Assembly: GCA_016927185.1 (NCBI GenBank)
Contig: JAFGND010000043.1
Location: 1-43,117, forward strand
From: Candidatus Coatesbacteria bacterium
GTDB lineage: Bacteria; JAFGND01
DNA length: 43,117 bases
Direction of reading: 5' to 3'
In this document: piece by piece, positions 1-43,117 of the stretch
Position numbering within the stretch: position 1 is the first letter of the stretch
Layout of the letters: each line of letters starts with the position of its first letter
The notes under the pieces: generated by a model
What the model was told of the DNA's origin: nothing
Database searches by the model: none
What the model saw: only the letters and a program-made list of their open reading frames with translations
Made by a program: the position numbers and the translations under genes

Positions 1-645
1 GTTCCTGCTAAAATTGTAGAGAAGAATTTCGCAAAATGGGCAAATATTTTAAGGGAAATACCTTTCCAATCTAAAAAAGAAGAAGCACTAATGAAGTTCA
101 AGGATGAAGTACTTTTAGAAGAAATAAAAAAACTTGAAAACAATTATGAGATATTATTCTCCAGTATTACTTATAACACTCTGCAGCAATATAAAATAAA
201 ATATATTCTAAGTAGATTAACACAATATATTGAAAGCATTTGGAATTCAAATGAATCAGAAAGTCATATTGAACAAATATTTTTAAATGAAACTATTGAA
301 CATATCTTACCTCAAAAACCTCAAAAGGAAGATGCTGATTTATTTGGTTCAATAGAGGAATGTGATAAATATAAGATAAAACTAGGTAATTTGGCAATCT
401 TGGATCGTAATACTCAGAGCATTATAAAGAATAAACTAATAAAAGAAAAAAGGGAAGCTTATAAGGAATATGCAAAATATCAGCTTACTAAATCAGCTTT
501 AGTAAGATTTGAACCAGTCGGAGTAGATAACTCTAAAATAAGATCATATCAGAAGTTGAAATATTTTGATAAATGGGATAAAGATGCCATAAACAATAGA
601 CAAAAAATGTTATTTGAACTATCTAAGGAAGTCTGGAAACTCTAA
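1..645 (+). CDS. C-terminal part of DUF262-DUF1524 (GmrSD-like) His-Me finger nuclease, 5' truncated by window edge
   Basis: Frame 1 is open from base 1; ETIEHILPQ...LGNLAIL...KN..KEKREAY and WDKDAINNRQ match the DUF1524 pattern. Confidence 0.8.
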   Translation, partial: VPAKIVEKNFAKWANILREIPFQSKKEEALMKFKDEVLLEEIKKLENNYEILFSSITYNTLQQYKIKYILSRLTQYIESIWNSNESESHIEQIFLNETIEHILPQKPQKEDADLFGSIEECDKYKIKLGNLAILDRNTQSIIKNKLIKEKREAYKEYAKYQLTKSALVRFEPVGVDNSKIRSYQKLKYFDKWDKDAINNRQKMLFELSKEVWKL

Positions 646-994
646 ATCTAATTTTAGATTCTCCTTCTCCATTCAAATCTTACCTACCCCATCTCCCACT
701 TCCCAATTCCTATATGTTTACAGAATATTATTGAAATAATATTTGAATATTTTAAAAGCTATCTTCTGTGAATTTCAGGAATCTTATAAACTATGCGGAA
801 ATCTTTCAGAAAAATTTTTTTTCTATCCTCATAAATTTTATAATATTTTTCGGCTTTCATAATCAAATGACTATCAAAGAAATACAGAAACCAAATTCTG
901 GAATTAAATTTATGTTAAATTTCTAGTTTTTGAAAAGATCTGTTACTTTAATAAAAAAAGCACTTTTTAAGAACTTAGAATATAGGGGGGATTA

Positions 995-3517
995 ATGGTA
1001 ATAAATAATGACCAGGAGGGATATAACGTAGAATCCGCCATTAAATGGCTGCATTATTTTTTTAGACAGGGAGAAGAATCCCTTGTTGATGAAACACATC
1101 TTCTTGAAATCGCTCTGCAAAGGCAAGAAAATGGGCTTGTAACTGTAAGAAGGAGTCCAAACTGGTGTTTCAGCTCCATGGGATCTGCGGAAGAATTCAT
1201 AAGAGGAATTTCAAGAAAGCACCAGGAAGTCGGTTTTTATTTCGGACCTGCTCTTAGATTTCAGAAACCTCCACAAGGAACTCATGCATCATCTGACAAT
1301 GATGTCTTGGAGACCAACCTAATTTACCTGGATGTCGATGCAAGGGACTTGGACATTGAAAACAGAATTGATTCTGACATTAAAAGCATCCTTGAAAGAC
1401 TTCCTTGTGAGCAGCATCCTCATTTGATGAATTTCACTGGGAATGGTTTTCATTGTTTCTGGGTTCTCAAGGATTTTGTGTCGATACATGAAGCAATGGA
1501 AGTTTCGAGAGCAATTGATCTGTATTTTCAGGATTTACTGGTTTCAATTGAATTGGATTCAATATATTATGTGGATAAATGCATCAGGAATCCCAGCAGA
1601 CTGATGCGCTTGCCAGAAACACTCAACCTCAAGCGGAAGCATGGATTTTTAAAAAAGGGAAGGATTCTCCTTAACAATCAACAAGTTGCATCCTACAGCA
1701 TTGATGATTTCCATCTTTTTGCTGAATATGGCAGAAAGAAGAAAAACAATCAACTTCTACATCCTGCGACAACTCCAGCCGAAAAAGAGCAAATTGGTTC
1801 TTCTAGTACTTTGGGCAAAGCAAACCCAGTCTCAGGAAAACTCACTAGACTCTTCAAGAAAGGTGTTCTTTTCACATTAGAAGAAATGCTCAGTTATCTT
1901 GCAGATCATGCGGATGAATTCAAGAGTTGCTATGAAATCAGCTTAACGGAAAATCAGATGGAATCTATTTGCAGAACCATCCGAAAAAATGCTGAAAGGG
2001 ATTTCAAGAGCATCAATTCAGTCTATCAGAGAAGAAATGCCTATTTAAATGGCAAATGGTATAACATCTCAGATTTCAGGCTGGAAATAATCGCTATTAT
2101 TGACGATCCTCATGAAACATTCAAGGATGTAAAATTCTATGTTGCAAATGTTTGGAAAGACAATCTCATTTTAAAAAGGTGGATTTCAATTTCTCCATCT
2201 GTAAGAGCTTCAAATGACAAGTTCAGGCAATTCATGCTGGAAACCGCTAATTGCAACTGGTCAGGAAGTAAACGAGATCTGGATGACCTTTTCTTTCATG
2301 AAGAAGCGAAAGCAGAAAGAAGTATTTTCAGGATAAGTGATATAGGCATTGCAGGTTATGTTGAAGGCATTGGCTGGGTTACAAAGCAGGGGATCTTGAA
2401 TAAAGGCAATCTAATTCACTGGGATGAAAACAATGTAGCTAATCTGGGGAATCGACAAGGAGTGCTGAAGCCAGAAAGGGAATCCTTTTTAAATCACTTT
2501 CTTGCGGATGTTAATCTAACCGGAAATAAGATAATACCTGTATCTTCTGACAATTTCTCTAATTCAACCTGTCTGGTGCTTGGCTACCTTTGTGCAGCAG
2601 TTAATTCACATCTTATTAAAGACAATGGCCTGTATCTTCCTGTACTTAACCTGTGGGGAGAGGAAGAGAATGCTTATTCTTTTCTGAAGAGTGTTTATGG
2701 CATGCTGGGACTTGATTTTGAAGGAATTACTGAAGCCGCACTTGGGATTAGAAGCACAGACGATCTCAAGAAACTGCTTTTTGGGGTAAACAACATTCCT
2801 GTTTATTTAGACAGCAGGATTTTTATTAAGAACACTCGCTTGAAATCATTCTATGAGAAAATTGTTAATCAAAAGGACTCTCCTCTATTCAGGACTAAGT
2901 CAATCATCTTTTACAACCATTGCTATCATGTAAAAAATGCAGGAAATACTTTATTGTTAAAAGTTCCCGCATCTGGAATTGAATGCCCAAATATGCTTAG
3001 GTGCTACATAGAATCTTATCCAGAAGCGATATCAATAAATGAAATAAGTGGCATTCTTCGTCGCCTTGATGTTAAATTGAATAATCCCAGAGCATTAGCG
3101 TTGTGGGGATTCTTTCATATGCTTCAAACTGGCATTCTAAAGGCATCTGGAACTAACTTTAACAGACTGGAAAGTATCAATAAAGAACTGTCTTCAACAG
3201 ATGAAAGCAAGGATCTTCTAGACAGTTTTCTTTCAGTTTTCGTTCGCCATGTTGAAAAACTCAAAAGAGAAGAGGGCTATTTATATAAGAATAAATACTA
3301 TATAAGACCGAAACATTGTTTTTCAAGGCTTTGTCAGGTTGCGGATGAATATGAGAGAGCAGTTCTGAAGAAGCTAAGTCCTGTTCAAATCAGCAAATTA
3401 CTGAAGTATTACTATGGGGAATTCGTTGAAAACACGCCCAGAAAGATATCAGGGAAGGATTCGGCAAGATACATCATCATAAATTTCGAGAACAAAAAGA
3501 ATCACCGAAATAGTTAA
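995..3517 (+). CDS. RepB-like (AEP superfamily) DNA primase fused to a degenerate DUF927/helicase-like C-terminal region
   Basis: Primase motifs YLDVD, TGNGFHCFW, RLMRLP; C-terminal PVLNLWGEEENAYS and VYLD sit where Walker A/B would be; G-rich SD upstream. Confidence 0.7.
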   Translation: MVINNDQEGYNVESAIKWLHYFFRQGEESLVDETHLLEIALQRQENGLVTVRRSPNWCFSSMGSAEEFIRGISRKHQEVGFYFGPALRFQKPPQGTHASSDNDVLETNLIYLDVDARDLDIENRIDSDIKSILERLPCEQHPHLMNFTGNGFHCFWVLKDFVSIHEAMEVSRAIDLYFQDLLVSIELDSIYYVDKCIRNPSRLMRLPETLNLKRKHGFLKKGRILLNNQQVASYSIDDFHLFAEYGRKKKNNQLLHPATTPAEKEQIGSSSTLGKANPVSGKLTRLFKKGVLFTLEEMLSYLADHADEFKSCYEISLTENQMESICRTIRKNAERDFKSINSVYQRRNAYLNGKWYNISDFRLEIIAIIDDPHETFKDVKFYVANVWKDNLILKRWISISPSVRASNDKFRQFMLETANCNWSGSKRDLDDLFFHEEAKAERSIFRISDIGIAGYVEGIGWVTKQGILNKGNLIHWDENNVANLGNRQGVLKPERESFLNHFLADVNLTGNKIIPVSSDNFSNSTCLVLGYLCAAVNSHLIKDNGLYLPVLNLWGEEENAYSFLKSVYGMLGLDFEGITEAALGIRSTDDLKKLLFGVNNIPVYLDSRIFIKNTRLKSFYEKIVNQKDSPLFRTKSIIFYNHCYHVKNAGNTLLLKVPASGIECPNMLRCYIESYPEAISINEISGILRRLDVKLNNPRALALWGFFHMLQTGILKASGTNFNRLESINKELSSTDESKDLLDSFLSVFVRHVEKLKREEGYLYKNKYYIRPKHCFSRLCQVADEYERAVLKKLSPVQISKLLKYYYGEFVENTPRKISGKDSARYIIINFENKKNHRNS

Positions 3518-3652
3518 GAAAGGAGGTTTTAATGGCATTTGATCAGATATATTTTGTTAAAAACATTAACCATAGGAGGTATTTGCTATGAATAGCAAAA
3601 CAAGTAATGAAGATGCTTTGTTTAATTCCAATCCTAAAGGGAAGGAGAAAAA

Positions 3653-4894
3653 ATGGATAATTACGATTTAACTGAATCTGGATTGCTTACTGCAAATTCA
3701 GAAACAAGTGAAAGCAAATCTTCAGAGAAGAGAGCGTTCGCTGACTTGATTTATATTGACAAGGATTTTGACAATCCACCTTTTAAAGTAAATGATAAAT
3801 ACAAAAATACTCAGCGTCCTCTCACAGAAAAAGAATACAATAATCTAAAAGATGGTATTGTGAAAAATGGTTGCCTGGAGCCACTTATAATTGATGAAAG
3901 AACAGAATATCTTGTTGATGGGTATCACAGGGAAAAGATTTGCAGAGAGAATAAAATACCCTATTCAGTGAAAAGGTTGGATTTCAAGGATGAGCAAGAG
4001 ATTCTGTTTTATGTTTTGACTCATCAGGAAGGAAGGCGTAACAATAATGGTATGGAGACTGATCTTAACATGGCAAGAATTTATAATAATTGTAAGATGG
4101 CACCAAATGGTTATAGAGATAAGGAAGAATGTACAGGAGATAATAGAGAATGGGTTGCGAAGCTCTTTAATAGAAGCAAAAGTAGTGTTACAAAATCTGT
4201 TAAGTTGCTAGAAAGTTATGAAATTATTGTGGATGTTTGCGGTAAAGAGATAGCAGATAAGATAACCAGAGGTGAGATATTGCTGAACAGAACGGAAATC
4301 AATGCAATTGCCAGATACAAGAAAGCAGACATTGAAGCCTGTATGAATGAATTGAAGGAAATTTATATCTCTCATAAAAGGAATGGCATCACTGAAATTA
4401 TTTTTAAATATGAAGAAAAATATAGTTCACAGAGAAAAGCTGAAAAACCAAAGAATGAAACTCCTACTGATGTAACATCTGATTCTGCAGTTAGAACTCA
4501 TAAGGCAGAAATTGTAGGAGAGAAGGACAATCTGAAAACTGCTTGTTCAGACAAATTTTCTGAAAGAGTCGATTCAGAAAAAAAGACAAATGAATGTTTT
4601 CATCATGACAAATCTAGCAAGGAAGGGGGAAAATCTAACAAAGCTTCAGATAAACAGAAATGTCACTCAGAAGATGAAGTGATAAGTGATTTGATTAATG
4701 AATCATCTAATCTTGAGATAAGACTAGATTCCTTTTTTCAGAAACTTAATGCTTCAGGATTTGCAGAGAGTTTTAGGGAGATTCAGCAATCTAATCCCAC
4801 TGACTGGATGACCGTTATCAGGAATTTCAGGAAAACACTCAAAATAGACAGCAATAAGAGCATTGAGCAAACTGGAGATGTTAGTAAATTCTAA
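3653..4894 (+). CDS. ParB/Srx-like N-terminal domain protein with HTH and charged low-complexity tail
   Basis: LEPLIID...LVDGYHR..IC and QEGRRN motifs; REWVAKLFNRSKSSV HTH-like; SD AAGGAG. Confidence 0.8.
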   Translation: MDNYDLTESGLLTANSETSESKSSEKRAFADLIYIDKDFDNPPFKVNDKYKNTQRPLTEKEYNNLKDGIVKNGCLEPLIIDERTEYLVDGYHREKICRENKIPYSVKRLDFKDEQEILFYVLTHQEGRRNNNGMETDLNMARIYNNCKMAPNGYRDKEECTGDNREWVAKLFNRSKSSVTKSVKLLESYEIIVDVCGKEIADKITRGEILLNRTEINAIARYKKADIEACMNELKEIYISHKRNGITEIIFKYEEKYSSQRKAEKPKNETPTDVTSDSAVRTHKAEIVGEKDNLKTACSDKFSERVDSEKKTNECFHHDKSSKEGGKSNKASDKQKCHSEDEVISDLINESSNLEIRLDSFFQKLNASGFAESFREIQQSNPTDWMTVIRNFRKTLKIDSNKSIEQTGDVSKF

Positions 4895-4904
4895 ATTGAA
4901 AGAG

Positions 4905-4933
4905 ATGCAGGATAGGATTTTCTTATCCTGCAT
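4905..4933 (+). terminator. Hairpin after parB-like gene, probable terminator
   Basis: ATGCAGGATAGGA-TTT-TCTTATCCTGCAT, 13-bp stem with one G-U, followed by TATTTGT. Confidence 0.55.
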
Positions 4934-6422
4934 TATTTGTCGGATTGAAAGATCTGCTTCAATTCTTGATCTTCTCGTTAGTAAAATTATCAACGGGAAG
5001 ATGCTCATACAATAAGAAATGATAAAAAATGGAATAATAGTACCTATTTTAGCCATTCTTTATTGAATCCTTTTATTTATAAATGATTTACAGGATTATT
5101 CCCCATCTTTTTGTAACAATGTAGTTTTTTTAAGTGCCTTATGACTTGCTTTTGGACAGAGTTTATGAAGGAATTGTGGTCTTTTTTAATCCTTGTCTAA
5201 AATGCCTCCTATTAGCAAATAAGTAAAGAAGAAGAAAGAATCTAGTTCTAGACTAGCACTAGAAGAAACTAAGTTCATTTTAGAAAATAATAATGATCAT
5301 TGAAAAAATAATGTAAAAAGAACCAACATTGGATTCTAGTGAAATTAATGATCCTAGATAATTACTAGGTAAGGGTAAGGAGATGGACCTGAAATATGTA
5401 TGTGTTGGTTGGTGCGAAGTCTCCGAGTACATCCCTTTAAATTTCGACGATTTACTTCTGGACAGTACAATTCCTCCAGGAAGCATTTTGCTCTTAAATT
5501 TGAGGCTTTCTGGGGTTAATTTAGGCAGGGAGTGATGCATGGGTTGATGGGTTAATGATTAGGGGGGGATTGGTGGGTGGGTCAATGTGTTGGTTGGTAT
5601 GGATTTATGTTGTGGTGGGGAGGTAGGTTGGTTTGTGTGATATGGTTTTTCAGAGATTTTCTTGGATCATGATTTTCTTCTAAGATTATCCATTTCTCTA
5701 AAAGGATCTTTGGACAGGTGTTTTTTGAAAATCATCATTAATCTTCAATTCACATGTCCAGTCTTCCGTTCTATATTTTCTTTAATTATCAGGGAACTAT
5801 TTCAAGCCATTAATCTTAGATAGGTATCAGCAATAATAAATCCAACTAAATCCTTCTGTTAAAATGTTCAGGATTATCTTTTGTACAGGAATCATCTCAT
5901 TATCATTACCATTTAAGGTAGTTAACATAATACCTTTACTTTATTCACTTTATTCCATTACCCATACTTATTAACTCTTACTAGATTCTTTTTCCTTTCC
6001 TTTCCTGGTCCTAGTTTATCTTTAGTCCTAGTTTTCTTTGGAGGTGATTAAAAGCCATCTAAAAGTTTAATAAGATCCAATTGCATTAATCCTGCTATCA
6101 TTCTTTTTCCTTTCTATCTCTTTTTTCTTTCTTTTCTCTTTCAAAGCTATTATGTTATATCTAGCTTATTTTATTTTCCTTTATGCTGGTTTTGTTGCAG
6201 GATATTTTAGCTAAACCTTTTAGTCTGTTTTACATTCTGGCTATTGTTTTTCTGATAATGCTAATCTTCCAGTCCCGCTTTTGTTAACATTTGAAAGCTA
6301 GTTTTTCATTAACATCTGGTTCTGGGATGATTTAGAGATGATTATTTATTTTATGTAGTTTTTTTATTTTTTCATTTCTATGTTATTTTATATATGATTC
6401 TAATTTATGGGAGGAGGTGAAG

Positions 6423-6881
6423 ATGGATTTGATTCCAGAAAATTCTTTTAGTGAAGAGGATTATTCTTTTTCGCACAGTGAGAAAATTATTAAAGGTCAG
6501 ATGAAAAGAATAAGTGACGGTTTACCAGCATCCAGAGCTTTCCTAGGTTACAAAAACGTCATTAAAGAAGGGAGGAAAGTCGTTGAGATTGATAAAGATA
6601 GCTCTGAATTTATAGTGACGGTGTTTAGGCTTTATAGTTCGGGTAGCTATTCATTGCGGAAACTAGCTCTGAAACTAAGATCAATGAAGCTGGGTGAAAA
6701 GGGTAAAAGATTCAAAACTAATCCGGTATCTCTGCAGAAGATCATTACCAATTCAGCTTACTGTGGACTTTTGAAAGATTGTAATGGTAGGATATTTAAA
6801 GCAAGTTTTGATGCAATTGTTGATTTAGAAACATTTGAGAAGGCTAATAAATTGTTGATTCGGGAAATCTCTAAAGAATGA
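6423..6881 (+). CDS. Stand-alone serine-recombinase DNA-binding (Recombinase) domain protein, no catalytic domain
   Basis: GYKN...VFRLYSSGSYS...IITNSAYCG...AIVDLETFEK aligns by eye with the middle of ORF 19120; ATG 6423 has SD GGAGG. Confidence 0.8.
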   Translation: MDLIPENSFSEEDYSFSHSEKIIKGQMKRISDGLPASRAFLGYKNVIKEGRKVVEIDKDSSEFIVTVFRLYSSGSYSLRKLALKLRSMKLGEKGKRFKTNPVSLQKIITNSAYCGLLKDCNGRIFKASFDAIVDLETFEKANKLLIREISKE

Positions 6882-7041
6882 TCCGGCAGAGATTGGTTCA
6901 TGGATTTGTTGAAAAATGTAGTGATTATGAGGGTAGAGAGATTGGGTGGGTTTAGTGGAAAGGAGGCTGATGCGTGTAATCAGTCTCCTAGAAAAAATAA
7001 GAGCTTAAAATGAAAAAAATTAAATATATAAGGAGGTAAAA

Positions 7042-7572
7042 ATGGAAGAATTAATGTTTAAACACGTTCTGAAGAATCCTGTCACTGGTGAAGAGGAGCA
7101 GATTTTAATAATAAATCCCCAGTCTTTTGCAATTCCTGTTTACAGGCTTCAAATGAACGCATTTGATTTGATTTTTTTGCTGGAAAGGAATCCTCGGCTT
7201 GCTTGTTTCTTCATTGAATACTACAAAAAAGTTATGAATTTAAAGTCTGCTGATGTGAGAACCTTAGAGGAGAATTTTGTTGAGGCTGCATTCATTTTTG
7301 AAAGTTTTTTGGAAGAACATAAAGAAATTGTAAAAGCTTCAAGAAAGTATAAACAGTTTAGAGAATTTTTTTACAATATCTTCGATTGCATTAACGATTT
7401 AATTCTTAATCTAGAAACAGCTCAGATGTTCAAAGACAATTTCAGTCTGTGGGTAAAAATGCAAGGTAAAAACCTTGATGACATTGAATCTGATTTAGAT
7501 TGGGCTAAGCTTTTTTTAGAGTTTTACAATTTGTGTGAAATAAAATACTTTCTGCCCATGTTCTATATCTAG
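7042..7572 (+). CDS. Hypothetical protein, probably helical
   Basis: 176-aa ORF, strong SD AAGGAGGT, hairpin downstream; no motif recognised. Confidence 0.7.
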   Translation: MEELMFKHVLKNPVTGEEEQILIINPQSFAIPVYRLQMNAFDLIFLLERNPRLACFFIEYYKKVMNLKSADVRTLEENFVEAAFIFESFLEEHKEIVKASRKYKQFREFFYNIFDCINDLILNLETAQMFKDNFSLWVKMQGKNLDDIESDLDWAKLFLEFYNLCEIKYFLPMFYI

Positions 7573-7587
7573 CATTAAAAAATCATA

Positions 7588-7613
7588 AAGGCAGGTTGAA
7601 ACATACCTGCCTT
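7588..7613 (+). terminator. Hairpin after ORF 7042, possible terminator
   Basis: AAGGCAGGT-TGAAACAT-ACCTGCCTT perfect 9-bp stem; no clear U-tract. Confidence 0.45.
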
Positions 7614-8650
7614 AATGAATGCATTGAAACATTGATGCATGTGAATCTTTGCTAACACCCCCTGTCCATGTTTTGGGTGATGTATGTCGCGAAAAATGTG
7701 AGTGGGAATATTCTGCGGGAAATGGATTCAGGGAATAATGGGTCATCGTACTAAATTCTGTGTTGGGTGAATCATTGGTGGATGTTGCATGTGAGATTAT
7801 TTATAAGACCATCTCTTCTTAATCTTCTGAAATTTAATGTGTGGATCTCAGAGGATTAGTGTAGATGAAAGCGGAGATCAACCCAAAAGCTCAGAAAATG
7901 GATTTAGGAAATAATGAATCGCGCAGAGAATGTGTCTTTAAAACAAACCCCTCTAAACCCCACAGATTAGAAGAGTTTTGGGAAACAGGGGAAAATATAT
8001 TAGGATTGGAGAAACAATGCTGAGGAATTGACAATAGAGGCTTTTTTGAGGGAAGCAAGATTAAGAGAGGAAACTTGATGTATGGATTAAAGTAAGAATG
8101 GGAATAAAAGTTAGCTGAAAGGATGGAAGGGAAAAAAGATGGATGGTTTCTGGAAAGAATCTGGGTGATGGGAAGACTAATGTGGTAGTTGATATGATTT
8201 CTTCTCATTTTCCAAAACAGTGCAGGGGGAAGAATAGTAAATTAGTGTTTTGGTGGATAGAATGATGTATGATGTAGATTTAAAGCGGGTCTATGAAATA
8301 ATGGGTAGAAATGAAATGCTTTGGTTATTCCTACATATTGGCTAAAGATTTATTGGTAGATGCTTAGAGAATCTGCCTTGTTGGAGATGATTAATGATTA
8401 CTGTGACTATGACAAATACGGTATCCACAAATAAAGCGGCTAGGGATGGGGGCAGAGAATTAGTGTGGTAGAGAAAATATTGATAAGGAGAGAGTTGGAG
8501 GGAGATGATTATAGATTTAGGGAAAATTCTTGACAAGATAAGTGGAAAATAATTAAACACCAGTAATCTTAATATGATAATATCCAAAAGACATTTTACT
8601 AAAATTGGGAGAATTTTTAAAAGTGGATAACTTAAGTAAAGGAGCATAGA

Positions 8651-10042
8651 ATGCGCATTTTGATAATGATTTTGGTGGGGTTTTCTCTAGTCTATGGAGA
8701 GCATTTCTGGACAAACTGGAGAGGGAATAACAGACAGGATGGATTATCTCCATGTATAGGACCAAGGGAACCTTATTTTATAAATAGTATTTCATTAAAA
8801 CCAGCTTGTGATAAATCAAATAATATGAAAAACGATTTTAAAAGACCAACCATATATCCTCCCCACGTCGCAGCAGTAATATCAGAAGATAGTACTTTAT
8901 ATGTTCGTTACTGTGATGATGGGAATTCTTATCTTCTATCAATAAAGAATGACCAGCTTCAATGGAGAGAGCAGTTTGGAGATCGTGAAGAGCAGAATAT
9001 CTGTATAGATGACGAAGGCATACTATATTTTCCATATGAGGATTATTACCTTGTAGCATATAATGCAAAGCAAAGATATATAATCTGGCAAAAAGGAGAA
9101 ACAAATAGAGGATCAGCTGTCTCAACCTTTGTAGATAAAGGTATAGTCTATCTTATAACTATAGATGAATATGTTTTAGCATACAACAGTAAAAGCGGAG
9201 AATTATTATGGAAAGAGGTGTTAAAATATCCCGTTTATATATCTGCTTATGGAGATAATGGAAGCTTATATTATGAAAGTTCAAATTGTCTGGTTGAATT
9301 TCGTTCAAATAAGACATACAGAACATTACCTGCAGTACATTCATCATTGCCCTCAATAGCAAAAGATGGGACATTATATAGTGTTTTTGATAAGAAGCTA
9401 TATGCAATAACACCAGATATGAATATAAAATGGTCATCAGCAGCAATGGAAGATACAACAGAAGATTTCAATCCTTGTGCAATAGATAATGCAGGTAATA
9501 TTATTTGCTCTTCTTATCAGTTAGGTAATATATATAAATTTGCTTCTAACGGCAGTTTTCTTTGGAAAGTAACAGTAGAAAATTATCCAAATTTGGTAAC
9601 AATAGATGATGAAGATAAGATTTTTTTTGGTAATTTTTTAAATTTATATTGCCTTAAACCTGACGGTTCAAAGATGTATAGTATTAATACAGATGATCTT
9701 ACCTTCTATGCAATTCCAGGACCTGCAAGAAGGTTATATATCTTCTGTTATAATGATGATAATAACAATGACTATGTATTAATTTATGGTGGAAAAGAAG
9801 GATTTAAAGAAAGAAAAGAAACAGCGAAACAAATACCAGCAAAGATTGATATATATCCCAATCCCTTCAAAGACAAGCTAACAGTAAACAGTACTTCAGA
9901 AGGAGCTATCTATAACATAGTTGGGCAATCCATACAATCATTCAATAAAGGCAAGCAAGTCCTTGATACCCAAAGCTGGGAGCAGGGAGTTTATATAATA
10001 AAATCTGGAAGTTCAACAAAGAGAATTATTAAAATCAGGTAG
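8651..10042 (+). CDS. Secreted PQQ-type beta-propeller protein with T9SS type A-like C-terminal sorting domain
   Basis: Signal peptide; G..LW blade motifs; YPNPF...IYNIVGQ...GVYIIK...KRIIKIR tail. Confidence 0.85.
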   Translation: MRILIMILVGFSLVYGEHFWTNWRGNNRQDGLSPCIGPREPYFINSISLKPACDKSNNMKNDFKRPTIYPPHVAAVISEDSTLYVRYCDDGNSYLLSIKNDQLQWREQFGDREEQNICIDDEGILYFPYEDYYLVAYNAKQRYIIWQKGETNRGSAVSTFVDKGIVYLITIDEYVLAYNSKSGELLWKEVLKYPVYISAYGDNGSLYYESSNCLVEFRSNKTYRTLPAVHSSLPSIAKDGTLYSVFDKKLYAITPDMNIKWSSAAMEDTTEDFNPCAIDNAGNIICSSYQLGNIYKFASNGSFLWKVTVENYPNLVTIDDEDKIFFGNFLNLYCLKPDGSKMYSINTDDLTFYAIPGPARRLYIFCYNDDNNNDYVLIYGGKEGFKERKETAKQIPAKIDIYPNPFKDKLTVNSTSEGAIYNIVGQSIQSFNKGKQVLDTQSWEQGVYIIKSGSSTKRIIKIR

Positions 10043-10050
10043 GGGGAGTT

Positions 10051-12939
10051 ATGAAAAAGGAATACTTAATAATTGGAGTAATTATTCTATTATCCTTTAT
10101 TTCTTTATATGCAGATCTTGTAACTATTGGAACTCAACCTTTTTTTCATTTTGTTAACTGGGACGATTTATCCTACAGACAAAATTTTAATAATACAAGA
10201 GCTTATCTTTATAATAATCTAGGTATAAGATGGGCAAGAATTCAAATTTCCTGGAAATATGCTTATTTCTATCCTCAGTATATGTACAAAAGAGACCAAC
10301 AAGGTCTTTGGGGAAATGTTGATCATGGAATAAGATTAATGATGCATACAACATTAGCTCCTTTTGCTAGAAAAGTTAGTACTTCAGGAGGTATTATAAT
10401 AAGCCTTGTCCCTGGAGCTCCATATCCGCCAATGAAAAATAAGGGTGATTGGTATCAATGGGATAACGAGAATAATAAGGATTTCGCTTTTTATAAAAAC
10501 CTAGGAGGTCAAGGAGTTGGACTTTTATTAGCTGATATAATGCATAGAAAAGAAAGAATATGGGCTAATACTTCTTATCCAGATTATAAAAAAATAAGAG
10601 AAAAAGAAACAGATCCGTTTTTTGAACCTCATTGGCTTCCAGCAGAAGGAGCATTAAGTATGGGTTCCTCAGGGAATCCAGACGTTCCAGATGAATATAC
10701 ATGGGAGTACTTTTGCATGAAATTCGCAGAGATAGCAGCTGAGAGTCTTGAGATTCATGGAACAAAAGTTCACTTTGAGATAATGAACGAACCATTTAAT
10801 AATGTATGGTTTTGTAGAGGTAAGGATGATGGTAGCACAGAGAATAAGAGATTAACAGCGGATGAAAGCTATGTTGAAAAAGTCTTATATTATGGAACAA
10901 GAGGGATTAAAAGAAAATGGTGTACAGGTCCAGGTGAATTAGATTATAAAGCAATTCCTCTCAACAAATATATCATTTTTTGCTGTTTAAATCCAATGGA
11001 ACCACCAAATTATACTTGGGCGTCGAGTCAATCTCAGGATAAAAAAGATGCAGGGAATGGATGGAATAGTGCAGTTTTAGATAAACTATGGACACAATAT
11101 ACTAGGGGATCAACAAAAGAACCTGCAAACATATATTGTAATGCATTTTCATTTCATCCATATCATTTCGCAGATCCGTATGAAAAGTGGTCATGGCCAT
11201 CTGATAAAACCACTTTTCTTGAAAAAATAGAAAGAATAAATAATGTATTAGATCAAGAAGCAATAAGTAGTAGTATTCCTCTTTTTATTACTGAATATGG
11301 CTACCATGGTGTAGTAAGAGCAGATGTGATGGATCAATTTGGTTCTAAAAAAGAACTAGGCTATTGGTTATCAGCGTACTCAGAAGGAAGTTATGAAAAC
11401 AAGATGTTTCATTATACAGGAGATCCTTCTAAGGGTGGTTGGACTGAATTTGTTCAGGTAGAGCAAGATAAATTTAACTTCAATCAAAAATGGAGTAACA
11501 ATAAAAATGCATTTGCATGGGAAAGCAATTTCAGGAATAATGATGGTACTGGTGTAACATATCATACAGATAAATATTTTTCTTTCAGGCAAGAACAAGA
11601 TAATTTTGATGGAGGTGGAGCAGACTTTGAAAGTTATTCCTTGCCTAGAGGCTGGTTTGGAGATGCTTTATGGATTCAATGTAATTATGTAAAACCTATA
11701 ATGTTTTCTGATCCTTTTGAAAATGAGATAAGATGTGCCAGATTTTTTACTAATGCTATAAATATAGTAATTGAATGGAATAGAACCCATTATAGACAAA
11801 TAAGAGGTTTTTTTACCTGGCAAAACGCTGGTTCTTGTCACTATAATGCTTGGAAAGACGATCATTGGGCATATTGTGGACATTTTCATTCTGGAGATCT
11901 TTATAGCGATGATACAAAATTCAACGGAACAAGTAGCATAGAGGTGGATTATAAAATAGGTCCTGCAAAATTAGAAGCTTTTGCTTTAGCAGCATTTAAA
12001 CAAATTATTTTAGATGAATATTGGAATCCTACTTTTGCTAAATATAACTCTAAGATAAAGAATTCAACTAAAGTTAAAATCAGTGACTTAAACAATAATC
12101 TTAAATCAAATGAAATAAAGAGTAAAACAACAAATGTAGGAGGAACGGTAGAAGAATGGGGAGTTTGGAGAAGCGGTAGATATAACTATACTAGCAATCA
12201 AGTAGCATGTATAATTTTACCTATAACTCATTTAAGTGAATGGAGTAGTATAACAATAAATAGATATAAGACAAAAATTGTTGAAAGTGAACAGAATTCA
12301 TATTTTGATACTTCTTCAAAATGGGATAATCTTCTAAAATATATTCCCTATGATTGTCCTCATAATGTTTCTGTTTTTTTTGGTTATCCAAATGTTTATC
12401 CCGATTTTCCAGTTCCTGATGATAGATGGTATTACATTGGAGATCTTGTGAATGGAGATCTTGGAGAAGAGCATAAATTTTATCCGGATGACTTCCATAT
12501 AGATGATTATGATTATAGATGCATATGGTTGGTAGAAAACACAAATAACTGGAAGTATCCAGGTGTTTCAGATCCCTATCCAGATGATTTTATTTGGGGC
12601 AATTTTTGTATTAAATGGGAGCAAACCTTACAAACAAATAAAACAGCGAAAAGAGTCCCAATACAACCTAAAATTGAAATTTCACCTAACCCATTTTCAA
12701 GTTCTTTAAAGATTTCTTATAGAGTAACTGGTAATGGAAAACCAAATGTCCAGATAGTTCTATATGATCTAACAGGAAAAAGAATCAAGGAATTAGTAAA
12801 TGAGAAGAAGAAACAAGGGATGTATAGATTTAATAAAGATCTTAGTTATTTAAATAATGGGGTCTATTTCTGTAGATATGTGCTAGATGGAAAAGTTATA
12901 TCAGTTCAAAAACTTCTGCATTTAACCAAATCCAAGTAG
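10051..12939 (+). CDS. Secreted clan GH-A glycoside hydrolase-like protein (GH5/GH39-like) with T9SS/FlgD-like C-terminal domain
   Basis: Signal peptide; LGIRWARI, EIMNEP (acid/base), SFHPY, FITEYGY (nucleophile); SPNPF...LYDLTGK...GVYFCR tail. Confidence 0.75.
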   Translation: MKKEYLIIGVIILLSFISLYADLVTIGTQPFFHFVNWDDLSYRQNFNNTRAYLYNNLGIRWARIQISWKYAYFYPQYMYKRDQQGLWGNVDHGIRLMMHTTLAPFARKVSTSGGIIISLVPGAPYPPMKNKGDWYQWDNENNKDFAFYKNLGGQGVGLLLADIMHRKERIWANTSYPDYKKIREKETDPFFEPHWLPAEGALSMGSSGNPDVPDEYTWEYFCMKFAEIAAESLEIHGTKVHFEIMNEPFNNVWFCRGKDDGSTENKRLTADESYVEKVLYYGTRGIKRKWCTGPGELDYKAIPLNKYIIFCCLNPMEPPNYTWASSQSQDKKDAGNGWNSAVLDKLWTQYTRGSTKEPANIYCNAFSFHPYHFADPYEKWSWPSDKTTFLEKIERINNVLDQEAISSSIPLFITEYGYHGVVRADVMDQFGSKKELGYWLSAYSEGSYENKMFHYTGDPSKGGWTEFVQVEQDKFNFNQKWSNNKNAFAWESNFRNNDGTGVTYHTDKYFSFRQEQDNFDGGGADFESYSLPRGWFGDALWIQCNYVKPIMFSDPFENEIRCARFFTNAINIVIEWNRTHYRQIRGFFTWQNAGSCHYNAWKDDHWAYCGHFHSGDLYSDDTKFNGTSSIEVDYKIGPAKLEAFALAAFKQIILDEYWNPTFAKYNSKIKNSTKVKISDLNNNLKSNEIKSKTTNVGGTVEEWGVWRSGRYNYTSNQVACIILPITHLSEWSSITINRYKTKIVESEQNSYFDTSSKWDNLLKYIPYDCPHNVSVFFGYPNVYPDFPVPDDRWYYIGDLVNGDLGEEHKFYPDDFHIDDYDYRCIWLVENTNNWKYPGVSDPYPDDFIWGNFCIKWEQTLQTNKTAKRVPIQPKIEISPNPFSSSLKISYRVTGNGKPNVQIVLYDLTGKRIKELVNEKKKQGMYRFNKDLSYLNNGVYFCRYVLDGKVISVQKLLHLTKSK

Positions 12940-12950
12940 AGGAGATAAAA

Positions 12951-14057
12951 ATGAAAAAAACAATAACTATAATGATATGCTTTTCAATAGCTTCTTTGTT
13001 TATGACTCTTTCTTGTATGGATGAAAACGAAATTCCTGAATATAATTCTGGAATAGGAGATCAGACAGGTTATCCGGCACCCGTTTGGGAGGTATATTTG
13101 GGGAGTTACAGTGAACCATGTAATGTTTGGTGTGTTGATGTGAATAATGAATACTTTCTTGCTTCTGGAAATAATGCTGTAAGACATTGGTTTATTGGCT
13201 TTTATCCCCAACTTAAACGTACAACTGGTGGTTTAAGCGGTGATGTCCTTTCTGCAGCATTTGTATATCCTAATCAACAATATCCAATTTTAGTTGGTCA
13301 AGAAGATGGATATCTTCTTAGATTTAGATGGATACCGATAATGGGTGGAGAGAAACGTGATACATTGAATATTAAGAAAACTGGCGAAATACCAATTCAT
13401 GCGATAGACGTTAGTAATAGTGATCCTCAAAAGTGCCTAATAGCTAGGTATGATACTGTTGAGTATTGGCAGACAGTATTGCCAAAGGAATTTGAAAAAT
13501 TGAAGACTTATACAATAGAACAAGGAGTAGAAAGCAATACATACATCTGGTCTATAGATTTTTGCTCTGGTGATCAATATTTTATAACAGGAGGTTTTGA
13601 TAAAAATGTTTATAAATGGAACATTTCTGTACAGTATTCTCTTTTTCATTTCGAGGATCATTCTTTAGAAGGACTCCATCCCCCAAGTCACAAAGATAGA
13701 GTTCGAAGTGTAAAAGTAGCATCAAATAGCAGCTTTGTTCTTTCAGGAGGAAATGATGGAAAACTGAAAAAGTGGGATTTAAACGGAAATCTAATATGTA
13801 CTTTTAATGGACATAGTGATAGACCTTATGGATTTATTTCTTCTATAACTATAACAGATGACAATTGTACAGCTGTAACAGGTGGTGATGACGGAGAAAT
13901 AAGAGTTTGGGATGTTCAGAATAATAATGCATTTGCAATAGCCGGTTTTCATGTTGGTGGAGTACATTCTGTAGCCATTTTAAAAGGAGCTAGTGGCACT
14001 AATTATATATTGTCATCTGGTGCAGATGGGAAAGTAAAATGCTGGAATATACCTTAA
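12951..14057 (+). CDS. WD40-repeat lipoprotein
   Basis: Lipobox LSC; repeated SGG.DG..K.WD / GH motifs. Confidence 0.85.
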   Translation: MKKTITIMICFSIASLFMTLSCMDENEIPEYNSGIGDQTGYPAPVWEVYLGSYSEPCNVWCVDVNNEYFLASGNNAVRHWFIGFYPQLKRTTGGLSGDVLSAAFVYPNQQYPILVGQEDGYLLRFRWIPIMGGEKRDTLNIKKTGEIPIHAIDVSNSDPQKCLIARYDTVEYWQTVLPKEFEKLKTYTIEQGVESNTYIWSIDFCSGDQYFITGGFDKNVYKWNISVQYSLFHFEDHSLEGLHPPSHKDRVRSVKVASNSSFVLSGGNDGKLKKWDLNGNLICTFNGHSDRPYGFISSITITDDNCTAVTGGDDGEIRVWDVQNNNAFAIAGFHVGGVHSVAILKGASGTNYILSSGADGKVKCWNIP

Positions 14058-14071
14058 TAAGGAGAAAGATA

Positions 14072-15394
14072 ATGAGAATTATATTATTTATCATATTCCT
14101 CTTTTCCTTTTCAACCTTGCACGGTGCAGGAGAACTGATCTGGAAATCGGAGAGGATACTGAAAAAGGAAAATAATGGATACAGAATCCAGACTTCTCCT
14201 GTAATAGGTTATAATGGATCAGAAAAGCTTCTTTTTGTTTTCTCTAATACTACAGAAGGATATGGAGATACAGGATTATTATGCTTTGATCCGTTAACAG
14301 GAGATCTTAAATGGCTATATAATCTTTATCCTAACATAGATGCTAATCCAGTTTATGATGATGGAATTATATATGCTCCAGGACGTGATTTTTTTTACGC
14401 AATATATTCCAGTAATCATACTTTGAAATGGGAGTATGATTCTCCATATGAATCTTATACTCCTTTAATTCACAGTAATAGCATATTTGCAAGTCTTTCA
14501 CTTTTAGTATCTCTGAATAAAGAATCTGGTGGAAAAAACTGGCAGTCTATAGTTGATTCTTACTATCAACCTTTATTTCTTGAGAATTTTCTATTTGTTG
14601 TTGATTATTATCATTGGCTTACTGCAGTAAATGCAGCAAATGGAGACACATTATGGTGGGGATATTCTAAATTAGTCAGAACAGAGCTTGCACCGATCTT
14701 GTGGAATAATTATATCTATATCAGTGAAGCTAGTAATTATAACGGTTGTTCAAAAATAAATCCAAAAGATGGAAAGAGGATATGGAATTATCATGTAGAT
14801 AATATCAGAACTTCACCATATATTTTGAATGAGAAGATTTATTTTGGAGATGTAGACGGCTATTTATATTGCCTTGATGCCAATGATGGCTCTTTCAAGT
14901 GGAAGGCAGCGGTAGGAGATACTGTAGCATCTACAATAACATCTGCATATGATCCAGTAACCCAAAAGGATGTTCTTTATTTTGGAAGCAATCTTGATTA
15001 TCTTCATGCAAGAGATGCAGCAGATGGCAAGCATTTATGGGTTTACAAGACAGGAGGAAATATACGTTCAACTCCTTGCGTATCAGACAGTATAATTTAT
15101 TTCACAAGTGATGACGGTTATCTCTATGCAGTGAATATTGGTTTCAAGGATGGCTTCAATAAAAAGCAATCCTCCCATCACCTTCCATCCCCCTCCCTTT
15201 CCTCATATCCCAATCCATTCAGGGACAGACTGATTATAGAAACATCTGACAAGGCAAGGATATACTCTATCACCGGGCAATTTATCATGAAAGTAGAGAA
15301 AGGCAAGCACTCTATTGATACTAGCAGCTGGAAACAGGGAGTATATATAGTGAAGAGCGGTACAGAAACCAAGCGCATTGTAAAAATCAACTAG
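14072..15394 (+). CDS. Secreted PQQ-type beta-propeller protein with T9SS type A-like C-terminal domain
   Basis: ATG 14072 after SD AAGGAG gives a signal peptide; IYFG..DGYLY.LDA.DG..KW repeats; YPNPF tail. Confidence 0.88.
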   Translation: MRIILFIIFLFSFSTLHGAGELIWKSERILKKENNGYRIQTSPVIGYNGSEKLLFVFSNTTEGYGDTGLLCFDPLTGDLKWLYNLYPNIDANPVYDDGIIYAPGRDFFYAIYSSNHTLKWEYDSPYESYTPLIHSNSIFASLSLLVSLNKESGGKNWQSIVDSYYQPLFLENFLFVVDYYHWLTAVNAANGDTLWWGYSKLVRTELAPILWNNYIYISEASNYNGCSKINPKDGKRIWNYHVDNIRTSPYILNEKIYFGDVDGYLYCLDANDGSFKWKAAVGDTVASTITSAYDPVTQKDVLYFGSNLDYLHARDAADGKHLWVYKTGGNIRSTPCVSDSIIYFTSDDGYLYAVNIGFKDGFNKKQSSHHLPSPSLSSYPNPFRDRLIIETSDKARIYSITGQFIMKVEKGKHSIDTSSWKQGVYIVKSGTETKRIVKIN

Positions 15395-15498
15395 CTCAGA
15401 ACTACCTTTCTTGTTTTATTATATAGAGCTTGTGGAAACCCATGAGCTCTTTTGTTTCACAAATCATCTCTCCACGCTATTTTTCTTCAGAAAAGACC

Positions 15499-15526
15499 TT
15501 GACAAATTCACTTAATCAATTACATT
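15499..15526 (+). promoter_or_regulatory. Sigma70-like promoter for ORF 15552
   Basis: TTGACA-16 nt-TACATT, 25 nt upstream of the ATG. Confidence 0.45.
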
Positions 15527-15551
15527 GCAAAAGAATAGGTAAGGTGGAGAA

Positions 15552-16628
15552 ATGGAAAAATCAAGAAAATACTCTATATGCTTTTTTCAGGAAAAGGTAT
15601 TTCATGACATTGGCAAGAAAGCATTGTTGATTTATCTAGGGCTGCAATCATTAGCGGATTGCTGGGGGATGGTAACTAATGATGTTTTTCTAATAAAGAA
15701 CTTGCTGTCTGGGATGTTTGATGCTGAAGAGATAGAAGAAGCAATTGATATAATGGAGAGATCAGGTTTGCTGGAAAAAGTAAATAATCAGGATTGTTAT
15801 TTTCTGAAGAATTTTCATAAGCATCAGAGACCAATAATATACTTCGAGAAACTTCCTGATTTCATCCCCACCTATGAGATTCTCCATTCTGCAAGAATTG
15901 CAGTTTCTAAAATTAAAGGAATGGAGTCATACAATAGTGCTATTGAATTTTTCTGCAAACTTGGTTATATTGATGATGATCAAATAGATAGGCTAAAATT
16001 CCCGGGGAATTCACCGGGAATTACCGGGGAATTCCTCCTAGGAAAGGATGAGGTCCTAGAAATAAATAAGGAAGGTAAGGAACCTAGTGCATCCTTAGCT
16101 TCCGATCCAGTTCCTGATAATTATTCTGATCCTGAAATATTGAAAGAAGCGGAACAGTTCATGAGGTTCTGGAGAGATCTGAATTTAACTGGGGAAGCAA
16201 ATTTAATAGATATTGCAAAACTAATTAAGCAAGACAAATGGAAGGATTGGAAAAAGATTCTGCCAGTTATTTCAAGACATAGGTGTTTCAGAACCAAGAC
16301 CAATCCTGTGACATTGATTCAATTAATTAACAGCCAGAAAACCAATGATCTCGCAATCCAGATCTACAAAGAAAACAGACCAGCAAAACCTTCAGCAAAA
16401 GAAAGAAAGATTTATGTTTTCGTGAAAGAACTTAAAAGTTATGTTCCAGTCTCGCGTGAAGCATTCAAAAGGCTAGGCATAGAAGATATAGAAGTAAGCC
16501 TTGAAGTACTGAGAGAGAAAGTACCGGAACTTAATTTAAATCTGGAGCCCCAAAAAATAATAGTACCAGTGAAGGGTATGAGAAGTATAGGAGAAATCAT
16601 AGAAGAGAAGATTAACAAAGATCTATGA
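15552..16628 (+). CDS. Phage-type replication initiator-like protein
   Basis: N-terminal ALLIYLGL..LADCWG...IK and NFHKHQ resemble phage replisome-organiser N-domains; GC-rich tandem repeats in mid-gene. Confidence 0.6.
   Translation: MEKSRKYSICFFQEKVFHDIGKKALLIYLGLQSLADCWGMVTNDVFLIKNLLSGMFDAEEIEEAIDIMERSGLLEKVNNQDCYFLKNFHKHQRPIIYFEKLPDFIPTYEILHSARIAVSKIKGMESYNSAIEFFCKLGYIDDDQIDRLKFPGNSPGITGEFLLGKDEVLEINKEGKEPSASLASDPVPDNYSDPEILKEAEQFMRFWRDLNLTGEANLIDIAKLIKQDKWKDWKKILPVISRHRCFRTKTNPVTLIQLINSQKTNDLAIQIYKENRPAKPSAKERKIYVFVKELKSYVPVSREAFKRLGIEDIEVSLEVLREKVPELNLNLEPQKIIVPVKGMRSIGEIIEEKINKDL
15997..16034. repeat. Three tandem iteron-like CCGG(G)GAATT repeats
   Basis: AATTCCCGGGGAATTCACCGGGAATTACCGGGGAATTC read directly. 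Confidence 0.75.
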
Positions 16629-16994
16629 GTTTCTAAGTAAAATTTCCAAAAAGATTATTGTATCCGTAGCGTGTCATCAGAAATTAACCTCTTTTGCGAG
16701 GTCTGAGATCTTGGGAAAGATTTAGCGAATTAATTAGTTAGCAGATTAGCATTAAAAAAATACTGTAAATACCTTAATTTTAAAGAGAATTGACCAAATC
16801 ATTATCTAGAAACATCCCACTTCTAATCAACCAGAAATGCCTTAAAAATCGATTGTTCCTGAAGATGGTAAACTAATAAGGGGATAGTACTTATCGTTTA
16901 AAATTGAGGCATTTGTGAGGGGAAGATTGAGACAAGATTATGGGAAGAAGGTTGTAATGATTTGTGGAGGGAAAATATTTCTGATATTTTGCCC

Positions 16995-17022
16995 TTGACT
17001 TCTTTGGAAAAGGTGTTATATG
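16995..17022 (+). promoter_or_regulatory. Sigma70-like promoter upstream of ADP-ribosylglycohydrolase
   Basis: TTGACT-16 nt-TATATG with extended TG; a second TATAAT at 17035-17040. Confidence 0.4.
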
Positions 17023-17086
17023 AAAGAATAAGTTTATAATGAAGTACTGATAATGCAGTGTTGATAATAAATTAAGGAGGGATCAA

Positions 17087-18007
17087 ATGGAAAAAAACCA
17101 AATAGTTAATGGAATCTGGGGAGTTGTTGTAGGGGATGCGTTGGGACTTTCAGCTCAAGCACGTGGGAAGAAGCATCTTAAAGAGAACCAGATAGAAGGA
17201 CTTATCACTTATGGTCCTGAAGGAAGGTATCGTGGTGGCTGGTCAGACGATAGTTCCATGACATTGTGCCTTACAGAAAGTCTTGGTAACGGTTATGATG
17301 TAGAAGACATAGCTCGTAGATTCAAACTCTGGTTCTTTAAGGGTTATATGACGCCGTATGGAGAAGCATTTGATAAAGGGCATTCGACAATAAGAGCTCT
17401 TCGAAAACTGAACAAAGGTGTTTCGCCATTATTGTCAGGTGGAAGCAAGGAAAATGATAATGGAAATGGAAGTCTTATGAGAACATTACCATTAATATTC
17501 TTTACAAACGATATGGACACAGAAAAGACATTAAAAATAGTTCATGAAGTTTCAGCAATAACGCATGCTCATGAAAGAACCATGATTGCATGTGGTATAT
17601 ATGTGTTCATTGGCAAATACCTTATAGAAGAGACTAGCAAGGAAGAGGCATTAAAGAAAGGTATTGAAGATGCGAAAGAGTTTTATAAAGACAGTACTGA
17701 GCTTAAGCATTTTGAGAGGATTTTAAATGGTAATATTTCTGAAGTCCCAAAGACCAGGATAAAAACAGGTGGTTATTCAGTTACTTCCCTGGAAGCATCT
17801 CTCTGGGCTTTTATGACAGGAAGCTCTTACAGGGAATGTACATTGAATGCAGTAAATCTTGGAGGGGATGCTGACAGTATTGGTGCAATTACTGGTGGAC
17901 TGGCAGGATTGTTTTACCAGGATGTTCCAGATGAATGGATAGATGATATAATAAAAAAGGAGATGATAGAAAATTTGATCCAGAGGTTTGTAGAAAAAAT
18001 AGTTTAG
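17087..18007 (+). CDS. ADP-ribosylglycohydrolase family protein (DraG/ARH-like)
   Basis: GDALG, WSDD, GNGSLMR, ITH and GGDADSIGAITGGLAG motifs; SD AAGGAGG. Confidence 0.95.
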   Translation: MEKNQIVNGIWGVVVGDALGLSAQARGKKHLKENQIEGLITYGPEGRYRGGWSDDSSMTLCLTESLGNGYDVEDIARRFKLWFFKGYMTPYGEAFDKGHSTIRALRKLNKGVSPLLSGGSKENDNGNGSLMRTLPLIFFTNDMDTEKTLKIVHEVSAITHAHERTMIACGIYVFIGKYLIEETSKEEALKKGIEDAKEFYKDSTELKHFERILNGNISEVPKTRIKTGGYSVTSLEASLWAFMTGSSYRECTLNAVNLGGDADSIGAITGGLAGLFYQDVPDEWIDDIIKKEMIENLIQRFVEKIV

Positions 18008-18011
18008 CAAC

Positions 18012-18043
18012 TAATTCAACTAAAGGACACTTTTGTTGAATTA
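18012..18043. repeat. 32-bp imperfect palindrome upstream of the tyrosine recombinase
   Basis: TAATTCAAC-T-AAAG-GACA-CTTT-T-GTTGAATTA. Confidence 0.65.
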
Positions 18044-18059
18044 TAGGAAAGGAGATAAA

Positions 18060-18602
18060 ATGAGAACCAGAGCCTTGAGGAATATTGTAAAAACCATTGA
18101 AGCAATTAATGAGCACAGACACAAGAAAAGAAATACGCTTTTAGTACTGTTGGGAATTTATACTGGGCTGAGAATTAGTGAACTTCTGAATCTGGATATT
18201 GAGGACATAAAGATAAATGGGAAAATTAGTGACGCAATAGTATTCAGGGGCAAAGGCAGGAAAACAAGACAGGTACCTCTTTCAAGAAGAATTCAAGTTC
18301 TGCTGGAAGACTATCTTAAAAATTATGAGGTTGGACCATTATTTGTAAGCCAGATGGGAAAGAGAATGAGCAGGTTCCAGGCATATGTGATAATGAGAAA
18401 CATCGCCATGAAGACATCCCAGACTAATGTTGCAACACATTCATTGAGAAAGACATTTGCCCAGTCCTTGTTAGATGCAGGTGTTGATGTTGAGACAATG
18501 AGAGTTCTGCTGGGGCACAGTTCAATTTCAGTGACACAAAGATATATTGAGACAGATGAGAGCAAGATGTTTGCTGCAGTGGGAAGACTGAGTTTTGGCT
18601 AG
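18060..18602 (+). CDS. Tyrosine recombinase, catalytic domain only (resolvase/invertase-like)
   Basis: TGLRISE, GKGRK, HSLRK, LGH, TQRY catalytic set intact; ATG 18060 follows SD AAGGAG. Confidence 0.92.
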   Translation: MRTRALRNIVKTIEAINEHRHKKRNTLLVLLGIYTGLRISELLNLDIEDIKINGKISDAIVFRGKGRKTRQVPLSRRIQVLLEDYLKNYEVGPLFVSQMGKRMSRFQAYVIMRNIAMKTSQTNVATHSLRKTFAQSLLDAGVDVETMRVLLGHSSISVTQRYIETDESKMFAAVGRLSFG

Positions 18603-18626
18603 GAAAAATACTTTATCGCAGAAAAG

Positions 18627-18759
18627 CATATATCATATAAATAAAAACTAGAATTTTTAAAATTTTAAAGTTGAAAAAAATAGTCTTTATTTCGTAATTT
18701 TTTCACACTATGTAAAAATAACTCCCAATAATTGGTTATTTTTTCATATATCATATAAA
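18627..18759. repeat. 15-bp direct repeat CATATATCATATAAA, two copies
   Basis: Exact copies at 18627-18641 and 18745-18759. Confidence 0.7.
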
Positions 18760-18839
18760 ACTATTAATTTATTAAATTTTTATCTTGACTAAATAATGCC
18801 ATTAATTTTAAGTGCTACAATTAAACAAAAGGGGGAAAA

Positions 18840-19061
18840 ATGAAACAGGAAAAATTCACTGAAATTGCAAAGGGAGTCTGGCAAACCATTGTTGATACAG
18901 CAATAATGACTGCAATTGCCACTGAGAATGTAATCAGAGATGCGGTAAAAAATCTGTGTGATTTCTTTGATATCTTGAATGATTCAAATATCAAGCAATT
19001 GAATGTACCTACTGCTTTGGAAAAGGAGCCTGTGAAGATCAATAAAGAAAGCAAAGGTTGA
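18840..19061 (+). CDS. Small hypothetical protein upstream of the integrase
   Basis: 73 aa, SD AGGGGG, extended -10 TGCTACAAT at 18813-18821. Confidence 0.6.
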   Translation: MKQEKFTEIAKGVWQTIVDTAIMTAIATENVIRDAVKNLCDFFDILNDSNIKQLNVPTALEKEPVKINKESKG

Positions 19062-19119
19062 TAAATAATAGCTGAATTGATCAATTGTCTTTAACTTAAT
19101 CTTTTAGAAGGAGGAAATC

Positions 19120-20685
19120 ATGGATTCGAATGATTTATTGAGATCAGCAGTTATTTATTGTCGAGTTAGTTCCTCTCGTCAGGAGAAAGAAGGCTATTCA
19201 ATTCCTGCCCAGGAGAAGTTGCTCATAGAATATGCTCTAAAGAATAATATAAAAGTTGTTAAAACATTCAAGGAAGCAGAATCAGCAAAAGAATCAGGCA
19301 GAAAGTGCTTCAATGAGATGGTTAGGTTTTTGAAAGAAGAGAAGGAAAAGAAAAGTGACGACAGGTGCAGAAGCATATTGGTTGAGAAAGAAGACAGACT
19401 GACAAGGAATTTTAAGGACATTGTTACTTTGGATGATCTTGACCTGGATCTTTATTTTGTTAAAGAGAATATTTGTATTAGTAAGAACTCATCATCACAG
19501 CAGAAATTAATTCATGGTTTCAAGGTATTATTAGCAAAGAACTATTCTGACAATCTGAGAGAAGAAACTCAGAAGGGAATGTTGGAAAAAGCAAGACAAG
19601 GATATTATCCCTCTGCCGCTCCTATCGGCTATAAAAATGTAACGATTGACGGAAAAAAGGAAATTATAGTTGATGAGAAAAATAGAAGCTTTATTGAGAG
19701 ATTATTTGAACTTTATGCTACAGGTGAATATTCTATTACTGTAATCAGAGAAAAACTAGTAAGAGAAGGACAAGGAATAACTAAAAAAAGCAATAAAGTA
19801 GTAAGAAGCAGGATACATGCCACTCTAAGAAACCCATTTTATTATGGAGATTTCATGTGGAAGGGGATTTATTATGAGGGGAAACATGAACCGATTATCT
19901 CAAGAGAATTATTTAATAAGGTTCAGGAGGTTCTATCAGGTAAAGGAAGACCTAGAAAGCGAGTTCATGACTTCACTTTTAAGGGACTTCTTAGATGCGG
20001 ACATTGTGGTTGCAGATTAGTTGGTTATCTTGCTAAAGGCAAATATATTTATTATCATTGCAACCGGAGCAAAGCTATATGTAATGAAAAATATGTCAGT
20101 GAGCAAGAAATGGACAAACAATTCATGGAAGATCTGAAGTATTTTAAAATGAGTAATGAAACAATAGAACATTTAAGAAACGCCCTTAATGAAAGCCACC
20201 AAGAAGAAAAACTCTATTTTGAATCTTGTATGAATAACCTTGATCAAGAAATAAAGAATCTTAGAAAAAAACTTTCCATAGCATATGAAGATAGAGTGAA
20301 TGGGATAATAACTGCTGAAGAATATGTACAGATGAGTAACGCATGGAAGATGAGATTATCTGAAGTTTCCGAAGAAATTGATAGACATGACAAAGCTAAT
20401 ATTGGTTATTATGAAGATGGGGAAAGAATACTAGAACTCGCTCAAAACGCTGTATTAATCTATTTTAAGATGAATTCTGAAGAAAAAAGAAAACTCTTGA
20501 ATCTGGTTTACTCGAACTGCTTCTGGAAAGACGGAAAAATGATTCCTCAATATCGCCAACCTTTTGATATACTTATAGATATGAATAAGAAAAAAAATCA
20601 AATGAAAGGTCAAAAAAGGCTAAAAATTGATAAAATCGATAGGAGTTACCCCTGGCGGGATTTGAACCTGCGACCGACGGATTAG
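19120..20685 (+). CDS. Large serine recombinase (integrase)
   Basis: YCRVSS catalytic Ser, DRLTR, recombinase domain, CGHCG...YYHC...C zinc ribbon, coiled coil; SD AGGAGG. Confidence 0.95.
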   Translation: MDSNDLLRSAVIYCRVSSSRQEKEGYSIPAQEKLLIEYALKNNIKVVKTFKEAESAKESGRKCFNEMVRFLKEEKEKKSDDRCRSILVEKEDRLTRNFKDIVTLDDLDLDLYFVKENICISKNSSSQQKLIHGFKVLLAKNYSDNLREETQKGMLEKARQGYYPSAAPIGYKNVTIDGKKEIIVDEKNRSFIERLFELYATGEYSITVIREKLVREGQGITKKSNKVVRSRIHATLRNPFYYGDFMWKGIYYEGKHEPIISRELFNKVQEVLSGKGRPRKRVHDFTFKGLLRCGHCGCRLVGYLAKGKYIYYHCNRSKAICNEKYVSEQEMDKQFMEDLKYFKMSNETIEHLRNALNESHQEEKLYFESCMNNLDQEIKNLRKKLSIAYEDRVNGIITAEEYVQMSNAWKMRLSEVSEEIDRHDKANIGYYEDGERILELAQNAVLIYFKMNSEEKRKLLNLVYSNCFWKDGKMIPQYRQPFDILIDMNKKKNQMKGQKRLKIDKIDRSYPWRDLNLRPTD

Positions 20686-20721
20686 GAATCCGGCGCTCTA
20701 TCCATACTGAGCTACAGGGGC
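20647..20721 (-). tRNA. tRNA-Arg (anticodon CCT), CCA not encoded
   Basis: Reverse complement folds as a cloverleaf: GCCCCTG/CAGGGGT acceptor, GCTC/GAGC D-stem, TTCCTAA loop, TTCAAAT T-loop. Confidence 0.93.
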
Positions 20722-20728
20722 AAAAAAA

Positions 20729-21733
20729 CTATGCCTTCAGGAGCGTTATTGCTCCAAGACTTATTATATCATTTACACTGCATCCGCGAGATAAATCATT
20801 ACATGGTTTTGCAAAACCTTGCATTATAGGACCTATTGCTTCTGCAGAAGCTAGCCTCTGAACCAGCTTGTATCCAATATTAGCAGAACCTAAATCAGGA
20901 AATATCAACATATTAGCTTGTCCAGCTACTGGCGATCCCGGACACTTCTTCTGACCGACCTTTGCAACAAGTGCTGCATCCGCCTGCATTTCACCATCTA
21001 TTACCAAGTCAGGCATCTTCTCTTTTGCAAGTCTCGTTGCTTCAATCACTTTGTCTGCCAGAGGATGCTGGGCACTACCTTTTGTTGAAAATGAAAGCAT
21101 TGCAACTTTGGGAATATCTCCAAGCAATTCTATGCGTGTTTGTGCGCTCAAGACGGCTATATCTGCAAGATCCTCAGCTGTAGGATCTGGTTGCACAGCG
21201 CAATCAGAAAAACCAATAATGCGACCATCAGTAAGGAACATAAGAATCGTGCTTGAAATCTTTTTGACACCTGGCTTGGTTCCGATAACCTGCAGTCCTG
21301 CGCGTATTACGTCACCAGTTGCATGTTCAGCTCCGGCAAGTGAGCCATCAGCAAGTCCCTTTTCTACCATCATTGCTCCAAAATATAAGGGATCAAGCAT
21401 GATTTCTCTTGCCTGCTCCATTTTCAAATTGAATGGCTTATTCTTTTTCTCTGCTGCACTTTTCTGCTTGTTGAAATAAGTATCCAGGTATTCATCCAGA
21501 TCAGGCGATTTGAATGGATCAATTACTGGAATTCCTGAAATATCTATTTTCAATTCTCTTGCTTTAGCTTTTATCTTTTCTTCATTTTCAATAAGAGTTA
21601 CTTTCCAGCCACCAGTTTTCGTCATTTCAAAAGCTGCCTGAATCATTCTTTCGTCCAGTCCTTCAGGAAGAACCAGATGTCTTCCCAGATCCTGAGCTTT
21701 CTTCTTGAATTGTTCTAATACATCAAGATTCAT
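20729..21733 (-). CDS. pta: Phosphate acetyltransferase
   Basis: VLPEG, FSDCAV, VAMLSFSTKGS, DGEMQADAA, ANIGYK, NDLSRGCS. Confidence 0.95.
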   Translation of the reverse strand: MNLDVLEQFKKKAQDLGRHLVLPEGLDERMIQAAFEMTKTGGWKVTLIENEEKIKAKARELKIDISGIPVIDPFKSPDLDEYLDTYFNKQKSAAEKKNKPFNLKMEQAREIMLDPLYFGAMMVEKGLADGSLAGAEHATGDVIRAGLQVIGTKPGVKKISSTILMFLTDGRIIGFSDCAVQPDPTAEDLADIAVLSAQTRIELLGDIPKVAMLSFSTKGSAQHPLADKVIEATRLAKEKMPDLVIDGEMQADAALVAKVGQKKCPGSPVAGQANMLIFPDLGSANIGYKLVQRLASAEAIGPIMQGFAKPCNDLSRGCSVNDIISLGAITLLKA

Positions 21734-21764
21734 ATGCCTCCTTTATTTTGGCTGCCAGATTTCC

Positions 21765-22520
21765 TCAAACAGCTTTTTCATTCAATCTTTCAACAGCCAG
21801 TTTACAGTATTCTTCATCTATTTCTATTCCTATTGCTTTTCTTCCAAGATGTCTTGCTGCTAGCAGTGTTGTTCCACTACCCATAAATGGGTCAAGTATT
21901 AAATCATCAGTAAAGCTGAACAACTTGATGCAGCGATAGGGAAGTTCCATGGAGAATGATACTGGATGAGCAGTTTTCCTGTTGACTTCTTCAGGAAATG
22001 ACCATATTCCATTTGTCCATTCATTGAACTCTTCCTCAGAAATATCTGAGCATCCCTTGCCGCTTTTCTTCCATTTCTCCTTGTACAGGACAACAATAAG
22101 CTCAACTGGTGAAATAATGCGAGGAGCAGAAATATCCATGACAGGAACTGCTTTATTTTTCGGGATATCACCTTCTTGCAAGATTATTGTACTGTGATAC
22201 TTGAATCCTGTCTTTTTTGCAATCGCAGTCAAGTCAGCTCCAACACTCTGTTTACCGTTGTTGTTCTTTTCCAGAGGGATATTGAGACAGAATCTTCCAT
22301 CCTCCTTAAGCCATTTATGGAAGCAGGAAAGCCAGTTTTCACACAGGAATAAATATTTGGAATAATCCATATTATCATCGTGCGAATCATATTTTATGTC
22401 TATGTCAAAAGGAGGGGAGGTTATTATAAGGTCTATTGAGTCATCAACAATACTCTCCGTAATGAAGATATTTTCATTGTAGATTCTAATATCTTCAGTC
22501 TCATAATATGATTTATCCAT
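21765..22520 (-). CDS. Orphan beta-class N4/N6 DNA methyltransferase, diverged
   Basis: ITSPPF (motif IV) precedes LDPFMGSGTT (motif I); start ATG 22520 assumed. Confidence 0.85.
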   Translation of the reverse strand: MDKSYYETEDIRIYNENIFITESIVDDSIDLIITSPPFDIDIKYDSHDDNMDYSKYLFLCENWLSCFHKWLKEDGRFCLNIPLEKNNNGKQSVGADLTAIAKKTGFKYHSTIILQEGDIPKNKAVPVMDISAPRIISPVELIVVLYKEKWKKSGKGCSDISEEEFNEWTNGIWSFPEEVNRKTAHPVSFSMELPYRCIKLFSFTDDLILDPFMGSGTTLLAARHLGRKAIGIEIDEEYCKLAVERLNEKAV

Positions 22521-22527
22521 GATAATC

Positions 22528-22551
22528 AAGAGGCAGCTGTTGCTGCCCCTC
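22528..22551 (-). terminator. Hairpin right after the secF stop codon
   Basis: Minus strand GAGGGGCAGC-AACA-GCTGCCTCTT; weak U-tract. Confidence 0.4.
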
Positions 22552-22552
22552 T

Positions 22553-23668
22553 TTAATTTCTTCCCTTTCTCTTCTTTTTCTTCTGCTGTGAGATTTTCTT
22601 TGAAGTTCCTTCATCAGTACTTTCTTCCTGCATTTCCTCTTCTGTTTCGTCAAGCTCGCCTTCTGCAATTTTTGCTTCTCTCTCCAATACAGGAGAAGCA
22701 GGCTTTTCTATCTGTCTGCTACCCTCTGCAGCAATACGTCTCTTTTTTGCTACTGCCTGATCCCAGAAAAAGACAATTGGTGTTGCAACAAAAATAGATG
22801 AATAAGTTCCGAAAAATATTCCTATTAATAGTGCAGCTGCGAAATCCCTTATTGTTTCCCCGCCAAAAATCAAAAGAACTATCACTACAAGGAGCGTAGT
22901 TAATGCGGTATTTATGGTTCTGGATAAAGTACTGTTCACACCTTTGTTCATTATTTCAGCGATTCGATCAATGCTTATTACTGAGCTAGAAAAATCGGAA
23001 CGTTTCGGCAAGTATTCTATTATCCTGCTGAAAACAACGATTGTATCATTTATAGAGTATCCAACTATTGTTAGCAGTGCTGCAACGACACTCAGTGATA
23101 TCTCAAGACTGGTGAAAGGCTTTAGTAAATAAAACACTCCCAGTACGCATAATACATCATGGAAAAGTGCTATTACACCTGCTATTCCATATTTCAAATC
23201 CATTCTCCACCAGAGATATGCAATAATTGACAGCAATGATAGCAGAACTGAAATAGTTGCTGCTTGTTTCAATTCAGAACCAACTTTAGGACCTACTATG
23301 TTGGTGTAAAAAATCTTGTAATCTCCAAATTTCTCAAGAGCAGCAGACATATCCTTTTTTGCATTTTCAGTTTCCGATCCCAAAAATCTCACTGTATATT
23401 GCGTTGTGTATTCACTTTCTTCAGATGAGGAAATTATCCTCTGTATTTCAGCTCCGCTGAACTTGTCAGATAGGGTACTCCTGAATTCTTCTATTGAAAC
23501 CTGTTTCTTGAAACCTATTTTCATTACGATTCCACCTTTGAAATCGATGCTCAATCTTGGTCCAAGCAAAAGGCTTATTATTCCTATTGTAACCATGATC
23601 CCGGAAATTACTAAAGCTATATATCTTTTTCCAATGAAATCATAATTTGCGTTTTCAAACCAATGCAT
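22553..23668 (-). CDS. secF: Protein translocase subunit SecF
   Basis: IDFKGG, VGPKVG.EL, HDV, GYSINDTIVVF, GTYSSIFVA; ATG 23668 best spaced from SD. Confidence 0.96.
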   Translation of the reverse strand: MHWFENANYDFIGKRYIALVISGIMVTIGIISLLLGPRLSIDFKGGIVMKIGFKKQVSIEEFRSTLSDKFSGAEIQRIISSSEESEYTTQYTVRFLGSETENAKKDMSAALEKFGDYKIFYTNIVGPKVGSELKQAATISVLLSLLSIIAYLWWRMDLKYGIAGVIALFHDVLCVLGVFYLLKPFTSLEISLSVVAALLTIVGYSINDTIVVFSRIIEYLPKRSDFSSSVISIDRIAEIMNKGVNSTLSRTINTALTTLLVVIVLLIFGGETIRDFAAALLIGIFFGTYSSIFVATPIVFFWDQAVAKKRRIAAEGSRQIEKPASPVLEREAKIAEGELDETEEEMQEESTDEGTSKKISQQKKKKRKGRN

Positions 23669-23680
23669 CTTTCTCACTCC

Positions 23681-25405
23681 TTACTCTACAGCTATTTCTT
23701 TACCCCATGAATGCAGTTGAGCAAATGTTGCTCTTGACATATATACTGCGGTAAAGAAACTGGCTAAAATACCAATGCCCATTGTAATGGCAAATCCTCT
23801 TATTGGACCTGTTCCGAATTTGTACAATATCAATGCAGCAATTAATGTGGTTATGTTTGAATCAAAAATAACCTGAAAGGCATTTTCAAAACCATATCTT
23901 GCTGATCTGAATGCAGATCTCTTTCCACCTGTGTTAGTTGCCTTTTCTTCGTACATCCTTTCGAAAATAATCACATTCGCATCAACTGCCATACCAATAG
24001 TCAATATGATACCTGCGATACCTGGAAGAGTAAGTGTTGCATGGAATCCTGCAAGTGCCATTAAGGTAATCAGGATGTTGAAAATCAAACATCCCATTGC
24101 AATAAGACCGGGTACCTTGTAATACCAGAACATGAATATGAAGACTAGTACAAAACCTATAATACCAGCAGTAATACCTCCCCTTATTGCATCTTTTCCG
24201 AGGGTTGGTCCTACGAATTCCTCAGAATCAATTTTCATTGGAACCGTAAGCTGACCTGCTCTAAGTACAATAGCAAGATCTCTTGCCTCATCATAACTGA
24301 AGCTTCCAGTTATCTGTCCTCTTCTTGTAATCCTGCTTTGTACTGAAGGAGCACTTTGAACAATACCATCAAGTACTATTGCTAGCTGTCTTCCAATATT
24401 CCTTCCTGTAATATCACCGAATTGCTTGGAGCCGCTTGTCGTAAGTTCGAAATCCACTGCATAGGAGCCAATTCTATCCCTTCCTATGCTGGCACCAGCA
24501 ATTTGACCTCCCTCCATCAGTGGTATTACCTTGTTATTCGCATCTCTCTTGGCTTCAAGAATTAAGAGATTCCTGAATCTTCTTCCACCTTCTGATGTTG
24601 TAGTCTGACCCCAATGCCAGACAAGCTGTCTTTTCTCGAATATCTTGTCTACTCCTTGGAGTGAAAGAAGCTTTGATACCTTGGCAGTATCTGAAACATC
24701 AACTTCGGTTTGTCTTGCCAGGAGATCACCGAGGGTATATTCCAGTTTATCTGTTTTCTGATCCTTTTCAATAGCTTTGTTCAAAGCCTTGCTTGTTGTG
24801 TCAGTTTTTGCTGAAGAATCTTTTTTAGCTGTTTCTGTTACAGTTTTCCTGGATTGTTTTATCAAATTATCTACTTCCTCTATAAGAGCTTGTATTTCTT
24901 CAGGTTTGGCTACCAGCTTGAATTCAAGGAAAGCTGGTTTTGTAATTACATTTGTTGTTCTTTCTTTTTCGGATACACCAGGGAGCTCAACAATAATCCT
25001 GTCAGAGCCTGCTTTCTGTATAACTGGTTCCATCAAACCTAATGCATCTATCCTGTTTCTCATCACTTCCAGCTGTTTCTCAAGCTCATCTCCCAGCTTA
25101 GATGGATCTCTTCCTTGTTCCTTTAGTTTCTCTTTATCAAGCTCCAGAACCAGTCTTAGACCACCCTGAAGATCCAGTCCTAAAGAAAGTTTCTTTTTTC
25201 TCAAGGACAGCAGTTCCTCATTTTGTACATCACTGGTTCTCATCAAATCACGCTGTTCTTCAGTCATGGAATAGTACTTGATGCTGGGATACAAAGTCCA
25301 TACTGAAAGAGCCAAAATAAGTGCTGCAACTATCCATGTTAGCCTGCTTGCACTATAGTAACTCGCCCAGTCGGTTACGCCCTCACTTTTAACTATTTTT
25401 GCCAT
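23681..25405 (-). CDS. secD: Protein translocase subunit SecD
   Basis: LGLDLQGG, RIIVELPG, LAIVLDG, GMAVDANVIIFER, GPIRGFA. Confidence 0.97.
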   Translation of the reverse strand: MAKIVKSEGVTDWASYYSASRLTWIVAALILALSVWTLYPSIKYYSMTEEQRDLMRTSDVQNEELLSLRKKKLSLGLDLQGGLRLVLELDKEKLKEQGRDPSKLGDELEKQLEVMRNRIDALGLMEPVIQKAGSDRIIVELPGVSEKERTTNVITKPAFLEFKLVAKPEEIQALIEEVDNLIKQSRKTVTETAKKDSSAKTDTTSKALNKAIEKDQKTDKLEYTLGDLLARQTEVDVSDTAKVSKLLSLQGVDKIFEKRQLVWHWGQTTTSEGGRRFRNLLILEAKRDANNKVIPLMEGGQIAGASIGRDRIGSYAVDFELTTSGSKQFGDITGRNIGRQLAIVLDGIVQSAPSVQSRITRRGQITGSFSYDEARDLAIVLRAGQLTVPMKIDSEEFVGPTLGKDAIRGGITAGIIGFVLVFIFMFWYYKVPGLIAMGCLIFNILITLMALAGFHATLTLPGIAGIILTIGMAVDANVIIFERMYEEKATNTGGKRSAFRSARYGFENAFQVIFDSNITTLIAALILYKFGTGPIRGFAITMGIGILASFFTAVYMSRATFAQLHSWGKEIAVE

Positions 25406-25464
25406 TTAATATTCCCTTTCTTTTATGTACTATGAAATTCCAACAGTTGAAAGACTTAAAAAGA

Positions 25465-26001
25465 CTATGTAGATACTCCAAATAATCTGATGACTCTAGT
25501 TGTCTCTTTAATCTTGATTTTGACATATATTGTTGACTTGCCGGTTTGATAATTTCTGAATTCTTTTGAGTAAATAATCTGTCCTCCATATCTGGATATT
25601 TCCTTGCTCAGCTCCCATTGGCAGATTGATAATGGATGCCCAGATTTCAACGAAATATAATAATCAGCCTCTTCAATATTATTCTTTATTATTTTCTTTT
25701 TATGGCTCGAGAATAATTTAGGTTTAACCATTTTTTCAAGATTGGATTTTTCCCAGACTTTTTCTGATGAAGAAAATCTTGATAAAAATCTTATTATCAA
25801 TGTATCAGGTGGTATTGTAAGTTTCGCAACAGGTTCAGAAATTGGTATTTCAGGAATGCCAAGCGGTGCTTTTGGGATACTGCTTTCATGTTCCTTGATG
25901 CTGATATTTGTTTTCAAGGGGAGATTTCTCTCATAAACCCCAAGGAAAACTATACCAAATGAACAAATAACCAGAAGTAAGAAAAAACCAATTTTATTCA
26001 C
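25465..26001 (-). CDS. Hypothetical membrane-anchored protein
   Basis: N-terminal hydrophobic helix; tightly packed behind the upstream lipoprotein gene. Confidence 0.6.
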   Translation of the reverse strand: MNKIGFFLLLVICSFGIVFLGVYERNLPLKTNISIKEHESSIPKAPLGIPEIPISEPVAKLTIPPDTLIIRFLSRFSSSEKVWEKSNLEKMVKPKLFSSHKKKIIKNNIEEADYYISLKSGHPLSICQWELSKEISRYGGQIIYSKEFRNYQTGKSTIYVKIKIKETTRVIRLFGVST

Positions 26002-26003
26002 AA

Positions 26004-26654
26004 TTATTCAGTACTATTCTCCTTGAAGGATTTTACATGCCAGCCTACCACACTAATTTCACTTCGAGTTGCTTTTACAGGAATGACTAAGCCTTTCTTA
26101 TAAGTATAACCAGATGATTGTGATTGATCATCCCAGCGCACTATTTCCCATAAACCACTTGTAGAGTTTTTTCTTAATGCAAACTCAGCTTGACCGAATG
26201 CAGCATAGCCATATCCAGGATTGTCTTTCAAGTATAAAGTCAAATCAAATCGTTTATTAAAAATCCTCAAAACCTCACCATTTTCTTCCTGATCATGTCC
26301 ATCAGGGTCATCATAGTAATTCAGGATAATACTGCTGGAACTGGTAAACATCTTCTTTGTTAATTCTATTTCAGTTGTCTTGCCCCATTCTGTTATCATT
26401 TCATTGTTTTCATCTTCAAACCAGTCTGTTGGAAGCAGTTTGAAAGTAAAATCACTTGCAAGACACTCTTCATATTTCTTTATGTCAAGATTAATATATG
26501 CCTGACGCATATATTCCATGCAGTTTTTTGCCTCTTTCCTGTCAGCAGGTGGAGTATCTTCATTAGGTGTATCTTCATCCGGATCAAATGGATTCCAGCA
26601 GCTGAAACTCATCGAAACCATAATCAGAAATATGCATATATATAACTTTTTCAT
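26004..26654 (-). CDS. Lipoprotein, possible NTF2/SnoaL-like fold (paralog 1)
   Basis: FSCWNPF lipobox; YEECLA.DF.F and WEIVRWDD. Confidence 0.75.
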   Translation of the reverse strand: MKKLYICIFLIMVSMSFSCWNPFDPDEDTPNEDTPPADRKEAKNCMEYMRQAYINLDIKKYEECLASDFTFKLLPTDWFEDENNEMITEWGKTTEIELTKKMFTSSSSIILNYYDDPDGHDQEENGEVLRIFNKRFDLTLYLKDNPGYGYAAFGQAEFALRKNSTSGLWEIVRWDDQSQSSGYTYKKGLVIPVKATRSEISVVGWHVKSFKENSTE

Positions 26655-26721
26655 TTTTTCTCCTTGATTTTAAAATAGCATGTAAGTGTTTAAAACAAAT
26701 TCTGTCAACAAAAATGTGACA

Positions 26722-27366
26722 TTAAATTATTCTTGTCCTTTGCTTTTCCTTTCTTATAAATCTTACATCTTTTTTTATTTTCAAAGTATTTTGAAAAAAA
26801 TCATTCTTTTTCTTTGCTGAGCATCCATTAGTTGAGGAATTATCATCCCATCTAACTATCTCCCATAATTCTGTTGTCTTGTTCTTCCTCATATAAAAAG
26901 TTGCCTGTCCAGTAGCTGAATAGATTTCTCCGGTATCATCTATATTCAACGTAAGATCAAAGCTCTTGTTGAAAACTCTAAGTACTTCTCCATTTGATTG
27001 TTCTTCATCATGTCCATAAGGATCTGCATAGAATTCCAATGTAATGCTGCTGGCACTTTCAAAAAGACAGGTTGTGAGATCTATTTCAGTTGTCCTACCC
27101 CAATATTTTGTAGTATCTCCTGCTTCCTGGAACCAGTCATCTGGAAGCAAATAGAATTTGAAATCCTCAGCAAGGCATTCTTCGTATTTTTTTATATCCA
27201 GATTGGAATAAGCCTGTCTCATGTATTCAAGACATCTTGCTGCATCCTTTCTGTCAGCTGGAGGAGTATTCTGATCAGGTGGCTCCTCATCCGGTTTGAA
27301 TGGATTCCAACAATTGATAAATAGCATAGCTATTATCACAAAAAATAGTCTATTGATGTGCTTCAT
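26722..27366 (-). CDS. Lipoprotein, possible NTF2/SnoaL-like fold (paralog 2)
   Basis: INCWNPF; same motifs as the neighbour; ATG 27366 assumed. Confidence 0.75.
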   Translation of the reverse strand: MKHINRLFFVIIAMLFINCWNPFKPDEEPPDQNTPPADRKDAARCLEYMRQAYSNLDIKKYEECLAEDFKFYLLPDDWFQEAGDTTKYWGRTTEIDLTTCLFESASSITLEFYADPYGHDEEQSNGEVLRVFNKSFDLTLNIDDTGEIYSATGQATFYMRKNKTTELWEIVRWDDNSSTNGCSAKKKNDFFQNTLKIKKDVRFIRKEKQRTRII

Positions 27367-27447
27367 ATATATCAATAAATCGTGCAATTATAGTAAGAAA
27401 GTATTGCGTTTTTGTCAATAGGATTTTTTCTGAGGTCAAATTATAGG

Positions 27448-28092
27448 TCAGGGAAAAAGCATGGGGATGAAAATATTACTTTCCTTTTCAAGAGGAGTAG
27501 CTCCACTTTCTTCAAGTTTCCTCCTTATATATCTTAAATTAGCTATTGCCAGGTCATTCTTTGCTTTGTATTCTGGCAGGAGCAACAGACATCTCTGGAG
27601 TTCATCAGTTGATGGTTCAAGATAGCCCAGAAACTTGTCCTTGAAATCCTTATTCAGATCATTTAAAAGCTCATTTCCCCTGTCAATAAGCATTTCATGG
27701 AATCGCCTTTGTGCACTGATATTTGATAGCAGTATATGGCACATAAGATTTGCTTCATCAATAAGTTTCTTGTCTTTTTTGTCTTTTTCAAGAATTCCGC
27801 TTTTCTCTACTCTGTTAATGAAGAAATCTGAAACATAAACCATCGTAAAATATTTCGATACTTGCTTGAAATAATCTTCATATTTCTTGAGAGGAACTAC
27901 AAGAAATGTGCCACCAGTTAATCCCTCTTTTCTGCGTTTCCTTATATCCTTATTCTTCCAATAGTCATATTCACCGTTTTCATATTTCGCTAGTTCATCA
28001 TCTATTGTACTCAGTTTTATTGCCTCTCTTTTTGTAAAACAGGATATGCAGAGAAAGCAGACAAAGACTAAAACAATTTTTCTTAATAACAT
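27448..28092 (-). CDS. Hypothetical lipoprotein
   Basis: Signal peptide ending in ISC; helical charged body. Confidence 0.65.
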   Translation of the reverse strand: MLLRKIVLVFVCFLCISCFTKREAIKLSTIDDELAKYENGEYDYWKNKDIRKRRKEGLTGGTFLVVPLKKYEDYFKQVSKYFTMVYVSDFFINRVEKSGILEKDKKDKKLIDEANLMCHILLSNISAQRRFHEMLIDRGNELLNDLNKDFKDKFLGYLEPSTDELQRCLLLLPEYKAKNDLAIANLRYIRRKLEESGATPLEKESNIFIPMLFP

Positions 28093-28329
28093 GATGAACT
28101 CAGTTCTTGTTAATGTACAAAAGAATCAAGTATTTTCATAAAAATACGGTTTTTCTTCTTGTGGAATTATAACAGGTAGACTGTTCAGTAAGCAAGACAG
28201 GTAATTCATGGAGCATAAGAAACAAAATTATGTTTTCAGATGGATTTTCAGTCTGTAAGTATATATTGACTAAAAAAGCGATGAGAGAAATAAAAGCTCA
28301 TCTTCCATGAAGGGTTATAAGGAAATTAA

Positions 28330-29631
28330 GTGAAAAAGGAATTGGTTGTCTCAGTTGTTGGTGCTGGTCTGGCTGGTTGTTCAGCAGCATTTGAGTTAGC
28401 CAGAATGGGGATAAGAGTAAATCTCTTTGAAATGAGACCAGCATTAATGACGGAAGCACATAAAACAGGAAAACCAGCTGAACTTGTATGCAGTAATTCT
28501 CTTAAAAGCAAGGAGTTAAGCAGGGCAAGTGGACTGTTGAAGACAGAGCTTGAAATGCTTGACTGTGAAATGCTAAAGATAGCTTATGAGAATTCAATTC
28601 CAGGGGGAAAGGCATTGGTTGTTGACAGGGAGGGTTTTGCAGATGCTGTTGATATGAAATTGAAATCAAATCCTCTTGTGACAAGCATAGTTGAGGAAAT
28701 CACTGATTTCAGTCTGGAAAAGCAATTTCCGGTAATATATGCAACTGGCCCGCTTACTTCAGAGAAGTTACTCAAAGCTTTTCAGGAAAGATTTTCCAGC
28801 GCTCTGTTTTTCTATGATGCAATTGCTCCTTCAGTTCTTCTTGATAGTCTTGATACTAAAGAAATGTTTTGGGGAAGCAGAAATCAGGAAGATTGCCATG
28901 ATTACCTGAATATACCGCTAAGTAAGGAAGAATATCTTAAGCTTTACAGTGATTTACTTGAAGCCGATACAATAGCAGAAAAACCTTTCGAGAAAAAATA
29001 TTTCGAAATCTGTCTCCCTGTTGAAGAGCTGGCAAGAAGGGGAGTAGATACACTAAGGTTCGGTCCTTTGAAACCAGTTGGATTCAATCTCCCCAGAAAA
29101 CCATATGCAGTAATACAGCTAAGACGGGAGGATAAGGCAGGAAAGATAATGGGAATGGTAGGTTTCCAGACAAGATTATCATATAAATCACAGAAAAAGG
29201 TTTTTTCAGGAATCAGGGGATTTGAAAATGCAGAATTCATAAGGCTTGGTTCGCTTCACAAGAATTCCTATCTAAACAGTCCTGATTTCCTTGATGATCA
29301 TCTGAGATTGAAAACAGGACAGAATGTATGGTTTGCAGGACAGATTGCAGGAAGCGAAGGTTATACTGAGGCAATTGCATTGGGACTGGCAGCAGGAAAG
29401 TTTGCAGGGAGAAGATTGCTTGGAAATGAAATACCTTCTTTTCCCGACAAGACAATTATTGGTTCCCTTATCAAGTACATTACTGAAGGACAATCTCCCA
29501 TAAAACCCATGCAGGCAAATTGGGGATTGCTTGAAGAAATGAACATGAAGGATAAAAAAAAGAAATATGAAAAATATGCCAATGAAAGCATTTGCTCTTT
29601 AAAAGAATACATAAACATGTATTTCAGATAG
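28330..29631 (+). CDS. trmFO: tRNA (uracil-54) methyltransferase, FAD/folate dependent
   Basis: GAGLAG, AELVCSNSL, IYATGPLTS, FYDAIAP, FGPLKPVG, VGFQT, AGQI.G.EGY. Confidence 0.95.
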   Translation: MKKELVVSVVGAGLAGCSAAFELARMGIRVNLFEMRPALMTEAHKTGKPAELVCSNSLKSKELSRASGLLKTELEMLDCEMLKIAYENSIPGGKALVVDREGFADAVDMKLKSNPLVTSIVEEITDFSLEKQFPVIYATGPLTSEKLLKAFQERFSSALFFYDAIAPSVLLDSLDTKEMFWGSRNQEDCHDYLNIPLSKEEYLKLYSDLLEADTIAEKPFEKKYFEICLPVEELARRGVDTLRFGPLKPVGFNLPRKPYAVIQLRREDKAGKIMGMVGFQTRLSYKSQKKVFSGIRGFENAEFIRLGSLHKNSYLNSPDFLDDHLRLKTGQNVWFAGQIAGSEGYTEAIALGLAAGKFAGRRLLGNEIPSFPDKTIIGSLIKYITEGQSPIKPMQANWGLLEEMNMKDKKKKYEKYANESICSLKEYINMYFR

Positions 29632-29637
29632 CTATAT

Positions 29638-30369
29638 CTATTTGTAAATCAATGGTTTGACAAGTTCGACATTCTTGGTTACTGCCTCGATTATCTCCAT
29701 TGGCCAGACATACTTGACAGATCTTCCTGCAACAGTTTCATTAGGGGCAAATTCGGCATTCATTGTCATCACGCCTTTTTTGTTATATCGTCTGTTATAT
29801 ACTATTTTTCCATAATCATATTTTCTCTCTACTCTCACTCTTCCATCCTGATAATACAGCCTGAGTTTGCCGTTTTCAATGCCATTTGTATAATTGCATT
29901 CAGCCCTCATATTTCCTGAATCATAGTACAGCACCTGTCTTCCCTCAGGCTTTCCAAGATAGATGCTTCCCTCAAATTCAAGCTTTCCATTAGAGAACCA
30001 GGTTCTCCAGTCCCCATGTGGATACTGACCGGTCCATTCTCCCTGCATGCTTTTCTTGTGATTGTCATGAAAGCCTTCTATCTTCCATTTGACACCAAAT
30101 TTCTCCCATGTTCCCTTGAATGAAGGCTTAAGGTTATCATTCCAGATTGTTATTTCACCAGTCTCACCTTTATTCTCTGCAGTTATTTCATAGTGCTTCT
30201 GACCAGATTGGTAGTATTCTATACGCTTCACTATGAATTTTCCATCAGAAAAGTCCACTGTCTTTGGAATGCCTCCAGGATATGATTCCTTGACTTCCCT
30301 GGTGAGTACTGCTTCAGCAGAAATTGCTGTATAGATGAATATTGAAACAAAAGTGAGAATATACTTCAT
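29638..30369 (-). CDS. Secreted MORN-variant repeat protein (YwqK-like)
   Basis: Signal peptide; G....YY..G repeats. Confidence 0.75.
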   Translation of the reverse strand: MKYILTFVSIFIYTAISAEAVLTREVKESYPGGIPKTVDFSDGKFIVKRIEYYQSGQKHYEITAENKGETGEITIWNDNLKPSFKGTWEKFGVKWKIEGFHDNHKKSMQGEWTGQYPHGDWRTWFSNGKLEFEGSIYLGKPEGRQVLYYDSGNMRAECNYTNGIENGKLRLYYQDGRVRVERKYDYGKIVYNRRYNKKGVMTMNAEFAPNETVAGRSVKYVWPMEIIEAVTKNVELVKPLIYK

Positions 30370-30516
30370 TTGCCCTCCATTTAATTAACAGCCGGAAAGT
30401 CTTTATTTAGTACAATAAAGGTCAAGAAAATTCCCTAATGTATTGAAACAAATACTTTCCATTGAAAACAATTGACAGAATTAATCATATTGCTCTTAGC
30501 AACAAAAAGGAGAATT

Positions 30517-31925
30517 ATGAAAGTATTATTATATTGCTGTTTTCATACTCTATTTCTGGAGCATCTATCTGGCTTAACTGGCAAGGGAATATTCAACATA
30601 CTGGATATATGCCAAATCCTGAAGTTGGTAAGCCAAACAAAATCTGGGAGATATACTCATTATATAGTGCACTGGACAGTAGTCAGAAGATTTACAGCAT
30701 AAGAGGATTGTCAATAGAGACTTATAATTATTTCGGGTACAAGACATGGCAGGAGAGCTTTGGTGATGAAGACAAGTGCTATGAAATAATTGCTGACAGC
30801 CTTTATGGATTTCTGGCGTTCAAGTCATGGACTGAATATGAGTATACAAATAACTATTATAAATTCAGAGTTTACAGTCCTGAACATGATTACAAATGGG
30901 AAATAGAGGAGTATAATTCAGAAATGTTTATGTCAGGTAATGCTATAATGAGCGTTCTGAGAGATAATTTACTTAAGAGATGGATATTCTTGAATTATTC
31001 TTCTGGTACTTATGATAGTTATTTTGCTGGCTTTTTCAGTATTTATGATGATAGTGGTGAACTAAAGAAAACCAGAAGTATTAGAAATACTATAAGAGAA
31101 AATACAATTTCTGTAGATAAGCAAGGCAATATTTATATATCAAGTTCTGAAGGTAGTTATCTTGCAAACATTTATCCAGCATCTTTGTATTGCTTTTCAG
31201 CAAATGCTGATTCAATATGGTGTCTGAATTTCGGCAAAAATACCTGGCCAGTATTTCCCCCAATTCTGGATGATTATTTCAATCCTGCTCTTATCTATGC
31301 TACTTATACAGATACTCTTTATTGCGTCAATGGGGCAAATGGAGTGATTCTGTGGAAGATGGGTAATATTTATCTGGCACCAGCTATTGATACACTTGGA
31401 AATCTCTTCCTTCCATTCGCAAATGAACTTCGCAAGATTGACAGGACAGGTAGAATTACTTATATAAAGACTTTTCCAGGCAGAATTATCACTCCACCTG
31501 TATTAGACAGATCCTTTAACATTTATCTCGCAACAAATGATTCCATTTTTTCATTGAACAAGGAACTTAACAGACGCTGGACTCACCCTATCAATAGTGG
31601 AGTTAAAAACCTTATGCTTGGCGAAAATGGGCATTTGTTTGCAATTACTGGAAGTGAGCTTATATGCTTGAGGGATGAAACAAGTATAAGTGAGTATAAA
31701 GCGATTAAGAAAATTCCCCCAGACAAATTAATCTGTCAGCCAAATCCCTTTTCAGAATATCTTCATGTGACTATTCCTGAAGAGGGAAAGATTTACTCGC
31801 TTACAGGAAGTCTTGTTCTGAAATTACCTTCAGGCAAGCATATAATAAATACATCAGACTGGAATGAGGGTTTGTATTTCTTGAAATCAGGCAATTCCAC
31901 AGTCAAGCTAATCAAATTCAGGTAG
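30517..31925 (+). pseudogene. PQQ-type beta-propeller with T9SS-like C-terminal domain, apparent 1-nt frameshift in the signal peptide
   Basis: SD AAGGAG + ATG 30517 is out of frame with the long ORF; adding one base near 30530 gives MKVLLILLFSYSISGA; QPNPF...IYSLTG...KLIKFR tail. Confidence 0.65.
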
Positions 31926-31930
31926 AATTG

Positions 31931-31957
31931 AAAGCAGGAAACATTTCCTGCTTTTTT
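31931..31957. terminator. Intrinsic terminator between convergent genes, probably bidirectional
   Basis: AAAGCAGGAA-ACAT-TTCCTGCTTTTTT. Confidence 0.8.
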
Positions 31958-32317
31958 CTATCTCTTTTCGATAATTGCGAAAGTTACTCCTGATGGCTCA
32001 TTAAAAAGACATATCCATGTTTTTGGAAAAATCTCGACAGGCTCTATGGTTATGCAACCACCATTTTCTGCTATCTTATCCCTCATTTTCATTATATCAT
32101 CCACTTTTATATAAATTGTCAAAAATGGTAATTTGGCTTGCTTGAGAGTGAATATTCCTCCACCCTTGAATGCATCAGGAAAATCATTTTTCAAATCGAA
32201 TATCTCTGTCTCCTTGTCATAAATGAAATCCCAGTCAAACACTTTCTTGAAAAATTCCGCTGAAGCATTGGCATCATGTGAAGCAAGCTCCCACCAGACA
32301 ATAGGAAATTGTCCCAT
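31958..32317 (-). CDS. VOC/glyoxalase family protein
   Basis: IVWWEL..D.....FF..VFDW; IYIKVDD; EPSG. Confidence 0.85.
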   Translation of the reverse strand: MGQFPIVWWELASHDANASAEFFKKVFDWDFIYDKETEIFDLKNDFPDAFKGGGIFTLKQAKLPFLTIYIKVDDIMKMRDKIAENGGCITIEPVEIFPKTWICLFNEPSGVTFAIIEKR

Positions 32318-32355
32318 ATTCCTTCCTTTCTGTTAGTTTCTGTTTTTAAGTCTTT

Positions 32356-32814
32356 TTAATCCTTTAAATCATCAATCCAGTCAGGCAGTTTTCCCTTTTC
32401 CTTCAGTCTTTTGTTTATTTCAGGCATATTCTCGAATTGCCTTGCAGATAATTCATACTCCTCTCGAGATATATCCTTTCCCCTGACACAATAAAGAAGA
32501 AGTCCATCCCTGCTTGCAAGAAGAGGAGCAACTTTCTTGCAGGGGAATTCCTCACAGTCTGCACAGAAGTCAATACCTTTTTCCATTGCGCATGCTCTTG
32601 CCTGGCAGGATTTATCAGCGATTTCACCATCTCCCTTGCATCCACAACATGGAGATTTTATTGGCACATTCTCTTCAGTATAGCATGTATGACCAAACAA
32701 TTTCTTCCAGCCTTCAACCATTTTTCTTCTTTTCTCTATATCAGGAGATTTTCCTGCACATATTCCACATTTATATCCACAATAGCCCTTTGAATTAATG
32801 TCTTTATCATCCAT
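32356..32814 (-). CDS. DUF3795-like Cys-rich protein
   Basis: YCG.KCG.C, C.GC, C..R.C...KGI..CA.C.EFPC. Confidence 0.85.
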   Translation of the reverse strand: MDDKDINSKGYCGYKCGICAGKSPDIEKRRKMVEGWKKLFGHTCYTEENVPIKSPCCGCKGDGEIADKSCQARACAMEKGIDFCADCEEFPCKKVAPLLASRDGLLLYCVRGKDISREEYELSARQFENMPEINKRLKEKGKLPDWIDDLKD

Positions 32815-32997
32815 GTCTCACTCCTTTTTTCGTTTTGATGCTTATACAATCAAAAAAAGTCAAGATAATTGTATTGCCAGGCTTTCATTAGATAAAATTA
32901 CACTTTCATAAGTCTTTGGGGCTAGATTAAGCAAATTGATTTATCCAGTTGACAAAAAAAGCATATTGAATGAAGTATTTGCTTGAAAGGGGATAGA

Positions 32998-33444
32998 ATG
33001 GAAGACAAAGAAAAACTCATGGGATGCTGCGGACTTTATTGTGGTGATTGCTTTATTTACAAAGGTGAAATTGCTGATCTGGCAAGGGATTTGAGAAAAG
33101 TTTTGAGATCAGAAAGGTTTGAAAAGGTTGCAGAAGCCATTTCAAAGAACCATTTCTTCAAGGTTTTAGAGAAATATGAAGACTGCTATGAAGTACTTGG
33201 AGGGTTGGTAAAATTCCGCTGCAAGAAAGCCTGTGTAAATGGCGGTGGCAATCCTTACTGCCAAATAAGAATATGCTGCACGAAGAAAGGCTTAAAGGGC
33301 TGCTGGGAATGCGACGAGATTGATACCTGCAAGCATCATGATGAATTCATGCAGTCATTTCACAAGAACGCGATGCGTAACAATATAAAGAAGATAAAAA
33401 AAAAGGGATTGAAAGAATTCCTTAGCGGCAAAAGAGAATGGTAG
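32998..33444 (+). CDS. DUF3795-like Cys-rich protein
   Basis: CCGLYCGDC, C.IR.CC..KG..GCWEC; ATG 32998 after AAGGGG. Confidence 0.85.
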   Translation: MEDKEKLMGCCGLYCGDCFIYKGEIADLARDLRKVLRSERFEKVAEAISKNHFFKVLEKYEDCYEVLGGLVKFRCKKACVNGGGNPYCQIRICCTKKGLKGCWECDEIDTCKHHDEFMQSFHKNAMRNNIKKIKKKGLKEFLSGKREW

Positions 33445-33450
33445 ATACTA

Positions 33451-34482
33451 TTAATAACCCTTTTTGAGATCCACTTCATTCAGGAAATGCTTTTCACCTT
33501 TCGCGAAGCGAGAAATATTCTCGAAAACCTCCTGCCATCTATTCAAATCAGAAAAGGGTGAAGCTGCTCTGTGAGGTGAAAGTATTACATTATCAAGCTC
33601 ATGAAATGGAAAGGAATACGGGAGTTTTCTTGCCATTCCATCTGGTGCTGGATTATAATTGTACCATACATCAATAGCAGCGGCTTTTATAATCTTTTCC
33701 TTGAGAGCCTTGTAAAGATCAGCTTCTTTTATGATTTCACCTCTTGCAACATTTACAAGAAGACTTTCAGGACCTAGCAAAGATAATTCCTTGATGGCTA
33801 TAAGTCCTTCAGTTTCATGCGTTTGTGGTATCATGATAATAAGCATGTCAATTTTCTTCAGAAAAATGTCTATATCAGAAACAGAATAAACAGCCTTGCA
33901 AGGCAAATCATTAGTTATCTTGGTTTTAGGAGATCTGCTTAGTATATGAAATTCAGGATCAAATGCTGCAAGAAATGAATGGACTTTTTTCCCGATATGA
34001 CCATAGCCTAGAAGGCCTATCTTGCTGTATTTCAATGGAATGGAAGCCCCCTCTTCATCCCCTGTTCTCCATGAACCGTTTTTCATGTATTGATGGTGCA
34101 GAATGATTTTATTGGTAAGTGTAAGCAATAATGCAACTGTATGCTGTGCAGTGAAATAAGAATTACCGTGCCCATTGACAAGTATAACCTTCCGCTTCTC
34201 ATTGAGTTTACTGAATGTCGAAATCAGATGTTTAATTCCAGCTCCAGGATGAATAAAAAGCGACAATCTGTCTGCATTTTCAAGGAGTTTTTCTGAAGGT
34301 CTCCAGCCAATCATAATATCTGCATTCTTGTAATACTCTGTCATATTCTCATCATCAAGGTTTTCAGGATATACAAGGTTGATTTCCTCAAAATCATTCT
34401 TGAGGCAATTGAATAACATCTTGAGATCATTGCCAGGTTTAAAGAGAAACAGGATATTTATATTGTTCATTGAATCTGCCAT
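33451..34482 (-). CDS. D-isomer-specific 2-hydroxyacid dehydrogenase family protein
   Basis: GLLGYGHIG, LVNVARG, AAIDVW, SPH; start uncertain (34470-34521). Confidence 0.9.
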   Translation of the reverse strand: MADSMNNINILFLFKPGNDLKMLFNCLKNDFEEINLVYPENLDDENMTEYYKNADIMIGWRPSEKLLENADRLSLFIHPGAGIKHLISTFSKLNEKRKVILVNGHGNSYFTAQHTVALLLTLTNKIILHHQYMKNGSWRTGDEEGASIPLKYSKIGLLGYGHIGKKVHSFLAAFDPEFHILSRSPKTKITNDLPCKAVYSVSDIDIFLKKIDMLIIMIPQTHETEGLIAIKELSLLGPESLLVNVARGEIIKEADLYKALKEKIIKAAAIDVWYNYNPAPDGMARKLPYSFPFHELDNVILSPHRAASPFSDLNRWQEVFENISRFAKGEKHFLNEVDLKKGY

Positions 34483-34495
34483 TAAAACATTAAAA

Positions 34496-35293
34496 TCATT
34501 TTTTCCTGTCCCTTGTTTCAAGATTCCTTACTGCAACTTGCTTGCTGTAAATTGCATCTTCGAAACCAGGATTGGCATTAAGGATTACATCATAAAGTTT
34601 TATAGCTTCCTCGAATTGCTCAGTTTCATTAAGTGCGAAGGCTTTATTCATCATTGCATCATAATAATAGGGGTCAATCTGGAGGGCTTTATTGTAGCAT
34701 TTTATTGCTTCCTGGAAATTATTCAGCATGCTATAACTGTAACCAAGGTCTCTCCATGCCAATGCGAGTCCAGGATCAAGATCCAGAGCCTTCTTATAAC
34801 ATCTTATTGCTTCTTCTTCCTCTTCCAGATTGCTATGAGCACTTCCCTTGTTAACCCAAACTACGGCAATTGACTGATCCAGTTCAAGAATTGCATTATA
34901 ACATTCGATTGCTTTCCTGAACCATTTCAAGCTAGCAAGAATACAGCCCTTGTTGTAATAAGCCATGCAGTTCATTACAGAGTCTTTAGTCAGCTCAAGT
35001 GATTTGTCATAACATTCTATTGCTGCTTCATAATTCTGTAGAGCTAGCAAGCTGTTTGCTTTGTTCAGGATTGTGAAAGCATCAGTTGAATTTATTTCCA
35101 GCGCCCTGTTGAAACACTCAATTGCTTCCTCGTCTCTTTCCATTGATGCAAGAGCAAGTCCCTTGTTTGTCCATGCTACAAAGAAAAAGGGATCAGATTC
35201 AAGTGCATTATCATAGCATTTTATTGCTTCCTCTAGTTTGCCTTCGTTTACAAGATTGTAACCCTTATCATTCCATGCTTCTGCAACTGACAT
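34496..35293 (-). CDS. Tetratricopeptide repeat protein
   Basis: About seven AW.NKG..L......EAI.CY..AL..DP repeats. Confidence 0.93.
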   Translation of the reverse strand: MSVAEAWNDKGYNLVNEGKLEEAIKCYDNALESDPFFFVAWTNKGLALASMERDEEAIECFNRALEINSTDAFTILNKANSLLALQNYEAAIECYDKSLELTKDSVMNCMAYYNKGCILASLKWFRKAIECYNAILELDQSIAVVWVNKGSAHSNLEEEEEAIRCYKKALDLDPGLALAWRDLGYSYSMLNNFQEAIKCYNKALQIDPYYYDAMMNKAFALNETEQFEEAIKLYDVILNANPGFEDAIYSKQVAVRNLETRDRKK

Positions 35294-35307
35294 ATTAATT
35301 CCTTCAA

Positions 35308-36072
35308 TTATAGGGTAAAAGATGAGCTTATAATGAAAAAGCCTCCAGTCATTTCAACCTTCCCATCAGATTCATCAAGATTCCATTCCATCTGGAAATG
35401 CTTGATGCCAATTCCCAGACCGAGATATTCGAAAGAGGGGATAGGTTTTATCAATCCATACATCTCTGCCTGAAGAATGCTCCCCCATTCGGTTTTGAAA
35501 AAAGAACCAACACGGAACTTAGCTTCTGCTATCTTATATTTATAACCTAAATCAAGGAAAATGGTTGGCAGGAGCGAAGATCTTTCATAATCCCTTGATT
35601 CTCCTAATGTCGTATCTTCAATATGCGCCTTGACTTTTCCTTGATTCCCAGTAACACCAAGTCCAGCCTTGAAGCCTTTTATCATTAATGGGAAGAAAGT
35701 ATATCCAAACTGGACAAGATTGAGAGAGAATTCAGAATTGATTGTATCATTTATTTCGTAGGTTTCTCCTTTGAATCTTATCTCTTCATCAAGAACTATC
35801 TGACCTGAATAGGAGAGTGGATAAAATGACAGGTTGAAATCGTGCCTTTTCCAGAGAGTAGTCTTGAGAGAGAATATGGCAGGCTGGAATTTCTCATTAA
35901 TACCTACATCATCAAGAGAAAACTCAGCTCCCTCAACTTCATCCTGATCCACTCTTATCTTTGAAGTAAGATTTGGGCTCCATGGTTCGTAGAAAACACC
36001 TATTTCAACTACTTCTTCAGATCCCTCAAGGCAGAGAAGTGAAGCAAAGATAATTATTAGAATAGTTTTCAA
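35308..36072 (-). CDS. Putative outer-membrane beta-barrel protein
   Basis: Signal peptide; alternating hydrophobic strands, aromatic-rich C-terminus. Confidence 0.6.
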   Translation of the reverse strand: MKTILIIIFASLLCLEGSEEVVEIGVFYEPWSPNLTSKIRVDQDEVEGAEFSLDDVGINEKFQPAIFSLKTTLWKRHDFNLSFYPLSYSGQIVLDEEIRFKGETYEINDTINSEFSLNLVQFGYTFFPLMIKGFKAGLGVTGNQGKVKAHIEDTTLGESRDYERSSLLPTIFLDLGYKYKIAEAKFRVGSFFKTEWGSILQAEMYGLIKPIPSFEYLGLGIGIKHFQMEWNLDESDGKVEMTGGFFIISSSFTL

Positions 36073-36102
36073 AGCAAGCTCCCTTATTTACCAAACATTT
36101 TT

Positions 36103-36459
36103 TCAAAATGAATGCAACGCTATCCTGTTTCCTTCAGTATCAATTATCACTGCCTTGTATCCATACATGCCTATCTGGTGCTTTTCTGTAATTACTGTAC
36201 AGTTGAATTCCCTTGCTTTCTGCAAGGCATAATCCAGTCTTCCCGTAACATTGAAATACAAAAGCACTCCATCTTTTGAAGATTTCATATTTTTGCATTG
36301 TATAAGGCAGCATACAACTTCGCTCTCTTTGTATTCAACTACAGCCATCTTTTCTTCTTCAATCAGGTTTATCCTGCAGTCAAGAATTTTTTCGTAGAAC
36401 TTGATAGCTCTTTTCAGATCAGCAACAGGCAAATCAAATGCATTAATTATATTAGACAT
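36103..36459 (-). CDS. VOC/glyoxalase family protein
   Basis: FDLPV.D..RA.KFY; LYFNV; DTEGNRIALHS; SD GGAGG. Confidence 0.88.
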   Translation of the reverse strand: MSNIINAFDLPVADLKRAIKFYEKILDCRINLIEEEKMAVVEYKESEVVCCLIQCKNMKSSKDGVLLYFNVTGRLDYALQKAREFNCTVITEKHQIGMYGYKAVIIDTEGNRIALHSF

Positions 36460-36655
36460 CACCCCTCCCAATTCACTAGATATCAAATTATGTTCTCTCT
36501 GAAAAGAATTGGAAGGTTTTTTGTCAATTGCTTTTTGGTCAGATCTGCCTGTATTTATTTCTCAAGTATGAAAAGAAATATTTTGACTTTTTTACAGGTT
36601 TTTCTTTTCCTGATTATGTCATGATTTTAAACGGTCTCTGGCAGGTAATCATATA

Positions 36656-37651
36656 ATGAAAGACAAAGAGGAATTCAGCTGGATTGAAATAGCATGTCCT
36701 TGCTGCGGCAGTATTGGGAACTATGAAGTCCTGTTTCATGACAAGAACAGGAGAGAACTTATCCCGATTGAAACTAATTGTGTCAAATGCAAGAATTGCA
36801 CAATGGTCTATCTGACACCAATACCTGAGCCAGACAGTTTCAATAAGTATTATAAAGAGATTTACCTGAAATTCATGAGGGAGGGTGAAGAAGTAGAGAA
36901 GGAAACTTCAAAAAGCATTATCTATAAAGCACTTGAGTGGTTTCTTGGCTTTCAACTGAGAATCTTTCTCTTGATAAAAGGTAGCTGGATAAAAAAGGAA
37001 TTTGTTAAAAAAGAGAAACTGAAGTTCCTTGATATTGGATGCAGTAATGCTATGAAAATAAAGTGGTTAGCGGATTTGAAGTACTGCATTCACGGGATTG
37101 ATGTCAATCCTTCAGGAATAGAGGAAGCAATAAAGAACATTCCAGATGGCGATTTCAGAATTGGTCTTCTTCATGAAGGAAACTTTGAAGACAGTTTTTT
37201 TGATATAGTGCATATGGATAATGTTTTCGAACATATCCATGATCCTGCAAATCTGCTTTCTGAAATCAACAGGATATTAAGGAAGGACGGAAAACTTATA
37301 CTAATAATTCCCTCTTTGAGCACTATTCAGAGACTGTGGGGAAAATATTATACTGTACAATGGATACCATTTCATGTCGCACTTTATACAAGAAAAACCA
37401 TAAGATTATTGCTTGAAAGTAACAATTTCAGGATAAGGAAAATATATAATCAGAGCATTGCATGGTGGGCAATACTTTCATACAGACAGTGGTCTTACAG
37501 AAACAGCAACAAGTATATTGATTGCAAGAAAACAAGCACTACTCTAATTGCAGAGATATTTCTTAATCCTTTCTTTTTCCTTCTCGAAATTCTTGGAAAT
37601 GCTGATTACCTTGTTGTTATTGCAGATAAGAAAACTCCTGAATATCAATAA
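36656..37651 (+). CDS. Class I SAM-dependent methyltransferase with N-terminal Cys motifs
   Basis: CPCC...C..C; FLDIGC; GIDV; VFEH..DP; LRKDGKL. Confidence 0.88.
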   Translation: MKDKEEFSWIEIACPCCGSIGNYEVLFHDKNRRELIPIETNCVKCKNCTMVYLTPIPEPDSFNKYYKEIYLKFMREGEEVEKETSKSIIYKALEWFLGFQLRIFLLIKGSWIKKEFVKKEKLKFLDIGCSNAMKIKWLADLKYCIHGIDVNPSGIEEAIKNIPDGDFRIGLLHEGNFEDSFFDIVHMDNVFEHIHDPANLLSEINRILRKDGKLILIIPSLSTIQRLWGKYYTVQWIPFHVALYTRKTIRLLLESNNFRIRKIYNQSIAWWAILSYRQWSYRNSNKYIDCKKTSTTLIAEIFLNPFFFLLEILGNADYLVVIADKKTPEYQ

Positions 37652-37661
37652 TCTATCATTC

Positions 37662-38879
37662 TCAGTTTTCAGAAACAAGCTTCTTGAATTCTCCTATGAA
37701 CATGCGCATGTCTTTCAAGAGAATTGCATCAGGTTTGCATCTAAGAACCATCCCGTCAAGATACATCATGCTCTTTATGATGCTGAACATGCCTTGCTCG
37801 AAAACAGCTCCTGAATTCACTGCAAGCTTTATTGTTTCCATCATTTTCTTTGTAAGACTTACTTCAGAAACAGTGCTGTTCTTGAAATCTGAATACAACT
37901 CAATGAATTTCTGTTCGTATTTCTTGAAGGAAGAATCGTCTATCTCTTTTTCTGCCATTTTATTAAGATAATATGCAGAGCCTTCGTAATCATATAGACT
38001 AAGATTATCAAAGAAATTGAAAAGACCATCCTTTATCTTCCTGCTGACATGGCTAATTGCTCCTGAATCAACGAAATATATGTTTCCTTCTGGGTTAAGT
38101 ATTATATTCCCTGGATGAATATCTCCATGGAATGTTCCTGGTCCGAACAAATAAAAACCATGAATGTGGAACAGATCAAGTAGCTTCGAGTAGTCAAGTG
38201 AATGACTATCAATAAGTTCGTCAAATGTATGACCCTCTATCCAGTTTGAAACCAGAATATTCGAATTTGATAGATCCTCGTAATAGACTGGGAAACATAG
38301 CTTTTGCAAATCGTATTTTTCCCTGTTTTCATTGAAAATCTTTTTCAGGATTTCCTGTCCCTTGATTTCATTCATTAAATCAAGCTCTTCAAGTGTATAT
38401 TCCTTGATGTTTTGCAGGATTCCTATAGGATCAAAAACTCCCTTCAGTTTAGGATAAAATACAAGTATGAATCTGAACCATTTCTCCAGGGTTTCTATGT
38501 CTTTAAGAAAATTGTTCCTGAAATCCTTCTTAATCACTTTAATTACAACACGTTGCCCATTTTTGAGCCTTGCCTCATGAACCTGTCCGACAGAGGCAGA
38601 AGCAAAAGGTATCTTGTTGAATTCAGTGAAGTTATCCAGCCATCTGTCATCCGTATAGCTTCTTATAAGCTCCTGTATATTCTCCTGTGGTATAGATGAA
38701 GTGTGTCTGTAAAGCTTTGTCAGATGTGCACATACCTTATCATCAAGAAAGTCTATTCTCAATGCATAATGCTGGGCAATCTTTACTGCAAGAAGTCCTT
38801 TTTTTTCTATCCTTGCAAGATCAGGCAATTTCTTGCCATATATGGTTTTCATTAATCCTATGAATGACAGGAAGTTCAC
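37662..38879 (-). CDS. ABC1/UbiB/AarF family atypical kinase
   Basis: KIAQ, FASASVGQVH, VIKV, EELD, FHGDIHPGN, VDSG. Confidence 0.9.
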   Translation of the reverse strand: MNFLSFIGLMKTIYGKKLPDLARIEKKGLLAVKIAQHYALRIDFLDDKVCAHLTKLYRHTSSIPQENIQELIRSYTDDRWLDNFTEFNKIPFASASVGQVHEARLKNGQRVVIKVIKKDFRNNFLKDIETLEKWFRFILVFYPKLKGVFDPIGILQNIKEYTLEELDLMNEIKGQEILKKIFNENREKYDLQKLCFPVYYEDLSNSNILVSNWIEGHTFDELIDSHSLDYSKLLDLFHIHGFYLFGPGTFHGDIHPGNIILNPEGNIYFVDSGAISHVSRKIKDGLFNFFDNLSLYDYEGSAYYLNKMAEKEIDDSSFKKYEQKFIELYSDFKNSTVSEVSLTKKMMETIKLAVNSGAVFEQGMFSIIKSMMYLDGMVLRCKPDAILLKDMRMFIGEFKKLVSEN

Positions 38880-40366
38880 AGTTCGATACCCTCCTTTTGC
38901 AGTATCAAGCTTGCTGAAATCCTTCCTGATTCATAGATTGTAGGGAGACCGCTGCCAGGATGTGTCCCGCCACCAACTAGATAACAGTTTTTGAATTCCT
39001 CGAACTCGTTATGTGGTCTGTAGTAAAGCATCTGGGATATATTGTGACCCAGATTGAAAGTTGCACCATTATAGACATCCATTTCATTTTCCCAGTCAAA
39101 TGGCGTCATAACCTTTTCTGCTTCAATGTGTTTCTTCAGATCCGTCAATCCAGCCTTTTTTTCCAGTCTGTCAAGTACCAAATCCCTGAATGGACCAGCT
39201 TCCTTTTGCCAGTCGATTTTCGAGAAGTTGTTTGCAACAGGAACAAGCACGTAAATCGTTGATTTGCCTGAAGGTGCGAGTGTATTATCAGTTATTGAAG
39301 CATTCTGAACATAAAACGATGGATCTGAAGACAAAGCAAAGGTTTTTGTAATTTCATCTACATTTTTTCTGTAATCATCAGCAAAGAAAATGTTATGATG
39401 TTGTATATTGTCATAAATCCTGTTCACCCCAAGATAAAGCATGAATGTTGAACAGGAATATTTCTTTTTCTTGAGCATATCATTAGTATATTTCTTTCTG
39501 TTACTTTCACTTACAAGTTTTGTCATCGCATGTCCAAAATCAGCATTTAAAACAACGTAGTCTGCCTTTTCTATATTGCCATTCTCAAGCTCAATCCCGA
39601 TTGCCTTTCCATTTTCTATAATCACCCTCTTCACAGGGGTATTTGTATGGATTTTGCCGTTTTCTTCCAACACAATATCTGCCATAGCCTTGGAAAGTTT
39701 GTTAAGCCCGCCTGTAACATGATAAACTCCACCGCCATGTTCTATGAATGAAAGTATGCTGAAAGTGCCTGGAGCTTCCCATGGTGACATGCCAATGTAT
39801 TTAGCCTGAAATGTGAAAGCGATTTTTAAATCATCTTCCTTGTAGTACTTTCCAAGCACATCAAACAGGCTTTTATGAGCATCAAGATATGGAAGTGACT
39901 TGAAAAATCTTGCTTTCAGGAAATGAGAGAGTTTTCCGTAAGGCACTTGAAGGCAAGGGATTAGCCTGTCATATTTCTTCTGCTCTTTTTTCATGTATTT
40001 CAGATAACCTTCAGTACTTCCCTTGAAGTTTTTTTCAAGATCCTCTAACATCTTGTCTTCATCAGAAGAAGGATATAATGTTCTGTCCTTGAATGCCAGC
40101 TTGTACATCGGGTCTAGATGCGTAAGTGTAACGTATTTATCAAGTTTCCGTCCAGTCAGTTCGAAAATCTCTTCCAGAATGTTTTTCATCAGAAAGAAAG
40201 TGGGACCTATATCAAAAATATAGTCACCCAGTTTGAAAAATGAATTTCTCCCTCCAACTTCCTGTCTTTTCTCATAAACAGTTACGTCTAATCCTTTGTT
40301 AGCCAGTAATATACTACAGGCAAGTCCCCCTGGACCAGCTCCTATCACTATGACTTTCTTTTTCAT
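38876..40366 (-). CDS. crtI: Phytoene desaturase family (CrtI/CrtN-like) FAD oxidoreductase
   Basis: VIGAGPGGL, FDIGPT, C-terminal YLVGGGTHPGSGLP.I..S..I signature. Confidence 0.85.
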   Translation of the reverse strand: MKKKVIVIGAGPGGLACSILLANKGLDVTVYEKRQEVGGRNSFFKLGDYIFDIGPTFFLMKNILEEIFELTGRKLDKYVTLTHLDPMYKLAFKDRTLYPSSDEDKMLEDLEKNFKGSTEGYLKYMKKEQKKYDRLIPCLQVPYGKLSHFLKARFFKSLPYLDAHKSLFDVLGKYYKEDDLKIAFTFQAKYIGMSPWEAPGTFSILSFIEHGGGVYHVTGGLNKLSKAMADIVLEENGKIHTNTPVKRVIIENGKAIGIELENGNIEKADYVVLNADFGHAMTKLVSESNRKKYTNDMLKKKKYSCSTFMLYLGVNRIYDNIQHHNIFFADDYRKNVDEITKTFALSSDPSFYVQNASITDNTLAPSGKSTIYVLVPVANNFSKIDWQKEAGPFRDLVLDRLEKKAGLTDLKKHIEAEKVMTPFDWENEMDVYNGATFNLGHNISQMLYYRPHNEFEEFKNCYLVGGGTHPGSGLPTIYESGRISASLILQKEGIEL

Positions 40367-40387
40367 TTTAAACTACCTCATTTATCT

Positions 40388-40819
40388 TCAGATTCCATAT
40401 TTCATGGTGATTTTCAAGGTTATTGTTTCTTCAGAATATTTGAAGCTTGCATCCTTGAATTTAGGTGGTCCCATTTTTCCTTTTGCATTATTTGAAGTTC
40501 CATAACCTTCCTTGGGAATTCCTAATGCATTTGTATCCATTTTCTCGTTTGAATTCTCATCGTGAAGTACTGCTATTGCGTAAGTTCCTGCAGGAATGTC
40601 TGTAAAGACAACCTTGCATTTGCCGTTTGAAATGGTTTCTGATTTTGCATCTAGTGCCTTTTTGGGATTGGAAGGGAAACCGTCACTCTTTTCGAAAATT
40701 GTTATTCTTGCATAACCATCGTCATTCCTGAAGCCTGTTATTTCAACCACTATTCCTTCTTCATCCTCTGCACGAAGAATGCAAAGTGATAACAGAATTA
40801 GAAATATGATTTTCTTCAT
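40388..40819 (-). CDS. DUF2141 family secreted protein
   Basis: GTYAIAVLHDEN...GIPKEGYG.SNN...GPPKF. Confidence 0.9.
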   Translation of the reverse strand: MKKIIFLILLSLCILRAEDEEGIVVEITGFRNDDGYARITIFEKSDGFPSNPKKALDAKSETISNGKCKVVFTDIPAGTYAIAVLHDENSNEKMDTNALGIPKEGYGTSNNAKGKMGPPKFKDASFKYSEETITLKITMKYGI

Positions 40820-40963
40820 CTCTATTCCTTTCGGTTTTGAATTATAAATCTTTTTCAAGAAGTGGAAACTGATAAAACAGAATTTTAGTCAATAACAAAC
40901 TTCTGTTTCAAGGAAGTTTTCAAGTTGGAAAGCAGTTGATTACCTTGGAAATAGAATCAACCG

Positions 40964-42244
40964 TTATCTCACCTTCACAACTCTCTTGCATTCCATGCTA
41001 CTCTTCACAATATAAACTCCCTCTCTCCATTTGCTAGTATCAAGAGAGTGCTTGCCTTTGTCTAGTTTCATAATCAACTGACCTGTAAGGGAATAGATAG
41101 CACCTGATGATGGAAGAGAAACTGTTATACTGGATGAGAAGGGATTAGGGGAGATCGAGAAGGAGGGGGAGGGAAGATTAGAAGAGAAATTATTCCTCTT
41201 GTATCCCGAATAACCAAAGGTCTCTATTGCATAGAGATATGTATCTCGACTTCCGACATAAACAACTCCATCCAGAACACAGGGAGAGGAGTAAACATAA
41301 TTACCTGTCTGATACCTCCATTCTAGTGTTCCATCTAAAGCATCCATAGCATAAAGATATCTGTCATTACTTCCAACATAAACAACTCCATCTTCAACGC
41401 AAGGTGAAGAATCAACATCATAATCTGTATGATAACTCCATTTAAGAGTTCCATCCGGGCAGTTAACTGCATAAAGATAATAATTACTGCTTCCAATGTA
41501 AACAATTCCGTTCGAAACACAAGCAGAGGAGTATGTATTCCAGTTACTTGTCCTGTATCTCCATTTCAGGGATCCATCGGAGATATTCATTGCATAAAGG
41601 TAGTAATCAGTAGAACCAATATACTCAACTCCTTCAGTAATACAAGGAGAAGAATATATCCAGATTCCTATCCAGTATCTCCATTTTAAAGCTCCGTCTG
41701 AACAGTTTATTGCATAAATATAACGATCCCAGCCTCCAACATAAACAACTCCATCTGAAACGCAAGGGGAGGATGATATATAGTCGCCTGTCTGGTATCT
41801 CCATTTGAGAGAACCATCTGAGCTGTTTACTGCATAAAGATAATGATCATAGCTGCCAATATAAACCACATTATCTGCAATACAAGGTGAGGAGATTACC
41901 AGATTGCCAGTCTGATACTTCCATTTAGGTGTTCCATCTGAGCAATTAATTGCATGAAGATAGTGATCCATGCTTCCTATATATACAACTCCATTTGCAA
42001 TACAAGGGGAGGAATAGGAAATTGTACCTCCTGTCTGATATCTCCATTTAAGACTGCCACTTACAGAATTTATTGCATACAGGTATGCATCCTCGCTTCC
42101 AACATAAACAACTCTATCTGAAATTAAAGGGGAAGACCGAACAGCTGCACCTGTCTTATATCTCCATAGTAAATGACCAGGAGCTGAAAATAAACTTCCT
42201 GAAAAGATCGAAAACATAATAAATATAAAGAAAAACCTTTTCAT
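40964..42244 (-). CDS. Secreted PQQ-type beta-propeller (about 8 x 40-aa repeats) with T9SS-like C-terminal domain
   Basis: ATG 42244 after AAGGAG gives a signal peptide; LKWRYQTG..SSPC..GVVY.GS.D.YLYA repeats; SPNPF tail. Confidence 0.92.
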   Translation of the reverse strand: MKRFFFIFIMFSIFSGSLFSAPGHLLWRYKTGAAVRSSPLISDRVVYVGSEDAYLYAINSVSGSLKWRYQTGGTISYSSPCIANGVVYIGSMDHYLHAINCSDGTPKWKYQTGNLVISSPCIADNVVYIGSYDHYLYAVNSSDGSLKWRYQTGDYISSSPCVSDGVVYVGGWDRYIYAINCSDGALKWRYWIGIWIYSSPCITEGVEYIGSTDYYLYAMNISDGSLKWRYRTSNWNTYSSACVSNGIVYIGSSNYYLYAVNCPDGTLKWSYHTDYDVDSSPCVEDGVVYVGSNDRYLYAMDALDGTLEWRYQTGNYVYSSPCVLDGVVYVGSRDTYLYAIETFGYSGYKRNNFSSNLPSPSFSISPNPFSSSITVSLPSSGAIYSLTGQLIMKLDKGKHSLDTSKWREGVYIVKSSMECKRVVKVR

Positions 42245-42258
42245 TATGATCTCCTTTT

Positions 42259-43116
42259 TTAATTTAGTTTCACAATCCTCTTGCATTCCTTCCCAGCCTT
42301 CACTATATATACCCCCTCCTTCCAGTTTCTGGTATTTATTATATTCTCTCCCTTTTCTATTCTTTTTATCAACTGACCTGTAAGGGAATAGATAGTTACT
42401 GACATATTGCTTTTGATATTAAGCTTGTCCCTGAATGGATTGGGAGAGATATTGAATTTGAATGGAATTGATTCTTTGATTATGTTAGATTCTTGAAAAT
42501 CGTTTTTGTCATTGAAACAAGAAATACGATTGCTACTTAACATATATAATCTTCTTCCAGGGCCTATCAGACATTGACCAGCATTTGGTGTAATATGATA
42601 CAAAATGTCTCCATTAGGACTTAGGCAATATGTTCCATAAGAACTAATAAATATCTTGCCTTCTGCATCTACTGTTGGAAAATCTATAGGAGCTTCTTCC
42701 AGTTTTACACTTTTCCATTGATATTGTCCTTCCTTGGATACTTTATGAACATAACCTCCTTCTGAACCTACTATTATACTCCCATCTGGACAGATGGCAG
42801 GAGAACAATATACTCTTCCTGTATCATCTAATGCTGCATTCCATCTCAATGATAAATCTGGATTATAAGCAAACAATGTATCAGGAGTACTGACTGAAGC
42901 AAAATATATTATTCCTTCTTTATCTATTGCTAGTTCTCGAGATGGTCTATAAAAATTGCCTGTGTCTTTTGATGATTTACCATCAAATCTTGTTAGTTTT
43001 CCATAAATGCTATTTTGATAGGAAATAAAATATAACCAACCATCTGAACCATATGATGTTCTACCCACTTCTCCTTCAGGCAAATCGTAGGTCCATAGTG
43101 TCTTTCCATCTGTTTT
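42259..43116 (-). CDS. PQQ-type beta-propeller with T9SS-like C-terminal domain, 5' truncated by window edge
   Basis: Frame open to the window end; SPAI..DG and SPNPF...IYSLTGQ...KRIVKLN. Confidence 0.85.
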   Translation of the reverse strand, partial: KTDGKTLWTYDLPEGEVGRTSYGSDGWLYFISYQNSIYGKLTRFDGKSSKDTGNFYRPSRELAIDKEGIIYFASVSTPDTLFAYNPDLSLRWNAALDDTGRVYCSPAICPDGSIIVGSEGGYVHKVSKEGQYQWKSVKLEEAPIDFPTVDAEGKIFISSYGTYCLSPNGDILYHITPNAGQCLIGPGRRLYMLSSNRISCFNDKNDFQESNIIKESIPFKFNISPNPFRDKLNIKSNMSVTIYSLTGQLIKRIEKGENIINTRNWKEGVYIVKAGKECKRIVKLN

Positions 43117-43117
43117 A

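Follow-up and report, generated by a model that had tools for sequence, protein, structure and literature searches.

The window analysed here is a complete contig (C77) of 43,117 nt from a Candidatus Coatesbacteria assembly. Its first part carries recombinase, replication-type and cargo genes and ends at a tRNA gene, which raises the question of what kind of element lies there and how much of it is present. According to a sequence-only reading, it was an element of unfamiliar type, either satellite-like or composed of two nested units. Our analysis of the sequence suggests that the window probably contains the tRNA-proximal 20.7 kb of a single ~31.6-kb island, inserted by a large serine recombinase (LSR) into the 3' end of a tRNA-Arg(CCT) gene (Table 1).

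Table 1. Features of the island and its target within the window.
Feature	Position	Strand	Evidence or remark
Island part in the window, tRNA-proximal	1..~20.7 kb		right-hand two thirds of ~31.6 kb
GmrSD-type (type IV) restriction enzyme, C-terminal 214 aa	1..645	+	GmrSD_C E 5.2e-17
840-aa protein, AEP (RepB'/PrimPol-type) primase domain at residues ~60-260	995..3517	+	remote HMM, motifs, fold
413-aa protein, probable ParB/Srx-like N-terminal domain	3653..4894	+	PHROG ParB-like E 2.5e-4
ORF-free T-rich spacer, 1.5 kb	4895..6416	.	stop-to-stop ORFs all short
LSR relic, 154 aa	6417..6881	+	Recombinase PF07508 only, E 7.5e-10
176-aa protein	7042..7572	+	no Pfam, PHROG, NCBIfam or PADLOC match
ORF-free C-poor spacer, 1.1 kb, 10.6% C	7573..8650	.
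Four exported beta-propeller/large proteins (463, 962, 368, 451 aa)	8651..15394	+	Por_Secre_tail, PQQ_2, WD40 hits
358-aa initiator-like protein	15552..16628	+	residues 1-95 similar to phrog_12556, E 4e-5
ADP-ribosylglycohydrolase (DraG/Tri1-like), 306 aa	17087..18007	+	PF03747 E 1.1e-61
Minimal tyrosine recombinase, 189 aa	18033..18602	+	Phage_integrase PF00589 E 1.7e-31, profile 8-170 of 172
73-aa ORF	18840..19061	+	directly upstream of LSR; no Pfam/PHROG family match
LSR, 521 aa integrated	19120..20685	+	three LSR domains
tRNA-Arg(CCT), integration target	20645..20722	-	ARAGORN; Rfam 62.2 bits
Shared 14-bp core, TACCCCTGGCGGGA	20647..20660	+	last 14 nt of tRNA, common to both island ends

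Extent and boundaries of the island

The element proposed for positions 1-20721 is indeed integrated at a tRNA gene and only partly visible in the window, but it does not start at base 1: it continues on contig C30 (10.9 kb), which precedes the window. This leftward extension, made through the assembly graph (C49-C30-C77, from which the island size of ~31.6 kb was derived), brought in defence genes (a type I restriction-modification (R-M) system, the N-terminal half of the GmrSD enzyme and a PIN protein) and more cargo of the type IX secretion system (T9SS); as the sequence-only reading had anticipated, no prophage or ICE backbone appeared. The join between C30 and C77 is an unassembled gap between contigs. 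The N-terminal 398 aa of GmrSD are encoded at the start of C30, where a profile search located the sole GmrSD_N of the genome (C30:432-1163, in a frame that runs off the contig). Along the PADLOC Orf5 profile the halves follow one another, at positions 7-352 (C30) and then 381-543 (window) of 554, with ~10-20 codons absent between the contigs.

On the left, an 87-nt graph overlap joins C49(rc) to C30(rc), and a further edge of the graph connects the end of C30 to C89; the boundary spans three contigs, not a single one. The C49 flank is of housekeeping type and carries the single-copy pho-pst operon. The 14-nt tRNA end recurs exactly (14/14) at C49:81-94, beside pho-pst, in the expected orientation and with unlike flanks on both sides. 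A chance match (by estimate, ~3 random 14-mer matches are expected genome-wide for a 160-nt query) was rejected in view of its position, at the exact tRNA end and beside the GmrSD-completing contig, and its orientation. As sufficient proof alone, the 14-mer was dropped once a repeat family came to light. This family takes in the terminal 100-180 nt of C30, a stretch that covers the core for at least its first 7 nt; further copies are found at C49:9368-9474 (13/14 of the core), at C97:89714-89895 (where the match to the core stops after 7 nt) and where C89 begins. Since the core region lies inside the repeat family, the 14-mer is not unique to the C30/C49 junction. No further copies of the core were found at <=3 mismatches in the window or C30, and the tRNA-end query gave no match of >=13 nt inside C77 or C30.

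Of 546 windows, the two 5-kb ones on C30 are the poorest in GC (0.305; 0.316, the 0.7th percentile), and the island part of C77 has 0.33-0.356, against a genome mean of 0.359. Both the dispersed left-end repeat and the T9SS genes look host-like.

A serine integrase gene that runs through the attachment core

The full-length LSR recognized from the sequence alone possesses all three domains of its class: Resolvase (PF00239, E 9.5e-21), Recombinase (PF07508, E 1.1e-13) and Zn_ribbon_recom (PF13408, E 5.1e-10); it also matches the phrog_95 integrase (E 1.5e-76). Serine recombinases carry an N-terminal catalytic-serine motif of the type R-x-S-x-x-x-Q, which can be read in the translation as CRVSSSRQ at residues 14-21. 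The frame crosses the 14-bp core and stops 41 nt inside tRNA-Arg(CCT), beside which Rfam detected nothing else in the island and its flanks.

Across the inferred circular junction, the LSR frame would remain open for 27 further codons, into the far left end of the island, to give a protein of 541 aa; integration would thus split the gene. A paralogous copy of the tail on C97 has kept both frame and stop, with 22 of 27 residues identical; C49:9368-9474 is the only scar copy with a stop within the tail. As the C30 and C97 tails differ by five synonymous and five non-synonymous codons, and 13% of windows in the ORF-free spacers likewise contain an open 27-codon frame, purifying selection on the tail is not shown. 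As a weak indication, the motif AGGTT occurs at a distance of 4 nt from the core towards the tRNA and of 9 nt towards the island, a 5-bp shift confined to the left arms; the right arms have no comparable shared motif. A 5-bp shift of the zinc-ribbon motif between attB and attP is described for serine integrases in PMC3783163.

These features could be accommodated in the following scheme. The LSR would insert the island into the tRNA 3' end (T-stem and acceptor strand) by attP x attB recombination, with crossover in or beside the CC of the core, and the island would supply a replacement tRNA 3' end. Integration would remove the last 27 codons of the LSR gene, turning the 541-aa circular form into the 521-aa integrated form, and excision of the whole 31.6 kb would give back the tail. 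By its position, the 73-aa ORF upstream of the LSR is a candidate directionality factor or regulator. With the tail at the far left end, the excision unit would be the entire 31.6 kb; this location and the lack of an internal copy of the tRNA end speak against the idea that the intervals 995-7572 and 15552-20685 are two nested mobile units.

The arrangement is not limited to the window. The LSR frame ends 14-41 nt inside an opposite-strand tRNA gene at five of five loci, namely the window and four distinct relatives from other lineages, which share 29-47% identity with the LSR and use tRNAs Gln, Asp, Asp and Asn. Type I R-M genes were also found at several of these relatives. At none of the four did the 8-10 kb upstream contain a displaced tRNA fragment of >=10 nt. 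Two weaker candidates were rejected: a 9-nt fragment in relative L016, where the in-frame tail comprises merely six codons, and a 13/14 match elsewhere in the L015 genome, on a separate contig, which is at chance level, the backwards control having also matched once. No LSR relatives were found in 2.9 million viral contigs.

Replication-type genes and additional recombinases

The RepB-type primase proposed from the sequence alone was identified, by HMM, motifs and fold, as an AEP primase in the N-terminal domain of the 840-aa protein. Pfam gave no model at threshold for this protein; among its 49 remote HMM hits, 13 carry RepB_primase. Residues D113, D115, G149, G151 and D194 are invariant in 49 sequences of the domain, and H153 was identified by reading; the AEP motifs DxD and sGxGxH and a third acidic motif are present on an AEP fold. 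The structure model of the domain (pLDDT 86.6) matches the S-2L PrimPol (E 3.3e-8) and RepB' (E 1.9e-5); there were 19 PDB matches at E <= 0.001, and the ones listed represent AEP primase-polymerases, LigD polymerase domains among them. The C-terminal ~550 aa have neither a family match nor a Walker A motif, and the full-length AlphaFold model, built on a 2-row alignment, reaches a pLDDT of 30.8. The primase domain also matches phage primases.

Two further genes may act in replication or maintenance. Residues 1-95 of the 358-aa protein, approximately, resemble phage replication initiator/organizer proteins, and TIGR01714 is hit below its cut-off (E 0.0048); no phage match and no homologue were found, and its designation as a second phage-type initiator remains weak. 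Of the claim of a ParB-like gene without ParA, the second half stands, as the island has no ParA gene; the ParB-like call itself is weak, being based on the PHROG match and on Atlas look-alikes (0.96; ParB_N in 83% of one cluster), with no Pfam hit at E <= 0.01 and no homologue found for the 413-aa protein. Atlas look-alikes of both proteins are mostly viral clusters. PDB sequence searches with the 840-, 358- and 413-aa proteins returned nothing below E 0.19. Three phased palindromic 15-mers lie at 15997-16033 inside the 358-aa gene, a count reached in 0 of 100 shuffles, and might represent the origin. Replication of the excised circle could depend on the AEP primase protein, the initiator-like protein or both, while the ParB-like protein could aid its maintenance.

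One full-length homologue of the 840-aa protein was found, with no related loci in metagenome contigs or the 2.9 million viral contigs. The core genes were not seen together in other genomes, a check that the sequence-only reading had proposed: beyond the single homologue of the primase there is none for the ParB-like and Rep-like proteins, and only the LSR-tRNA module recurs.

The other two recombinases differ in kind. The truncated LSR lacks both the catalytic domain and the zinc ribbon, as noted from the sequence, and matches positions 216-355 of 651 of the phrog_95 integrase profile; its earlier description as a paralog does not hold in the recent sense, since 28.6% identity to the live LSR over 133 aa implies descent from a different LSR. 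The minimal tyrosine recombinase, also recognized earlier, consists of the catalytic domain only, leaving no room for an N-terminal domain, and its translation shows the R, K, HxxR, H and Y residues. No counterpart was found beside the LSR relatives. A role as an invertible-switch enzyme was discarded for want of good inverted repeats within 3 kb. A mosaic history of the island is suggested by the LSR relic together with two replication-type genes that are unrelated to each other.

Cargo, spacers and gene classes searched for

The island cargo comprises the type I R-M system, the GmrSD type IV enzyme, the PIN protein, an ADP-ribosylglycohydrolase (with a 49% identical paralog on C106) and six exported propeller/repeat proteins. 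The earlier assignment of secreted cargo was corroborated by the T9SS C-terminal sorting domain in three of the four genes at 8651-15394; their products belong to a very large host family, with paralogs elsewhere in the window and the genome. The 20 main ORFs all share one strand. None of them matches the capsid, portal, terminase, relaxase or T4SS families in Pfam and PHROGs, searches that could miss remote homologues, and no coupling protein, small terminase or capsid-size/head-morphogenesis genes were detected in the same way. The absence of visible capsid and conjugation genes was thus upheld, including on the C30 extension.

Four ORF-free blocks total ~3.6 kb. Although they are indeed ORF-free, their description as structured, hairpin-rich DNA was not borne out: 2 of 27 spacer windows of 120 nt fold beyond shuffles (z < -2, + strand), as compared with 0 of 21 for the coding control. 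Both are the first windows of their spacers, 4895-5014 (z = -6.6; 1 of 12 windows) and 7573-7692 (z = -3.6; 1 of 8), and each holds a terminator-like hairpin; lying directly after stop codons, they look like terminators. The spacer at 4895-6416 is unique in the genome and has no Rfam match. Neither long direct or inverted repeats nor iteron arrays were convincing in any spacer.

Alternative explanations

The island could instead be an accreted composite of at least two elements with different entry times, attL and attR marking the outermost event only. A live-LSR unit would occupy ~15.5-20.7 kb and an older unit would comprise the primase, the ParB-like gene and the LSR relic, with host-like cargo between. 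The low identity of the relic to the live LSR (28.6%), the two unrelated replication-type genes and a GC content of 0.31 in C30 as against 0.33-0.36 in the C77 part fit such a history, as does the accretion model of the tycheposon preprint (bioRxiv 10.1101/2020.12.28.424599). That such elements have been active in this genome more than once is shown by additional attL-type scars, on C49 and C97. However, internal core or partial tRNA copies left by separate entries are lacking in the window and C30 at the thresholds given above, the tail-coding segment ties the far left end to the live LSR, and all genes are arranged on a single strand. We regard accretion as unlikely. A fixed, immobile remnant, with the LSR stranded by the tRNA gene and the left boundary a by-product of an assembly-breaking dispersed repeat, appears quite unlikely. 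It would agree with several observations: the repeat family, the additional edge to C89 in the graph, the host-like T9SS paralogs, core genes that are orphans and show no spread, and the C49:9368-9474 scar, whose stop within the tail shows that such ends decay. Yet the LSR has its full length, its three domains and its catalytic-serine motif, the core is 14/14 identical at the two ends, and a 14-mer at the exact tRNA end beside the GmrSD-completing contig is very unlikely to arise by chance.

That the element is satellite-like, as the sequence-only reading proposed, would mean a phage satellite or other hitcher depending for transfer on a helper phage or conjugative element. Integrase, primase and initiator genes without structural or transfer genes are what such an element would contain, the look-alikes of the initiator-like and ParB-like proteins come mostly from viral clusters, and the primase domain has phage matches. 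But neither for the primase nor for the LSR was a relative found in the 2.9 million viral contigs, small terminase, capsid-remodelling and relaxase/oriT-type genes were not detected, the cargo is mainly defence and secreted proteins, and at ~31.6 kb the element is larger than satellite families are known to be. We consider satellite status very unlikely and favour a single LSR-inserted island.

Implications

Tyrosine integrases have tRNA genes as their textbook targets. If a clade of serine integrases uses tRNA 3' ends, as seen here in a candidate phylum and in all four relatives from other lineages, a broader range of targets would be known for the enzymes on which genome engineering relies most. 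An integrase gene that is cut by its own reaction suggests a simple mechanism, open to testing, by which direction or expression might be controlled without a known directionality factor. The locus also illustrates that a fragmented metagenome assembly can conceal one third of an island, and that restriction systems and secreted proteins would be ferried by such islands in a lineage without cultured members.

Taken together, the observations might describe a cross-phylum class of self-replicating integrative elements, in which a tRNA-3'-end-targeting serine integrase has the attachment core inside its own coding sequence and exists in 541-aa circular and 521-aa integrated forms with different tails, the tail swap serving as a built-in directionality or expression switch. 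The tail-encoding attL-type scars on C49 and C97 would then be a record of repeated visits, and might even put the only pho-pst operon inside a tRNA-anchored island region. This joint reading is tentative and has a modest chance of holding in full.

Comparison with known systems

The core genes of the island are near-orphans. With other LSR elements (phages phiC31, Bxb1, A118/LI and SPbeta; SCCmec Ccr) the island has in common the Resolvase, Recombinase and zinc-ribbon architecture and a short core at both ends; the best NCBIfam models for the LSR are CcrB/CcrA, far below cut-off, and phage integrases match it at 26-31% identity. Unlike these elements, the island targets a tRNA 3' end without phage genes, and its integrase frame spans the attachment core, so that integration would alter the C-terminus. 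Integrases of the Fusellovirus SSV1 type, which are tyrosine recombinases of archaeal viruses, likewise have attP within the gene and are split upon tRNA integration, near the N-terminus; here, in contrast, a serine recombinase would lose only a 27-codon tail.

The N-terminal domain of the 840-aa protein has the same fold and the same DxD...D and GxGxH motifs as RSF1010 RepB' and cyanophage S-2L PrimPol, but the protein adds a C-terminal part of ~550 aa without family or Walker A. With respect to ICE/IME, relaxase, coupling protein and T4SS genes were not detected in the island by Pfam; nor, with respect to phage satellites (PICI/PLE-like), were packaging-redirection genes detected in its ~31.6 kb.

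Tycheposons of Prochlorococcus, as described, have a tRNA-proximal integrase, primase/replication genes, cargo or defence genes, fragmented integrases and partial tRNAs; most use tyrosine recombinases, and an LSR occurs in 27 of 937 elements (bioRxiv 10.1101/2020.12.28.424599). Compared by these described features, the island matches in the tRNA-adjacent integrase, the primase module, the cargo and the partial tRNA flanks, and differs in a host of another phylum, T9SS cargo and an LSR gene spanning the att site. The Islander signature consists of an intact tDNA and, oriented alike, its displaced 3' fragment, the two enclosing an integrase gene, with a crossover in the T-stem region, in a class limited to tyrosine integrases (PMC4383910). 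Such a signature is seen here, in the form of the tRNA at 20645-20722, the same-orientation fragment at C49:81-94 and the integrase between them, linked over three contigs and with the fragment in a repeat family. The difference from the Islander class lies in the enzyme: the tyrosine recombinase of the island is minimal and absent from the relatives, whereas at all five loci it is an LSR gene that abuts the tRNA.

Structure and probable boundaries of the island

The best reading of the sequence is a single island with a mosaic interior, which would have been integrated into the 3' end of the tRNA-Arg(CCT) gene by a large serine recombinase (LSR). Every long ORF between 1 and 20685 is on the + strand, and the LSR gene has its stop codon 41 nt inside the tRNA gene. 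The sequence-only reading had described a full LSR, a catalytically truncated paralog and a minimal tyrosine recombinase, and all three were recovered by domain analysis (see table).

Main features of the island and its target
Feature	Position	Strand	Evidence or content
GmrSD-type restriction enzyme, C-terminal half	1-645	+	Pfam domain match
LSR relic	6417-6881	+	Recombinase domain alone retained; 28.6% identity to LSR
Four exported propeller or large proteins	8651-15394	+	T9SS sorting tail in 3/4
ADP-ribosylglycohydrolase	17087-18007	+	domain match
Tyrosine recombinase, 189 aa	18033-18602	+	catalytic domain without further domains
LSR, 521 aa	19120-20685	+	three large serine recombinase domains
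tRNA-Arg(CCT)	20645-20722	-	Rfam 62.2 bits
ORF-free blocks	4895-6416, 7573-8650, 16629-17086, 18603-19119		total ~3.6 kb
Genes of contig C30, window orientation			WD40 T9SS protein, MORN-repeat protein, PIN protein, HsdR, 92-aa ORF, HsdM, HsdS, GmrSD N-half

The element is only partly visible in the window, as had been noted, and continues leftwards on C30, another contig of the same genome. The sole GmrSD N-domain of the genome is encoded at the start of C30, in a frame open past the contig end, and the two GmrSD halves are collinear on one PADLOC profile of 554 positions (7-352 for C30, 381-543 for the window); therefore, the two contig ends abut, with a gap of ~10-20 codons. At its far end, C30 shares an overlap of exactly 87 nt with the beginning of contig C49. 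C49:81-94 is identical to the last 14 nt of tRNA-Arg (the core), in the tRNA orientation and ending on its last base, while the flanks are unlike on either side; beyond this copy lies the single-copy pho-pst operon. From 10,884 nt of C30, 20,660 nt of the window and the gap, we thus infer an island of ~31.6 kb with a boundary spanning three contigs. Of the 546 5-kb windows of the genome, the two from C30 rank lowest in GC. This leftward extension through C30 and C49, proposed earlier as a check, revealed type I restriction-modification (R-M), PIN, GmrSD and T9SS cargo. The 20 main ORFs gave no match to capsid, portal, terminase, relaxase or T4SS families, in agreement with the earlier remark on capsid and conjugation genes; therefore, the element is no prophage or ICE of the standard kind. 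A satellite or other hitcher is a less likely possibility for which no positive evidence was obtained, and for two nested elements (995-7572 and 15552-20685), also suggested from the sequence, no internal att remnants were found.

As read from the sequence, G1 and U72 of the tRNA (20647-20722) form a wobble pair, and its T stem contains an A-C mismatch; each involves the island-supplied 3' part, and the displaced copy on C49 has identical bases at these positions. A scan of the window for a tRNA terminator hairpin gave only a weak 5-bp stem (20641-20653). Immediately outside the island, an N6/N4 DNA methylase gene (21765-22529, - strand), with no nuclease partner seen, adjoins that of phosphate acetyltransferase (20729-21733).

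Proposed split of the integrase gene, and left-end repeats

Joining the two island ends at the core would extend the LSR reading frame by 27 codons into the left end (IIKTLFSNPSYETKMAFKIVRELLKVC), giving a protein of 541 aa vs 521. A copy of the left-end segment at C97:89714-89895 (L021:9715-9896) retains the tail frame and stop; it matches the C30 tail at 22 of 27 residues and differs from it by five synonymous and five non-synonymous codons. Another, at C49:9368-9474 (L030:1368-1474), has a stop within the tail. A frame open for 27 codons is also present in 13% of spacer windows. With moderate confidence, integration would cut the LSR gene, leaving its tail encoded at the far left end, and the ~85-100 nt beside the core would be conserved because they code for this tail.

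The left end belongs to a small repeat family. Its four junctions are identical through ...TCCCGCC (one mismatch there in one copy) and diverge beyond: two continue into tRNA-end sequence (C49:88 onward and, with one core mismatch, C49:9468 onward), that on C97 into unrelated DNA, and the fourth is a second assembly-graph edge from the same C30 end to C89, a T9SS gene contig. The C49:9368-9474 and C97 copies both terminate in the core motif. One reading is that related elements left these junctions as attL-type scars, with crossover at or beside CC; no second LSR gene was found in the genome. Alternatively, the junctions may belong to a dispersed repeat at which the assembly happens to be interrupted. 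Another part of the left end, C30:10711-10763, is a ~50-nt dispersed repeat with >25 copies, often near contig ends (e.g., C95:31-60, C106:45-73 and C60:99-132). More than 100 genes encoding a highly conserved T9SS sorting domain are likewise often found at contig ends, and both probably fragment the assembly. Past TCCCGCC, C89:1-3022 (L020) runs into two T9SS cargo genes in the island-gene orientation; this edge may reflect a strain variant, a secondary site or a tandem arrangement. The single pho-pst operon of the organism (C49:95-9367; response regulator, kinase, PstSCAB, PhoU; GC ordinary, 0.353) is flanked by two of the putative scars in direct orientation and therefore lies, by position, within the tRNA-Arg-anchored region.

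Relatives of the LSR

Pattern scans revealed relatives with 29-47% identity at two genome and eight metagenome loci. After duplicates (L024 and L028, equal to L016; L026, like L027 but cut) and contigs ending inside the LSR gene (L023, L025, L029) were set aside, four distinct loci were left, in all of which the LSR frame reaches 14-41 nt into a tRNA on the opposite strand (Gln, Asp, Asp, Asn). The relatives have no further genes in common with the island, except type I R-M in several; in other phyla it lies close to the LSR at L015:7300-10000, L025:1850-2650, and L026 and L027:2040-5500. A search for displaced tRNA fragments within 8-10 kb did not locate the far ends of the four islands. As read from the sequences of L015 (11440-11490), L022 and L016, a GC-rich hairpin lies in the last ~50 nt of the LSR gene and is succeeded by a T-run on the tRNA strand, which would make a tRNA terminator inside the integrase gene.

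Replication proteins, cargo and spacers

The 840-aa protein has no match in Pfam, PHROG, NCBIfam or PADLOC, and a search of 5.8 billion proteins gave a single homologue, with 31% identity. A profile built from this pair recovered 49 more at E <= 0.001, nearly all on positions 60-260; 13 contain RepB_primase, and the rest include PriCT_1, DUF5906, VapE, D5_N and similar primase-helicase domains. Residues 99-286 are matched by 15 Pseudomonas phage records, several annotated as DNA primase, and D113, D115, G149, G151 and D194 are invariant in a 49-sequence alignment. The predicted fold of the N-terminal 301 residues (pLDDT 86.6) matches cyanophage S-2L PrimPol (E 3.3e-8, TM 0.71 by target) and RSF1010 RepB' (E 1.9e-5). 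The proposed RepB-type primase therefore holds at the superfamily level. The residual 550 residues have no family match and no Walker A motif.

Two further assignments from the sequence-only reading stand as faint likenesses. The 413-aa protein is ParB-like through PHROG matches at E 2.5e-4 and Atlas look-alikes (protein-cluster likenesses), and similarity to phage replication initiators in PHROG is confined to residues 1-95 of the 358-aa protein (E 4e-5), whose Atlas leads are viral clusters; both are orphans in a word-based search. The gene of the 358-aa protein contains, at 15997-16033, three palindromic 15-mers (AATTCCCGGGGAATT-like) that overlap at a spacing of 11 bp and form a GC-rich patch amid AT-rich DNA. 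Six matches over both strands were counted, as many as in none of 100 shuffles, which suggests a candidate binding site or origin.

Secreted cargo had been anticipated, and sorting tails of the type IX secretion system (T9SS) bear this out; the exported proteins have paralogs across the tRNA, elsewhere in the window. The spacers had been described as structured, hairpin-rich DNA, and this did not hold: on the + strand, 2 of 27 120-nt windows fold better than dinucleotide shuffles, both immediately 3' of a stop codon (z = -6.6 and -3.6), vs 0 of 21 in a coding region. None of the four has a second copy in the genome, an Rfam match or repeat arrays. Judged in this way, they are ORF-free DNA bearing terminator-like hairpins. 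The stretches 5540-5650 and 7573-8650 are G/T-rich, strongly C-poor (10.6% C) and without family match, and could be decayed genes or have a non-coding function.

Comparison with known elements

In a non-exhaustive literature search, no paper on a tRNA-targeting LSR clade or a split integrase gene was found. According to PMC3783163, a zinc-ribbon motif is shifted by 5 bp between attP and attB; an AGGTT motif is likewise displaced on the left arms of the island, while the right arms show no such shift. Tycheposons, as presented in a preprint (bioRxiv 10.1101/2020.12.28.424599), are anchored at tRNA genes and carry replication genes, and 27 of 937 have an LSR; the same text offers a model of accretion in which integrases are fragmented and tRNAs partial.

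Follow-up and report, generated by a model that had tools for sequence, protein, structure and literature searches.

Large serine recombinases (LSRs), among them those of A118 (LI integrase, structure 4kis), SPbeta, Bxb1 and PhiC31, are the closest described relatives of the protein presented here, ORF 6423. They comprise a catalytic domain bearing the serine nucleophile (PF00239), a recombinase domain (RD, or DBD1; PF07508) and a zinc-ribbon domain (DBD2; PF13408) with a coiled coil. Subunit interfaces of serine recombinases are formed by the catalytic domain together with the N-terminal portion of helix E. According to passages of PMC3783163 on the LI integrase–attP complex, the end of helix E and the linker from helix E to strand β6 follow the minor groove, and helix H lies in the major groove; the RD spans ~13 bp, only 3 of which are directly contacted in the major groove, and is connected to the zinc-ribbon domain by an 8-residue linker. 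A serine integrase is switched to attL x attR recombination by a recombination directionality factor (RDF), and the characterised RDFs covered in excerpts of PMC11795197 bind to the junction of DBD2 and the coiled coil without having a common fold. The serine-recombinase passages in excerpts of a review of recruited mobile-element genes deal only with active invertases, resolvases and excisive enzymes (PMC8987985). A full-text literature search, at the level of listings and abstracts, returned no description of RD proteins devoid of the catalytic domain. The databases already annotate RD-only ORFs, and the kind is therefore visible there but uncharacterised. For transposases, Tn5 Inh, IS1 InsA and the OrfA proteins of the IS3 family are DNA-binding-only derivatives that damp or regulate their own elements.

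ORF 6423 is located in a window of 43,117 nt, i.e. the whole stretch of DNA that was analysed, which is an entire contig of the 2.99-Mb, 109-contig, 93%-complete genome of a Candidatus Coatesbacteria bacterium. Up to position 20685, every gene of the contig is encoded on the + strand (Table 1), and housekeeping genes lie beyond the LSR and the tRNA-Arg gene. The region reads as a genomic island that sits at this tRNA gene and bears marks of both accretion and decay; a direct repeat of the tRNA-Arg end that would mark the left island border is not found within the contig.

Table 1. Features of the island around ORF 6423, in genomic order.
Feature	Position	Strand	Remarks
GmrSD-like nuclease, C-terminal part	upstream of ORF 6423	+	
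840-aa protein without family	upstream of ORF 6423	+	
ParB-like protein, 413 aa	upstream of left flank	+	
Left non-coding flank, 1.5 kb	4895..6416		no credible ORF
Shine-Dalgarno GGAGGAGG	6410..6417	+	GGAGG at 6413-6417, 5 nt ahead of ATG 6423
ORF 6423, 152 aa, pI 9.47	6423..6881	+	helix-E tail and RD/DBD1, stand-alone
Helix, C-terminal part of helix E	6453..6515	+	residues 11-31; AF2 secondary structure; HMM match from residue 12
E-to-beta linker (conserved GY) and complete mixed alpha/beta RD	6516..6878	+	residues 32-152; Pfam, AF2, LSR HMM, Foldseek
Spacer, 160 nt	6882..7041	+	one 11-bp hairpin at ~6961-6989, no U-tract; fold z-score -1.05
ORF 7042, 176 aa, acidic (pI 4.9), orphan, fold unassigned	7042..7572	+	codon-usage score 0.156
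Right non-coding flank, 1.1 kb	7573..8650		no credible ORF
9-bp G+C-rich hairpin	7588..7613		16 nt past ORF 7042 stop; T-run on minus strand only
Four secreted beta-propeller proteins, three of four with Por_Secre_tail sorting domains	downstream of ORF 6423 region	+	
Weakly Rep-like protein, then ADP-ribosylglycohydrolase	between beta-propeller genes and tyrosine recombinase	+	
Tyrosine recombinase, 189 aa, truncated	before LSR, same island	+	catalytic domain alone
LSR, 521 aa, PF00239, PF07508 and PF13408	19120..20685	+	sole complete large serine recombinase of the genome
tRNA-Arg(CCT)	20645-20722	-	overlapped by the 3' end of the LSR gene

ORF 6423 runs from the ATG to a TGA stop at 6879-6881, and the alternative start GTG 6417 would lengthen it to 154 aa. 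The GGAGG motif occurs at 3895 sites of the genome (5.98 Mb over both strands, hence a density of ~6.5e-4 per position), 529 of which sit 3-11 nt ahead of a start opening at least 100 codons; the most frequent spacing before ORFs of at least 100 aa is 4-5 nt. Since the 5 nt found ahead of ORF 6423 is modal for the genome, the motif counts as a translation signal, the chance of a GGAGG at the right spacing for one given start being estimated at ~0.4%. Codon usage was scored in frame as log-odds trained on 1113 long ORFs of the genome: ORF 6423 reaches 0.112, the 9th percentile of long genes, yet clearly positive. For the minus-strand ORFs of the flanks the values are negative (-0.08 to -0.15), and these ORFs are judged spurious. 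ORF 6423 is probably a translated small gene, with its own Shine-Dalgarno sequence and a clean start and stop, as had been put forward in the original prediction made from the sequence alone.

Pfam analysis of ORF 6423 returns PF07508 (Recombinase) alone (39.4 bits against a cut-off of 21.1, E 7.5e-10), and in PHROGs it belongs to the integrase family phrog_95, matching profile positions 216-355 of 651. BLASTP aligns its residues 15-147 with residues 141-272 of the LSR of the window (29% identity, E 2e-13), and the motifs quoted earlier to link the ORF to the RD of that enzyme are all present. An LSR profile HMM built from 77 sequences matches residues 12-148 at profile positions 138-272, nearly without gaps and with 130.7 bits; this score is the 13th lowest among 73 held-out RDs, i.e. 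low-normal. The AF2 model, computed from a 59-row alignment, has a pLDDT of 91.3 and displays a helix (residues 11-31), a β-hairpin and a complete RD fold. To note, integrity is only weakly tested by a high AF2 confidence when the model is computed from aligned homologs. Foldseek retrieves with this model, at E <= 0.001, LSR structures only (4kis, 6dnw, Bxb1, SPbeta, PhiC31), with TMq values of 0.58-0.70, and of 0.67 against 4kis. Pfam, the LSR profile and the 4kis fold agree on an RD/DBD1 (PF07508). The protein covers the last third of helix E followed by the RD: it begins 11 residues ahead of the helix-E match (AF2, LSR HMM) and stops ~5-7 residues past the last aligned RD position. The near-gapless match, the pLDDT and the basic pI, which resembles that of the RD of the resident LSR, argue for a domain without visible decay. 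ORF 6423 is therefore similar to LSRs in the end of helix E and in RD/DBD1, in both sequence and fold; it differs from them in lacking the catalytic domain, the serine nucleophile and the zinc-ribbon/coiled-coil part, and is thus no recombinase.

The relatives of ORF 6423 are remote. An exhaustive phmmer search of 1.84 billion cluster representatives yields 557 proteins at E <= 1e-3, only ORF 6423 itself falling below 1e-30; the best 150 of these 557 share 25-39% identity with it and are mostly ~500-aa LSRs matched at about residues 135-275. The ORF is highly diverged, almost all matches being full-length LSRs; close homologs of conserved length, envisaged at the outset, are missing above ~39% identity among these representatives. 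A word-index search of 5.8 billion clusters recovers at near length ORF 6423 itself only, and nothing longer. Scans of viral, genome and metagenome contigs reveal no close relative, two metagenome loci being found at 28% and 37% identity, and no genome of the comparison set is nearer kin than the same domain. In trees of RDs, the terminal branch of ORF 6423 measures 1.14 (91st percentile) and no sister is supported; these trees show that it is not a recent copy of the resident LSR. The ORF is a singleton. Of the 30 ESM Atlas clusters closest to ORF 6423, 22 carry PF07508 only, a figure that fragments may inflate; the representatives of the three best clusters are 137-177 aa long, with 95-181 members.

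Among the 150 best phmmer matches, 20 are no longer than 260 aa, ORF 6423 included, and they are of two kinds. Those of the first kind begin at an internal Met that is conserved in helix E (‘MAKNY...’) or are otherwise truncated, extend ~19-107 residues further past the RD, have full-length relatives at 45-76% identity, and score 145-188 bits on the LSR profile, like ordinary LSRs. None of the 18 short matches that were looked up shares its 90% cluster with more than one other sequence; several short matches lie on contigs below 1.5 kb, one is named ‘partial’ and another clusters with a 544-aa protein. The first kind plainly consists of fragments of ordinary LSRs. The second kind is a clade of five metagenomic proteins of 145-231 aa (P0043, P0096, P0124, P0144 and P0045, hereafter the P0043 clade), which are mutual best matches at 34-47% identity (SH-aLRT 82). 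In all of them the C-terminus follows the RD by no more than a few residues, and their RD scores are low-normal, like that of ORF 6423. P0144 (145 aa, RD only; locus L049) is encoded on a contig of 88.6 kb, where a complete LSR of 532 aa, to the RD of which it is 33% identical, lies 1.3 kb upstream of it.

A profile of the short proteins, run over 401 diverse genomes, places four short open frames on top, ORF 6423 and one each in genomes G036, G338 and G197; below them the score drops from 144 bits to the 125 bits of the first LSRs. The last three are orthologs, 80-86% identical over 138 codons with unconserved upstream sequence, and at all three loci the LSR profile matches, within 1.5 kb on either side, the RD alone. 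In the order to which G036 belongs, whose members are assigned by the sources to Candidatus Hydrogenedentota, the stand-alone RD gene is present as a single copy in 75 of 81 genomes; among the 64 genomes of high quality 62 have it, and among the 44 genera 42. The open frames measure 158-271 codons, with one exception of 377, and the gene callers report 161-174 aa; the products are annotated as ‘recombinase family protein’, ‘site-specific DNA recombinase’ or ‘hypothetical protein’. A GntR-type gene is found ~500 nt upstream on the same strand at 10 of 14 loci; of the remaining four, two are truncated by a contig end. For eight orthologs (28 pairs, of which 16 have a computable dS), dN/dS is 0.03 at the median and 0.118 at most, the least saturated pair having dN 0.006 and dS 0.67. 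This family is a core gene under strong purifying selection. A maintained stand-alone RD, as originally predicted, is thus real elsewhere, but ORF 6423 itself remains a singleton.

Does ORF 6423 belong to one of these groups? An alignment gives ORF 6423, the Hydrogenedentota family and the P0043 clade common boundaries, with an end just after the RD. The Hydrogenedentota proteins share with ORF 6423 the architecture, the C-terminal boundary and PF07508 as sole domain. At 27% identity, however, they are no closer to it than the RDs of ordinary LSRs, and they derive from a single-copy core gene near a GntR gene, whereas ORF 6423 is an island singleton without GntR synteny, its upstream 1.5 kb being free of ORFs and followed by the ParB-like gene. 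The P0043 clade has the same architecture too, at 27-31% identity to ORF 6423, and each of its members stands alone in its 90% cluster. Subtracting the LSR-profile score from the short-profile score gives -41.5 bits for ORF 6423, as compared to -48 +/- 18 for 30 held-out LSRs, 12 of which score as high or higher; the Hydrogenedentota proteins, when left out as a group, behave alike (about -40). This profile test reveals no specific kinship of ORF 6423 with either group. A quick free tree places it beside the P0043 clade with support of 74, and in an AU test the tree uniting both is not rejected (p-AU 0.856), its lnL being 28.5 above that of the free quick search; the grouping was named after tree inspection and involves long branches. 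The RD-only architecture is accordingly treated as having at least two or three separate origins, and ORF 6423 as a singleton of it.

Several of these results speak for ORF 6423 being an intact, catalytically dead, stand-alone DNA-binding protein, a reading to which a probability of about one half is assigned: the modal GGAGG spacing, the ends at domain boundaries, the basic, near-gapless and confidently modelled domain, the positive codon score, the lack of relics of other domains (see below), and the existence elsewhere of a functional protein of this architecture. The architecture, the translation signal, a compatible fold and the lack of the other domains are established, as is the maintenance of this architecture by selection in another lineage; expression, DNA binding, target and role are inferred. 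As the domain with the Ser nucleophile is missing, the protein is unable to cut or join DNA; the lack of the zinc-ribbon/coiled-coil part precludes the synapsis of sites and steering by a directionality factor. What it retains is the DNA-contacting unit, made up of the helix-E end, the linker in the minor groove and the entire RD/DBD1, its stop falling in what would be the RD-to-zinc-ribbon linker of LI integrase. It may bind an RD-type motif (~13 bp in LI integrase–attP) as a simple site-specific DNA-binding protein, the most economical role being a sequence-specific or sequence-preferring binding without catalysis, and within its own island it could act by repression or by competing for att-like or promoter DNA. 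The logic would be that of Tn5 Inh, IS1 InsA and IS3 OrfA, in that a binding part could occupy the sites of the enzyme; those proteins belong to other families and are made from the gene of the enzyme, whereas ORF 6423 is a separate, highly diverged gene. Because the RD of LI integrase directly contacts just 3 bp, according to the passages cited above (PMC3783163), the affinity and specificity of a short RD alone may be low. At somewhat under even odds, ORF 6423 would be a working member of an undescribed, repeatedly arisen class of LSR-derived site-specific DNA-binding regulators with a ‘helix-E tail + DBD1’ architecture. That a class of stand-alone RD proteins is real follows from the Hydrogenedentota core gene; another lineage has a copy 1.3 kb from a full integrase.

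The most serious competitor, held to be rather less probable than not, is a relic: two deletions or rearrangements of an older integrase at the tRNA-Arg site would have left a functionless protein, its frame being open only since the event is recent, with a Shine-Dalgarno sequence and a start that are fortuitous or captured from the 5' end of another gene. Against an intact gene, and consistent with such a relic, stand the singleton status without close relatives, the long branch and low-normal profile score, the codon score at the 9th percentile, the abundance of short RD-bearing LSR fragments among the best matches, and the occurrence of a second truncated recombinase, of the Tyr type, in the same island. 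The surroundings point in the same direction, since ORF 6423 lies between non-coding flanks of odd composition in the gene-poorest internal stretch: no other internal segment of the genome extends as far as 5057-6416 with no ORF of at least 100 aa, and the longer gaps all reach contig ends. The missing kinship with either conserved short group also counts against an intact gene.

The remains that an integrase should have left are, however, missing. Tblastn of the resident LSR against 4800-8700 gives no catalytic or zinc-ribbon match, other matches having E values of ~1 or worse, and the LSR HMM, run with filters off (--max) on the six frames of this segment, matches at 6456-6878 only. With Pfam models, PF00239 with its serine nucleophile is absent from ORF 6423 and found nowhere in the genome but in gene 19120; PF13408/DBD2 is likewise absent from ORF 6423, has its only convincing match of the genome in gene 19120, with weak ones elsewhere on other contigs, and reading through the TGA shows no Cys motif. 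The same HMM does detect such pieces where they exist: in L062, a frameshifted LSR of genome G223 taken as a positive control, a short RD-bearing frame with an internal stop lies alongside catalytic pieces in two other frames. The absence of both domains from ORF 6423, a claim of the original prediction, is thus verified, without decayed remains in the flanks. A frameshifted integrase gene is ruled out, as no catalytic or zinc-ribbon sequence is found in 4800-8700 or, gene 19120 and the weak PF13408 matches apart, in the genome, and so is a split integrase with its catalytic domain elsewhere, as PF00239 occurs in gene 19120 only. ORF 6423 resembles LSR pseudogenes such as L062 and the ‘MAKNY...’ proteins as a short RD-bearing ORF starting within helix E, but these have close full-length relatives (45-76% identity), run past the RD and leave other domains in neighbouring frames, none of which applies to ORF 6423. 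Uniform neutral decay cannot erase the neighbouring domains and yet leave a gapless 130-bit domain; it is excluded as the origin of ORF 6423, and a relic therefore requires two precise deletions. These would also have had to leave a GGAGG at a spacing expected at ~0.4% by chance, and both ends of the ORF at domain boundaries, as in the selected Hydrogenedentota family.

A very unlikely explanation is that ORF 6423 is an RDF or another protein partner of the resident integrase (19120-20685), acting through protein–protein contact. It shares the island and the strand with this sole LSR of the genome, and L049 offers a precedent for an RD-only ORF close to a full LSR. Nevertheless, 12.2 kb separate the two genes, their RDs are only 29% identical, and ORF 6423 lacks the subunit interfaces, i.e. 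the N-terminal helix E and the catalytic domain. No RDF is described as RD-derived in the excerpts of PMC11795197, and the Hydrogenedentota family adjoins a GntR-type gene rather than an integrase. The directionality-factor role that had been suggested for ORF 6423 has no support.

The flanks had been described as structured non-coding DNA. That they are non-coding holds: they contain no credible ORF, and reading TGA, TAG or TAA as sense, one stop at a time, leaves them closed, so that stop-codon recoding was dropped as an explanation. Sliding codon-score scans of the flanks are driven by composition and uninformative. The left flank comprises a G-rich, C-poor block at ~5530-5640 and a pyrimidine-rich block at 5650-6400, with 5 C in the 150 nt of 5500-5650; at 8101-8700 the |GC skew| of 0.53 is the highest of the 9811 windows of 600 nt of the genome. 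The ‘structured’ part of the description is not sustained, with fold z-scores of four long flank segments of -1.9, -1.1, -2.3 and 0.0, and those of the spacer and of the 5' region (-0.89) not significant. At the gathering threshold Rfam finds tRNA only, besides a single sub-threshold match at chance level (E 0.49). Clear structures of the flanks are limited to two hairpins, a terminator-like one at ~4906-4932, 3' of the ParB-like gene, and the one 3' of ORF 7042. Searches for repeats of the flanks in the genome yield none, bar the start of a β-propeller gene; motif arrays are lacking in the flanks, a single 10-mer being present three times, and the phage and plasmid collections contain no match to them. 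An RNA-associated protein, or a module with structured ncRNAs in the flanks, is for these reasons extremely improbable, since nothing but the unusual size and composition of the flanks speaks for it, folding is not significant, Rfam families and repeated motif arrays are wanting, the flanks are neither repeated in the genome nor present in phage or plasmid collections, and the RD is a DNA-binding fold. The remaining probability goes to something not considered.

ORF 7042, which had been coupled with ORF 6423 into a candidate module, has the same layout, with GGAGG at 7032-7036, 5 nt ahead of its ATG. It is probably a real gene and possibly co-transcribed with ORF 6423. It belongs to no Pfam, PHROG, PADLOC or NCBIfam family and homology searches found no homologs, a weak match in genome G021 being a chance one inside an unrelated 516-aa protein; the pLDDT of its Atlas model is 0.57. 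A decayed coiled-coil/zinc-ribbon part was considered for this ORF and rejected, as it does not match the LSR HMM at 277-515 and its best tblastn E value is 3. A module formed by the two ORFs has no support.

It is routine to write off short ‘recombinase family protein’ ORFs as debris of integrases, and ORF 6423 does not look like debris. The order-wide Hydrogenedentota family is a more notable by-product than ORF 6423 itself: this comparison set shows that DBD1 of serine integrases is able to persist alone, encoded by a conserved gene of the cell. Should proteins of this kind bind to att-like or promoter DNA, they would represent a new type of recombinase-derived regulator or inhibitor. Were this true, genome engineering, which makes use of serine integrases, would have a practical interest in them as natural modulators acting in trans on these enzymes.

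A stand-alone gene for the helix-E tail and recombinase domain (RD) of a large serine recombinase, the architecture of ORF 6423, is conserved across an order whose members the sources name Candidatus Hydrogenedentota. It is single-copy, occurs in 75 of 81 genomes (G036, G338, G197 and G422 among them; loci L020-L022 and L050-L061) and usually has a GntR-type gene ~500 nt upstream of it. With a median dN/dS of 0.03, this order-wide gene looks like a domesticated, uncharacterised piece of a serine integrase. At locus L049, P0144, an RD-only protein of 145 amino acids, is encoded 1.3 kb 3' of a complete 532-residue serine integrase, the two being separated by a 148-residue ORF without family. P0144 and the RD of this adjoining integrase share 33% identity.

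Features of the island and of the comparison locus L049 (positions in the window unless a locus is named)
Feature	Position	Remarks
Non-coding flanks of ORF 6423	4895-6416 and 7573-8650	longest ORF-free stretch away from contig ends; GC-skew extreme of the genome
Four beta-propeller genes in a row (PQQ/WD40-like)	8651-15394	inside the island
Tyrosine recombinase ORF, 189 aa	18033-18602	catalytic domain only (PF00589 positions 8-170)
Serine integrase and tRNA-Arg(CCT), overlapping	19120-20722	opposite strands; final 41 nt of the integrase ORF shared
RD-only ORF P0144 and full serine integrase	L049:1069-4438	same strand; Abditibacterium MAG

The flanks of ORF 6423 are of unusual composition. The left one carries a G-run, C-poor block at ~5530-5640 (5 C in 150 nt) followed by a pyrimidine-rich block at 5650-6400; the highest |GC skew| of the genome, 0.53, is reached at 8101-8700. 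Searches of both flanks for homology, repeats, RNA families and a fold signal returned nothing that accounts for this composition. Three + strand copies of the 10-mer GAGATGATTA lie in the flanks (6335, 8384 and 8502), at marginal significance, one of them 88 nt 5' of the ATG at 6423. Between 16 and 17% of the 31-mers sampled from 5900-7700 are present in the biogas-fermenter metagenome runs X2 and X3, which could reflect a ~95% identical strain or merely a short common part.

The contig begins within the C-terminal domain of a GmrSD/HEC-06-like nuclease, followed by an 840-residue protein without family and a 413-residue ParB-like protein; this left side of the island (1-4894) may be a defence-type cluster. 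Three of the four beta-propeller genes encode Por_Secre_tail sorting domains, and six other contigs carry sequences 86-94% identical to the 5'-most 65 nt of the first, a shared signal-peptide region. Directly upstream of the serine integrase, the tyrosine recombinase ORF starts 26 nt past the preceding gene and looks like a truncated integrase. Since the 3' end of the serine integrase ORF overlaps tRNA-Arg(CCT), the integrase C-terminus is read across the tRNA gene; the rest of the contig holds no repeat of the tRNA end.

Against BFVD, the predicted RD structure of ORF 6423 gave a weak fold match (E 0.019, TMt 0.46, 75 columns) to P10429 of Bacillus phage phi105, the 133-residue "immunity region protein 5". 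This model-based match provides a lead: small RD-like proteins may be located in phage immunity regions.
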